Origin: Marsupella aquatica
Taxonomy: Eukaryota > Plantae > Marchantiophyta
Assembly: GCA_973895155.1 (NCBI GenBank)
Contig: OZ316897.1
Location: forward strand, 8,827,832-8,891,831
Length of the DNA: 64,000 bases
Direction of reading: 5' to 3'
Below the pieces are notes generated by a model that did not search any database, was not told the origin of the DNA, and saw nothing but the letters and a program-made list of their open reading frames with translations. How positions within the stretch are numbered: the first letter of the stretch is position 1; each line of letters starts with the position of its first letter. This document shows positions 1-64,000 of this stretch, in pieces. The translations under genes were made by a program, and so were the position numbers.

Positions 1-3000
1 GCAGTTCTCGACCAAAAGGTGGCATGGTAAAGAATTCTGACATTGCTCTCGTGGACTTTTACAATGTTTGAAAGTGTCTTCCCTAATTAGGCAAGCAGTC
101 CACGCGGCGTCGAATGGAGTGAATTGATGTTTATGGAGGGAAATCTCGTGAACTGATTTGGGAATCGAGCAGACCAGAATTTATTCATAGCGATAATAAG
201 TTCGATGATCGATCTCAATCATGGACTTCAGTGAGACTTGATTCTTGTGTACCATCAATCACCTGTCAGCTACAAGTTATTCAAGGTGTTTCTTCCAAGA
301 TGCGGCGACTTTCAGCTGCAGGCTAGTATCACGGAGATATTTTATCGGCTTGCGAAGAAAGGGCCACATCTATTGCACTTCATACAGGATCGAGATGTCA
401 AGAAATGTATTGAGTCGCTGATACAATCCAAGAAGCCCGACCTGTTGTTAGAAATCAGGAAAATTGTGACGCATCTCAACGAATCCCTCGGCTGCCTCAG
501 AAGGTAATCAAATCAGTTAATGAAGTGGATCTGTTAAGAGCTTGGTTTAAGAGCTGAAAGAACTTTAGCCCGTGTCGATGTGTAACTGCGAGTTTTTGTG
601 TTTTCTCCTGTCACTGGCAGTTCTAGATATGAGCGATTAAATACTCTGAATCGATCGTTACATGCAAAATATAAACACTGTAGGAAACGTTACGCTAGAA
701 GTCAATTTTGGATGGCAATAAAAATGAAAATCATGACCAAAGTTCGGAATTGGGTTGTTAAACACTGTTATGATGTCTTGTTACAGTGTTTACTCATTTC
801 TAGCGGAACAAATCTTAATAAATGGCCACGAAATGATCACGAGCGACAAGTGGGTAAACATTGGACGAGCTCAGCTAAGCTTCTACATCTCAGGACTCCC
901 AGACTCGGTAACATTACGTTTTTATTAGTCACGTTATCGGAGATCAGAGAACATTGTTGCCGCATTGATGTAGCTCTGACTGGCTCGTAAGCACTCTGCT
1001 GGTCGAATATGCTGATTTTCTGATTACTGTAGGGAGTCGAATGGCATTTTCTGGTCATATTCTGATGTTTATTGTCAATCGTCAACGTGACCTGATCATA
1101 CTAAGACTCCTAGTAAATATGTACAAATGCAAACAAAGGTCTGTACCGACGAAAATTCGATCATGGATGTGCAATATGAAGACATTATGGAGGTCAAAAG
1201 TGAGTATCTTGCAATTAAGACTTAGTCCCGTCTCCAATTTATTGTATCGAAAGGCTTAGACCACATTTGAGGCTATCTTGAATTTGATTGCACTGAAGTA
1301 ATCTGTACGCGGGTCGGTACGTTGTCTCGATGGGACGAGGACTTGTTCGATAACTAAGCCTGGTCTGGAACGTACCCCAGAACGTAGAACTAGGTTCTAA
1401 CTGATGAGCTGAAACGGAGTTATGCAGTCTGTATGTAGTCTGAGGAAATTATGCCAATACTCTGAAGCTCTGAAGCACATAGCTAGTACTTTAAATGACT
1501 AATGTAGCCAGCCTATCAACATGCAATTGATCCTCCGGACGTGCTAGAGACAAAATCTAAATTGTGATAGTGTGACTGTGCAGAATCATCTCCAACTCTC
1601 CTGGAAATACTTGTGCAGAAGAGAGCCGGATTTTCTTCCTTTAAGGTTGGCCATGTGATCACGTACAGCTGCCTTGAGTTGTAGCAATTCAATTTCAGTT
1701 TGTCATTCTTACTGGGGATATACATACCAGATGAACAAAAGTTGATGTACTTAACACCCGACTTAACAGCTTCGTGCTCCCCTCTGATCCGGCTATGTAC
1801 AGGCGCTAGGCCAGGAGAGAAGCTCGTCGACCATCCTCAGAACGCAAATGCACTTTAACCCAGCAGGTTTGCAGACCAATACTTTTGAAAAAGTTGATTT
1901 ATAAACACTATATCCGGCATCTGCTATACTGTACTTCGCTCTGGACCTTCACATGCTTCGTATACGTGGTCTGGCTGCGCGCTCTGTTTACTGCCAGCTC
2001 GGGAGAATAAGGAGTCAAAAATGAAAGGTACTCTTCCATGAAGAGACAGTCACTCAATCCGACTGTTTCGGGTTATTTTGCAGATTTGTCAACAATCGAG
2101 TCCAGCATATTGCCACAGATACGTGCGCTTGCAGTCGGGACGGGCCTCGAAGAAGAAAAAAAGGTATGATCACGATGCCGAAAAGAACACTTCCATTGTT
2201 CTCGTACCTCTGCAAGTGATGATATGGAACTTCACATCGCAATGTCACTTGATTCATACGTTTGTTGTGGAGGGCTGCCTGGTGCCCTTAGTTCGAGTTC
2301 CAGTATTGTGGATTATCTTACGCTTTGCTGGTTTTGATCCTTTTGTTAGGTTGATCCTCATCGTGTACTAAACTAGACTACTAACCCCGATACTAACTCG
2401 TGACGTGTAATTTTAACAAAGTATGATTCGTGTTGTAAATGGTTCGAACCAAATTATGCAGGCATCGAACAGTCATTTTGTTGCCAAGTCAGAAAGCAAT
2501 TGCTCAAAAGGTGGCGCAGTCAATTTGAAGACTTTCTACCAGACAAACATGAGCGGACATCCGGGCAAAACGGTTTCACTTTCTCCCGTTTTAGCTGGAG
2601 ACGGTCGACTGCCAGACCGGGCACAGCGTCGTGGCAGGAACGAGAAATTTAGCCTAAGTGATAACATCCATAATGCACCAGCTTTTGTCGCTGAAACTCC
2701 ACAAGATGTAGACACCCTCCAAGAAGCAGCAACTGCAAAAAATTCGAAGCCATCTGGAAGGCATACCGAAGACTGTTATCAACAACAAGTTGCACGCGTG
2801 TCGTCGGTCATTGAGTCGTCGGTCATTGAGCTTTTCAATCCTCTTCGCACGGGGCAACCTGTCCCGAATAGGCAAGAAGATCGTCCATTGCAGAATAGCA
2901 ACATCGAGCCTGTCGCTGCATACCCTAATATGTCATCGGGGCCTCCCGCCAACATTCAGGCGGACACCAACCATTCCCGCAGAGTTGCAATTGCAGCTAC

Positions 3001-6000
3001 AGATGGTAACAAAATGTGCGAAGTTGACAGGCCCTCTAAGCATAGTCATCTCATGACACAAAATCTACAGGCCCTCCCTGGCCCCCAAACGAAATCCCCT
3101 TCCGATGCTATCGTTCGTGCACGGGTCTGTAATTCAGATTCTGAGACCGAAGATGAGACAGATCGATCTCGAAGAGTAGGTGAATTACGGATGAAGAAAC
3201 GTCAAGACCCGCACCCTACCAATGTGGTTCCACTGAACTCACCACGTCAAGCTAGCAAAGGAAACTCGGCCCGAAATACTTTCCGTCATGTCAAAGATGC
3301 AGACGTACAGCGGGAAGTGCAACGATCCGGCGAGTCCTCAGGAAAGCATCCGATGACGCCGCTTAGAGGTATGCCGGGGTCAGACAGCGTTATGACAGAT
3401 ATTCGGGAGAAGCCTGTTACTAGCAGGAAGGGTACAAAGAGTTGTCCTACGAAGTCTTTGAGAGACGTCTCAAACTGCGCTACAGGGCAGGCCAAAAATG
3501 CGCTGAACAATTCTTCGCGAACGATAAGGAAGAGGCAATGCAAGATGGCCATAACATACTTCGATGCAGATGACGATGCGAATGATAGGTCAACTGAATT
3601 CGTAGTGACGAGACAGAGAAAGTCTAGAGATACGGTCACAGATCCCGCGATCGATAAGATTGCTAAACGTGGTGCTCTAACAACAACAAAACGTGCGCGC
3701 CGTGCTGCTGCTCAGGATTCGTGCAGGGCATTGACGATCTGTCCAAGAAATGATCGTGTTCCAGATACACACCAATGTGGTCGGAACGCATCAACAACAT
3801 CTGTGAGAAGAAAACAAAATCGAGAACAAAACTGCTCTACAGCGAAGTTCCCCAAGCTTGGACGGAAGGTCGCGTGTACTTCAGATTCGAGAAACGACGA
3901 TGCCGAGGATGTCTTTCGCTTTACTGCCAATCCAGTTAAGGAACGACAAGCACAAAAGACTTCGTTAGCATTAACTGGGCAGGGAAGACAAAATTCGGAA
4001 TTCGCTGAGCCTTACAAATTGAAAAGGAAACAGTCAGCAGGGGAGTCCCACAAGCTATTGAATGCTGCTCGTCAAAGATCGTGCACCTCCAATGGACCAC
4101 GACCTACGTCGGTCAGACCACGTGGCCAAATCATGAAAGCTTCGCCACCCGCTTCGCCAGCGGTATCTCCTCCTGCTGTATCCTTTCAAGTTAGTACGTC
4201 CACTCTGACGATTTGATTTCCAGTCGCTGTATCGATGAGAAAGAAATTTTGCACTAATTCGATCGGACACTTGATTCAGAAAAATTCAACCCATCATTTT
4301 GTATTTTTACGTAATCAACCGATCATATTGAAACTATAAGAAAGAAGGTTCAAAAAAAATTTCATCAAGGCTCTTGTCAGTAACAGTTCGACTAATACGT
4401 ATCAGACGACCATTCATTCAATTCATATACTTCCGAACCAGTCTTAGATATGCTTGTGAACTGTTGCATCCTGGCGACAATAGAGCTAGCAGCTTCCTAG
4501 TTCTAAGTTGAGAATGATCAATTTGTCACAGTAGTTGATTGCTTTTTTCAAGAGCCCGCGCGTACTGTGTATTAGTACTAATGAAAGAATCCTTCATCCC
4601 AAAGTTACAGAAGCGGGATGAGGTCACGCCAGATCAACAGGGCCCAGAAAACCCAGAAATGTCAGCCTTCTCCAGATCTTCCGATATGGATAAGCGTTCT
4701 CGATCTTCCGCGCCACAAACACGGAAGACCTACTCAAAATCAGGTCTGTCATATTGATTGATGGGCTACCTTAAGTCTGGTAGAACTGCGATCCTCTCTG
4801 TTGATTAGGCGCTCTACGAAAGCCTTAAGGATTTATGATTAATCTGCCTGTCTGTGTACTGCAGGCAGAATCATCACCAAGAACTCCAGACTGGGGCGCT
4901 GGAGATCCTCCTCTATTAGAAAGCTCGAACTTCCCGAAATGGATGCCGCATCAGAGGACGAATCAATTGACGGGGCCACGCCCTCGAGTTCTCCTCGTAC
5001 GTAATATAATTCAATTTGCCCACGGAATAATGAGAATTTTTTTGGCCGGATTCCATCTTGCAGATCATTGTGTAGTCGAAAGTTGGTAAGTTTTTTACCA
5101 TTGCAACAAGCATTCGCTTTGATTTGGGAGCAAGCTGGTTACCCGCTCATCTACAGAATCTACTGTAGGTGATCTTGTGCTATGATAATGAGTCTTGTAA
5201 TTGGACTGGTCAATTCTTTGAAAATCTAATCTCCGATCGAGGCTTGCAAGCTGAAACTCAGCACTCGACAGCATAACTCTGTTTACGCTGTGCAGTTGCA
5301 AAAGTATTAGAAGAGAATGCCGCAGAAGACGGCGAAGGCAGCAGGTGCTTGTCATTCATGAAGAATTTTGAAACTGGCGTTTAAAGGACATTGTTTTTCT
5401 TACATAATAGGAACCATGACATGTTAATAACCTACATTGCCGATGAAAAAATCGCATTTTAAATAAATGACGACGCCTTAAATATCATTTTAAATAAAGA
5501 TGATCCGAGAATCTCATCCCATTGAATCCTAATTAATGTGATTACGACCTGCTCTATACTCGCAGCGACATTGGTATGATCGCAAAATTGCTAAAAAGGT
5601 TCAAACAAAAAGTTAAGCTTGCGGAAAAGAAGAATGTGGAAGATATTCTGTCCAATACCATGCAACGCATTCAACGTGAAATTCGATCAGCCGAAGCGCA
5701 GATTCGAGGAGAAAAGTAAGTGAAACTATGCTTTTTCGATCATGAATTTCAGGCGAAGATTCTCAATTCAATTGACAATGGCTGCAAATGAATCAAGGCT
5801 CGATTCGATGATTGAACTAAATTAAGCTGTGGCATCTTCCATAATGTGATTGGCATTCAGGACGGAGTTCACGGATTCCTGCAATAAGACATGTGGACAA
5901 TTAGAGAGTCAATTACAAGGTGAGTAATGCCTCAAACCAATCTCTATAGTGCTACATTGTAATGTCCTTGGTACATCTTGAGAATCGTTGCCTAAGATTC

Positions 6001-7452
6001 CACATTCGTGCAGAGCAAATTAAGAGGATGCGGACACTGTATGATAAATTTCACCAGGAGTTCGCTCAGCACCTTGAAAGTTACGACGGAATAGGTTGTA
6101 AAATAGAAGAAACAGGGCTGGAGCTCAACGATCTTGCAAAACAGCAAGGTGAGTCAGATCAATAGTTTCTCTCTTACAGTGTGGGAGTCTTCGAGGGATA
6201 TTCCCCTTGCATCCTGTAATCGTCAGTATCCATTTGAAGAAATTGCAAAAGAGAATGGCCATAACTAGTTTTGACAGGGACATGTAGCTCAGAAAGTACT
6301 TCATGGAAGTGCTGGAAAAAATTATGTTGTTCCAGATTTTTGTTGCAAAAAATGTAGTGAAAGATTTTTCACAGAGGACACGGCGTGCAGCACTAGGCGG
6401 AAAGTCAGACCATGAATCTGTACGGGTATCCAAAACTCTGTCGACGAGAGAATCTACTTAGCCCTTTTTTATTTTGTGAGCGTTGTTGTCAGGGCATGAC
6501 CACAAGGGCGTTCTCGCCAAGCTAAAAGAGTCGTGCAAGAACCACCTTGCAGATGCAGAACAGAAGATACTTCGAGCAGGAAAGGAGGTACAAAGTTGGT
6601 CAAATACCCCGCAAGGGAGTCTGGGCAAAGATTAGAAATTGAGTTCGTATTGCCGTACTGTTACATTCCTTTCAAAATTATAACTCGCACTGGAGGTATA
6701 CAAGGATGGGCACTGGAACCCAGACGGTTGGAGATCGCTTTTTACTAACAACGTTGGGACGGATGGGGTGGGGAAGCAGAGCTCAACTGGCATGCGCAGC
6801 CTGAAGGAGGCGCTTCAGGGAACGTTGAAAGATCTTTAGTACTATTAACCAACACATAATCAAGATTTTCACTGACATCTGTGTGCAATCCGTTCACGAT
6901 AACACACGAACATATCATGGAACCACTCATGTAGACCATTCTGCGATACGGGACTCAACTTGATTATCAGATTGAATTTAGCTCCCTTTAAAGTTACAGA
7001 ATGGAGGAAATATATGGACTTGAAAAGTAAAGATTTCGAAATTACAGGCATTGTTCGTGATACCGATAGCGGGCATGAGTTCTCGAATTGTTCATACACT
7101 GGGACAAAGCAGCCCGGATTAAATGCACCAGTCCATCTCTGTGATGATCACCCATAGAGCAATCACCTGGGACGAGTGGTTTTCTCATGGATTCCGCTAG
7201 ACAGTATAAGATGAATAACTAGACCTGTATGTGTCTTTTAGATTTGCATAGTCTAAAGAAACCTCATGCTTTCCTATCAATGCCAAAAATCATGCTCCTG
7301 TTACCAAGGTGAATCATGAAGTTTACATATTCTGTACGAGGCAGGGCGGGCAAACGCTTCGCTTTCTTGCGCTGACTCTGAGAAAGATCAACTCTGTGCT
7401 TCATACGAACCGATTGAATCCCGTCCTAAGTTCTATGCACAGAGCTCAATAG
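1..7452 (+). CDS. ASY3: Meiotic axis core protein, ASY3/PAIR3-like (SYCP2/Red1 family), with an N-terminal ARM+PH domain; 5' end lies outside the window
   Basis: Hand-spliced GT-AG exons in one continuous frame: <1-26, 270-503, 787-907, 1139-1199, 1584-1645, 1803-1866, 2084-2163, 2462-4189, ~4611-4743, 4865-4996, 5296-5344, 5566-5715, 5861-5919, 6014-6148, 6493-6587 and a tentative last exon 7345-7452. The C-terminal exons read DIGMIAKLLKRFKQKVKLAEKKNVEDILSNTMQRIQREIRSAEAQIRGEK...QLESQLQEQIKRMRTLYDKFHQEFAQHLESY...HKGVLAKLKESCKNHLADAEQKI, the ASY3 coiled-coil pattern. The middle is a long disordered S/R/K-rich region. The central small exons and the last exon are less certain. Confidence 0.8.
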
Positions 7453-7500
7453 GGTTCTATCGACAATATGACGACTCGACCCTAAAGGCTTGCATGTTGC

Positions 7501-10500
7501 CTAACGTCGGTAAACACGCCCGTACCCAGGTGAGATGCGGTCGTCATTGAACACATTCAGCTCTGGTGCAAGGAGCTTTGTGTATCGATCGAAGTACAGC
7601 AGCTGCTTCACCAGCAATCCAAACTCTCGAGGGAGCCGCAATCCATAGCTTTCACTTACTCGGACCTGCAGAGATTTACAATACCTCATTCAGAAGGAGG
7701 GTGATATGGCAATTCTGGGCATTGGATGCGACAACTTCCGGCAGCATACCACAAGATAGCATGGCTTTGTCAGTGACATACGTCCCAACCATCGATGGAT
7801 TCCGCTGCCAAAAGTATCAGAGGTTGTGAGAGGGAAGGGGGGTAAAGAGATTTATACCACATCAAGTAGCAGAGCATTGACTTGCTGCTCATCAATGACT
7901 AGGGTGGCGTCCACAGATGAACCATATGGACTTGCTGTTTGAGTCAACAGTACATCTGGGTCCAAGTCCTGCAGCATTTGTGGCCAGAGTTAAACAAAGA
8001 ACTCCATCCCATCACATTACTTATAGCTTCCTGGGCGTCTTAATTCACACCAGCCACGGCAGCTTAAGTTATATCAAGTGCTCTAGCAAAGATCATAGAT
8101 CACTCCCCATCCTAGTCCTTTTGGTTTCACACTACCATACTCTCCTCACCCTTCTGAATTGTGCCACAAATCTATAGCTACACTGAATCATTAGACCTTC
8201 CTAGCGAGCATAACGACCTCTTCATGCCCCAAGTGATTCATCTTATTTACAGAAGGCTCCCATTCAAGAACTGCACTACAGACAACAAAGGTTCGGGTAT
8301 AGCAAAGACTCTTGTATGAGCATCATGTCGAACCACAAACCCGAACTGTACTGAATATCTTCTCTAGGTCAAGTGCGAAGCTGTCCACGTCCACAATCTT
8401 ATCAGTGGCACCCATCTGCACCATTGCTGTAGCCATGGCTCTGTACTGGCCGTCTCCAACTGAAGAGAGAAATGTCTGCATAGCCGCCCAGGTTGCTGGA
8501 GAGATTCGGCCCACAATTCCTGCCAAAATGGATTTTGCATCAATAGTCAAGAACTCAAGCGAAGATTGACCACTGTTCCAAACAGAACTACGAACTGCTG
8601 TGCCCAAATACATATCTGCATTGAAGAAAAGTGCAGAGGTTAATTCAACTTTGCCATACAGAGCAAAACGTCAGCTGGTATGGGAGAAATACAGACAAGC
8701 AGCAGACCTACCAAAATCGATAAATCCAATGCGTCCATCGTTAAGCACAAGCAAGTTGCCAGCATGAACATCCGCATGAAAGCTCTCACAGGCGATCAAA
8801 CTGCCAAACCTGCCAATTCCACCGAAAACAGCTGTGTTGTCCATATCTCTGTCATTTGACTATATCTCAACATTTGCACTTAGACGGTTGCTTCGCTGGA
8901 ATGTAACGAGGAATGTAATCAAAGGGAATGGAGAGAACAGCCAGACGAAAATGTCAATGTTCAAAAGCTTGTAGAGCACTTTTTAGTACACTGGTAAAGA
9001 CCCACAGGCTATTGATTCAACTGATAATTGCCATGCACAGCAAACTCAATCAAGGAGCGCATGGATTGACAGGTACCAAACATTCAGGGCGTTAATCAAT
9101 GTTGCCTCCGGATTTGGCACTATGGAGCGAATCGACTCCAAGTCAGTCAGAGGAACACCAAAGAATCGCTCCATAGTCAGCACACGACGACTGGTACAAT
9201 GTTTGTACACAAATGGAGCAGTTGCCTGTCGGCTTGCCCCAGTCGCCTCAACATAGTTTCGGAATGCCTCAATACTCACTGCTTCCTTCCTGAAGTCCAC
9301 TTCTTCCAGCATTGATGCCCTTAAGTCACCCACTATACCTACCTGCAGCGCAGCTGAGACATTTTATGCTTACTGAAACAGGAATCACAGAGTTTAACAA
9401 CCGAAGAACCTCTCAAAGGTATAGGTAACAAAGGCTTGCCTGTGCTTTTCTGTTAAAACAAAAGGAAATTTCTGAGCTCATACTGATGACGTAATTCATG
9501 GCTGATGCATGAGCTCATACTGATGACGTAATTCATGGCTGATGCATATCAGCACTGACTTGATCAATCTGTCCTTTTCGTAAGACGCCAGTTACCGTAG
9601 TGTCATGTGTAGCTATATTGCATCACTTTCAACAGAGCCCAAAATTTGGTATCAGCTCCAGAGTACAGAGACTAACCAGAGACGTGCGGCTGAGTTGAGG
9701 GTTCAGGAATTCCAATATACGTGCTGTGATGTAAATGAAGTTGAGGTCGACTGTCAATATGTCCTCAACACCTGGTTTGAGAACTTTGATCACTACATCT
9801 TTTCGACTTTCTTTCAGCTTTGCTGCATGTACCTGTACGACAGTACATGAATTTAAACTCTGGGACCTTCTGCAAATTTTAAGAACAGAATCTTAATATT
9901 GAATGGACGGCAGAACATACCTGTGCGACAGAGGCTGATGCAAGAGGTTCTGGATCAATGTATTCGTAAACCTCCTCCAGAGGTCTACCAAGGTCCTCAC
10001 GAATGATAGCCTTAATCCTATCGAAAGGAACAGGTGGAGTTTTGTCGAGGCAGCTTTGGAACTCCTTCACATAGTCGGCCGGAAATAATGTGGGCGCAGA
10101 TGCTATGAACTGACACAAACATCAAGAAACGTCAACCACCAAAGCAGGGTACCACATCTGTCAACTCAGTCCAAATGAGCAGTACAAAGCCTGTCTTTTG
10201 CCTGGGTTTGTTCATACTTGTAGGGAGTATGCACATTGGTCCTATAGTTGAGTATCCTCACCTGACCCAGCTTGATATAGGTAGCTCCCAGTCTTTCAAA
10301 TAGACGGCGAAGTTGTGCAGGGCCAGGAGGGTCCACAGTGAAAGGAGCCCTTGCACTTGAGGAGATTTGTGCTCCCTGCACGATGAGCGAGGTCAGCTAT
10401 TGGGACTCTCAGCGGCCATGATGTCACTTTGGAACAATCAAACTCATTTAATGGAGTACAATCTGGTAAAGTTCGACATCAGACAGCCCTCTTAGACAGG

Positions 10501-12539
10501 TATCGGTGACTTATGTCTGATTTAATAGCGATGAAGATTTGAGATGACAACATGCACTTGGCTGGACTCGAAGCACCCTCAGAAATCCATATCTAGACCA
10601 TTCTTCAAACTGAGAGAACTAAAACCCCTTTCAGTGCTTGTTCTCTAGTGGCTGCCCCGAGGACAAAAGCAAACTGTAAACACAGAATCAACAAGTAGTC
10701 CCGATACTATATTTCTTCCTCCACTATGACGAAGATATGTATCTTAAAACAAGGTATTGCAACAGACAACAATATGGAACAAATAACACAAAACAAGACC
10801 TTCCACAAAACGCTTAAGATAATTGCATCTAAGCGCAGAAATTTACTTGTAATTGCTGCGAGAGATATTCACTCCCAACTGTCAAGACAGCCTCGATACC
10901 TTGAGCAAATCGAGTAGCACCTCTGGGCCCTGTACTAATGGCAGTACGCAGGATTTCTTCCAGTAGCCCATTTAGTTGGGAGATTCTCTCTGCTTAGAGG
11001 ACGGCCAAATCTCTCGTAAATAAAGTTGCCGTCGAAGAAAACTTAGCAAAGACTCCAGCAATGCTAAAATTAAGTATGTGCAACAGAATGTTGCTATGCA
11101 ATGTGTTCTTTCTAGTCAAAATTTGAAATGGTGAAACTGCAAACTACAATAACGAATCACAGCACAACTTGATCTGTTACCTTGATCCAATGGTGGAAGA
11201 CCCTCTGTTCTGGGCCGAGTTGGTGTGGTGGAGACCGCCCTGGCAACCAAGGCTGTTCTTGTTCGGACTACTTGAGAATAACCAAAACGGCCGTGGTGTG
11301 CTATCTTGCTTCCCAGACTTCGCCATCTTTGACCTAACATCCTGTCCTGCTCAGATAGCGAACAACGAGCATAGGAAAGTCAGCAATGAATTGCCAAAAC
11401 AGCTCACAAGTAGTAGGATTCAGCCAGAGAGTTCCTCATTAACCCTCGTATTAAAATTAAGGCACAGTCAGCTGATACTTTTCATCAAACATGTGGAAAT
11501 TACAATCAAACCCAGGAGCTAGAAGGTCAAAATCAAATGACACTCCGTTCTTCCAGATTGGAACCAATCTATTGAAAGTTTGAAGCAGTCATGATTCAGC
11601 AATTGAAAGCGAACCCCGCTGAGATTTGTTTACTTCAAGAAGTCACAGTAGGGTACTGAGAACAGTTTGCCATGACGCAAGCTTGCAAAAACATTTCTGC
11701 GAGGACTTTATCCGACAAATTCGTCACCAAAATAGCTCTATCTTCGAGAGCACTTCTTGTCATGAGTCCAGACAAGGTTACAAACGGAGTCTCGTGTGGA
11801 TACGACCAATTTGTTCACCAATTTGTTCAAAGACCATCATTGCGGTCAGAATTAAGGGAGATTCTGATGTATATTCCCATCCACGGAGATCAGGACTGCC
11901 GTTCGATCGTAGCTAACTTCCAATGCTTCAAGCTTAGGGGTGCATTCATCCACAAACGGACTACCCGGCAGTCATCAGCGAGGCTGGTACTTTGTAAATG
12001 TCAATCTTCAACTATGTTTGAAACAAAGCAAGGCGTTCGGAGATACACCTATTAAAGTAGCCTTTGTTGCCTGCATCGCTTACAACTGCACGAAATTTCT
12101 CCAAATTAAATTTTGTTTTGTCCAATTTTGGCTGAAGCGGAATCTTTCAGCTGCAGCAATGCAGCTCTCCACAACTCGAGAGCTAGGATCCCTCAGTGGG
12201 ACTTTGAACAGTGTATACACACCACTCTTCGGCATTGATAGCCGGGTAAGGAATGATGACCATGTGCAGGGAAATTCGAATTGTGATCCCCATCACCGCA
12301 AGATGAGCTAGAGAAGGGGAAGAGCACAGAAAGCTGCACTACCCTACCGCAAAATTGGAAACAAAAGAATGAACGCTCTCATCCCATGACCCCCACGCGT
12401 CTCACCATCCTCCATGCCAATACTTAAGACGATTCCAGAGACCCAGAATCTCAAAAGGCAGAACAGGAAGTAATTGGGCAACGAAACACATCTGTACCTG
12501 TCGTAGCAGCATCACCGGGGTAGCAATCACGGTTGCCAT
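7501..12539 (-). CDS. ABC1K9: Plastid ABC1/UbiB (AarF) atypical kinase, ABC1K9-like, ~542 aa, 11 exons
   Basis: Exons 12539-12498, 11346-11181, 10989-10847, 10375-10262, 10109-9921, 9832-9677, 9342-9077, 8809-8712, 8519-8341, 7968-7858 and 7665-7501, all GT-AG and in frame. Motifs: LGATYIKLGQ (KxGQ), PLASASVAQVH (A-rich loop), VVIKV, FHADVHAGN, IDFG and a C-terminal LLVKQLLYFDRYTKLLAP. The N-terminus resembles a transit peptide. Confidence 0.9.
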
Positions 12540-12933
12540 GGCCTGAATCATCTCTAACCCAGCTGATACCCTTCCGCTCAGCTCAGTCTCAGAATTGGAA
12601 TGAGAGCTCTGAAGTCTCCCTCAGATAGATGAGACGCTCTATAGGCTTGAGCATGAGGCCCTTCTTCTTCAGATACTCAGTTCGGTATAATCTGCCCGAA
12701 AATCGGCAATCCTTCTCCCAATTCGTCCTAGACCCCACATTTCCTAAGAGAAAGAAGGAGGCCGTTTGGAGCACTACCGTGGACGTAATTTGAGACCCTC
12801 CATGTTTCTTGTGGACATGAGTTCACTCATTCAGCTGCTTTCTTTTGGCTCACTCTACCCGCCCACAAACTATTCAGTGACGTCGATAAAATGGCAGTCG
12901 TTTTCTTCATGTTTGCTTGCGACACAAACGAGT
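8743..12933. repeat. Left arm of a ~4.2-kb inverted duplication
   Basis: Reverse complement of 14261-18504. Mirror ORF pairs include 9046-9333(-)/17914-18201(+), 9879-10118(-)/17143-17382(+) and 11116-11340(-)/15908-16132(+). Confidence 0.95.
9474..9547. repeat. 37-bp intronic tandem duplication (x2), mirrored at ~17714-17787
   Basis: gagctcatactgatgacgtaattcatggctgatgcat occurs twice in tandem. Confidence 0.9.
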
Positions 12934-13260
12934 TGGCTTTACAAGAACTTGGGGCAGCATTGCCTTTTTCTCTAAGTGTGAGATGCATTTCCTTTTTCTC
13001 TAAGTGGGGTGGGTATTGAATAATAGACGCATGACAAGAAAGCCCTGATGATGGATGGATAGAATAAGGGTGGCTTTACAGGAACTTGGGGCAGCATTGC
13101 CTTTTTCTCTAAGTGTGAGATGCATTTCCTTTTTCTCTAAGTGGGGTGGGTATTGAATAATAGACGCATGACAAGAAAGCCCTAATGATGGATGGATAGA
13201 ATAAGGGTGGCTTTACAGGAACTTGGGGGCAACATTTCCTTTTTCTCTAAGTGTGAGGTG
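12934..13260. repeat. 137-bp tandem repeat, ~2.4 copies
   Basis: Units start tggctttaca at 12934, 13071 and 13208. Confidence 0.9.
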
Positions 13261-13647
13261 CAATCCTAACCATTCATATGTGGGAGTAGGCCACATTTCA
13301 CTTCACATGAATTTGGGGACATAATGCAATCCACATGAATTTGGGGACATAATGCAATCCTAACCATTCATATGTGGGAATAGGCCACATTTTGGTTCAC
13401 TATTTCCCATTCATCTTTGCCCCCATCTGTCTTTTCTGTTTGCACCATCGATTTTAGTTATGCCCTTATTAGAATCACTGTCTACAAGTATCCCTATCTT
13501 TTGTATGCACTCTCACTCTCAATTAAGTCCCTCGAGAGTCAGGCTCTAGAGACTTCACTGTAGACACTAGGCCCAAAGAATAGCTTTTGATTGAGATTAT
13601 ATATTTATAGATTAGATGTAAAATAGATTAGATGGATGGAATCTTAA

Positions 13648-13754
13648 TATACATTTGCAATCCAAAGAGGGAACCTATGGTCTAGAGTGAAGTATACATT
13701 TGCAATCCAAAGAGGGAACCTATGGTCTAGAGTGAAGTCTTCACTCTAGACCAT
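13648..13754. repeat. 45-bp tandem duplication ending in a perfect 33-bp palindrome
   Basis: tatacatttgcaatccaaagagggaacctatggtctagagtgaag x2, with atggtctagagtgaag-t-cttcactctagaccat at 13722-13754. Confidence 0.9.
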
Positions 13755-13995
13755 GACTCTGGGACATAACTGAAATTGAGAGGCAAGTGGAAAACAGGGA
13801 TTGGGGCCATCTATCTATGTATATAATCACAATCAAAAGCTACTTTTTAGGGCCTCTGGTTTGGAGTGAAAGTTGAGAGTGTGAGTGGAAAACAGGGATT
13901 GGAGGCATCTAACTATGTAATACCGATCCAAAGCTACTCTTCAGGGTCTATTGTCTAGAGTGAAGCTTTAATTTGGACTGTGTCTCTTGGGGCGT

Positions 13996-14108
13996 AACCG
14001 AAGTTGGGGTGCAAAAGAAAAATGAGGAAACCAAAGTTGGGGTGCAAAAGAAAAATGAGGAAACCAAAGTTGGGGTGCAAAAGAAAAATGAGGAAACCAA
14101 AGTTGGGG
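13996..14108. repeat. 33-bp minisatellite, ~3.4 copies
   Basis: Repeated aaccaaagttggggtgcaaaagaaaaatgagga. It explains the repetitive ORFs at 13948-14429. Confidence 0.9.
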
Positions 14109-14260
14109 GCGTGTAGGAATGAAACGCAGGAAGACCAAAGAGCAAAAGAAACCGAGGGTCCCCCAGATGAATCTCGAACCTTCGATAGAGTTGTCCTGAT
14201 GCTCCCAAAGAAGCTTGTCACGTTTGTTCAGCCGTTCCACAAGCTTACAAACACGAGCAT

Positions 14261-17200
14261 ACTCGTTTGTGTCGCAAAGCAAACATGAAGAAGAGGACTG
14301 CCATTTTATCGACGTCACTGAATAGTTTGTGGGCGGGTAGAGTGAGCCAAAAGAAAGCAGCTGAATGAGTGAACTCATGTCCACAAGAAACATGGAGGGT
14401 CTCAAATTACGTCCACGGTAGTGCTCCAAACGGCCTCCTTCTTTCTCTCAGGAAATGTGGGGTCTAGGACGAATTGGGAGAAGGATTGCCGATTTTCGGG
14501 CAGATTATACCGAACCGAAGATCTGAAGAAGCATACGGGATAGGATAGTAAAAGCTGTAGCATACCATGCGTTGAAGTTTCACAAATGCACTGCTCAAGC
14601 CTACAGAGCGTCTCATCTTTCTGAGGGAGACTTCAGAGCTCTCATTCCAATTCTGAGACTGAGCTGAGCGGAAGGGTATCAGCTGGGTTAGAGATGATTC
14701 AGGCCATGGCAACCGTGATTGCTACCCCGGTGATGCTGCTACGACAGGTACAGATGTGTTTCGTTGCCCAATTGCTTCCTGTTCTGACTTTTGAGATTCT
14801 GGGTCTCTGGAATCGTCTTCAGTATTGGCCTGGAGGATGGTGAGACGCGTGGCGGTCATGGGATCAGAGCGTTCATTCTTTTGTTTCCAATTTTGCGGTA
14901 GGGTAGTGCTGCTTTCTCTGCTGTTCCCCTTCTCTAGCTCATCTTGCGGTGGTGGACATCACAATTCGAATTTCCCTGCACATGGTCATCATTCCTTACC
15001 CGGCTATCAATGCCGAAGAATGATGCGTATACACTGTCCGGAGTCCCACTGAGGGATCCTAGCCCACGAGTTGTGGAGAGCTGCATTGCTGCAGCTGAAG
15101 GATTCCGCTTCAGACAAAATTGGACAAGATTTAAATTTTAATTGAAGAAGTTTCGTGCAATTGTAAGCAATTCAGGCAACAAAGGCTACTTCAATAGGTG
15201 TATCTCCGAACACCTTGCTTTGTTTCAAATATAGTTGAAGATTGTCATATACAAAGTACCAGCCTCGCAGATGACTGCCGGGTAGTCCGTTTGTGGATGA
15301 ATGCACCCCTAACCTTGAAGCATTGGAAGTTTCAGCTACGATCGAACGGTAGTCCTGATCTCCGTGGATGGGAATTTACATCAGAATCTCCCTTAATTCT
15401 GACCGCAATGAAGGTCTTTGAACAAATTGGTGAACAAATTGGTCGTATCCACCCGAGTCTCCGTTTGTAACCTTGTCTGGACTCATGACAAGAAGTGCTC
15501 TCGAAGATAGAGCTATTTTGGTGACGAATTTGTCGGATAAAGTCCTCGCAGAAATGTTTTTGCAAGCTTGCGTCAGGGCAAACGTTCTCAGTACCCTACT
15601 GTGACTTCTTGAAGTAAACAAATCTCAGCAGGGTTCGCTTTCAATTGCTGAATCATGACTGCTTCAAACTTTCAATAGATTGGTTCCAATCTGGAAGAAC
15701 GGAGTGTCATTTGAGTTTGACCTTCTTGCTCCTGGGTTTGATTGTAAACTCTACATGTTTGATGAAAAAGTCTCTGCTGACTGTGCCTTAATTTTAACAC
15801 TGGAGTTAATGAGGAACTCTCCGGCTGAGTCCTACTACTTGTGAGCTGTTTTGGCAATTCATCTCTGACTTTTCTATGCTCGCTGTTCGCTATCTGAGCA
15901 GGACAGGATGTTAGGTCTAAGATGGCGAAGTCTGGGAAACAAGATATCACACCATGGCCGTTTTGGTTATTCTCAAGTAGTCCGAACAAGAACAGCCTTG
16001 GCTGCCAGGGCGGTCTCCACCACACCAACTCGGCCCAGAACGGAGGGCCTTCCACCATTGGATCAAGGTAACAGATCAAGTTGTGCTGTGATTCGTTACT
16101 GTAGTTTGGAGTTTCACCATTTCAAATTTTAACTAGAAACAACATATTGCATAGCAACATTGTGTTGCACATACTTAATTTAAGCATTGCTGGAGTCTTT
16201 GCTACGTTTTCTTCGACGGCAACTTTATTTACGAGAGATTTGGCCGTCCTCTAAGCAGAGAGAATCTCCCAACTAAATGGGCTACTGGAAGAAATCCTGC
16301 GTACTGCCATAAGTACAGGGCCCAGAGGTGCTACTCGATTTGCTCAAGGTATCGAGGCCGTTTTGACAGTTGGGAGTGAATATCTCTCGCAGCAATTACA
16401 AGTAAATTTCTGCCCTTAGATGCAATTAAATTAAGCGTTTTGTGGAAGGTCTTGTTTTGTGTTATTTGCTCCATATTGTTGTCTGTTGCAACACCTTGTT
16501 TTGGTGTTGCAAACAAGGTGTTGCAACATCTTCGTCATACTGGAGGAAGAAATGTAGTATCGGGACTACTTGTTGATTCTGTTTTACAATTTGCTTTTGT
16601 CCTCGGGGCAGCCAATAGAGAACAAGCACTGAAAGGGGTTTTAGTTCTCTCAATTTGAAGAATGGTCTAGATATGGATTTCTGAGGTGCTTCGAGTCCAG
16701 CCAAGTGCATGTTGTCATTTCAAATCTTCATCGCTATTAAATCAAACATAAGTCACCGATACCTTTCTAAGTGGGCTGTCTGCGTCGAACTTTACCAGAT
16801 TGTACTCCATTAAATGAGTTTGATTGTTCCAAAGTGACATCATGGCCGCTGAGAGTCCCAATAGCTGACCTCGCTCATCGTGCAGGGAGCACAAATCTCC
16901 TTAAGTGCAAGGGCTCCTTTCACTTTGGACCCTCCTGGCCCTGCACAACTTCGCCGCCTATTTGAAAGACTGGGAGCTACCTATATCAAGCTGGGTCAGG
17001 TGAGGATACCCAACTATAGGACCAATGTGCATACTCCCTACAAGTATGAACAAACCCATGCAAAAGACAGGCTTTATACTGCTCATTTGGACTGAGTTGA
17101 CAGATGTGGTACCCTGCTTTGGTGGTTGACGTTTCTTGATGTTTGTGTCAGTTCATAGCATCTGCGCCCACATTATTTCCGGCCGACTATGTGAAGGAGT

Positions 17201-18504
17201 TCCAAAGCTGCCTCGACAAAACTCCACCTGTTCCTTTCGATAGGATTAAGGCTATCATTCGTGAGGACCTTGGTAGACCTCTGGAGGAGGTTTACGAATA
17301 CATTGATCCAGAACCTCTTGCATCAGCCTCTGTCGCACAGGTATGTTCTGCCGTCCATTCAATATTAAGATTCTGTTCTTAAAATTTGCAGAAGGTCCCA
17401 GAGTTTAAATTCATGTACCGTCGTACAGGTACATGCAGCAAAGCTGAAAGAAAGTCGAAAAGATGTAGTGATCAAAGTTCTCAAACCAGGTGTTGAGGAC
17501 ATATTGACAGTCGACCTCAACTTCATTTACATCACAGCACGTATATTGGAATTCCTGAACCCTCAACTCAGCCGCACGTCTCTGGTTAGTCTCTGTACTC
17601 TGGAGCTGATACCAATTTTTGGGCTCTGTTGAAAGTGATGCAATATAGCTACACATGACACTACGGTAACTGGCGTCTTACGAAAAGGACAGATTGATCA
17701 AGTCAGTGCTGATATGCATCAGCCATGAATTACGTCATCAGTATGAGCTCATGCATCAGCCATGAATTACGTCATCAGTATGAGCTCAGAAATTTCCTTT
17801 TGTTTTAACAGAAAAGCACAGGCAAGCCTTTGTTACCTATACCTTTGAGAGGTTCTTCGTGATTCCTGTTTCAGTAAGCATAAAATGTCTCAGCTGCACT
17901 GCAGGTAGGTATAGTGGGTGACTTAAGGGCATCAATGCTGGAAGAAGTGGACTTCAGAAAGGAAGCAGTGAGTATTGAGGCATTCCGAAACTATGTTGAG
18001 GCGACTGGGGCAAGCCGACAGGCAACTGCTCCATTTGTGTACAAACATTGTACCAGTCGTCGGGTGCTGACCATGGAGCGATTCTTTGGTGTTCCTCTGA
18101 CTGACTTGGAGTCAATTCGCTCCATAGTGCCAAATCCCGAGGCAACATTGATTAACGCCCTGAATGTTTGGTACCTGTCAATCCATGCGCTCCTTGATTG
18201 AGTTTGCTGTGCATGGCAATTATCAGTTGAATCAATAGCCTGTGGGTCTTTACCAGTGTACTAAATAGCACTCTAGAAGCTTTTGAACATTGACATTTTC
18301 GTCTGGCTGTTCTCTCCATTCCCTTTGATTACATTCCTCGTTACATTCCAGCGAAGCTACCGTCTAAGTGCAAATGTTGAGATATAGTCAAATGACAGAG
18401 ATATGGACAACACAGCTGTTTTCGGTGGAATTGGCAGGTTTGGCAGTTTGATCGCCTGTGAGAGCTTTCATGCGGATGTTCATGCTGGCAACTTGCTTGT
18501 GCTT
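14261..18504. repeat. Right arm of the inverted duplication (copy of the ABC1K9 upstream region through exon 8)
   Basis: Begins actcgtttgtgtc, the reverse complement of 12921-12933. Identity stops after ...aacttgcttgtgctt at 18504. Confidence 0.95.
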
Positions 18505-21122
18505 CACGAAGGAAGGAAGGAACCGGCATTTGTCCCTCTGGACAGACAAACGGATGGAAGGAAGGAAGGAACTATTGTTCCTGTAGAGCCCTCACTAGCC
18601 TCTCCTACAGGGCATCGATCCGGGTTCATGTATCGCCCCTTCGTCGATTTTGCAGTTGAGGAGTTGTCTAGACACCCTGATGTCTCACCAGTACTTTTAA
18701 AGGTCTCTCTTTGATGTTCTTTACTTAAAGAAATTATTAAGTTGTCGACTCCTGTTGGTCTTCTAGTCATCTCCGGTATAGTTCAGGCTGGGTGGGGTTT
18801 TCAAATTACGAAAGAAATGACAGAGATTGTTGATGGACTTGGTGTTTGAAAGAGAGTACTCTCCTTTAGTGGCACTTTTGGCTGGATTTTACATGGTGAC
18901 CCTAGCATGTAAGATTTTCTGCAAGATCAGAAGAATTTCATCTGGCTTCAGCTATACGGTTGTGAGCTTGGCCTCGGGATTTTTTATTCTTTCTGCATTT
19001 CTGCTCTGCAGGAGGAATTCAGGAATATGACTGCACAAGGTGTCAATGCTGCTAATATTGATAACAAGGCATTTACTTCATCAAAGATCCGGATGTTTAG
19101 GATCGCTTCAATTGACACCGGTCCTATGCAGGTTCTTTCCTCATCCACTTCCCTCGATGTCATAATTTTGTTATTCTGGTGGTCTTCATGGCCTGAATAG
19201 AATTTTTCCACAATGCATAAACTTCAGGAAGGCTCTTATTTGTGTGACTGGAGGATTAAGCCCTATAGGACCATCTGTTGGCTTTCCAATCACGGAAGCC
19301 TCCGAGAAGTATTTGTTTTTCTCTTTGTGGCGACCTTGCTCCGAGGGGTTGACGTTAAGTGAGACACAGGATTTCGCTGCTTGGACGTACCCTTTTTAGT
19401 TTGCGCACGGCCAAGTCATATCACATGATATCTGGAGGTTTTTAGCCACGGACAACTGACCTATTGATTTTAGAAGTAAGAGCCGTTCTTTTTTCTTTGC
19501 ATGCAGGTGCTCAATGTTGCTGGATTTCCAAGACCGGACTACGATCTTCCCATCTTCTGTGCTGATTTTTTCTCGGTACCGAAAATGAATATCATTGTTT
19601 TGTATGACACTAAACTTCTGCCAACCTACTGCACCCCTCTTCTCTTAAATGGTCCTTCTTGCCTCTATGCCTTGACATAGACTTAGATTTCTCTGGAGAT
19701 GTATTCTTCCAGAACTCATGTGCTGCAACTATTCTGGGTCATACAGGGACCTCAATCCACTTTACAACACAGACAGTGACAAGGGTTACAAGGAGCGGTT
19801 CTACTCTGACCTCTTACCTCTTGCCAACAAATACATAAAGGTAAGCGGTGCAAGGGAGTCATGGGCAGAATCGTGTATTCTTTTGAAGTTTTACTCAGCG
19901 TCCTTCACAAATTCTGGAGACTTCGGAGGTTTGCATGTTGCGTTGAAAGTTGCGTTGAAGCTGAGGTTCACAACATGCCAGCAGCCAGTGCTGATATTGG
20001 TGTGGTTGTTTGTGTACAAAATTTTCAACGAATGTTTTACATCATGTTGATCTTCGTTATTTTGCAGTTTTTCCCTTGGGGTGATAAGCTCACTCCCGAG
20101 TCACTGCGATTTTTCTCTCCTCTAGTTTTGTGGACTAAACCGCCAACAGATGACGTTGGCAAATTTTTATACCCTGCTTTCCAAGACTACCTTAAGGTAC
20201 GTGCTTCTTGAAAACTTGGTGGAAATAATTGCTTCATCCATCCTGACAAGTCAGATTCACTCTCGGAGAAGCATAGATCATCTTTCCTACAAGCCTCTCA
20301 TTAAATTTTTGCGCGTGCAGGCCTGGCTGAATATGGTCGACTCAGCTCAGCCGGCCGTTGATCCCGTAGCGATTGCCAAGAATCAAGAAGCCCAGCACCG
20401 TTATATTTCCTGGCGAACCACCAAGGTTAATGTTCTTTTCAGAATCGCAGGAGACAGTGGTTCTCAGAAATTGAACACGAGCGCTTACTGCTTTTGGACT
20501 GCCTTCCATATTATGCTGGTCTGAAATTTGTGGCAAGACACGATTGTGGGTGAAAACGGGCTAACGTGCAATTTGGTATACTTGTGGATTGGTTTAGGAT
20601 CCAGGGCGGCCAGTACTTACAAAGCTGTTTGGGGAGCAGTTGGCTGAGGTAAGCTTTGTTTAGCATGTTGTTCATTTTCAAGATAGTAAATCATGGAGGG
20701 ATGTTTTGTTAAATTCTTTAGCTCATGTGCAACTCTCGTAAATGCTACATATCGACTTCAGGTTGAGACATTTTTAAACTATGACAGAAATTACAAGGAG
20801 GGAGGTTTAATTTGTGATTTTTTCGTATGAGAAGCCCTTCAATCCTGAGTGATGTTAATCTGTACAGGATTTCAATCTTGATTAATTGAGACTCGCCCTC
20901 TCTTCCTGAGAATTAAATGATGCGAGTGCTGGGTCTGGTTGGGTTTTGCAGAGTTATATCAAGGAATTCCTGTTCAATGGCCACAGCACCTTGGGAACAA
21001 AATCCTTCCTGGATTACTTCCCTGAATATAGAGGTGAGGACGGGAGCATGTACAAACAACGGAGTATGACTGGCAAGTCATTTGAGGCAAGACCGTGGGA
21101 CAAAGATGGCAATTTTCTCTAA
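14706..21122 (+). CDS. Chimeric gene: ABC1K9 N-terminal part fused in frame to HY2; predicted 701 aa, 15 exons
   Basis: Exons 14706-14747, 15902-16067, 16259-16401, 16886-16999, 17152-17340, 17429-17584, 17905-18170, 18438-18702 (fusion exon), 19012-19131, 19507-19601, 19747-19840, 20068-20196, 20321-20425, 20598-20648 and 20952-21122. Total 2106 nt, all GT-AG, with no internal stop. Transcription as a single mRNA is inferred. Confidence 0.7.
18505..21122 (+). CDS. HY2: Phytochromobilin:ferredoxin oxidoreductase (ferredoxin-dependent bilin reductase) moiety, lacking its native start and transit peptide
   Basis: MYRPFVDFAVEEL...AFTSSKIRMFR...PDYDLPIFCADFF...IVLDLNPL...FPWGDKLTPESLRFFSPLVLWT...EAQHRYISWRTTKDPG...EFLFNG...GTKSFLDYFPEY...GKSFEARPWD. 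The C-terminal LDYFPEY/RPWD extension is typical of the HY2 lineage. Confidence 0.92.
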
Positions 21123-21882
21123 ACTAATATCAGTGTACCCGCATCAATGGTCATCTCAAGATTCAGAGAGAGTTCGTAGTGTCACCAGAAGTCTATTGCT
21201 AAGAGCTCCTTGGTCAGAGACTGTGGTACTAAGTTTTGTTAGCCTGTAGTTGATTAGGATGTACATACTGGAATATGAACAGAGGACGGCAATATCAGCA
21301 ATGTTCCTGGATTAGTAATGTAACTCATCTCTTATGCTGGTGAGAGCGGATGTACAGGTAGACATAGACCAGGTTGTATTCAGAGCTGGTTGAGATGGAG
21401 AACCCACATCGGTGGGAAGCAACATTTTTCATTTCTAGATAAATCTTCTCATGCGCTAGAGTGATTTCAATGTTTTGAAAGATGTAGGTTGTCTGTCTAA
21501 GAAGGCCCGATTTCTTTTGACTTTTTTGTCCTGTTGTTGACAGCTAATACATTTTTCTAGCCTTCCTCTAGTCATTGTTTCAGGACCGAACGAGAATGCA
21601 AGCGAGGGTACTGGTTGTATAGATCTGTCATATATGTGAATATCTTGTCACAACCTCTAAAGAAGGTATTCTTTGTCTCTGCTAATGATTATTTTGGAAG
21701 TGTTTTAATCAAAAAATTATTAGTGGAACGGTTTAGGGTCCACTGGTATTCAAACCCCCAAACTTAAGATTTTATAGGAAAGAATCACTACCGGCTTCCC
21801 CCACGTTATCAAAACATGTGTTGGAGCATGAACAAAACGAGGAAATGTTGGGAGCAGAGGTCTCCGGTTTGAGTTCGGTAAG

Positions 21883-22210
21883 CACAATTTATCATTTAAC
21901 ATTCACACATATCCATGTGGAGAACCAAAGAAACTATTTTAACAGTGGGAAAAAAGCCACCCGGAGAGAAGGAGTTTCACGGCCGAAAAAGATGTGCACA
22001 ATTTATCTTTCAACTCTCGCACAACCCAAGGATCAGGAAAAGAAATAAATTTATCATTTAACATTCACACAATTCATGTGGAGTACCAAAGAAACTATTT
22101 CACAGTGGGAAAGAAGCCATCAGGAGATAAGGAGTTTCAAGGCCGAAATAGATGTGCACAATTTATCTTTCAACCTTCGCACAACCCAAGGATCAGGAAA
22201 GAAATAAGTC
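21883..22210. repeat. ~160-bp diverged tandem duplication downstream of HY2
   Basis: aatttatcatttaacattcacac...ggatcaggaaa(a)gaaataa occurs twice here but once in the paralogous flank at ~53890-54050. Confidence 0.75.
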
Positions 22211-23732
22211 GCCGGGAAGGTCGAGCGGCCAGGCAAAACGAGTGTAGGTGCTTGGTAGAAAGCCGCAACAAGAGTGTGGGTGTGGGGTAGAAAGGCCCGA
22301 AGCTCACTACTCAGTTTGAAATTGTATAGTCCATAGAGTAGACACGAGCAACTACTAGTATAATTACAAAGGAGACTGAAAGAAGTTACAGAGTTTCATA
22401 TTTCATATGAGAACTCATGATTACTCTGGATTATCTGCAAGTTTGTAATGCACGGTTTAGCATTGGCCTGTGGGTCGTACTTTTGAATATGCTTTAGAAT
22501 GTTTAGAAGTTGAGGTGAGTAATTCAAGTAGTTGTCAATACCATCCAATATAATCACTTCCATCTTCGCGCTGGCCTGTGAGTTAAACTCGCCTGTGAGT
22601 TTTACTTTTGCAATTGCTTGATTAGTTGAGGGTTAGTGGGTGGTAATACCGTCCAACGCACTCACTTTCATCCTAGACATGACAATAGCATCAATGCAAG
22701 CATTTCAATTCCAAAGTCATAACAATAGTATCCAATGCAAACACTTCAATTCCACTGTTGCCAAAGCAGTCTTCGATGCACTTCCTCTGATGTGTAATTG
22801 CTTCACACCCTGAAAATTGCCTGCACAAACACTTGCAGGTGGCACACAGGTGATGCAATGATAAGCCCTTTAACGTGAGCTGACAGCGTGTTTAACAAAA
22901 TGTGTGGATAGCCACGAAAATAGCTGCAACTAAAAACTACAGGTACACAACCAACATTCCAGCTTGATGGAACTACCTACTTTAAGTTCCACTAAATCCA
23001 CCCGTAAAGGTTATAGAGGGCAGACAAAGTGAGCAAATTCGATTTACAGTGCAGACTAACTCCGATTCTCATATCCCTACATTTATGTACTGTGATCACA
23101 ATGCCAGAGTCCCGATCAACCAACTGTTATACAGAGCACACTTTCCAAGGTCACAATCCGACCATGGATCCTACTCACACTCTGGCTAATCAATCAATGA
23201 TTCAGTTCCCTTCCGTGCTGCTCGCGTCTTGCCTTTCGTCGTGTCGAAAACTCCATCTCCCAGCGTTGCGTTCGACGTCCCAAGCCCTCTTTAGACACTG
23301 TGCAAACTGCGCAAAGACCAGTCAGCATCATCGAGTTTTCACCATAGTTTCATCTCAAGCGAACCAGTAATCTAATATATGAAACAATTCACTCATGCTT
23401 AACGTCACAATGTATTCTACTTGATCCAATCAGGAAATGAGTGGTTGAGGTCCGATGGCCAAATTGTGAAAATGATAGATTTCATCTCATTTAACTTCGA
23501 AAGCAATATCCGGTTCAGGCGCATTAGTAATCTAGTGTAATACAGCTCACGCAAGGTGCAACGACGTAACAAGTTCAATCAGGAAAAGAGTAGTTGAGGT
23601 TAATCACGTTGTGCAAATGATATGCGGACATCGTTTCTTTCTTGAAACACAATATGTTGATCACATATTCACGTACCGGGGCACGCATAGTCGTCAGTCT
23701 GCTCCTCCCATTCAAGCTAATGTAGGATGCGC

Positions 23733-26700
23733 CTAACCGACTGTTTGTGTACAATCATCACCTTGATCCTGATATAGCTCTTTTTCCACGGAAAAACATC
23801 CATCTTCTACTGTGTACCATATCCGCGAACCTCGTCCAATTCTGCTCGGTGCATTTGGTGTCATCAACCATGGTGGCAATGAATTGACAAGATTACGACA
23901 AAAAATGAGCTTTAGTCTTTGCAGTGACGGTAAACTCTTGATGCCGCCTGGAATGCTTGCAACAGAATCAAGGAGAATTTTCAGGTGACGAAGATCCTTC
24001 AAGTCTCCCAAGGAGTTCAGTGTCATGTCCTCAGCCACACGTATCTTCACAAATTGAAGTTTCTTGAGTTGCCGTAAAGATTCGGGCAAAGTGTCCAATG
24101 TGCAATCCATTTTAAGCTCCTCCAAGGCAGCGAGTTGTCCGAAGGTGTCTGGCAAGGTGCGTAATTTGTCGCAGTAGATTAATTCAAGCTGGTTCAAAGA
24201 GGACAGTCCCCCGAATGACTCAGGCAAGGTACTCAAGTTCTCGCAGTTATAAAATGCAAGATGGTTCAAGGAGGACAGTCCCCCGAACGACTCAGGCAAG
24301 GTGCGCAAGTTCTCACAATTCCCAAATCGAAGATGGTTCAAGGAGGACAGTCCCCCGAATGACTCAGGCAAGGTACTCAAGTTCTCGCACTTATAAAATG
24401 CAAGATGGTTCAAGGAGGACAGTCCCCCGAACGACTCAGGCAAGGTGCGCAAGTTCTCGCACACATAAAATGCAAGATGGTTCGAGGAGGACAGTCCCCC
24501 GAACGACTCAGGCAAGGTGCGCAAGTTCTCGCACTCATAAAATTCAAGATGGTTCAAGGAGGACAGTCCCCCGAATGACTCAGGCAAGGTACACAAGTTC
24601 TCGCACTCATTGAATTCAAGATGGTTCAAGGAGGACAGTCCCCCGAATGACTCAGGCAAGGTACGCAAGTTCACGCACGCATAAAATTTAAGATGGTTCA
24701 AGGAGGACAGTCCCCCGAATGAGTCAGGCAAGGTATGCAAGTTCACGCACTCATTGAATTCAAGATGGTTCAAGGAGGACAGTCCCCCGAACGACTCAGG
24801 CAAGGTGCGCAAGTTCTCGCACTCATAAAATTCAAGATGGTTCAAGGAGGACAGTCCCCCGAATGACTCAGGCAAGGTACACAAGTTCTCGCACTCATTG
24901 AATTCAAGATGGTTCAAGGAGGACAGTCCCCCGAACGACTCAGGCAAGGTGCGCAAGTTCTCGCACTCATAAAATTCAAGATGGTTCAAGGAGGACAGTC
25001 CCCCGAATGACTCAGGCAAGGTACACAAGTTCTCGCACTCATTGAATTCAAGATGGTTCAAGGAGGACAGTCCCCCGAATGACTCAGGCAAGGTGCGCAA
25101 GTTCTCACAATTCCGAAATCGAAGATGGTTCAAGGAGGACAGTCCCCCGAATGACTCAGGCAAGGTACTCAAGTTCTCGCACTTAAAAAATTCAAGATAG
25201 TTCAAGGAGGACAGTCCCCCGAATGACTCAGGCAAGGTACGCAAGTTCACGCACGCATAAAATTTAAGATGGTTCAAGGAGGACAGTCCCCCGAATGACT
25301 CAGGCAAGGTACTCAAGTTCTCGCACTCATGAAATTCAAGATCGTTCAAGGAGGACAGTCCCCCGAAGGACTCGGGCAGAGAGGACAATTTCGGACAATC
25401 ATAGAATTCAAGATGGTTCAAGGAGGACAGTCCCCCGAATGACTCAGGCAAGGTACTCAAGTTCTCGCACCTATAAAATTCAAGATGGTTCAAGGAGGAC
25501 AGTCCCCCGAATGACTCAGGCAAGGTACTCAAGTTCTCGCACTCATAAAATTGAAGATGGTTCAAGGTGGACAGTCCCCCGAAGGACTCCGGCAGAGAAT
25601 ACAATTTCGGAGATGATGCTATTACAAGGTGCTGTAAGGAGGACAGTTGCCCAATAGAACTCGGAAGGTGCTCCAAACCTTCTAACTCCAAGTAGGCAAG
25701 ATGACTTTGGAGGGAAGGGTCAAAAAGATTTTGACCAACACATTTGAGTAAAACAAGCTCAGTTGGGAAGGATCCATCTTCCTGAGCTCCATCCATCCTC
25801 ATTGGGACGTTAACTTCCAAGAAACGGAGATTCTTCAGTTTGAGAAGAGCACAGGTTGGAATATTGATCAACAGCTCATCATCGTCATCATCGTCATCAT
25901 CATCACTTGCACTCTCGTCATCATCATCATCATCACTTGCACTCTTGTGCTCCAACCGCAAGGCATACAATTCCTGTAAATAGAAACCACAACTGAGAAT
26001 CAAGAAATCACCTGATACTATTTTATCCCTATCATTGCAAATAAGTAGTTAGACCAGGAAAAATCTGACCTCATCCAGGGTACTCCAGGACCAGGTCCAA
26101 TCCTTCAAATATGCAAGCACAAGCATGGATGTTTGTAGTCTGCTAGTGTGACTGACCTGGAGCTTACCTTTCCATTTAATAGACTTGGAGTTTGTAACAG
26201 CTCCAGACCCTTCTCTCCATCCCAGACCCTCCACTTCCTGGAGTAGCTGGGCTCACACGCAATCTTCCTTCCAAGACTTTGTAGTTGTTCATGTACCTTG
26301 ATTTGCTCATCATCTTTCACGTCATAAACTAGAGACATGTCCACCAAAGTCCCCCAAAGTATCCTTTCAATAGGTGTTTTATAAGCAACCCTCAATACTC
26401 CCAGGACTTTACCCAAAGTCCACTGCCACGACGTGCTGAAAAATGTTGTTACATCCAAAAACATCTGTTGCTCGATTGGTCCCAGACCCTCATAACTAGG
26501 CCTTAGCTTAGCCCAAAGCCTCTCATTCATGTCTTTCACATCCATTGCTTCATCCAAGGCAAGCAAAGTTTGCTTCCAGACATCACAGTTCGATTTCGCT
26601 TTCAGGTACTTCCCAAGAACTTCCAGTGTTAGTGGCAAGCCATCACATTTTCTCACAATGGTTTTCATGATGCTTCCCAACTCTGGCACTGGTACTCCTT

Positions 26701-28739
26701 GACCTGGAAATGCAAAACTTTGGAAAAGTACCATGGCAGCATCGTCTTTGAGGTATGGAACCTCATAGATGTCCCCCCAATGACGTACAAGATTTTGGTC
26801 TCGCGATGTCATAATGAAACGGCTATGTGACCCTGTAAGTTGACCTAATTCTGATAAAATCATGGCATCACGATCAGTAGAGATATCATCTAAACCAAGG
26901 AGCAACTTCTTCCCTTTCAAGTTCTTCCAATCCTCTTCACTTGAGACCTTTCTCCCATGACGATACATCTGACTCCACACTTCTTGTTTCACAGCTTTCT
27001 CATCCCCTTTGATTAGCTTCACATTAAGCACAAAACAAGTATACTCAAATTGTTGGCTCATGCTGTTGAAAATTATCTTGGCAAGGGTGCTTTTGCCCAC
27101 ACCTCCCATTCCCACCAGGCCTAATATTGGAATATTGAACAGCTTCTCGATTATTTCTTCCTTTGGACCATCAATACCAATAATTGAGTCAGGAACAAAT
27201 TGGAAATTCTCAGGAAGTACTGACGTGCCTTGTGCCTGCATTTTAAGAAACAATAGCCAACTGTCAATACCAATTGTATTTTGGGCTTCAAAATACAATC
27301 ATGAAACAGCCTACTTTCCAACTCAATTCAAGATGGCCGCTTGGGCAAAAGGGATGAAAACATCTTACCTTCACGTCACCAACTATTCTGGAGAGAAACG
27401 TCTCTAGCGTATAGAAGCTTCTTTTGGTCTTTGTCATTGGCTTACATATTGTGAAGTGGTCAACTCCATCAACAATATTGAAATTATCTCGTCTTGAAGA
27501 TGCCTCAGGGACTATGAAAACTTCACCTAAGTTTCCCTGCCCAAAACCAACCAACAAATGCAATTGATGAGACCACAATTATGTGAGCCTCTATACTGTG
27601 GCAAAATACTTGAATCCAAATTTGAAGTAATATAAGAGTACTCTTATCATTGTCACTGTCACACATTACTGTTACTACAAATCACTCCATACACTAACGT
27701 TCATTAAACCTCAAGAAGACATGATTGTGAGATTTCGAATTGCAGAGGGACAGCATCTACCAATGTCTCACTTAAACAAAGCACACCACACGGAAGGTAG
27801 TGAGTAGATCTATACCAATCTTGTTGGCATGCTCTCTCCAACTCCCTCCATCTGCAACTTGGGATACATTCTGCATACCCTGTCGAACTTGTGATTCAGC
27901 CTTGCTGCTTCTTTACTCAGAATTTTGAAGTAATCCCGTAGGGGACCGCCACAAAGATCTACTGCTTCCTCTGCAATTGAGCTGCCGTGATGTGGAGTGC
28001 CATAAAAAAATATTCCATTTAGGTTGTTAAGAAAGGTCTGGAGCTTCTCCTTGGTTGGGCCTTTGGTCATACCGAGCAATTCATGGGCTTGGCAGAATAC
28101 TTGCTTAATGACAATGCCCCCAACAGAATGACCAACTAAGATCACCGGACAACCCGGCACTTGCCCAATGTCTGCTTGGAGTAGATCCGAGATGAAGTTT
28201 TCTGCAATGTTGTAGATATCGAAAACACTGTTACGGACACTTTTGCCTACACGCCCATCATATGAAACATACAACACGTGACTGCCTGGGAATTCCTCAA
28301 CCAACCACTCTTGAGGCCACATGCATTTCCCATCCCTGCTTTCCCACGTCCACAAATGTACATTTGTGAAGTTCTGGAATTGCAGCCCATGGAAGAACAA
28401 AAGCTGCATGCTGGCAATGCCCGGCGGTCTGTCAAGCTCATAAAAGGATTCATTTACCTGAGACAAAGGGTCCAAGTAATCAATACTCCCACACAATCTT
28501 GTCATTCAATCCCTCGTTTACATTCAAAGCACAAAATCCCACAGAAGCCAAGACCAGACTAGATCAGGGTCTGGACTGTGCATTACCTCTCGAGCACCTG
28601 CTGTGATTCGCGAAGAAGTAGAAGCTATAGATGTTGTGGTCAATGACGCACGTAGCATGTAGCTCAAGCGTGTGACCCATCGGCTTTTGGAGTTCGCAGG
28701 ATCGTAATAGTTGGCAAGGCCGCGTAGAATGGAAGCCAT
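23733..28739 (-). CDS. NLR-A: alpha/beta-hydrolase-NB-ARC-LRR immune receptor, ~1434 aa, 20 LRR cassettes
   Basis: Exons 28739-28587, 28457-27816, 27536-27369, 27235-26168, 26102-26070 (micro-exon) and 25973-23733, all phase 0. Hydrolase motifs FFHGLQ, WPQEWL, GHSVGG, FYGTPHHGS, DHFTICKP. NB-ARC motifs GMGGVGKS, LLLGLDD, SRFIMTSRD, CDGLPLTL, VHEQL. LRR units LxxLPESFGGLSSLNHLxFxxCxN. Confidence 0.9.
24165..25604 (-). repeat. Coding tandem array of 20 x 72-bp LRR units (NLR-A)
   Basis: Core caagatggttcaaggaggacagtcccccgaa(t/c)gactcaggcaaggt recurs every 72 bp. Confidence 0.97.
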
Positions 28740-29089
28740 GCAGGTAACCGAGTAATTTCGGAGGCTTGCTCTTGATACCGATCAGAGCATGTGCTCGAGA
28801 AGAAACCTGCGCAGCATGAAGAAGGGTTGAGCAGGCTTGTCTTCTCCGGTCCAAAAGGCAGTATGGTCGACCTTAGATGGTGGCCTAAAAGGTGGGACAA
28901 GTTCAATACTTCAAGTGCACATCCGTGAGTAATTCAGTAGTCCCTAGGCGCAAATAGAAATAAAGTACTCTTATCATCTAAATAAAGTACTCTTATCATC
29001 TAATGCGTAGCGTTGCCTGAAACGAGACATAATTTGCTACTAGTGCGTTGGACTAGAAGTTGTCTCATGCTGAAACACGAGACATGACA

Positions 29090-29790
29090 GGTTACACTGC
29101 AAGCCAGGTGCAAATTGCTTTAATGCTCCGTAACATTTAATTCTATCTATTGATATCAAAAGCCTGGAGCACATTTACACGTTCTCCAAACCATTTGATC
29201 AAGACTGTCCACTTAGAGGTCGGAGTTGGAGACCAGAGAAGAGAAACAAAAGCTTCGTGTTTGATGTCCAGAACGAAATCCACTTATGTAGATCTGCACG
29301 AGGGGCAGGAAAGTGAGCATTCAAGCGACATGGACGCTTTGAAGGTATTCAGGTCGTCATTTCGGTTGGTGAATGGAAGTGAGCGAGTCAAAACATTCCA
29401 ACAACCACATGCCATAAGAGAAAATTCAAGGATTTCAAGGGTACACTGCAAGCCAGGCGCAAAGTGCTTTACTGCTCCGTAAGATTTAATTCTATCTATT
29501 GATATCAAAGGCCTGGAGCACATTCACACGTTTTCCAAATCAATCGATCAATACTGTCCACTTAGAGGTAGCAGTTGGAGACCAGAGAAGAGCAACAAAA
29601 GCTTCGTGTTTCATCTCCAGGAACATAAGTCCACTAATTCTAGATCTGGACGAAGGGCAGGAAAGTGAGCATTCAAGCGATATGGAGGCTTTGGAGGTAT
29701 GCAGGTCGTTATACTGGTTGGTGAATGGAGTGAGCGAGTCAAAACATTCCAACAACCACATGCCATAAGAGAAAATTCAAGGATTTCGCC
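29090..29790. repeat. ~350-bp tandem duplication upstream of NLR-A
   Basis: Units begin gg(t/g)tacactgcaagccagg at ~29090 and ~29440; compare ORFs 29150 and 29499. Confidence 0.85.
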
Positions 29791-32700
29791 ATAGAACTTA
29801 CCACTAGGCGAAAAAAGGGTGACTGATACAGAAGTCCACGAAAGCGCTTTTGCAGATATCAGCTTTCCGATTCCAGGAACCAACGCAGCCGAGGCTCAAA
29901 GTTTGTTCACGAAGAGCCACCTTTGGAACGGAGAATCTGACCTGGATGAAGGGGTTCACAGATCTTGTCCGTCACTGATGGATCTGTTCACAACAGAGAA
30001 GCGAAACGAAAGGCGTGTTTGTCGCAGTAGATGATGAATCAGGTCCTCCACATGTGGAAGAAAGGAAAGAAGGTGATCGACCTTTGATAGGTCGGACGCG
30101 ATGCAAAGGAGTCAACAATTCATAATCGTGGAATAACGGTGGGTGAAGTTGAAGTGAGCCAGTGGATGTTTTTTGGCATAACACCAGCCAAAAGATGTAG
30201 AAGATGGTTAATCTCACAGGGCTACCACTGCGAAATGCTGCACAAATTCACAAAAACACATATGCAGATGATCACGCCGAGAGTCCAGGAATCGAAAGGT
30301 GGCGATATTCACAGTTTGTGGGTAACGAGGCTTCCTCGTTGGAACAGAGTCGTGCGTAACGAGGCTTCCTCGTTGGAAAGAGCAGTGCTCCTGGGATGAC
30401 GAGGCGAAGGACGATTGCACAGATCTGGTCACAGAAGAAACTGATGGCTGCAATCAATCAGTAAACGGATCAACAACAATCGTCAAATACCGTGAAATTG
30501 AAGTGAGTCAATGGATGGTACTATGGTAGACCTAGAAGGACACCAGCCTGGAGAGGGAAAACAAGAGCCACCCCACAAAACTCACCACTGCGCATAAACG
30601 GGTCCGCAAGCTACCTCAAAAAATGGAAAGTTGAGAGTCAGAAAGCGGGTTTTAGCACAGTAGAGTCTGCGACGGAAATTTCTAACAATGGAGTGCCGGT
30701 AGATCTGCTCCTTGGAGCTCAAGGAGTCAACAAACAAGGTGAGGAGGGTCCAACCTCGAGAGAGTCGCTTTCCTGAGCAAGCAATACCCAGCATCGGCCA
30801 GTATACACAGAGCAAAGCTTGGTAAGTGGCGAGGGAGCATTCTCCTTTGGAATCTGTGTACATGGGAGGAGGGGGGGCCCATTGGTGAGACGACTATGTT
30901 GCGTTTTGACAAAAATTACAAAGCTATACATCTGCACCGTCTATTGTAAACATTAAAAAATGGCTCATGCCCCTCGTGTGTGCTTTTCTTTTCCTCGTGT
31001 TCCCCTGCTGTAACTTTGGCCGGCGTCAAACTAATCCAGAATAATGGTTCCTTATTATTACTTACTTAATCTTAAATCAGTTGTGTTCACTTTTCACTCT
31101 TGCTCCAGTATTTGTCTTCGACGTGCGACTCGTCAGCAGTAATCTATAGTACATAATTTGGGATGTGAATTTGGTAGCTTTCTCTAAAACGTAGAGGTTG
31201 CAAAACGACTGCAGCTGGGGTCAGTGTGTGTGGACGAATTGGCGTGTTAGAGTTTTCTGCCCTTCGAAAATGAAACTCCACGATTGATTGCGGGGGGAAT
31301 GACTCGGGTTCCGCTCGTCTGCCATGGAAATTTCTGTGCTTCATGTAGACCTAGTTCTGCTCTACATTTGTGACCGACGCCTACTTCGCATTCTGCGGGT
31401 AATACCTGAAAAGCCTGTGCCAAGCTTTATATACAGAAGCCGGATCGAATGGAACATGTTTCTTGCACAGCACTTGAGAGCGTGTGTAGCCCATAAATCC
31501 AGGACTTCCCTGCTCGATTAATCTGGTAGAATGACTTAGCAATCTTCGTCCGAATCTACCCTGGGAGCCATTTCGATCTACATTTTAGAGTTTCACAGTT
31601 CTAGGACAAATGTTACAGCTAAGTCATTGATCTGTAAACAACGAATGGTTTTGAGCTCAATGATCTTAATTACAGCAACATGATCACAGAAATATATTAA
31701 TTTCATACCGCTAAACATTCTGCCTCCTGTTCGAAAGCAACACCGCCCTGTATGGCAGTTCTTGCCTATACCTTGCCCGAAGTTTCTGACCCGCATATCA
31801 AAATCTGTTCCCGGAGTGCTTGAAAGCCAAGTTTGGGGGTTGATTGCCTCAGCAGCACGGGTAAGGAGCTCTCGATCCTTCTACAAACTTTGAAAGATAC
31901 GAAGACTTGATAACCCTGCAGATTTGTCACTGAAAAGAAACCCAACATATTGAGCTGTAACCATATTGTATAAAGAAGTTGGAACGCATCAGAAGACTAA
32001 TCTAAATTGACTAGGTGATGTAGAAGTGCACTGCCGGGGAGTGTGAGAAGAAAACTGAACAGCCAATCGCAACAGAGTACTGTAAAAACCCGAACCAAAC
32101 CAAAAACCAAAACCTGGCTCGACAAGTAGTTTACACTGGGAAATGTCGAGAGAGAAAGGTGTGTGGCTCGGCAACATGAACGTAAACGCTGCGCAGAAAG
32201 GCTCAGGGCTCATCAATGGTAATAAAGTCCGAGATTGTAGACTTCGTACTATAGAAATGAGGGACTCTTAATAGAATCACAAAGGAGATTGAAAGAACTT
32301 GCAGACTTTTTCATATCTCAAATCCGAACTTCTAGTTTATTCTGAATTATCTCAAATGAGAACTCCGAATTTTACTAATGCAAGCACAGTCTTCAATTTC
32401 AATACCACAACAATACCATCCAATGCAAGCAACTCAATTACACTGTTGCCAACGCAGTCTTTGATACAATTCCTCTGACATGTTGCTTCACACCCTGAAA
32501 ATTGGCTAGACATACACTTTCAAGTGATGCAATGATAAGCCCTTTGCGTGAGCTGATAGTGTGTTAAACAAAATGTGTGGATAGTCACGAAAATAAGTTA
32601 CAAATAAATTACAGGTACACAACCAACATTCAAGCTCGACAGAAGTACCTACTTTACGTTGCATATCAAATGCTCCTGGTCCGTTCTTTGGATTCGTAAA

Positions 32701-35039
32701 GGTTACAGAGTGCAGACAAACCATGACACAAACTTAGAAATTTCGATTTGAGATTCCAGACTAATTCCGATTCTCATATCTCTACGTCTATGCACTATCA
32801 TAACAATGCCAGATTGTCGATCAATCAACACTTCCTACGCCCAGAGCACCCCTTCCAACATCACAATCCGACCATGCATCCCATTTACACTCTGGCTAAT
32901 CAATCAATGATTCAGTTCCCTTACGGGCTGCTCGCGTCTTCGCCTTTCAAACTCCATCTCCCAGCCATGAGGTCATTTCAAGCGAACCAGTCATCTAATA
33001 TGATACTACTGCTCACTCGTGCTTCAACGCCACAATATATTCTACTTGAAATGCTCCAATCAGGAAATGAGTAGTTGAGGTCCGCCGATCAAATTGTCTA
33101 AATGATAGATTTTATTTCATTCTAACTTGAAAAGCAATATCCGGGTACAGAGAATTAGTAATCTAGTGGGATACAGCTCACTCATGTTGCCATGACACAA
33201 TAAATTCAATCAGGAAATGAGTAGTTGAGGTTAATCAAGTTGTGCAAATGATATGTGGACAATATTTCTTTCTTGAAAGACACTGTGTTGATCATATATT
33301 CACGTCACCAGGAGAGAAGACGTTTCACAGCCGAAAAAGATGTGCGCAATTTATCTTTCAACCATCGCACAACCCAAGCGGATCAGGAAAGAAACAACTC
33401 GCCCGGGAAAAAGGTCTACGGCCAGGCAAAACGATTGTAGGTGCTTGGTAGAAAGCCGCACCAAGAGTGTAGGTGTGGGCTAGAAGGGCCCGAGGCTCAG
33501 TAATGATAATTAAGTTTGAAATGGTATAGTTCATAGAGTAGAAACAAGGGACTACTAGTATAATTACAAAGGAGACTGAAAGCAGTTGCAGAGTTTTCAT
33601 ATTTCATATGAGAACTCCTGATCTTACTCAATTATTTACAAGTTTGTAATGCACGGTTTGGAATTGGCCTGAGGGTTTTACTTTTGATTTTGCTATTGAA
33701 TTTGCTTGATTGGTTGAGGTGAGTAATTCTAGAAGTTGTCAATACCATTCAAAATAATCACTTCCATCTTGGCGCTGCCCTGTGAGTTAAACTCGCCTGT
33801 GGGTTTTACTATTGGAATTGCTTGTTTAGTTGAGGTTTAGCGGGTGGTAATACCATCCAGCGCACTCACTTTCATCCTAGACATGACAATAGCATCAATG
33901 CAAGCATTTCAATTCCACAGCCATGACAATAGTATCCAATGCAAACACTTCAATTCCACTGTTGCCAAAGCAGTCTTCGATACAATTCCTCTGATGTGTA
34001 ATTGCTTCACATCCTGAAAATTGGCCTAGTAATGACAATAACATCCACTGTAGACAGTCCAATTCCAGTTTTCGTAACGCATTGTTCGATATATTTCCTC
34101 TGATGTGTAATTGCTTCACACCCTGAAAATTGACTGCACATACACTTGCTGGTGGCACACAGGTGATGCAATGATAAGCCCTTTACGTGAGCTGACAATG
34201 TGTTTAACAAAATGGGTGGATAGCCACGAAAATAGCTGCAACTAAAATTACAGGTACACAACCAACATTCCAGCTTGATGGAATTACCAACTTTAAGTTC
34301 CACTAAATCCACCCGTAAAGGTTATAGAGGGCAGACAAACTGACCGAATTCCAGTCAGACTAACTCCGATTCTCATATCCCTACATTTACGTACTGTGAT
34401 AACAATGCCAGATTCCCGATCAATCAACTGCTATACAGAGCACCCTTTCCAAGGTCAGAATCCCACCATGGATCCTACTCACACTCTGGCTGATCAATCA
34501 ATGATTCATGTCCCTTCCGTGCTGCTTGCGTCTTGCCTTTCGTGGTCTTGAAAACTCCATCTCCCAGCGTTGCGTTCGACGGCCCAAGACCTCCTTAGAT
34601 GCTGTGCAAACTGCGCAAAGACCAGCCAGCATTATCGAGTTTTGACCATAGTTCCATTTCAAGCGAACCAGTCATCTAATATGAAACAATTCACTCATGC
34701 TTAACGTCACAATATATTCTACTTGATATGCTCCAATCAGGAAATGAGTAGTTGAGGTCCGACGATCAAATTGTGCAAATGATAGATTACATTGCATACT
34801 AACTTAGAAAGCAATCTCCGGTTCAAGCGCAACAGTAATCTAGTGTAATACAGTTCACCCATGCTGCAACGACGTAATAAGTTCAATCAGGAAAAGAGTA
34901 GATGAGGTTAATCACGTTGTGCAGATGATATGTGGACATCGTTTCGTTCTTGAAACACAATATGTGATCACATGTTCACATACCGGAGCACACATAGTCG
35001 TCAGTCTGCTCCTCCCATTCGAGCTAATGTAGAATGCGC

Positions 35040-38000
35040 CTAACCGACCTGTTTGTGTACAATCATCACCTTGATCGTCGATATACCTCTATTTCCACGG
35101 AAAAACATCCATCTTCTACTGTGTACCATATCCGCGAACTTCGTCCAATCTGCTCGGTGCATTAGGTGTCATCAACCATGGTGGCAATGAATTGACAAGA
35201 TTATTACGAAACTCGAGCTTTAGTGTTTGCAGTGACGGTGAACTCTTGATGCCGTCTGGAATGCTCCGAATAGAATAAACGAATATTTCCAGGTGACGAA
35301 GATCCTTCAAGTATCCAAATGAGTTCAGTGTCATGTCCTCAGCCACACGTATCTTCACAAATTGAAGTTTCTTGAGTTGCCATAAAGATTCGGGCAAAGT
35401 GTCCAATGTGCAATCCAATTTAAGCTTCTCCAAGGCAGCGAGTTGTCCGAAGCTGTCTGGCAAGGTGCCTAGTTTGTCGCAGAAGCTTAATTCAAGCTGG
35501 TTCAAGGAGGACAGTCCCCCGAATGACTCAGGCAAGGTACGCAAGTTCACGTCTCGCACTCATAAAATTCAAGATGGTTCAAGGAGGACAGTCCCCCGAA
35601 TGACTCATGCAAGGTGTGCAAGTTCTCACAATTCTGAAATCGAAGATGGTTCAAGGAGGACAGTCCCCCGAATGACTCAGGCAAGGTACTCAAGTTCTCG
35701 CACTCATGAAATTCAAGATCGTTCAAGGAGGACAGTCCCCCGAAGGACTCGGGCAGAGAGGACAATTTCGGACAATCATAGAATTCAAGATGGTTCAAGG
35801 AGGACAGTCCCCCGAATGACTCAGGCAAGGTACTCAAGTTCTCGCACTCATAAAATTGAAGATGGTTCAAGGTGGACAGTCCCCCGAAGGACTCCGGCAG
35901 AGAATACAATTTCGGAGATGATGCTATTACAAGGTGCTGTAAGGAGGACAGTTGCCCAATAGAACTCGGAAGGTGCTCCAAACCTTTTAACTCCAAGTAG
36001 GCAAGATGACTTTGGAGGGAAGGGTCAAAAAGATTTAGACCAACACATTTGAGTAAAACAAGCTCAGTTGGGAAGGATCCATCTTCCTGAGCTCCATCCA
36101 TCCTCACTGGGACGTTGACTTCCAAGAACTGTAGATTCTTCAGTCTAGGAAGAGCGTTGCTTGGAATATTGATAGAAACCTCATCATCATTTGCACTCTT
36201 GTGCTCCAACCGCAAGGCATACAATTCCTGTAAATAGAAACCACAACTGAGGATCAATAAATCACCTGATACTATTTTATCCCAATCATTGCAGATACGT
36301 AGTTAGACCAAGAAAAATCTGAGCTCATCAAGGGTACTCCAGGACCAGGTCCAATCCTTCAAATATGCAAGCACAAGCATGCATGTTTGTAGTCTGCTTG
36401 TGACTGACCTGGAGCTTACCTTTCCGTTTAACAGACTTGGAGTTTGTAACAGCTCCAGACCCTTCACTCCATCCCAGACCCTCCACTTCCTGGAGTACCT
36501 GGGCTCACATGCAATCTTCCTTCCAAGACTTTGTAGCTGTTCATGTACCTTGATTAGCTCATCATCTTTCACGTCATAAACTAGAGACATGTCCACCAAA
36601 GTCCCCCAAAGTATCCTTTCAATAGGTGTTTTATAAGCAACCCTCAATACTGCCAGGACTTTCCCCAAAGTCCACCGCCCTGACCTGCTGAAAAATGTTG
36701 TTACATCCAAAAACATCTGTTGCTCTATCGGTCCCAGACCCTCATAACTAGGCCTTAGTTTAGCCCAAAGCCTCCCATTCATGTCTTTCACATCCATTGC
36801 TTCATTCAAGGCAAGCAAAGTTTGCTTCCAGACATCATGGTTTGATTTTGCTTTCAGGTACTTCCCAAGAACTTCCAGTGTTAGAGGCAAGCCATCACAT
36901 TTTCTCACAATGGTTTCCATGATGCCTCCCAACTCTGGCGCTGGTACTCCTTGACCTGGAAATGCAAAACTTTGGAAAAGTACCATGGCAGCATCGTCTT
37001 TGAGGTATGGAACCTCATAGATGTCCCCCCATTGACGTACAAGATTTTGGTCTCGCGATGTCATAATGAAACGGCTATCTGAACCTGTAAGTTGACCTAA
37101 TTCTGATAAAATCATGGCATCACGATCAGTGGAGATATCATCTAAACCAAGGAGCAACTTCTTCCCTCTCAAGTTCTTCCAATTCTCTTCACTTGAGACC
37201 TTTCTCCCATGATGATACATCTGATTCCACACTTCTTGTTTCACAACTTCCTCACCCCCTTTGATTAGCTTCACATTAAGCACAAAACAAGTATACTCAA
37301 ATTGTTGGCCCATGCTGTTGAAAATTGCCTTGGCAAAGGTGGTTTTGCCCACACCTCCCATCCCCACTAGGCCTAATTTTGGACTGTTGACCAGCTTCTT
37401 GATTATTTCTTCCTTCGGACCATCAATACCAATAATTGAGTCAGGAACAAATTGGAAATTCTCAGGAAGTACTGACGTGCCTTGTGCCTGCATTTTATGA
37501 ACAATAGCCAACTGTCAATCCCAATTGTATTTTTAGCTTCAAGAGACAATCATGAAACAGCCTACTTTCCAACCGAATACAAGATGGCTGCTTTGGCACA
37601 AGGGATGAAAACTTCTTACCTTCACGTCCCCAACTATTCTGGAGAGAAACTGCTCTAGCTTATAGAAGCTTCTTTGCTTCTTTGTCATTGGCTTACATAT
37701 TGTGAAGTGGTCCACTCCACCAACAATAATGAAATTATCTCGTCTTGAAGATGCCTCAGGGACGATGAGAACTTCACCTAAGATTCCCTGCCCAAACCCA
37801 ACCAACAAATGCAATTGATCAGACCACAATTATGTGAGCCTCCATAGTGTGGCAAAATACTTGAATTCCAATTTAAAGTAACATAAGAGTGCTCTGTCAT
37901 TGTCACTGTCATAGATTACTGTTACTACAAATGACTCCACACACTAATGTTCATTAAACCTCAAGAAGAAATGATTGTGAGATTTCCAATTGCAGAGGGA

Positions 38001-38995
38001 CAGCGTCTACCAATGTCTCACTTAAACAAAGATTGCTTGCACACCACACGGAAGGTAGTGAGTAGATTTGTACCAATCTTGTTGGCATGCTCTCTCCAAC
38101 TCCCTCAATCTGCAACTTCGGATACATTCCGCATACCCTGTCGAACTTGTGATTCAGCCTTGCTGCTTCTGTACTCAAAATTTTGAAGTAATCCCGTAGG
38201 GGACCGCCACAAAGATCTACTGCTTCCTCTGCAATTGAGCTGCCGTGATGTGGAGTGCCATAGAAAAATATTCCATTTAGGTTGTTAAGAAAGGTCTGGA
38301 GCTTCTCCTTGTTTGGGCCTTTGGCCATACCCAGCATTTCATGGGCTTGGCAGAATACTTGCTTAATGACAATGCCCCCAACAGAATGACCAACTAAGAT
38401 CACCGGACAGCCCGGCACTTGTCCAATATCTGCTTGGAGTAGATCCGAGATGAAGTTTTCAGCAATGTTGTAGATGTCAAAAACACTGTTACAAAAACTT
38501 TTGCCTACACGCCCATCATATGAAACATACAACACGTGACTGCCTGGGAATTTTCCAACCAACCACTCTTGAGGCCACATGCATTTCCCATCCCCGCTTT
38601 CCCACGTCGACAAATGTACATTTGTGAAGTTCTGGAATTGCAGCCCATGGAAGAACAAAAGCTGCATGCTGGCGTTGCCCGGCGGTCTGTCAAGCTCACA
38701 AAAGGATTCATTTACCTGAGACAAAAGGGTCCAAGTAATCAATACTCCCACACAATCTTGTCATTCAATCCCTCGTTTACATTCAAAGCACAAAATCCCA
38801 CAGACGCCAAGACCAGACTAGATCAGGGTCTGCACCGTGGACCTCTCGAGCACCTGCTGTCATTCGCGAAGAAGTAGAAGCTATAGATGTTGTGGTCACT
38901 GACGCACGTAGCATGTAGCTCAAGCGTGTGACCCATCGGCTTTTGGAGTTCGCAGGATCGTAATAGTTGGCAAGGCCGCGTAGAATGGAAGCCAT
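35040..38995 (-). pseudogene. NLR-B: hydrolase-NB-ARC-LRR with a frameshifted, contracted LRR (6 cassettes); pseudogene or truncated receptor
   Basis: Exons 38995-38843, 38715-38074, 37787-37620 and 37487-36420 are intact. The LRR exon from 36227 has +5 nt at ~35550 giving TGA at 35547, plus a further 1-nt loss near 35150. The micro-exon donor is GT>CT (36323). Confidence 0.8.
35473..35909 (-). repeat. 6 x 72-bp LRR units plus 5 extra nt (NLR-B)
   Basis: Span is 437 = 6x72+5. Confidence 0.9.
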
Positions 38996-41742
38996 GCAGG
39001 CAACCGAGTAATTTCGGAGGCTTGCTCTTGATACCGATCAGAGCATGTGCTCGAGAAGAAACCTGCGCAGCATGAAGAAGGGTTGAGCAGGCTGGTCTTC
39101 TCCGGTCCATAAGGCAGTATGGTCGACCTTAGATGGTGGCCTAAAACCTGGGACTATGTTCAATCCTTCAAGTGCACATCCGTGAGTAATTCAGTTGTCC
39201 CTGGGCGCAAATAGAAAGAAAGTAATCTTATCATCTAATGCATAGCGTTGCCTGAAACGAGACATAAGTTGCTACTAGTGCGTTGGACTAGAAGTTGTCT
39301 CATGCTGAAACACGAGACATGAAAAGGGAAACAGGGTACGCTGCAAGCCAGGTGCAAATTGCTTTAATGCTCCGTAACATTTAATTCTATCTATTGATAT
39401 CAAAAGCCTGGAGCACATTCACACGTTCTCCGAACCATTCGATCAAGACTGTCCACTTAGAGGTCGCAGTTGGAGACCAGAGAAGAGAAACAAAAGCTTC
39501 GTGTTTGATGTCCAGAACGTAAATCCACTTATGTAGATTTGGACGAGGGGCAGGAAAGTGAGCATTCAAGCGACATGGAGGCTTTGAAGGTATTCAGGTC
39601 GTCATTTCGGTTGGTGAATGGAAGTGACCGAGTCAACACATCCCAACAACCACATGCCATAAGACAAAAATTCAAGGATTTCGCCATAGGACTTACAATT
39701 AGGCGAAAAAAGGGTGAGTGATACAGAAGTCCACGGAAGCGCTTCTGCAGATATCAGCTTTCCGATTCCAGGAACCGACGCAGCCGAGGCTCAAAGTTTG
39801 TTGACGAAGATGAGTAAACTTACACGGCTACCACTGCGAAAAATTGGGTTCCTCCTGCAGAAATTCACAAAAGTACATATGCAGATGATCCCTCCGAGAG
39901 TCCAGGAATCGAAAGGCGGCAATTTTCACAACTCGTGGGTAAAGAGGCTTCCTTGTTGGAACAGAGCAGTGCTCATGGGATGACGAGGCGAAGGACTATT
40001 GCGCACATCTGCTGAGAGAAGAAACTGATCGCTGCTATCAATCAGTAAACGGATCAACAACAATCGTCACATACCATGAAATTGAAGTGAGTCAATGGAT
40101 GGTACTATGGTAGACCTAGAAAGACACCAACCTGAAGAGAGAAAACAAGATCGAGCCACCCCACAAACCTCACCACTGCGCATAAACGGGTCGGCAAGCT
40201 ACCTCTCAAAATGCAAGGTTGAGAGTCAGAAAGCAGGTTTTAGCACAGTAGACTCTGCCGACGGAATTTCTAACAATGGGCCGACAGATCTGCTCCTGGG
40301 AGCTCAAGGAGTCAACAAACAAGATGAGGAGGGTCCAACCTCGAGAGAGTCGCTTTGCTGAGCAAGCATTGTACAGCACTCGGCCAGTATACACAGAGCA
40401 AAAAGCTTGGTAAGTGGCGAGGAAGGAATCTCCTTTGACATCTGTGAACATGGGACGAGGGGGGGCCCATTGGGAAGACAACTATGTCGCGTTTTGACAA
40501 AAATGACAAAGCTACACATCTGCACCGTCTATTGTAAACATTAAAAAACGGCTCGCATGTGTGTTTAACTCTTCCTCGTGTTCCCCTGCTAGAACTTTGG
40601 CCGACGTCATCCTACTGCAGAGTAACAATTTCTTCTTATTACTTCCTCACCTTGAGTGTTCTTAAGTCAGCGGTGTTCGCTTTTCACTCTAGCTCCAGTA
40701 TTTGTCCTCGGCAGTGTGACTCGTCAACACTACTCTGTAGTACATAATTTAGGGGTGTGAATTTGGTATGTTTCTCTGTAACGTAGAGGACGCAAACCGA
40801 CTGTTGCTGGGGTCCGACGAATTGGCATGTGAGAGTTTTCTGCCCTTTGAAAATCCAAGTCCAATTTTTATTTCAGGGGCATCAGTCCGGGTTTCGCACG
40901 TCTACCATGGAAATTTCGCTGCTTGATTGACTTAGTTCTACTCTCCATATGTGACCGAGGCCTACTTCTCATTCTCCGGGTAATACCTGAAGATCCTGTG
41001 GCAAGCTTCATATTCGGAAGCTGGATCGAATGGCAGATGCTTTTCGCACAGCACTTGAGAGCGTGTGTAGCCCATAAATCCAGGACTTCCCTGCTCGATT
41101 AATCTGGTAGAATGACTTATTAGCAATCTTCGTCAGTCGTTACCCTAGGAGCCGTTTCGATCCCCACTTAGATTTTTACAGTTCTAGGACAAATGTTACG
41201 GCTAAGGCACTGGTGTTTTGAGCTCAATAATCTTATTTAGATCATCATCACAGAAATAGTTGAATTTCACGTCGCTAAACATTCTGTCCAGCTGTTCGAA
41301 AGCCACACCGCCATCTATGGCAGTTCTTGTCTTTCCCTTACCCCGAAGCTTTTGGCCAGCAATCGAAATGTTTTCCCGGAGTGCTTGAAATCCAAGTTTG
41401 GGAGTGTTTGGCCAGCAGCACGGGTAGTGAACACTCGATCCTTCTACAAACTTTGAAAGCTACGAAGACGGGATAATCCTGCAGTTTTGGCACTGAAACG
41501 AAACCAAAACTATTGAACTGTGACCATATTGTAGGATGAAGTTGGAACGCGTTAGAGGACTAATCTACTGAGACTGGGTGACGTAGAAGTGCACTGCCGA
41601 GGAGTGGACAGAAGAAAACTGCACAGCCAATTGAACAAAATAGTAATATGGAAACGAGAACAAAGGCGAAAACTCAAGGTGGCTCGACAACTATTCTACA
41701 CTGGGAAAAATGTCGCCAAGGAGAAAGGTGTGACTCGCCTAC

Positions 41743-43462
41743 CAGGCCCGTGACCGAGGGGGTCTGTCAAAAAGGCTGAACTAAATTACCGGGTTACTAG
41801 TTATTCTAAGAAAAGATTATTGTAACGATCAAAACCATGTTTAAGATATGCCCCATGTCATTTTCCAATTATTTTCTCAAATCAATAAGTGTGTTAAGTC
41901 ACTCTCCAGCAACGTGACTCTTTGTGGTTCATTATGTTTTCGGGCCAAATTGGCTAATTTGATAGTGATACCAGGAAACTCACGCCTGGAAAAAGCAAAG
42001 TTTTTACCCCACTTTACGGGCCACTTGAGTCTCTTTAGGACTCTGAGACCACTAAGCAAGCAGTGTAATAATTCTCTTCACTACCACGTAAAAACAATTA
42101 GCAGGTGGGGATACTGAAGAGGATGTCCTCATGGATTACCTTCTTGAAGGTACTGTACCCAAACTGCCCATGACTATTTAGAAACTAATACACGGTTGCA
42201 TGATTTTGGCTACCCCAAAACAATAGAGGGAAGTTGAACATAACTGATTAATACAAGCCACCTTTGCATTTAGATTGTTAGCGGGAACCTAGACTCACTC
42301 ACGATTTCCTACCCTCAAAAAGGTTATTAATGTTCTTCCATTGGACAAAATCCTGAAGTTAGAAGTTAAAAAATTTTAAACCTACTGTAGACCTCATGGT
42401 TCTGAGCTGCTAGTTCTGATCAACAAGATAACTCAAGGCATGACTCAAATGATGAAGACATGGATTTTTTTGGTCCTCCCTCGTGAACTTTAGTGGCGGG
42501 CTTTGGGTCCATGTTAGTGAGTTCATTTGTGCAAACTAAGGCAAATAAAGTACAAAGTCATTGTTGTGCAGAACTGTGCACCTTCATACATCAAATCCTT
42601 ATGTACTCTGGTATGTATTGGGCAAGGAAGTGAGATTTAGTGTGGATGAGATGTGGAGAGATGCTTTAGGATTTGACATGGATCACACCCATGCACTTTA
42701 GCTTTGTACAGTTCAGATAGAGGTTATAGCTTTCGATAGATATATTAGAAGGTTAACCAATCATGTTGTTAAATCTCTCACCAAATTCTCAATCTTACAT
42801 ATTTTAATTCAAACTGATGTTATTGCAAGTATCATGCACATATGACATGATCCAAAAACAATTCTTTACCTTGTATTTGTTACGATTTTTTGAAACAAAC
42901 TAAATGAATGATCTTTTCCTTGTAGTTGTTATATTTTCCAAACAAAAAAAGAATCAGATTTTTTATGCTCTCTTATATGAATAAGGATAATGACTCTGTC
43001 GTATGTATTTGCAACAAAATTTCTGAAAATAATCCTTGGAATAATCTATTATATCCAATTTTTGCTATTACACAAGCGATCGATTGATTAAAACTACATT
43101 TTAAAAGCACACACTCAAATTTTATATAATGTTGTACTTAATTACCTCCACAGTAGTTAATGCCACACACTCCCAATGAACTCAAATCTTATACAAAAGC
43201 ACCCAGAGAGGCATGCCACACACCCCCAATGAACTCAAATCTTATACAAAAGCACCCAGAGAGGCATGGCTGTGTGGTATCACTTGTGTTGAGACTCATA
43301 AGTCTAGAGTTCAAATGTTATGGCTGGCTATTCACTTTTCTGTGGGGTTTCACAGATTTCCCCTTAAATTTGATTTAAAAAGGAAACTTATACAAAAGCA
43401 CACTTGATTAGAAGAAATATTCTTTTTATATTTTTACTCGACACATTTCGTCCATCACAGAT
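41743..43462. mobile_element. AT-rich insertion of unknown origin, possibly a decayed DNA-transposon remnant; second copy at 62728-64000
   Basis: Absent from the NLR-A flank (~32030-32170). Starts caggcccgtgaccgagggggtc. The flank motif gccg(a/g)ggagtg...gaagaaaactg...ggctcgacaa is repeated on both sides. No matching TIR or transposase ORF was seen. Confidence 0.3.
43160..43268. repeat. 53-bp tandem duplication
   Basis: atgccacacac(t/c)cccaatgaactcaaatcttatacaaaagcacccagagaggc x2. Confidence 0.9.
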
Positions 43463-45814
43463 GCCGGGGAGTGTGAGAAGAAAACTGAACAGCCAATTGC
43501 AACAGAGTACTGTAAAAACCCGGAACCAAACCAAAAACCAAAAGCTGGCTCGACAAGTAGTTAACACTAGGAAATGTCGAGAGAGGAAGGTGTGTGGCTC
43601 GGCAACATGAATGTAGACGCTGCGCAGAAAGGCTCAGGGCTCATCAATGGTAATAAAGTTCGAGATTGTAGACTTCGTACTATAGAAATGAGGGACTTTC
43701 AATAGAATCACAAAGGAGATTGCAAAGAACTTGCAAACTTTTTCATATCTCAAATCCGAACTTCTAATTTATCCTGAATTATCTCAATTGAGAACTCCGA
43801 ATTTTACTAATGCAAGCACTGTCTTCAGTTTCAATACCGTAATAATACCATCCAATGCAAGCATTCAATTACACTGTTGCCAACGCAGTCCTTGATACAA
43901 TTCCTCCGATATGTAATTGCTTCACACCCTGAAAATTGGCAGAAATTCACAAAAGGACATATGCAGATGATCGAAAGGCGGCAATATTCACAACTCGTGG
44001 GTAACGAGGCTTCCTTGTTGGAACAGAGCAGTGCTCATGGGATGACGAGGCGAAGGACGATTGCGCACATCTCCTGAGAGAAGAAACTGATCGCTGCTAT
44101 CAATCAGTAAACGGATCAACAACAATCGTCAAATCCCGTGAAATTGAAATGAGTCAACGGATGGTATTATGGTAGACCTAGAAAGAAACCAGCCTGAAGA
44201 GAGAAAACAAGAGCACCCCACAAAGCTCACCACTGGGCATAAACGGGTCGGCAAGCTACCTCAAAAAATGGAAGGTTGAGAGTTTATTTGCAAGTTTGTA
44301 ATGCACGGTTTAGCATTGGCCTGTGGGTCTTACTTTTGAATATACTTTAGAATTTAAGAAGTTGAGGTGAGTAATTCAAGCAGTTGTCAATACCATCCAA
44401 GATAATGACTTCCATCTTGGCGCTGGCCTGTGAGTTAAACTCGCCTGTGGGTTTTACTTTTGGAATTGCTTGTTTAGTTGAGGTTTAGTGGGTGATAAAC
44501 CATCCAATGCAATCACTTCATCCTAGACATGACAATAGCATCAATGGAAGCATTTTTTCAATTCCATAGCCATGACAACATCCAATTCAAGCACTTCAAT
44601 TCCACAGCCATGACAATCGTGTCCATTGCGAACACTTCAATTGCACAGTTGCCAACGCAGTCTGCCATTTTGATTTCAACGATTTTCAGGGTTGATCGGA
44701 GGCCGCAGACTCAACAGCTCAGTTGTGTTCGATATAATTCCTCTGACGTGTAATTGCTTCACAACCTGAAAATTGGCCTAGTCATGACAATAACATCCAA
44801 TCCAGACAGTCCAATTCCAGTCTTCCTAACGCATTGTTCGATAAAATTCTTCTGATGTGTAATTGCTTCACCCTGAAAATTGGCTGAACATACACTTGCA
44901 GGTCGCACACAGGTGAGCAATGCTAAGCCCTTTACGTGAGCTGACAATGTGTAAACGTGTGGATTGCCACGAAACTAAGCTGCAAGTAACATTACAGGTA
45001 CACAACCAACATCCTAGCTCGATGGCAACACCTACTTTAAGTTCCACCAATCCACTCGTAAAGGTTACAGAGGGCAGACAAATTGAGAGAATTCGATTTC
45101 ACAGAGCAGACTAAATTCGATTCTCATATCTCTACGTCTATGTACTGTGATAACAATGCCAGATTCTCGATCAATAACTATCATACACCAAGAGCACCCT
45201 TTCCAAGATCACAATCCGACCATGGACCCTACTCACACTCTGGCTAATCAATCAATGGGATTCAGTTCCGTTCCGTGCTGCTCGCGTCCGTGCCTTTCGT
45301 CATGTTGAAAACTCCATCTCCCACCGTTGCGTTGCACAAAGCTCTCCTTAGCTGCTGCGCAAACTGCGCAAGAGCCAGCATCATCGAGTTATGACCATGA
45401 CGAATTAGTAATCTGATATGATCCAGCTCACTCATGCTTCAACGCCACAATAATTCTACGGGATATGCTCCAATCAGGAAGTGAGCACGTGAGGTCCGAC
45501 GATCACAATGTGCTAATGATAGATTCCATTTCACTCCAACTTTGAAGGCAATATCCGGTTCAAGCGCATTAGTAATCTAGTGTAATACAGCTCACTCATG
45601 CTGCAACGACGTAATAAGTTCAATCAGGAAAAGAGTAGATGAGGTAAATCACGTTGTGCAAACGATATGTGGACATCATTTCCTCCTTGAAAGACAATAT
45701 GCTGACCATACATTCACGTACCGGGGCACGCATAGTGGTCAGTCTGCTCCTCCCATTCAGACTAACGTAAATTGCGCCAAACCGACCTGCTTCTGTACCA
45801 TCATCAGACCCTGA

Positions 45815-48800
45815 TCAATAATATTCCTCGTTTTCCACGGAAAAACAACCATGGTCTATAGTGTATGATATCCATGAACCTCGTTCAATTGTGCTCGCTG
45901 CATTAGGTGTCATCAACCATGGTGGCAATGAATTAACAAGATTACGACGAAAATTGAGGTTTAGTGTTTGCAGTGACGGTGAACTCTTGATGCCGTCTAG
46001 AATGCTCGGAATAGAATAAACGAGTATTTCCAGGTGACGAAGATCCTTCAAGTGTCCCAATGAGTTCAGTGTCATGTCCTCAGCCACACGTATCTTCAAA
46101 AATTGAAGTTTCTTGAGTTGCCCGAAAGAATCGGGCAAAGTGTCCAATGTCCAAACCATTTCAAGCTTCTCCAAGGCAGCGAGTTGCACGAAGGTGTCTG
46201 GCAAGGTGCGTAATTTGCCGCAGTAGATTAATTCAAGCTGGTTCAAAGAGGACAGTCCCCCGAATGACTCAGGCAAGGTGCGCAAGTTCTCACAATTCCG
46301 AAATCGAAGATGGTTCAAGGAGGACAGTCCCCCGAATGACTCAGGCAAGGTACTCAAGTTCTCGCACTTAAAAAATTCAAGATAGTTCAAGGAGGACAGT
46401 CCCCCGAATGACTCAGGCAAGGTACGCAAGTTCACGCACGCATAAAATTTAAGATGGTTCAAGGAGGACAGTCCCCCGAATGACTCAGGCAAGGTACGCA
46501 AGTTCACGCACTCATTGAATTCAAGATGGTTCAAGGAGGACAGTCCCCCGAATGACTCAGGCAAGGTACTCAAGTTCACGCACTCATTAAATTCAAGATG
46601 GTTCAAGGAGGACAGTCCCCCGAATGACTCAGGCAAGGTACGCAAGTTCACGCACGCATAAAATTTAAGATGGTTCAAGGAGGACAGTCCCCCGAATGAG
46701 TCAGGCAAGGTATGCAAGTTCACGCACTCATTGAATTCAAGATGGTTCAAGGAGGACAGTCCCCCGAATGACTCAGGCAAGGTAGGCAAGTTCACGCACT
46801 CATTAAATTCAAGATGGTTCAAGGAGGACAGTCCCCCGAATGACTCAGGCAAGGTACGCAAGTTCACGCACGCATAAAATTTAAGATGGTTCAAGGAGGA
46901 CAGTCCCCCGAAGGACTCAGGCAAGGTACGCAAGTTCTCGCACGTAATAAGTTCAAGATGGTTCAAGGAGGAAAGTCCACCGAAAGACTCAGGCAAGGTG
47001 CGCAAGTTCTCACATTTCCAGAATCGAAGATGGTTCAAGGAGGACAGTCCCCCGAAGGACTCGGGCAGAGAAGACAATTTTGGAGATGATACTATCACAA
47101 GGTGCTGTAAGGAGGACAGTTGCCCAATAGAACTCGGAAGGTGCTCCAAACCTTTTAACTCCAAGTAGGCAAGATGACTTTGGAGGGAAGGGTCAAAAAG
47201 ATTTTGACCAACACATCTGAGTAAAACAAGCTCAGTTGGGAAGGATCCATCTTCCTGAGCTCCATCCATCCTCATTGGGACGTTAACTTCCAAGAAACGG
47301 AGATTCTTCAGTTTGAGAAGAGCACAGGTTGGAATATTGATCAACAGCTCATCATCGTCATCATCGTCATCATCATCACTTGCACTCTCGTCATCATCAT
47401 CATCATCACTTGCACTCTTGTGCTCCAACCGCAAGGCATACAATTCCTGTAAATAGAAACCACAACTGAGAATCAATAAATCACTTGATACTATTTGATC
47501 TCAATCAATGCAAATAAGTACAGTAGTTAGACCAGGAAAAATCTGAGCTCATCAAGGGTACTCCAGGACCATGTCCAATCCTTCAAATATGCAAGCACAA
47601 GCATGGATGTTTGTAGTCTGCTAGTCTGTTTGACCTGGAGCTTACCTTTCCGTTTAATAGACTTGGAGTTTGTAACATCTCCAGACCCTTCACTCCATCC
47701 CAGACCCTGCACTTCCTGGAGTAGCTGGGCTCACATGCAATCTTCCTTCCGAGACTTTGTAGCTGTTCATGTACCTTGATCGGTTCATGGTCTTCCACCT
47801 CATAAACAAGAGACATGTCCACCAAAGTCCCCCAAAGTAGCCTTTCAGTAGTTGTTTTATAAGCAGCCCTCAATGCTACCAGGGCGTCACCCAAAGTCCA
47901 CTTGCGAGTCCACCTCCAAGACGTGCTGAAAAATGTTGTTACATCCAAAAACATCTGTTGCTCTATTGGTCCCAGACCCTCATAACTGGGCCTTAGCTTA
48001 GCCCAAAGCCTCTCATTCATGCCTTTCACATCCATTGCTTCATCCAAGGCAAGCAAAGTTTGCTTCCAGACATCACGGTTTGATTTTGCTTTCAGGTACT
48101 TCCCAAGAACTTCCAGTGTTAGAGGCAGGCCATCACATTTTTTCACAATGGTTTCCATGATGCCTCCCAACTCTGGCGCTGGTACTCCTTGACCTGGAAA
48201 TGCAAAACTCTGGAACAGTACCATGGCAGCATCATCTTTGAGGTATGGCACCTCATAGATGTCCCCCCAATGACGTACAAGATTTTGGTCTCGCGATGTC
48301 ATAATGAAACGGCTATCTGGACCTGTAAGTTGACCTAATTCTGATAAAATCATGGCATCACGATCCGTAGAGATATCATCTAAACCAAGGAGCAACTTCT
48401 TCCCTCTCAAGTTCTCCCAATCCTCTTCACTTGAGACCTGTCTCCCATGATGATACATCTGATTCCACACTTCTTGTGTCACAACTTCCTCACCCCCTTT
48501 GATTAGCTTCACATTAAGCACAAAACAAGTATACTCAAATTGTTGGCCCATGCTGTTGAAAATTACCTTGGCAAGGGTGGTTTTGCCCACACCTCCCATC
48601 CCCACTAGGCCTAATTTTGGACTGTTCACCAGCTTCTCGATTATTTCTTCCTTCGGACCATCAATACCAATAATTGAGTCAGGAACAAATTGGAAATTGT
48701 CAGGAAGTACTGACGTGCCTTGTGTCTGCATTTTATGAACAATAGCCATCTGTCAATACCAATTGTAATTTTGGCTTGAAGAGACAATCATGAAACACCC

Positions 48801-49025
48801 TAGTTTCCAGCTGAAATTTAAATGGCTGCCTTGGCACAAGGGATGAAAACATCTTACCTTCATGTCACCAACTATTCTGGAGAGGAAGTTCTCTAGCTTA
48901 TAAAAGCTACTTCTGGTCTTTGTCATTGGCTTACATATTGTGAAGTGGTCAACTCCATCAACAATATTGAAATTGTCTCGACTTGAAGATGCCTCAGGGA
49001 CTATGAAAACTTCACCTAAGTTTCC
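45815..49025 (-). CDS. NLR-C: NB-ARC-LRR (12 cassettes) whose start exon and main hydrolase exon are deleted ('headless'); may be a pseudogene
   Basis: Open exons 49025-48858, 48725-47646 and 47446-45815. The deletion junction at 49300/49301 removes sequence equivalent to NLR-B 38043-39052. Confidence 0.7.
46214..47077 (-). repeat. 12 x 72-bp LRR units (NLR-C)
   Basis: Span is 864 = 12x72. Confidence 0.95.
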
Positions 49026-51263
49026 CTGCACAAACCCAACCAACAAATGCAATTGATCGGACCACAATTATGTCAGCCTCCATATTGTGGCAAAATACTT
49101 GAATCCAAATTTAAAGTAACATAAGACTACTCTTATCATTGTCACTGTCGCAAGTTACTGTTACTACAAATGACTCACAAATTACTGTTACTACAAATTA
49201 CTGTTACTACAAATTACTCAAGAAGAAAGGATTGTGAGATTTCCAATTGCAGAATCAAAAGCACCTACCCATGTCTCACTTAAACAACGATTGCTTGCAC
49301 GAGAAGAAACCTGCGCAGCATGAAGAAGGGTTGAGCAGGCTTGTCTTCTCCGGTCCAAAAGGCAGTACGGTCGACCTTAGATGGTGGCCTAAAAGGTCGG
49401 ACAATGTTCAATCCTTCAAGTGCACATCCGTGAGTAATCAGCTGTCCCTGGGCGCAAATAGAAAGAAAGTAATCTTATCATCTAATGCATAGCGTTGCCT
49501 GAAACGAGACATAATTTGCTACTAGAACGTTGGACTAGAAGTTGTCTCGTGCTGAAACACGAGACATGACAGGGTACACTGCAAGCCAGGCGCAAAGTGC
49601 TTTACTGCTCCGTAAGATTTAATTCTATCTATTGAAATCAAAAGCCTGGAGCACATTTACACGTTCTCCAAATCAATCGATCAAGACTGTCCACTTAGAG
49701 GTAGCAGTTGGAGACCAGAGAAGAGCAACAAAAGCTTCGTGTTTCATCTCCAGGAACATAAGTCCAATAATTCTAGATCTGGACGAGGGGCAGGAAAGTG
49801 AGCATTCAAGCGATATGGAGGCTTTGGAGGTATGCAGGTAGTTATACTGGTTGGTGAATGGAGTGAGCGAGTCAAAACATTCCAACAACCACATGCCATA
49901 AGAGAAAATTCAAGGATTTCGCCATAGAACTTACCACTAGGCGAAAAAAGGGTGAGTGATACAGAAGTCCACGAAAGCGCTTCTGCAGATATCAGCTTTC
50001 CGATTCCAGGAACCAACGCAGCCGAGGCTCAAAGTTTGTTCACGAAGAGCAGCGCATTTTGAACGGAGAATCTGACCTGGATGAAGGGGTTCACAGAACT
50101 TCTCCGTCACTAATTGATCTGTTGATAATAGAGACGCGAAACGAAAGCCTGTTTGTCATGTCGCAGAAGATGATCAATGATCGAGGTCCTCGACATTTGG
50201 AAGAAAGGAAAAACAGTGATCGACCTTTGATGGGTCGGACGCGATGCAAAGGAGTTAACAATAATCTCGAAATAAAGGTGGGTGATGTTGGAGTGAGCCA
50301 GTGGATGCGTTTGGTATAACCCCAGCCAGAAGATGGAGAAGATGAGTAAACTCACTAGGATACCACTGCGAAGGATTGGGTTCCTGCTGCAGAAATTCAC
50401 AAAAGGACATATGCAGATGATCGAAAGGCGGCAATATTCACAACTCGTGGGTAACGAGGCTTCCTTGTTGGAACAGAGCAGTGCTCATGGGATGACGAGG
50501 CGAAGGACGATTGCGCACATCTGCTGAGAGAAGAAACTGATCGCTGCTATCAATCAGTAAACGGATCAACAACAATCGTCAAATCCCGTGAAATTGAAGT
50601 GAGTCAACGGATGGTATTATGGTAGACCTAGAAAGAAACCAGCCTGAAGAGAGAAAACAAGAGCCACCCCACAAAGCTCACCACTGGGCATAAACGGGTC
50701 GGCAAGCTACCTCAAAAAATGGAAGGTTGAGAGTCAGAAAGCAGGCTTTAGCACAGTAAAGTCTGCGATGGAAATTTCTTACAACGGAGTGCTGATAGAT
50801 CTGCTCCTTGGAGCCCAACGAGTCAACAAATAAGACGAGGAAGGTCCAACCTCAAGAGTGTCGCTTTCGCTGAGCAAGTAATATACAGCATTCGGCCAGT
50901 ATACACAGAGCAAAGCTTGGCAAGTGGCGAGGGAGTAATCTCCTTTGGAATCTGTGAACATGGGACGAGGGGGGCCCCATTCGTGAGACGACTATGTTGC
51001 GTTTCGACTACAAGGCTATACATCTGCACCGTCTATTGTAAACATTAAAAAATGGCTCATGCCTCTCGTATGTGCTTTACTCTTCCTCGTGTTCCCCTGC
51101 TGGAACTTTGGCCGACGTCATCCTACTCCAGAATAACAATTCCTATTTATTACTTCCTCGCCTTGAGTAAACTTAAGCGGTGTGCGCTTTTCTCTCCTGC
51201 TCCAGTATTTGTCCTCGACAGTGCGACTCGTCAACAGTAATCCAGAGATTCTAATTTTGGATC

Positions 51264-52095
51264 TGAAAATTGTCTTGGCAAGGGTGGTTTTTCCCACACC
51301 TCCCATGCTCGCTAGGCCTAATTTTGGAATATTGACCAGCATCTGGATTATTTCTTCCTTTGGACCATCAATACCAATAATTGAGTCAGGAATAAATTGG
51401 AATTTCTCAGGAAGTTCTGACGTGCCTTGTACCTGCATTTTATGAACAATACCCAACTGTCAATACCAATTTTATTTTTGGCTTCAAAACACAATCATGA
51501 AACTGCCTACTTTCCAATTGAAATGTAGATGGCTGCTTTGGCACAAGGGATGAAAACAATTTACCTTCACATCACCAACTATTCTGGAGAGAAACTCCTC
51601 TAGCTTATAGAAGCTTATGTTGGTCTTTGTCATTGGCTTACATATTGTGAAGTGGTCTCCATTAACAATATTGAAATTATAGCGTCTTGAAGATGGTTCA
51701 GGCACTGTGAAAATTTCACCTAAGTTTCCCTGCACAAACCCAACCAACAAATGCAATTGATCAGACCACAATTATGTCAGCCTCCATATTGTGGCAAAAT
51801 ACTTGAATCCAAATTTAAAGTAACGTAAGAGTACACTTCTCGTTGTCACTGTCACAAATTTCTGTTACCAAATGAGTCCATGCACTAATGTTCATTCAAC
51901 CTCAAGAAGAAATGATTGTGAGATTTCCAATTGCAGAGGGACAGCATTTACCAATATCTCACTTAAACAAAGCACACCACACGGAAGGTAGTGAGTAGAT
52001 CTGTACCAATCTTGTTGGCATGCTCTCTCCAACTACCTCAATCTGCAACTTGGGATACATTCTGCATACCCTGTGAAAATTGTGATTCAGCCTTG
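51264..52095 (-). pseudogene. NLR-D fragment: end of the hydrolase exon, the DHFTICKP exon and the start of NB-ARC up to the P-loop
   Basis: RLNHNFHRVCRMYPKLQIEVVGESMPTRL / GNLGEIFTVPEPSSRR...DHFTICKP / ...SMGGVGKTTLAKTIF, then an abrupt join to the NLR-C upstream flank. Confidence 0.88.
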
Positions 52096-53135
52096 ATAAG
52101 GTCACTCCCGAGTCATTGCGATTTTTCTCTCCTCTAGTTTTGTGGACTAAACCGCCAACTGATAACGTTGGCAAATTTTATACCCTGCTTTCCAAGACTA
52201 CCTTCAGGTACGTGCTTCTTGAAAACTTTGGTGGAAATAAGTGCTTGATCCATCCTGACAAGTCAGATTCACTCTTGGAAGAGACAGATCATCTTTCCTA
52301 CAAGGCTCTCATTAAATTTTCGCGCGTGCAGGCCTGGCTGAATATGGTCGACTCAGCTCAGCCGGCCGTTGATCCCGTAGCGATTGCCAAGAATCAAGAA
52401 GCCCAGCATCGTTATATTTCCTGGCGAAACCACCAAGGTTAATGTTCCTTTCAGAATCGTAGGAGACAGTGGTTCTCAGAAATTGAACACGAGCGCTTAC
52501 TGCTTTTAGACTGCCTTCCATATTATGCTAGTCTGAAATTTGTGGCAGGACACGATTGTTGGTGAAGAACGGACTAACGTGCAATTTGGTATACTTGTGG
52601 ATTGGTTTAGGATCCAGGGCGGCCAGTACTTACAAAGCTGTTTGGGGAGCAGTTGGCTGAGGTAAGCTTTGTTTAGCATGTTGTTCATTTTCAAGATAGT
52701 AAATCATGGAGGGATGTTTTGTTAAATTCTTTAGCTCATGTGCAACTCTCGTAAATGCTACATATCGACTTCAGGTTGAGACATTTTTAAACTATGACAG
52801 AAACTACAAGGAGGGAGGTTTAATTTGTGCTTTTTTCGTATGAGAAGCCCTTCAATCCCGAGTGATGTTAATCTGTACAGGATTTCAATCTTGATTAATT
52901 GAGACTCGCCCTCTCTTCCTGAGAATTAAATGAGGCGAGTGCTGGGTCTGGTTGGGTTTTGCAGAGTTATATCAAGGAATTCCTGTTCAATGGCCACAGC
53001 ACCTTGGGAACAAAATCCTTCCTGGATTACTTCCCTGAATATAGAGGTGAGGACGGGAGCATGTACAAACAACGGAGTATGACTGGCAAGTCATTTGAGG
53101 CAAGACCGTGGGACAAAGATGGCAATTTTCTCTAA
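52094..53135 (+). pseudogene. HY2: Decayed 3' half of HY2 (last four exons)
   Basis: Copy of ~20082-21122 starting mid-exon (gataaggtcactcccgag). It has a 1-nt deletion (aaattttataccc, ~52177) and a 1-nt insertion (tggcgaaaccacc, ~52428). Confidence 0.9.
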
Positions 53136-55613
53136 ACTAATATCAGTGTACCCGCATCAATGGTCATCTCAAGACTCAGAGAGAGTTCATAGTGTCACCA
53201 GAAGTCTATTGCTAAGAGCTCCTTGGTCAGAGACTGTGGTACTAAGTTTTGTTAGCCTGTAGTTGATTAGGATGTACATACCGGAATATGAACAGAGGAC
53301 GGCAATATCAGCAATGTTCCTGGATTAGTAATGTAAGTCATATCTTATGCTGGTGAGAGCGGATGTACAGGTAGACATAGACCAGGTTTTATTCAGAGCT
53401 GGTTGAGATGGAGAACCCACATCGGTGGGAAGCAACCTTTTTCATTTCTAGATAAATCTTCTCATGCGCTAGAGTGATTCAATGTTTTGAAAGATGTAGG
53501 CTGTCTGTTTAAAAAGCCCGACTTCTTTCGACTTTTTTGTCCTGTTGTTGACAGCTAGTACATTTTTCTAGCCTTGCTTTAGTAAATGTTTCAGGACCAA
53601 CGAGAAAGCAAGCGAGGGAACTGGTTGTATAGATCTGTCATACATGTGAATATCTTGTCACAACCTCTAAAGAAGGTCTTCTTTGTGTTTGCTCATGATT
53701 ATTTCGGGAGTGTTTTAATCAACAAATTATTAGTTCGACGGCTTAAGGTCCACTGGTATTCAAACCCCTAAACTCTAAATTCTACAGGAACGGAATTACT
53801 ACCGGCTTCCCCCTCGTTATCAAAACATGTGTTGGAGCATGAACAAAACGAGGAAAATGTTGGGAGCAGAGGTCACCGGTTTGAGTCACAATTTATCATT
53901 TAACATTCACACAACCCATGTGGAGTACCAAAGAAACTATTTTACAGTGGGAAAAAAGCCACCAGGAGAGAAGGAGTTTCACGGCCGAAAAAGATGTGCA
54001 CAATTTATCTTTCAACCTTCGCACAACCCGAGGATCAGGAAAGAAATAAGTCGCCGGGAGAAAGGTCGGGCGGCCAGGCAAAACGAGTGTAGGTGCTTGG
54101 TAGAAAGCCGCAACAAGAGTGTGGGTGTGGGGTAGAAAGGCCCGAAGCTCACTACTCAGTTTGAAATTTTATAGTCCATAGAGGAGACACGAGGAACTAC
54201 TAGTATAATTACAAAGGAGACTGAAAGAAGTTACAGAGTTTCATATTTCATATGAGAACTCATGATTTACTCTGGATTATTTGCAAGTTTGTAATGCACG
54301 GTTTAGCATTGGCCTGTGGGTCGTACTTTTGAATATGCTTTAGAATGTTTAGAAGTTGAGGTGAGTAATTCAAGTAGTTGTCAATACCATCCAATATAAT
54401 CACTTCCATCTTGGCACTGGCCTGTGAGTTAAACTCGCCTGTGAGTTTTACTTTTGCAATTGCTTGATTAGTTGAGGGTTAGTGGGTGGTAATACCATCC
54501 AACGCACTCACTTTCATCCTAGACATGACAATAGCATCAATGCAAGCATTTCAATTCCAAAGTCATAACAATAGTATCCAATGCAAACACTTCAATTCCA
54601 CTGTTGCCAAAGCAGTCTTCGATGCAATTCCTCTGATGTGTAATTGCTTCACACCCTGAAAATTGGCTGCACAGACACTTGCAGGTGGCACACAGGTGAT
54701 GCAATGATAAGCCCTTTAATGTGAGCTGACAGCGTGGTTAACAAAATGTGGGGATAGCCACGAAAATAGCTGCAACTAAAAACTACAGGTACACAACCAA
54801 CATTCCAGCTTGATGGAACTACCTACTTTAAGTTCCACTAAATCCACCCGTAAAGGTTATAGAGGGCAGACAAAGTGAGTAAATTCGATTTACAGTGCAG
54901 ACTGACTCCGATTCTCATATCACTACATTTATGTACTGTGATCACAATGCCAGAGTCCCGATCAACTAACTGTTATACAGAGCACCCTTTCCAAGGTCAC
55001 AATCCGACCATGGATCCTACTCACACTCTGGCTAATCAATCAATGATTCAGTTCCCTTCCGTGCTGCTCGCGTCTTGCCTTTCGTCGTGTCGAAAACTCC
55101 ATCTCCCAGCGTTGCGTTCGACGGCCCAAGCCCTCTTTAGACACTGTGCAAACTGCGCAAAGACCAGTCAGCATCATCGAGTTTTCACCATAGTTTCATC
55201 TCAAGCGAACCAGTAATCTAATATATGAAACAATTCACTCATGCTGAACGTCACAATGTATTCTACTTGATCCAATCAGGAAATGAGTAAATGAGGTCCG
55301 ATGGCCAAATTGTGAAAATGATAGATTTCATCTCATTTAACTTCGAAAGCAATATCCGGTTCAGGCGCATTAGTAATCTAGTGTAATACAGCTCACGCAA
55401 GGTGCAACGACGTAACAAGTTCAATCAGGAAAAGAGTAGTTGAGGTTAATCACGTTGTGCAAATGATATGCGGACATCGTTTCTTTCTTGAAACACAATA
55501 TGTTGATCACATATTCACGTACCGGGGCACGCATAGTCGTCAGTATGCTCCTCCCATTCAAGCTAATGTAGGACGCGCCTAACCGACCTGTTTCTGTATA
55601 ATCATCACCTTGA

Positions 55614-58600
55614 TCATCGATATACCTCTTTTTCCACGGAAAAACATCCATCATCTACTGTGTACGATATCCGCGAACCTCGTCTAATTCTGCTCGGTGC
55701 ATTAGGTGTCATCAACCATGGTGGCAATGAATTGACAAAATTACAACGAAAATCGAGCTCTAGTCTTTGCAGTGACGGTAAACTCTTGATGCACTCTGGA
55801 ATGCTTACAACAGAATCAAAGGCAATTTCCCCTTGACGAAGATCCTTCAAGTCTCCAAATGTGTTCAGTGTCATGTCCTCGTTCACAAGTATCGTCACAA
55901 ATTGAAGTTTCTTGAGTTGCCGTAAAGATTCGGGCAAAGTGTACAATGTGCAATCCATTTCAAGCTTCTCCAAGGCAGCGAGTTGTCCGAAGGTGTCTGG
56001 TAAGGTGCGTAATTTTCCGCAGCAGGTTAATTTAAGCTGGTTCAAGGAGAACAGTCCCCCGAAGGACTCAGGCAAGGTGCGCAAGTTCTCACACCAATGC
56101 AATTCAAGATGGTTCAAGGACAGTCCCCCGAAGGACTCAGGCAAGGTGCGCAAGTTGTCACACCCATACAATTCAAGATGGTCCAAGGAGGATAGTCCCA
56201 CGAAGGACTCAGGCAAGGTGCGCAAGTTCTCACAATTCCAGAACCGAAGATGGTTCAAGGAGGACAGTTCCCCGAATGACTCAGGCAAGCTGTGCAAGGT
56301 CGTACACTTCCTGAACTCAAGATAGTTCAAGGAGGACAGTCCCCCGAATGACTCAGGCAAGGTGCGCAAGTGCTCACAATACCGCAATCGAAGATAGTTC
56401 AAGGAGGAAAGTCCACCGAAAGACTCAGGCAAGGTGCGCAAGTCCCTACATATCTGGAATTCAAGATGGTTCAAGGAGGACAGTCCCCCGAAGGACTCAG
56501 GCAAGGTGCGCAAGTTCATACACCACTTGAATTTAAGATGGTTCAAGGAGGACAGTCCACCGAAAGACTCAGGCAAGGTGCGCAAGTCGCTACATATCTC
56601 GAATTCAAGATGGTTCAAGGAGGACAGTCCCCCGAATGACTCAGGCAAGCTGTGCAAGTTCTTACAATCATAGAATGCAAGATCGTTCAAGCAGGACAGT
56701 CCCCCGAAGGACTCAGGCAAGGTGCGCAAGCTCGTACAACTCGAGAATCGAAGATGGTTCAAGGAGGACAGTCCCCCGAAGGACTCAGGCAAGGTGCGCA
56801 AGTTCTCACATCCCCTGAATTTAAGATGGTTCAAGGAGGACAGTCCCCCAAAGGACTCGGGCAGAGAAGACAATTTTGGAGATGATGCTATTACAAGGTG
56901 CTGTAAGGAGGACAGTTGCCCAATAGAACTCGGAAGGTGCTCCAAACCTTCTAACTCCAAGGAGGCAAGATGACTTTGGAGGGAAGGGTTAAAAAGGTTT
57001 TGACCAACACATTTGAGTAAAACAAGCTCAGTTGGGAAGGATCCATCTTCCTGAGCTCCATCCATCCTCACTGGGACGTTGGCTTCCAAGAAGTGCAGAT
57101 TCTTCAGTCTAGGAAGAGCGTTGCTTGGAATATTTATAGAAGCCTCATGATAATATGCACTCTCGTCCTCCTCCAACCGCAAGGCATACAATTCCTGTAA
57201 ATAGAAACCACAACTGAGAATCAAGAAATCACCTGATACTATTTTATCCCTATCATTGCAAATAAGTAGTTAGACCAGGAAAAATCTGACCTCATCAATG
57301 GTACTCCAGGACCAGGTCCAATCCTTCAAATATGCAAGCACAAGCATGGATGTTTGTAGTCTGCTAGTGTGACTGACTTGGAGCTTACCTTTCCATTTAA
57401 CAGACTTGGAGTTTGTAACAGCTCCAGACCCTTCACTCCATCCCAGACCCTCCACTTCCTGGAGTAGCTGGGCTCACATGCAATCTTCCTTCCAAGACTT
57501 TGTAGCTGTTCATGTACCTTGATTACCTCATCATCTTTCACGTCATAAACTAGAGACATGTCCACCAAAGTACCCCAAAGTATCCTTTCAATAGGTGTTT
57601 TATAAGCAACCCTCAATACTCCCAGGACTTTACCCAAAGTCCACTGCCACGACGTGCTGAAAAATGTTGTTACATCCAAAAACATCTGTTGCTCGATTGG
57701 TCCCAGACCCTCATAACTAAGCCTTAGCTTAGCCCAAAGCCTCTCATTCATGTCTTTCACATCCATTGCTTCATCCAAGGCAAGCAAAGTTTGCTTCCAG
57801 ACATCACGGTTCGATTTCGCTTTCAGGTACTTCCCGAGAACTTCCAGTGTTAGAGGCAAGCCATCACATTTTCTCACAATGGTTTCCATGATGCCTCCCA
57901 ACTCTGGCGCTGGTACTCCTTGACCTGGAAATGCAAAACTTTGGAAAAGTTCCATGGCAGCATCTTCTTTGAGGTATGGAACCTCATAGATGTCCCCCCA
58001 ATGATGGACAAGATTTTGGTCTCGCGATGTCATAATGAAACGGCTATCTGGACCTGTAAGTTGACCTAATTCTGATAAAATCATGGCATCACGATCCGTA
58101 GAGATATCATCTAAACCAAGGAGCAACTTCTTCCCTCTCAAGTTCTTCCAATCCTCTTCACTTGAGACCTTTCTCCCATGATGATACATCTGATTCCACA
58201 CTTCTTGTTTCACAACTTCCTCACCCCCTTTGATTAGCTTCACATTAAGCACAAAACAAGTATACTGAAATTGTTGGCCCATGCTGTTGAAAATTGCCTT
58301 GGCAAGGGTGGTTTTGCCCACACCTCCCATTCCCACCAGGCCTAATTTTGGACTGTTGACCAGCTTCTCTTTTATTTCTTCCTTCGGACCATCCATACCA
58401 ATGACAGAGTCAGGTACAAATTGGAAATTCTCAGGAAGTTCTGACGTGCCTTGTGCCTGCATTTTATGAACAATAGCCAACTGTCAATCCCAATTGTATT
58501 TTTAGCTTCAAGAGACAATCATGAAACAGCCTGCTTTCCAACTGAATACAAGATGGCTGCTTTGGCACAAGGGATGAAAACTTCTTACCTTCACGTCCTC

Positions 58601-59968
58601 AACTATTCTGAAGAGAAACTGCTCTAGCTTATAGAAGCTTCTTTGCTTCTTTGTCATTGGCTTACATATTGTGAAGTGGTCCACTCCACCAACAATATTG
58701 AAATTATCTCGTCTTGAAGATGCCTCAGGGACGATGAGAACTTCACCTAAGATTCCCTGCCCAAACCCAACCAACAAATGCAATTGATCAGACCACAATT
58801 ATGTGAGCCTCCATAGTGTGGCAAAATACTTGAATTCCAATTTAAAGTAACATAAGAGTACTCTTATCATTGTCACTGTCATAGATTACTGTTACTACAA
58901 ATGACTCCATACACGAATGTTCATTAAACCTCAAGAAGAAATGATTGTGAGATTTCCAATTGCAGAGGGACAGCGTCTACCAATGTCTCACTTAAACAAA
59001 GATTGCTTGCACACCACACGGAAGGTAGTGAGTAGATTTGTACCAATCTTGTTGGCATGCTCTCTCCAACTCCCTCAATCTGCAACTTGGGATACATTCC
59101 GCATACCCTGTCGAACTTGTGATTCAGCCTTGCTGCTTCTGTACTCAAAATTTTGAAGTAATCCCGCAGGGGACCGCCACAAAGATCTACTGCTTCCTCT
59201 GCAATTGAGCTGCCGTGATGTGGAGTGCCATAAAAAAATATTCCATTTAGGTTGTTAAGAAAGGTCTGGAGCTTCTCCTTGTTTGGGCCTTTGGCCATAC
59301 CCAGCATTTCATGGGCTTGGCAGAATACTTGCTTAATGACAATGCCCCCAACAGAATGACCAACTAAGATCACCGGACAGCCCGGCACTTGTCCAATATC
59401 TGCTTGGAGTAGATCCGAGATGAAGTTTTCAGCAATGTTGTAGATGTCAAAAACACTGTTACAAAAACTTTTGCCTACACGCCCATCATATGAAACATAC
59501 AACACGTGACTGCCTGGGAATTTTCCAACCAACCACTCTTGAGGCCACATGCATTTCCCATCCCCGCTTTCCCACGTCGACAAATGTACATTTGTGAAGT
59601 TCTGGAATTGCAGCCCATGGAAGAACAAAAGCTGCATGCTGGCGTTGCCCGGCGGTCTGTCAAGCTCACAAAAGGATTCAGTTACCTGAGACAAAAGGGT
59701 CCAAGTAATCAATACTCCCACACAATCTTGTCATTCAATCCCTCGTTTACATTCAAAGCACAAAATCCCACAGACGCCAAGACCAGACTAGATCAGGGTC
59801 TGCACCGTGGATTACCTCTCGAGCACCTGCTGTCATTCGCGAAGAAGTAGAAGCTATAGATGTTGTGGTCACTGACGCACGTAGCATGTAGCTCAAGCGT
59901 GTGACCCATCGGCTTTTGGAGTTCGCAGGATCGTAATAGTTGGCAAGGCCGCGTAGAATGGAAGCCAT
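55614..59968 (-). CDS. NLR-E: alpha/beta-hydrolase-NB-ARC-LRR immune receptor, ~1214 aa, 12 LRR cassettes
   Basis: Exons 59968-59816, 59685-59044, 58756-58589, 58456-57389, 57323-57291 and 57194-55614, with the same motifs as NLR-A and no disruption seen. Confidence 0.9.
56013..56873 (-). repeat. 12 LRR units (NLR-E), one of them 69 bp
   Basis: Span is 861 = 12x72-3; unit 11 reads FGGLSLNHL. Confidence 0.95.
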
Positions 59969-62900
59969 GCAGGCAACCGAGTAATTTCGGAGGCTTGCTC
60001 TTGATACCGATCAGAGCATGTGCTCGAGAAGAAACCTGCGCAGCATGAAGAAGGGTTGAGCAGGCTGGTCTTCTCCGGTCCATAAGGCAGTATGGTCGAC
60101 CTTAGATGGTGGCCTAAAACCTGGGACTATGTTCAATCCTTCAAGTGCACATCCGTGAGTAATTCAGTTGTCCCTGGGCGCAAATAGAAAGAAAGTAATC
60201 TTATCATCTAATGCATAGCGTTGCCTGAAACGAGACATAAGTTGCTACTAGTGCGTTGGACTAGAAGTTGTCTCATGCTGAAACACGAGACATGAAAAGG
60301 GAAACAGGGTACGCTGCAAGCCAGGTGCAAATTGCTTTAATGCTCCGTAACATTTAATTCTATCTATTGATATCAAAAGCCTGGAGCACATTCACACGTT
60401 CTCCGAACCATTCGATCAAGACTGTCCACTTAGAGGTCGCAGTTGGAGACCAGAGAAGAGAAACAAAAGCTTCGTGTTTGATGTCCAGAACGTAAATCCA
60501 CTTATGTAGATTTGGACGAGGGGCAGGAAAGTGAGCATTCAAGCGACATGGAGGCTTTGAAGGTATTCAGGTCGTCATTTCGGTTGGTGAATGGAAGTGA
60601 CCGAGTCAACACATCCCAACAACCACATGCCATAAGACAAAAATTCAAGGATTTCGCCATAGGACTTACAATTAGGCGAAAAAAGGGTGAGTGATACAGA
60701 AGTCCACGGAAGCGCTTCTGCAGATCAGCTTTCCGATTCCAGGAACCGACGCAGCCGAGGCTCAAAGTTTGTTGACGAAGATGAGTAAACTTACACGGCT
60801 ACCACTGCGAAAAATTGGGTTCCTCCTGCAGAAATTCACAAAAGTACATATGCAGATGATCCCTCCGAGAGTCCAGGAATCGAAAGGCGGCAATTTTCAC
60901 AACTCGTGGGTAAAGAGGCTTCCTTGTTGGAACAGAGCAGTGCTCATGGGATGACGAGGCGAAGGACTATTGCGCACATCTGCTGAGAGAAGAAACTGAT
61001 CGCTGCTATCAATCAGTAAACGGATCAACAACAATCGTCACATACCATGAAATTGAAGTGAGTCAATGGATGGTACTATGGTAGACCTAGAAAGACACCA
61101 ACCTGAAGAGAGAAAACAAGATCGAGCCACCCCACAAACCTCACCACTGCGCATAAACGGGTCGGCAAGCTACCTCTCAAAATGCAAGGTTGAGAGTCAG
61201 AAAGCAGGTTTTAGCACAGTAGACTCTGCCGACGGAATTTCTAACAATGGGCCGACAGATCTGCTCCTGGGAGCTCAAGGAGTCAACAAACAAGATGAGG
61301 AGGGTCCAACCTCGAGAGAGTCGCTTTGCTGAGCAAGCATTGTACAGCACTCGGCCAGTATACACAGAGCAAAAAGCTTGGTAAGTGGCGAGGAAGGAAT
61401 CTCCTTTGACATCTGTGAACATGGGACGAGGGGGGGCCCATTGGGAAGACAACTATGTCGCGTTTTGACAAAAATGACAAAGCTACACATCTGCACCGTC
61501 TATTGTAAACATTAAAAAACGGCTCGCATGTGTGTTTAACTCTTCCTCGTGTTCCCCTGCTAGAACTTTGGCCGACGTCATCCTACTGCAGAGTAACAAT
61601 TTCTTCTTATTACTTCCTCACCTTGAGTGTTCTTAAGTCAGCGGTGTTCGCTTTTCACTCTAGCTCCAGTATTTGTCCTCGGCAGTGTGACTCGTCAACA
61701 CTACTCTGTAGTACATAATTTAGGGGTGTGAATTTGGTATGTTTCTCTGTAACGTAGAGGACGCAAACCGACTGTTGCTGGGGTCCGACGAATTGGCATG
61801 TGAGAGTTTTCTGCCCTTTGAAAATCCAAGTCCAATTTTTATTTCAGGGGCATCAGTCCGGGTTTCGCACGTCTACCATGGAAATTTCGCTGCTTGATTG
61901 ACTTAGTTCTACTCTCCATATGTGACCGAGGCCTACTTCTTATTCTCCGGGTAATACCTGAAGATCCTGTGGCAAGCTTCATATTCGGAAGCTGGATCGA
62001 ATGACAGATGCTTTTCGCGCAGCACTTGAGAGCGTGTGTAGCCCATAAATCCAGGACTTCCCTGCTCGATTAATCTGGTAGAATGACTTATTAGCAATCT
62101 TCGTCAGTCGCTACCCTAGGAGCCGTTTCGATCCCCACTTAGATTTGCACAGTTCTAGGACAAATGTTACGGCTAAGGCACTGGTGTTTTGAGCTCAATA
62201 ATCTTATTTAGATCATCATCATCATCATCACAGAAATAGTTGAATTTCACGTCGCTAAACATTCTGTCCAGCTGTTCGAAAGCCACACCGCCGTCTATGG
62301 CAGTTCTTGTCTTTCCCTTACCCCGAAGCTTTTGGCCAGCAATCGAAATGTTTTCCCGGAGTGCTTGAAATCCAAGTTTGGGAGTGTTTGGCCCAGCAGC
62401 ACGGGTAGTGAACACTCGATATCCTTCTACAAACTTTGAAAGCGACGAAGACGGGATAGTCCTGCAGTTTTGGCACTGAAAAGAAACCAAAAATATTGAA
62501 CTCTGACCATATATTGTAGGATGAAGTTGGAACGCGTTAGAGGACTAATCTACTGAGACTGGGTGATGTAGAAGTGCACTGCCGAGGAGTGGACAGAAGA
62601 AAACTGCACAGCCAATTGAACAAAATAGTAATATGGAAACAAGAACAAAAGCGAAAACTCATGCTGGCTCGACAAGTATTTTACACTGGGAAAAATGTCG
62701 CCAGGGAGAAAGGTGTGACTCGCGTACCAGGCCCGTGACCGAGGGGGTCTGTCAAAAAGGCTGAACTAAATTACAGGGTTACTAGTTATTCTAAGAAAAG
62801 ATTATTGTAACGATCAAAACCATGTTTAAGATAAACCCCATGTCATTTTCCAATTATTTTCTCAAATCATTAAGTGTGTTAAGTCACTCTCCAGCAACGT

Positions 62901-64000
62901 GACTCTTTGTGGTTCATTATGCTTTTGGGTCAAATTGGCTAATTTGAGAGTGATACCAGGAAACTCACGCCTGGAAAAAGCAAAGTTACCCAACTTTACA
63001 GGCCACTTGAGTCTCTAGCTTTAGGACTCTGAGACCACTAAGCAAGCAGTGTAATAATTATTTTCACCACCACGTAAAAACAATTAGCAGGTGGGGATAC
63101 TGAAGAGGATGCCCTCATGGATCACCTTCTTGAAGGTACTGTACCCAAACTGCCCATGACTATTTAGAAACTAATACACAGTTGCATGATTTTGGCCACC
63201 CCGAAACAATAGAGGGAAGTTGAACATAACTGATTAATACAATCCACCTTTGCATTTAGATTGTTATTGGGAACCTAGACTCACTCATGATTTCCTACCC
63301 TCAAAAAGGTTATTAATGTTCTTCCATTGGACAAAATTCTGAAGTTAGAAGTTACAATTTAAACCTACTGTAGACCTCACGGTTCTGAGCTGGTAGTTCT
63401 GATCAACAGGATAACTCAAGGCAAGACTCAAATGATGAAGACATGGATTTTTTGGTCCTCCCTTGTGAACTTTAGTGGCGGGCTTTGGGTCCTTGTTAGT
63501 GAGTTCATTTGTGCAAACTAAGGCAAATAAAGTACAAAGTCATTGTTGTGCAGAACTGTGCACCTTCATACATCAAATCCTTATGTACTCTGGTAACTAT
63601 GTATTGGGCAAAGAAGTGAGATTTAGTGTGGATGAGATGTGGAGAGATGCTTTAGGATTTGACATGGATCACACCCATGCACTTTAGCTTTGTACAGTTT
63701 AGATAGAGGTTATAGCTTTCGATAGATATGCTAGAAGGTTAACCAATCATGTTGTTAAATCTCTCACCAAATTCGCAAATGAATCTTATATATTTTAATT
63801 CAAACTGATGTTATTGCAAGTATCATGCACATATGACATCCAAAAACAATTCTTTACCTTGTATTTGTTACTATTTTGTGAAACAAACTAAATGAATGAT
63901 CTTTTCCTTGTAGTTGTTATATTTTTTTCCAAACAAAAAAAAAGAATCAGATTTGTTATGCTCTCTTATATGAATAAGGATATTGACTCTATCATATGTA
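58440..64000. repeat. Near-identical duplicate of ~37470-43000 (NLR hydrolase exons plus upstream flank)
   Basis: ORF pairs 40095/61066, 40206/61177, 40304/61275 and 40559/61530 are identical. 37954/58924 differ by 1 aa in 265. Confidence 0.95.

Follow-up and report, generated by a model that had tools for sequence, protein, structure and literature searches.

HY2, the phytochromobilin:ferredoxin oxidoreductase on which phytochrome signalling depends, is normally encoded by a single, stand-alone gene. In Marsupella aquatica the question arises whether this gene has become fused to that of a neighbouring kinase and whether such a fusion is expressed and used. In the window, by which the whole 64-kb stretch of analysed DNA is meant, the duplicated 5' part of an ABC1 kinase gene and a complete HY2 catalytic domain form a real chimeric locus, a statement that is nearly certain; the corresponding chimeric gene is, as judged from the sequence, most likely real and probably expressed.

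From 14706 to 21122 of the plus strand, 15 exons with GT-AG borders throughout and compatible phases constitute a stop-free frame of 701 codons, the stop codon of which ends at 21122, with no terminator or stop at the locus between the kinase and the HY2 part. The in-frame fusion with all splice sites retained that a preliminary description had proposed is borne out by this frame check, which, like the protein searches, was performed exon by exon. Also possible as a start is an in-frame ATG at 14694, four codons 5' of the ATG at 14706. The exons, each defined by AG/GT borders and the frame check, are:

14706-14747, plus strand: chimera exon 1
15902-16067, plus strand: exon 2
16259-16401, plus strand: exon 3
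16886-16999, plus strand: exon 4
17152-17340, plus strand: exon 5
17429-17584, plus strand: exon 6
17905-18170, plus strand: exon 7
18438-18702, plus strand: exon 8, with the kinase/filler/HY2 junction
19012-19131, plus strand: exon 9
19507-19601, plus strand: exon 10
19747-19840, plus strand: exon 11
20068-20196, plus strand: exon 12
20321-20425, plus strand: exon 13
20598-20648, plus strand: exon 14
20952-21122, plus strand: exon 15

Self-comparison of the window identifies 14261-18513 (plus strand) as an inverted 4.25-kb copy of 12933-8734, with 94.9% identity over 4271 alignment columns. The parental kinase matches, with its 5' region, the beginning of the ABC1 gene in Calypogeia fissa (557 aa; locus L001), and self-comparison, Pfam and the Calypogeia alignment together confirm the two parents named beforehand, an ABC1 kinase and a complete HY2 domain. 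The locus and its surroundings are composed of the following features:

7504-12539, minus strand: parental ABC1 (UbiB-type) kinase gene, apparently complete (self-comparison, Calypogeia alignment)
12539-12498, minus strand: parental exon 1
8809-8710, minus strand: parental exon 8, ending in the IDFG motif
down to about 7504, minus strand: parental C-terminal exons
8734-12933, minus strand: parental arm of the inverted duplication, 94.9% identical to 14261-18513
12934-14260: spacer of 1.3 kb between the head-to-head arms, with tandem repeats (137 bp x2.4, 28, 45 and 33 bp)
14261-18513, plus strand: duplicated arm, with upstream sequence including the 5' UTR, exons 1-7 in full and 67-76 nt from the beginning of exon 8
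14706-18504, plus strand: coding sequence of kinase origin in the chimera (381 codons, 8 exons), presequence-like at its N-terminus
18505-18513, plus strand: breakpoint zone, microhomology of parent and chimera in their alignment
18514-18598, plus strand: dispersed-repeat filler read in frame, about 28-30 codons, flanked by GGAA-type simple repeats
18599-21122, plus strand: part stemming from HY2, made up of 104 nt from the 3' end of native exon 1 and seven more exons, with the stop codon
52094-53132, plus strand: second HY2 3' copy (exons 12-15 only), dead, 97% identical to 20082-21500

About 445 bp 5' of the ATG are duplicated at at least 97% identity outside one 50-bp indel (at about 14532-14582, 5' of the ATG), so that the promoter was probably copied too; short upstream ORFs accompany the indel in the copied leader. 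Exons 5-7 of the chimera match positions 4-163 of the 244 positions of the ABC1 profile (PF03109), and the translations contain KLGQ, ASASVAQ, VVIKV and HADVHAGN, that is, the KxGQ motif, the Ala-rich loop, the catalytic Lys and the HxDxHxGN motif of ABC1 proteins. The copy stops five codons before the IDFG of the parent, the exon 8 of which runs beyond the breakpoint, through IDFG, to a GT donor, and the C-terminal exons are found in the parent only. Profile and translations thus agree with the earlier proposal of a kinase part that keeps its N-terminal motifs and has lost DFG and the rest of the C-lobe; with its core incomplete in this way, the stub is predicted to be incapable of acting as a kinase or ATPase. 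The parent had been addressed more specifically as a candidate ABC1K9, which in Arabidopsis belongs to the core proteins of plastoglobules (PMC4915526); exon-length queries matched only unnamed ABC1 fragments. As a separate observation, a stub cut in mid-domain may misfold.

The HY2 part comprises the bilin-reductase domain in full, beginning with the YRPFVDFAV motif, its exons matching positions 64-93, 126-167 and 168-202 of the 228 positions of Fe_bilin_red (PF05996) and aligning with positions 98-127, 129-159 and 204-238 of the tomato HY2 chain 6KMD. Homology to Calypogeia fissa HY2 begins exactly at 18599, at about codon 104 (L001 10317), and continues collinearly with 79% nucleotide identity including introns, about 89% amino acid identity and a dN/dS of 0.13. 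The nearest proteins are liverwort HY2 proteins and named phytochromobilin synthases; these matches and the collinearity with Calypogeia HY2 place this part in the HY2 lineage rather than with PcyA, PebA/B or PUBS. The closest sequence we take to be Calypogeia fissa HY2 (P0056), and the solved structure that of tomato HY2 (6KMD/6KME). The Asp of the FCAD motif aligns with the position of PcyA Asp105 and KflaHY2 Asp122 (2G18 alignment), the Asp of the KDPG motif, which comes after the residue paired with 6KMD position 238, equals SlHY2 Asp263, and the counterpart of SlHY2 Asp123 is Asn, a residue also found there in KflaHY2, Ceratodon and other liverwort HY2 proteins. By the residue roles assigned to HY2 (bioRxiv 10.1101/2022.08.22.504806), the residues of the active site are thus retained. 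What is missing is the native 5' end, as previously suspected: the first 316 nt of native HY2 exon 1 are found nowhere in the window, and neither the native promoter nor the start exon with its initiation codon and transit peptide occurs in its 64 kb.

Between 18505 and 18513 the copy departs from the parental sequence, position 18505 being C (His) in the window and A (Asn) in both organism B and the parent, and is followed by about 85-94 bp of filler. Read depth spikes at this filler, and many contigs of the sequencing runs X1, X3, X5 and X8 match the filler only, with loose ends before 18545-18560 and beyond 18596-18599; neither a copy elsewhere in the 64-kb window nor homology to Calypogeia fissa HY2 was found. 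These comparisons mark the filler as derived from a dispersed repeat, not from HY2. A linker derived from the HY2 leader had been considered and was dropped, DNA homology and repeat borders both falling at 18596-18599. The transition into HY2 stands as described with respect to its frame, but the linker itself is repeat-derived and HY2 starts only at 18599.

In X8, the only RNA-like run covered, which comes from a related species, every splice joint predicted for the chimera is used in both the kinase and the HY2 part, with kinase contigs covering joints 1/2, 3/4, 4/5, 5/6, 6/7 and 7/8 and all seven HY2 introns spliced. In this species kinase and HY2 transcripts are separate, the kinase running into the parental exon 8, and a chimeric transcript was not seen. 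Among proteins, the junction exon retrieved only short ABC1 fragments and none across the joint from a set of 5.8 billion, while the last HY2 exon gave no match above 69% identity and no kinase-HY2 fusion among 1.84 billion representatives; longer matches to this exon (440-509 aa) are over-extended or repetitive models that contain Fe_bilin_red only. A Riccia HY2 query found no match with both ABC1 and Fe_bilin_red at lengths of 242-770 aa, kinase exon 7 retrieved fragments only, all with the parental continuation, an ESM Atlas match was informative at the family level only, two metagenome scans with the junction and a conserved HY2 N-terminal motif gave no match and no annotated fusion protein was found in the protein libraries.

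In Calypogeia an intact HY2 adjoins the orthologous ABC1 kinase gene; no ABC1 gene lies beside HY2 at the Marchantia paleacea and Riccia loci, so that the adjacency is not general to liverworts. We propose a local inverted duplication in which a plastid-type ABC1 kinase gene gave rise to a second copy of its promoter region together with exons 1-8, and that this copy was joined via about 85 bp of repeat filler to HY2 at about codon 104 in its first exon. The duplicated kinase promoter would then drive read-through that is spliced into one mRNA, encoding about 701 aa with the kinase targeting peptide, the dead kinase stub and the complete HY2 domain. The presequence of the kinase would stand in for the transit peptide that HY2 has lost, and biliverdin would still be reduced for phytochrome by the HY2 part. 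To this explanation as a whole, from duplication to a working HY2 targeted by the kinase presequence, we assign a probability of about 0.5. As to its parts, a kinase-HY2 fusion mRNA is likely to be made, and that M. aquatica relies on the fusion protein as its working HY2 is plausible at slightly less than even odds.

With about 1-5% divergence between the copies, the kinase duplication appears to be fairly young, as had been supposed. Comparison of the copied kinase exons with those of the parent gives 12 synonymous and 6 non-synonymous changes, and indels number none in exons and 11 events in the non-coding part; for a neutrally drifting copy, the probability of at most 6 non-synonymous among 18 changes is 0.01-0.04. 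These figures argue for constraint on the copied exons, with a signal that consists of 18 differences and that gene conversion could mimic. In fact, divergence of the arms drops from about 5% to about 1% approaching the junction, which suggests that conversion from the parent may underlie the lower values there. The selection check proposed for these exons thus came out in the expected direction, but with a small number of changes and conversion as a possible source.

The dead HY2 fragment at 52 kb is carried within a duplicated NLR block and has two frameshifts in exons (a 1-bp deletion and a 1-bp insertion). Polarised by Calypogeia, it has 4 substitutions versus 2 in the matching exons of the chimera, the HY2 exons of which change more slowly. 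Four copies of the NLR block and this dead 3' fragment mark the region as structurally unstable. In each of X1, X3 and X5 a single contig, free of mixed positions, represents the HY2 5' half; the search for a further HY2, on which the significance of the fusion had been made dependent, revealed no second copy of this half (exons 9-11) at >=90% identity in the three DNA runs, a contig check that would miss a collapsed copy of the same sequence as well as HY2 paralogues below 90% identity.

Alternative readings concern the assembly, the start of the HY2 product and its activity. The joint adjoins a dispersed repeat, at which short-read graphs break, and contigs of X1 and X3 stop at 18504-18551, as would be expected if two loci had been misjoined at the repeat. 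However, a 376-nt contig of X5, from another study and under another organism label, lies on 18396-18771 with one difference and reaches 108 nt to the left and 258 nt to the right of the breakpoint; a second X1 contig bears the C of the window at 18505. Because a contig in an independent DNA run bridges the junction, as the preliminary description had asked of the raw reads, it is not misassembled, and the arms, about 5% apart, are not one locus collapsed or duplicated, which leaves an artefact with a very small probability. HY2 might, on the other hand, be made alone from an internal start in the former kinase intron 7 or the repeat, with translation from Met 18628, or from the in-frame Met 18403 upon intron retention, and with kinase exons that are a relic, untranslated or separately translated. 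Promoters are frequently found on repeat and transposon fragments, Calypogeia HY2 shares Met 18628 and the X8 HY2 contig begins near 18632, although contig ends are uninformative on transcript starts. Such a product would have no transit peptide, though the plastid is where biliverdin and ferredoxin are located; acidic residues abound from Met 18403 to Met 18628, unlike in a transit peptide, and the synonymous bias and indel-free state of the kinase exons would be left unexplained. We consider an internal start improbable.

The chimera might also be a silent or decaying by-product near the NLR cluster, with the chromophore provided by an older HY2 paralogue or by a PUBS-type bilin reductase as present in mosses. 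The instability of the region speaks for this, and in a duplication so young about 9 substitutions are expected in the exons of the copy, so that an intact frame is weak evidence of use. Against it stand the single HY2 5' half in the DNA runs, the slower change of the chimera's HY2 exons compared with the dead fragment, the non-synonymous deficit of the kinase exons and a junction common to two organism labels that differ by 0.3-1%; a silent chimera is rather unlikely.

The fusion gene with a working HY2 remains the preferred reading. If it holds, HY2 exchanged its promoter and transit peptide in one step for a neighbour's and gained a large dead enzyme stub. One may go further and tentatively suggest, as the less probable outcome, that the fusion is the only phytochromobilin synthase of M. 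aquatica, with HY2 imported by the kinase transit peptide, tethered to a dead N-lobe and producing bilin under the kinase promoter, maybe at plastoglobules or thylakoids. A working fusion would be a natural experiment on the tolerance of plastid import and bilin reductases to N-terminal additions, on the borrowing of targeting peptides and on the survival of an essential gene beside unstable NLR clusters; if the fusion does not work, the chromophore comes from another enzyme, which is itself worth knowing.

Compared with HY2 of the bilin reductase family (FDBR, PF05996), the catalytic domain from YRPFVDFAV to the C-terminus is the same, with intron positions as in Calypogeia, and an active-site pair of the bryophyte/streptophyte type (Asn and Asp) is accompanied by the distal Asp; unlike native HY2, the chimera has lost about 103 N-terminal codons and the promoter and has 381 kinase and about 30 repeat codons instead. 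With plant plastid ABC1/UbiB kinases (ABC1K, PF03109) it shares the presequence-like region, KxGQ, the Ala-rich loop, the Lys and HxDxHxGN, its copied exons being 98.4% identical to the intact neighbouring gene, but it is truncated directly after the catalytic loop. Drosophila jingwei and the grass rps14 with the sdh2 presequence are examples of gene fusion and borrowed targeting. As in these, a duplicated 5' part lends promoter, start and presequence, and both parents lie nearby; in contrast to these, the recipient, an enzyme of photoreceptor biogenesis that normally exists in one gene copy, has lost its own 5' end, and the chimera carries a dead enzyme stub of 320 residues rather than a presequence alone.

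The gene at 14706-21122 is a real, fairly young chimera that occurs in at least two of the sampled lineages; its parts are intact, and the signs of selection on it are modest. With each exon searched separately and the reading frame verified exon by exon, the open 15-exon model of the preliminary description stood throughout, with AG/GT borders, compatible phases, 701 codons and a first stop at 21122; an alternative in-frame ATG lies at 14694, four codons upstream of 14706. The Pfam domains encoded are:

Exons 5-7, plus strand: ABC1 domain, profile positions 4-163 of 244
Later exons, plus strand: Fe_bilin_red domain, profile positions 64-202

Equally borne out was the earlier reading of the kinase motifs, with KLGQ, the Ala-rich loop, the VVIKV lysine and HADVHAGN present, and DFG and everything downstream absent; the kinase stub in the chimera cannot perform catalysis.

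Self-comparison of the window shows that 14261-18513 duplicates 12933-8734 in inverted orientation (94.9% identity, 4271 columns aligned). The parental copy is the one on the minus strand; its exon 8 extends past the IDFG motif as far as a GT donor, and more C-terminal exons follow, reaching ~7504. Parent and copy stand head to head with a 1.3-kb spacer between them. The copied arm includes ~445 bp upstream of the ATG, near-identical to the parent except for a 50-bp indel at ~14532-14582; in the leader (14532-14590, against parental 12664) this indel comes with a replaced segment and adds two short upstream ORFs missing from the parent (ATG at 14567 and 14586), and these might make translation of the chimera less efficient. 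The spacer at 12934-14108 is packed with short tandem duplications (137 bp x2.4, 28 bp x2, 45 bp x2 and 33 bp x3.4). Intron 6 of the copied kinase gene contains a perfect 37-bp tandem duplication (17714-17788), at which contigs of the public DNA runs X3 and X5 skip 69 bp (17713/17783), so that this duplication varies among the sampled lineages.

The copy departs from its parent at 18505-18513 with a few bases of microhomology, and the subsequent ~85 bp (18514-18598) are not HY2-derived. As this filler shows a depth spike in four public runs and many contigs match it alone, diverging to unrelated sequence before 18545-18560 and behind 18596-18599, it constitutes a fragment of a dispersed repeat; no second filler copy was found within the window. 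A misassembly at the junction is very unlikely, since the arms differ by ~5%, and is nearly excluded by a 376-nt contig of X5, a run from another study with another organism label and 0.3-1% diverged from the window. This contig covers 18396-18771 with one difference and crosses breakpoint, filler and HY2 exon, so that the junction is borne out by an independent run. The single difference, A for the window's C at 18505, is the parental base, and the His codon thus arose later, in the lineage of the window; in the DNA run X1, a second contig carries the window's C alongside the parental one.

The HY2 part is nearest to HY2 of Calypogeia fissa (~89% amino acid and 79% nucleotide identity, introns counted), with DNA homology starting exactly at 18599, which corresponds to position 10317 of the Calypogeia locus and to approximately codon 104 of the 396-aa protein; this similarity places the window in a leafy liverwort. 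The native start codon, ~103 leader codons and the promoter have therefore been lost; as previously claimed, no HY2 start exon was found anywhere in the window, nor were the leader and the promoter. The Calypogeia locus has an intact HY2 and, 8.4 kb downstream of it on the same strand, an ABC1 gene whose start region aligns to both kinase copies of the window, so that the parents were neighbours beforehand and the chimera arose by local rearrangement. No ABC1 gene adjoins HY2 in Marchantia paleacea and Riccia. A TP_methylase gene, missing from the window, adjoins HY2 in Calypogeia fissa (1-2023 of its locus) and Riccia fluitans (13707-16960 of its locus), an adjacency that looks old in liverworts.

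HY2 is positioned at the edge of an unstable NLR cluster of four diverged tandem block copies (81-96% identical, ~7-10 kb):

22048-29436, minus strand: NLR block copy
33306-39682, minus strand: NLR block copy
44780-49300, minus strand: NLR block copy
53890-60655, minus strand: NLR block copy

Every block copy encodes an alpha/beta-hydrolase, an NB-ARC and an LRR ORF, which is the hydrolase-NBS-LRR type of NLR typical of liverworts. Within a 756-aa LRR ORF, a 72-bp unit is repeated 20 times in tandem at 24151-25594 (87% identity), with equivalents in the other block copies; the resulting 24-residue LRR units expand and contract from copy to copy. A dead HY2 3' fragment with two frameshifts (52094-53132, exons 12-15) abuts at its left end, 52094, a match to 27067-27904 in the NB-ARC/hydrolase region of an NLR block, and was hence carried there by NLR block duplication.

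This HY2 3' half serves as an internal control for constraint: polarised by Calypogeia, the fragment has accumulated 4 substitutions and 2 frameshifts, the chimera's exons 2 substitutions, one of them synonymous. The HY2 part shows a dN/dS of 0.13 against Calypogeia (dS 0.36). Between parent and copy, the kinase exons show 12 synonymous and 6 non-synonymous differences (18 in all); of the latter, four fall in exon 2, which encodes the presequence, and two close to the beginning of exon 4. Indels number 0 in exons and 11 events in the non-coding part. With a neutral copy and a constrained parent, the probability of at most 6 non-synonymous changes among 18 is 0.01-0.04, a signal to be read with caution due to small numbers and to possible gene conversion, which is suggested by a parent-copy divergence of ~5% at the 5' end but only ~1% close to the junction, both in introns and in exons.

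The most economical account of these sequence features is a scheme in which the duplicated kinase promoter would drive a transcript without stop or terminator between the kinase and HY2 parts, splicing at sites known to work would yield an in-frame fusion mRNA, and the Arg/Ser/Thr-rich, acid-poor kinase N-terminus would replace the lost HY2 transit peptide. The kinase stub may fold, tether the enzyme to plastoglobules or be removed; the parent kinase is a putative ABC1K9, a protein located in plastoglobules in Arabidopsis (PMC4915526). In the RNA-like run X8, from a related species ~5% diverged in exons, spliced contigs use the exon 1/2 joint and all remaining kinase and HY2 joints of the model. 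No chimeric transcript occurs in X8, the splice sites being nonetheless confirmed; its kinase contig runs beyond 18509 into parental exon 8 and then exon 9, and, judged by divergence, this species probably predates the duplication. The HY2 contig of X8 (1246 nt) starts near 18632. In a rival account, an internal HY2 start would produce an enzyme without targeting. Protein libraries, in which the source organism has no protein, contained no fusion of ABC1 and Fe_bilin_red, and two metagenome scans for the junction and the conserved HY2 N-terminal motif were blank.

Alternatively, the chimera would be a silent relic, with another bilin reductase elsewhere in the genome. The HY2 5' half (18714-19966) is represented by one contig each in X1, X3 and X5, without mixed positions and at approximately single-copy depth. 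The suggestion that the chimera might be the plant's only HY2 stands insofar as these contigs, in which identical copies can stay hidden, give no sign of a second one at the 90% identity threshold; absence from the genome is not proven. The weight of the finding hinges on expression and on the chimera being the sole HY2.

Alignment to tomato HY2 (6KMD) and PcyA (2G18) allowed three active-site positions to be read. The chimera's HY2 has Asn at the position of SlHY2 Asp123 and PcyA His88 and Asp at that of PcyA Asp105, and the distal Asp (SlHY2 Asp263) is kept within a KDPG motif. In KflaHY2, the Asp at the PcyA Asp105 position and the distal Asp are essential, and the Asn/Asp pair is present also in the phytochromobilin-producing Ceratodon enzyme (bioRxiv 10.1101/2022.08.22.504806). 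The enzyme part looks fully competent, with phytochromobilin or phycocyanobilin as the predicted product, and its active-site residues are identical to those of HY2 from Calypogeia and Riccia.

Follow-up and report, generated by a model that had tools for sequence, protein, structure and literature searches.

The window analysed here, a 64,000-nucleotide stretch of the genome of the liverwort Marsupella aquatica, carries on its minus strand four tandem genes that are predicted from their sequence to encode alpha/beta-hydrolase–NB-ARC–LRR receptors (HNL, or Hyd-NLR), a class typical of liverworts. The cluster lies within 36 kb and consists of an intact gene with 20 regular LRR units (A), an intact gene with 12 units (E) and two damaged copies (B and C); the paralogs sit in tandem segmental duplicates of ~10.5 kb each. 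The genes and their parts are as follows (positions are those of the window).

23733..28505, minus strand: gene A, apparently intact HNL gene in four ORF blocks, with an uninterrupted ORF through the complete array
27810-28505, minus strand: gene A, hydrolase exon 1 (ORF)
within 27288-27578, minus strand: gene A, hydrolase exon 2 (ORF)
26105-27298, minus strand: gene A, NB-ARC (ORF; Pfam NB-ARC, E=1e-29)
23733-26003, minus strand: gene A, LRR (ORF; LRR_14, E=2e-81)
35116..38751, minus strand: gene B, HNL copy with a broken LRR frame, ORFs split at 35547-36257 and 35116-35559
45815..48749, minus strand: gene C, NB-ARC-LRR copy without hydrolase exon 1
51118..52095, minus strand: fragment D, hydrolase/NB-ARC junction remnant of a fifth copy, without an LRR array
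55614..59721, minus strand: gene E, apparently intact HNL copy with an uninterrupted ORF through the complete array
58924-59721, 57326-58480 and 55614-57224, minus strand: gene E, hydrolase exon 1, NB-ARC and LRR blocks, respectively

A central NB-ARC domain is present in A, B, C and E (PF00931, E=1e-28 to 1e-29), and a C-terminal LRR domain is recognized by PF23598 (E=2e-81 in A, 4e-51 in C and 3e-42 in E). Pfam scores for the hydrolase fall below threshold (Abhydrolase_6, E=4e-4; Cutinase, PGAP1, DUF676 and Lipase_3 weaker). The hydrolase exon contains a GHSVGG nucleophile-elbow motif, and that of gene A shares 50% identity over 213 aa with the N-terminal part of Calypogeia protein P0002, which carries PF05057; the NB-ARC of gene A is 46% identical to the same protein. 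The N-terminal alpha/beta-hydrolase domain that characterizes HNL genes thus appears to be present despite the sub-threshold scores, albeit not in gene C, where ~1 kb matching positions 27800-28800 of A is absent (the alignment has no C columns there). The four ORF blocks stand in the expected order and, as read from the ORFs, are compatible with the conserved layout of HNL genes, in which one intron interrupts the hydrolase domain, a second separates it from the NBS and a third lies between the NBS and the LRR region (Xue et al. 2012; PMC3352924). The frame of gene B is broken by a 5-bp insertion after unit 5, which leads to an in-frame TGA. Fragment D matches positions 27067-27904 of A in blastn (90%) and has a Pfam NB-ARC hit of E=7e-5 in its ORF at 51118-51456. 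A homologue search with the 756-aa LRR ORF retrieved no near-identical protein among its relatives (≤1323 aa), the best match being 49% identical. A look for transcripts yielded no RNA run that contains the locus.

The LRR regions contain tandem arrays of 72-bp units. Tandem Repeats Finder placed them at 24151-25594 (20.1 copies, 87% matches), 35489-35899 (5.6 copies), 46230-47067 (11.6 copies) and 56029-56863 (11.6 copies); the unit register was then set by anchoring on the core, which gave 20 regular units in A, 6 in B and 12 each in C and E. These counts, which come from one assembly, reproduce those of an initial annotation made on the same assembly.

24165..25604, minus strand: array A, 20 units (unit 1 at 25533-25604, unit 20 at 24165-24236)
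35473..35909, minus strand: array B, 6 units, with 5 extra bases (35545-35549) between units 5 and 6
46214..47077, minus strand: array C, 12 units, with a three-unit higher-order repeat (C3-5 / C6-8)
56013..56873, minus strand: array E, 12 units, more diverged, the faces private to this array; 3 bp are deleted in frame from unit 11

A single degenerate LRR stands at either end of each array. The units are 24-residue LRRs with a common invariant core of about 42-45 bp: nucleotides 7-51 are nearly constant, in keeping with the core length proposed initially, and the exceptions within this stretch are third-position variation at Ser7 (pi 0.59) and Pro5 (0.23) and first-position variation at His16 (0.26). 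Pairwise amino-acid identity of units averages 82% (A), 81% (C), 73% (B) and 70% (E), and neighbouring units of A8-A17 share 89-96% of their nucleotides. Scanning both strands of the window for the core motif revealed no orphan cassettes outside the four arrays. Logan contigs of four sequencing runs, placed on positions 23000-26600, contain three joints (skips of 432, 876 and 151 bp) with a short side of 22-29 letters, which possibly derive from paralogous arrays and are uninformative on copy number.

Four or more residue types occur only at codons 2, 16, 18, 20, 21, 23 and 24. In an AlphaFold2 model of the gene E LRR ORF, which is a solenoid with pLDDT >90 across the array, the beta-strand corresponds to unit positions 16-20; the seven variable codons would thus lie in or beside the concave beta-sheet, the presumed ligand-binding face, as had been supposed when variation was first described as confined to exposed positions. 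Changes counted on the unit tree were 113 nonsynonymous to 15 synonymous at the face codons and 17 to 29 in the scaffold (Fisher p=7e-11). The expectation of a dN/dS above one only at exposed sites was borne out in direction, with values of at least 1 for the face codons and ~0.2 for the scaffold, but the excess is modest when the face's own silent sites are the yardstick (pairwise pN/pS 1.0-1.3, as against 1.6-2.2 relative to array-wide pS) and none of the seven codons is individually significant. Diversifying selection is nevertheless likely to act on the concave face.

Units are held in common both within and between arrays. Eight sets of 72-mers are identical (A1=B1, A3=B2, A4=B3, A6=C10, A7=C11, A13=C6, A9=A11=A15 and C4=C7), A5 and C9 are one nucleotide apart, and the stretch C9-C11 differs from A5-A7 at one position in 216 nt. 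Array A contains 144-bp double-unit repeats (A8-9, A10-11 and A14-15), and units within A8-A15 and within C3-C9 are separated by 0-3 differences. Identical units occupy different positions in A, B and C. The faces of E are private (FRGC, FSSC, FEIC, FKWC, FQIC, LRYC, FRKC, LYGC and LHWC), with even the closest non-E unit differing at 6 or more of the 72 nt, and so are its silent states: Cys22 is TGT in 11 of the 12 units, all Phe19 codons are TTC and all Arg2 codons CGC. All cassette identities listed in the initial annotation, as well as its almost private face set for E, were recovered in this comparison.

On a tree of all units those of A, B and C interleave, and the labels of A and B are no less scattered than shuffled labels; E units partly cluster, so that the interleaving of paralogs expected at the outset holds for three of the arrays. 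First units and last units each form a clade of their own (98-99% SH-aLRT), suggesting that positional homology has been kept at the array edges, as unequal crossover would give. Silent changes on the tree include 12 at the third position of Ser7 and 8 at codon 2, both homoplasious. As the tree is driven by the face codons, the 12 changes at Ser7 imply that left and right halves of units have recombined inside the core. The possibility that the variable block is far older than the core, raised by the pooled silent diversity of Phe19 and Cys22 (pi 0.46-0.60), was discarded: most of this diversity comes from sites fixed for one state in E and another in A/B/C, amounting to 2-3 changes on the tree.

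Silent divergence within the core (pS, codons 8-17) is 0.006-0.036 in A, B and C, that is, 3 to 17 times below the divergence between the paralogs (pS 0.06-0.11 in the NB-ARC exons). In E it is 0.11, approximately the paralog level, which suggests that homogenisation in this array has been weak or is old. The claim that the core is conserved even at synonymous sites therefore applies to A, B and C but not to E.

The flanks of the arrays, which diverge by 3-10% between paralogs, are mosaic. Informative sites support different groupings blockwise: upstream of the array 48 of 62 sites favour AC|BE, and downstream 44 of 50 favour AE|BC. The topology switches 18 times along the 112 sites, a value matched by none of 20000 shuffles. 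Two tracts stand out:

25802..25936, minus strand: tract suggestive of conversion, directly upstream of array A, in which 14 consecutive informative sites group A with C
38000..41000, minus strand (E ~59000-62000): near-identical B/E tract of ~3 kb with 10 differing positions, in surroundings that are 4-6% diverged; it spans hydrolase exon 1 and upstream DNA

We consider it probable that this liverwort HNL cluster has been shaped by concerted evolution through unequal crossover and gene conversion, combined with diversifying selection on the face. The near-identical 42-45-bp core would be the substrate of homologous recombination: whole units would be gained, lost and reordered by in-register unequal crossover or slippage, while short conversion tracts and crossovers between paralogs would pass units and flanks from gene to gene and keep the core uniform. 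Selection would maintain or drive differences at the seven face codons, which may bind ligands in what are presumably immune receptors, and turnover of the arrays may be ongoing as well as past. The process would be evolutionary and germline, a by-product of the repeat architecture exploited by selection. The initial annotation had also proposed concerted evolution, with exchange both inside a gene and from one paralog to another, and the shared units, mosaic flanks, B/E tract and low core pS agree with it. The further notion of a dedicated diversification system goes beyond the observations, which correspond to ordinary homologous recombination in a near-identical tandem array.

Alternatively, the arrays might stem only from a recent burst, in which one or a few units were amplified and their faces then diverged under positive selection, without continuing homogenisation or exchange between paralogs. 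The units of A8-A15 and C3-C9 are indeed clearly young duplications, and in E both the paralog-level core pS and the silent states common to its units (TGT, TTC, CGC) are as expected from amplification in place. A burst alone is nonetheless unlikely, given that identical 72-mers occur at different positions in paralogs whose flanks have diverged, that Ser7 and codon 2 are homoplasious, that the flanks are blockwise mosaics accompanied by a near-identical B/E tract, and that core pS in A, B and C is far under paralog pS.

Repeat mis-assembly as the source of the unit numbers and orders appears very unlikely. None of the arrays is crossed from end to end by a read or contig, Logan contigs reach at most 214 nt, and some bins of array A have zero depth (three runs); against this, the four unit orders are distinct and internally consistent, ORFs remain open through A, C and E, the cassette sequences were found at ≥99% in four runs under two organism labels, and a comparable array exists in Calypogeia. 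It is also highly improbable that the core is kept by selection on DNA or RNA rather than by recombination, for instance as a small-RNA target through which many NLRs are co-regulated. In seed plants, miRNAs directed against conserved coding motifs co-regulate NLRs, and silent sites of codons 8-17 are nearly constant across the 38 units of A, B and C. However, the core of E drifts at the paralog rate, and in Calypogeia the arrays are built on two invariant scaffolds whose nucleotide sequences differ, so that no common target sequence is conserved.

Programmed or somatic cassette assembly, with the broken copies B and C as donor banks from which A or E would be rebuilt in the manner of lamprey VLRs, is hardly credible: the resemblance is limited to near-identical scaffolds, shuffled faces and pseudogene-like neighbours holding units of the intact gene, together with the haploid and clonal liverwort thallus, in which mitotic events would be heritable, whereas A and E are complete in-frame genes, the core motif is confined to the four arrays, the spacers of the window are free of ORFs of ≥120 aa and of candidates for a recombinase or deaminase, and the shared identical units give no direction of transfer. 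Lamprey and hagfish VLR genes do share with this cluster conserved-scaffold LRR modules with variable concave faces, recombined via short stretches of identity. Their assembly, however, depends on a germline gene that is incomplete, on banks of partial cassettes beside it and on AID-like deaminases, and it is somatic, taking place in lymphocytes; in the window, A and E are complete, and neither cassette banks nor, in the spacers, a deaminase candidate were found. Donor cassettes and somatic rebuilding, both suggested in the initial annotation, accordingly find no support.

The likeness to fungal HET-D/E-type arrays drawn there is, on the other hand, apt. In the fungal NLRs of high internal conservation (HIC), such as Podospora HET-D/HET-E/NWD with their WD40 arrays, and in those with ANK or TPR arrays (PMC1805685, PMC4986451, PMC12222747, PMC13449251), the sensor of an NB-ARC/NACHT receptor likewise consists of near-identical tandem repeats that vary at few surface positions under positive selection and differ in number. 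Unequal crossover and conversion shuffle these repeats inside a gene and among paralogs, and many copies are inactive. The surface-limited variation (113/15 against 17/29), the differing unit counts and the units shared among A, B and C follow this pattern. Dyrka et al. (2014) defined HIC repeats as >85% identical at the amino-acid level over ≥100 aa, a cut-off that lies above the whole-array mean unit identities of 70-82% found here. The present arrays also differ in consisting of 24-aa LRRs instead of WD40, ANK or TPR repeats, in the alpha/beta-hydrolase N-terminus of the receptors and in that there is no RIP.

Tomato Cf-2/Cf-5 and RPP5 are classic plant cases of uniform LRR arrays; Cf proteins are extracellular receptor-like proteins. 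Cf-2/Cf-5 and the arrays of other plant R genes (RPP5, flax L/M) resemble those described here in their runs of nearly identical 24-residue LRRs, partly of two alternating types as in A8-A15, in copy numbers that vary among paralogs or alleles, in intragenic and intergenic unequal recombination within a tandem cluster, and in hypervariable solvent-exposed residues. RPP5 (Noel et al. 1999, as cited in PMC13449251) and L are angiosperm TIR-NLRs with less uniform repeats, whereas the HNL arrays have a silent-site-conserved core over up to 20 units. NLRs of high internal conservation have also been reported in plants (PMC13449251), and the contrast with plants first drawn for this locus was overstated. 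The liverwort HNL or Hyd-NLR genes described by Xue et al. (2012; PMC3352924) and Chia et al. (2024; PMC11218826) have the same order of hydrolase, NB-ARC and LRR domains, and their layout of four exons and three introns is one that the ORF blocks here would fit; the nearest relatives of the present genes are liverwort NLRs; near-identical LRR arrays or cassette sharing were not found described in the accessible portions of these two papers.

The cluster is thus a plant instance of a known route of receptor evolution and reveals no new mechanism. It places in the little-studied, liverwort-specific HNL class a repeat architecture familiar above all from the HET-type NLRs of fungi and tomato Cf-2/Cf-5, and supports the view that uniform repeats with hypervariable faces arose repeatedly for fast evolution of recognition. 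It also offers a compact test case for array turnover, conversion-tract length and selection in a haploid clonal plant. The liverwort body is haploid and clonally propagated from an apical cell, so that mitotic exchange within arrays would pass to gemmae and gametes. It is conceivable, albeit a long shot, that liverwort Hyd-NLRs as a class carry fungal-style HIC LRR arrays as contingency loci, altered by mitotic unequal sister-chromatid exchange; a single clone could then make new receptor faces at a measurable rate, blurring the line between somatic and germline. An NLR of Calypogeia fissa has the same design: its unit, 144 bp long, is present in 6.3 copies, varies at the same codons and recurs in identical form at different positions.

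The four tandem NLR paralogs A, B, C and E, all on the minus strand, appear from sequence similarity to belong to the hydrolase-NBS-LRR (HNL or Hyd-NLR) class. When the exons were searched singly and unjoined, NB-ARC and LRR far exceeded the Pfam thresholds and the hydrolase exon gave only sub-threshold matches (Abhydrolase_6, Cutinase, PGAP1, DUF676 and Lipase_3). Even so, 213 residues of the latter exon align at 50% identity with the N-terminus of a protein from Calypogeia fissa annotated as DUF676 + NB-ARC + LRR, with which the NB-ARC exon shares 46% identity. Among proteins of up to 1323 aa, the best-matching relatives of the LRR ORF are NLRs of the liverworts Calypogeia, Marchantia and Riccia (identity ≤49%). 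The HNL class was first described from Marchantia, with three conserved introns located within the hydrolase domain, before the NBS and after the NBS (PMC3352924), and responses resembling cell death are elicited in Nicotiana benthamiana by two of the hydrolase domains from Marchantia (PMC11218826). The genes, the remnant of a fifth copy (D) and the repeat arrays detected by Tandem Repeats Finder are located as follows.

23733–28505, minus strand: gene A, apparently intact, 20 units
24151–25594, minus strand: array A, 72-bp period, 20.1 copies
35489–35899, minus strand: array B, 72-bp period, 5.6 copies
46230–47067, minus strand: array C, 72-bp period, 11.6 copies
~51118–52095, minus strand: fragment D, only part of the hydrolase/NB-ARC junction kept
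55614–59721, minus strand: gene E, apparently intact, 12 units
56029–56863, minus strand: array E, 72-bp period, 11.6 copies

Unit 11 of E has lost 3 bp in frame, gene C is without hydrolase exon 1, and gene B carries 5 bp inserted after unit 5, resulting in an in-frame TGA. This insertion (35545–35549, at the unit 5/6 boundary) resembles a hybrid of the unit endings GAGAAC and GTGAAC, and imprecise recombination may have left it behind as a scar. In A (25876–25945) and C (47349–47418), the NB-ARC domain is separated from the LRRs by an acidic poly-Asp/Ser linker, whose coding sequence reads on the plus strand as a TCA-type trinucleotide run; the region is shorter in B and E.

Comparison of the window with itself revealed that the arrays are embedded in four tandem segmental duplicates of ~10–11 kb each. 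All four arrays are coding on the minus strand, are bordered on either side by one degenerate LRR and, when anchored on the conserved core in this one assembly, contain 20, 6, 12 and 12 regular 24-codon units (A, B, C and E, respectively) with the consensus L-x-T-L-P-E-S-F-G-G-L-S-S-L-N-H-L-x-F-x-x-C-x-N. Per-column diversity shows nucleotides 7–51 of the unit to be near-invariant except at position 3 of the Ser7 and Pro5 codons and position 1 of the His16 codon. Only codons 2, 16, 18, 20, 21, 23 and 24, hereafter the face, show at least four residue types; the other 17 codons form the scaffold. Mean amino-acid identity across the units is 70–82%, slightly under the >85% cut-off applied to the repeats of fungal HIC NLRs. 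The array feature is real and cleanly organised. Public runs carrying DNA of the window were available as Logan contigs, which reach ≤214 nt on the array stretch; cassette sequences are present in four runs with two organism labels, and a search for RNA runs with this DNA found none. Within 24150–25261, X1, X2 and X4 contigs (X2 and X4 being of organism B) join non-adjacent unit boundaries of array A, skipping 432, 876 and 151 bp with only 22–29 letters on the short side; these joints may reflect units ordered differently in other samples, or be paralog-derived.

The recurrence of cassettes at different positions, pointed out in the initial annotation, was borne out. Identical 72-mers are shared between arrays (A1=B1, A3=B2, A4=B3, A6=C10, A7=C11 and A13=C6) as well as within them (A9=A11=A15; C4=C7), A5 and C9 differ by a single base, and the faces of E are private to it. 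Differences among the arrays can be expressed as in-register duplications and deletions. Array B roughly corresponds to A1, A3 and A4 followed by one unit resembling A7/A18, one resembling A9 and a terminal unit; C contains a three-unit repeat (C3–5, C6–8), then the A5-6-7 block and the terminal unit; and A holds double-unit repeats of 144 bp. Since codon 2 of the next unit is tightly linked to the preceding face, the natural cassette comprises codons 16–24 plus the following codons 1–4, with the invariant core as its boundary, in agreement with the bounds originally drawn.

As had also been anticipated, units interleave in the unit tree without strict clustering by gene: labels of A and B are no less scattered than after shuffling, those of C are borderline, and those of E show partial clustering (5 changes versus a shuffled mean of 10.8). 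Positional homology is retained at the array edges, because the first units of the four arrays group in one clade and the last units in another (SH-aLRT 98–99%); this fits the expectation for unequal crossover. Silent divergence between paralogous NB-ARC exons is 0.06–0.11. The values for core codons 8–17 of different units are 0.012 (within A), 0.11 (within E), 0.006 (A versus B) and 0.036 (A versus C), so that the core has been homogenised, or is very young, in A, B and C; this does not hold for E. The latter array has silent states of its own (TGT for Cys22 in 11 of 12 units, TTC for all Phe19 and CGC for all Arg2), despite which the faces of its units are all different. On the face-driven tree, 12 changes fall at the silent third position of the core codon Ser7, which indicates that crossovers inside the core recombine left and right unit halves.

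The array flanks are a recombination mosaic. Upstream of the array, A groups with C at 48 of 62 informative sites, with a 14-site A+C run close to the array (25936–25802), and downstream with E at 44 of 50; the 18 pattern switches in these 112 sites were equalled in none of 20000 shuffles. Furthermore, B (38000–41000) and E (~59000–62000) show 10 differences in ~3 kb, with 4–6% divergence on both sides. This tract, which spans hydrolase exon 1 and upstream DNA and takes in the likely promoter, suggests that a conversion or duplication took place very recently.

In the AlphaFold2 model of the E LRR ORF (pLDDT >90 over the array, strict 24-residue period), a short helix occupies unit positions 6–10 and the beta-strand positions 16–20, so that variable residues 16, 18 and 20 are predicted to face outward from the strand; directly after it come residues 21, 23 and 24 and residue 2 of the next unit. 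Counted on the unit tree, nonsynonymous versus synonymous changes are 113 versus 15 at the seven face codons and 17 versus 29 at the scaffold codons, giving dN/dS of 1.44 and 0.20 (Fisher p=7e-11), although such counts assume a tree, an assumption broken by recombination; pairwise estimates are concordant. Codons 2, 18, 20, 21 and 23 reach 1.8–4.1 times the array-wide silent rate. The expectation that dN/dS would exceed 1 at exposed codons only was upheld for the face as a whole, but the excess is modest and no codon reaches significance alone, which is a signature, not proof, of face-limited diversifying or relaxed selection. Between paralogs, the irregular LRRs after the arrays (23733–24164 and the paralogous tails) have pN/pS of 0.9–1.7; therefore, the non-repetitive C-terminal LRR part evolves fast too.

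A new or programmed diversification system is not supported: a core-motif scan found no LRR units outside the four arrays in the window, the spacers contain no ORF of at least 120 aa, and genes A and E are complete. Nor did the suggestion that broken copies act as donors gain ground, as identical units show sharing but give no direction of transfer. Ordinary processes of unequal crossover and gene conversion within the tandem cluster of NLRs, combined with diversifying selection on the concave LRR face, offer the best explanation of the array feature.

Similar organisation is found in the Calypogeia fissa NLR P0004 (GCA_965154635.1, locus L001, 6548–7459), where a two-LRR unit of 144 bp is present in 6.3 copies, scaffolds are invariant including silent sites, the same seven codons vary and identical units, such as 5 and 11, occupy different positions. 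At 1.3 kb downstream of this gene there is an ORF for a Ty3-type RT/integrase. The classic plant case is tomato Cf-2/Cf-5, with alternating near-identical 24-residue LRRs and copy-number change. Fungal HIC NLRs are defined by near-identical repeats, hypervariable positions, repeat-number polymorphism and inter-paralog shuffling (PMC1805685; PMC4986451; PMC12222747); a 2026 survey reported HIC NLRs in plants too, and a role of repeat shuffling in shaping plant NLR families such as RPP5 (PMC13449251). The Marsupella arrays are the liverwort HNL version of this already known repeat-array design.

Elsewhere in the window, a 597-aa ORF (2423–4216, plus strand) has no Pfam match at E ≤1. An inverted duplication of 3.9 kb (8734–12653 and 14592–18513; 96% identity) surrounds a ~2-kb centre with abundant tandem repeats, whose periods are 137, 45 and 33 bp (12934–14108).
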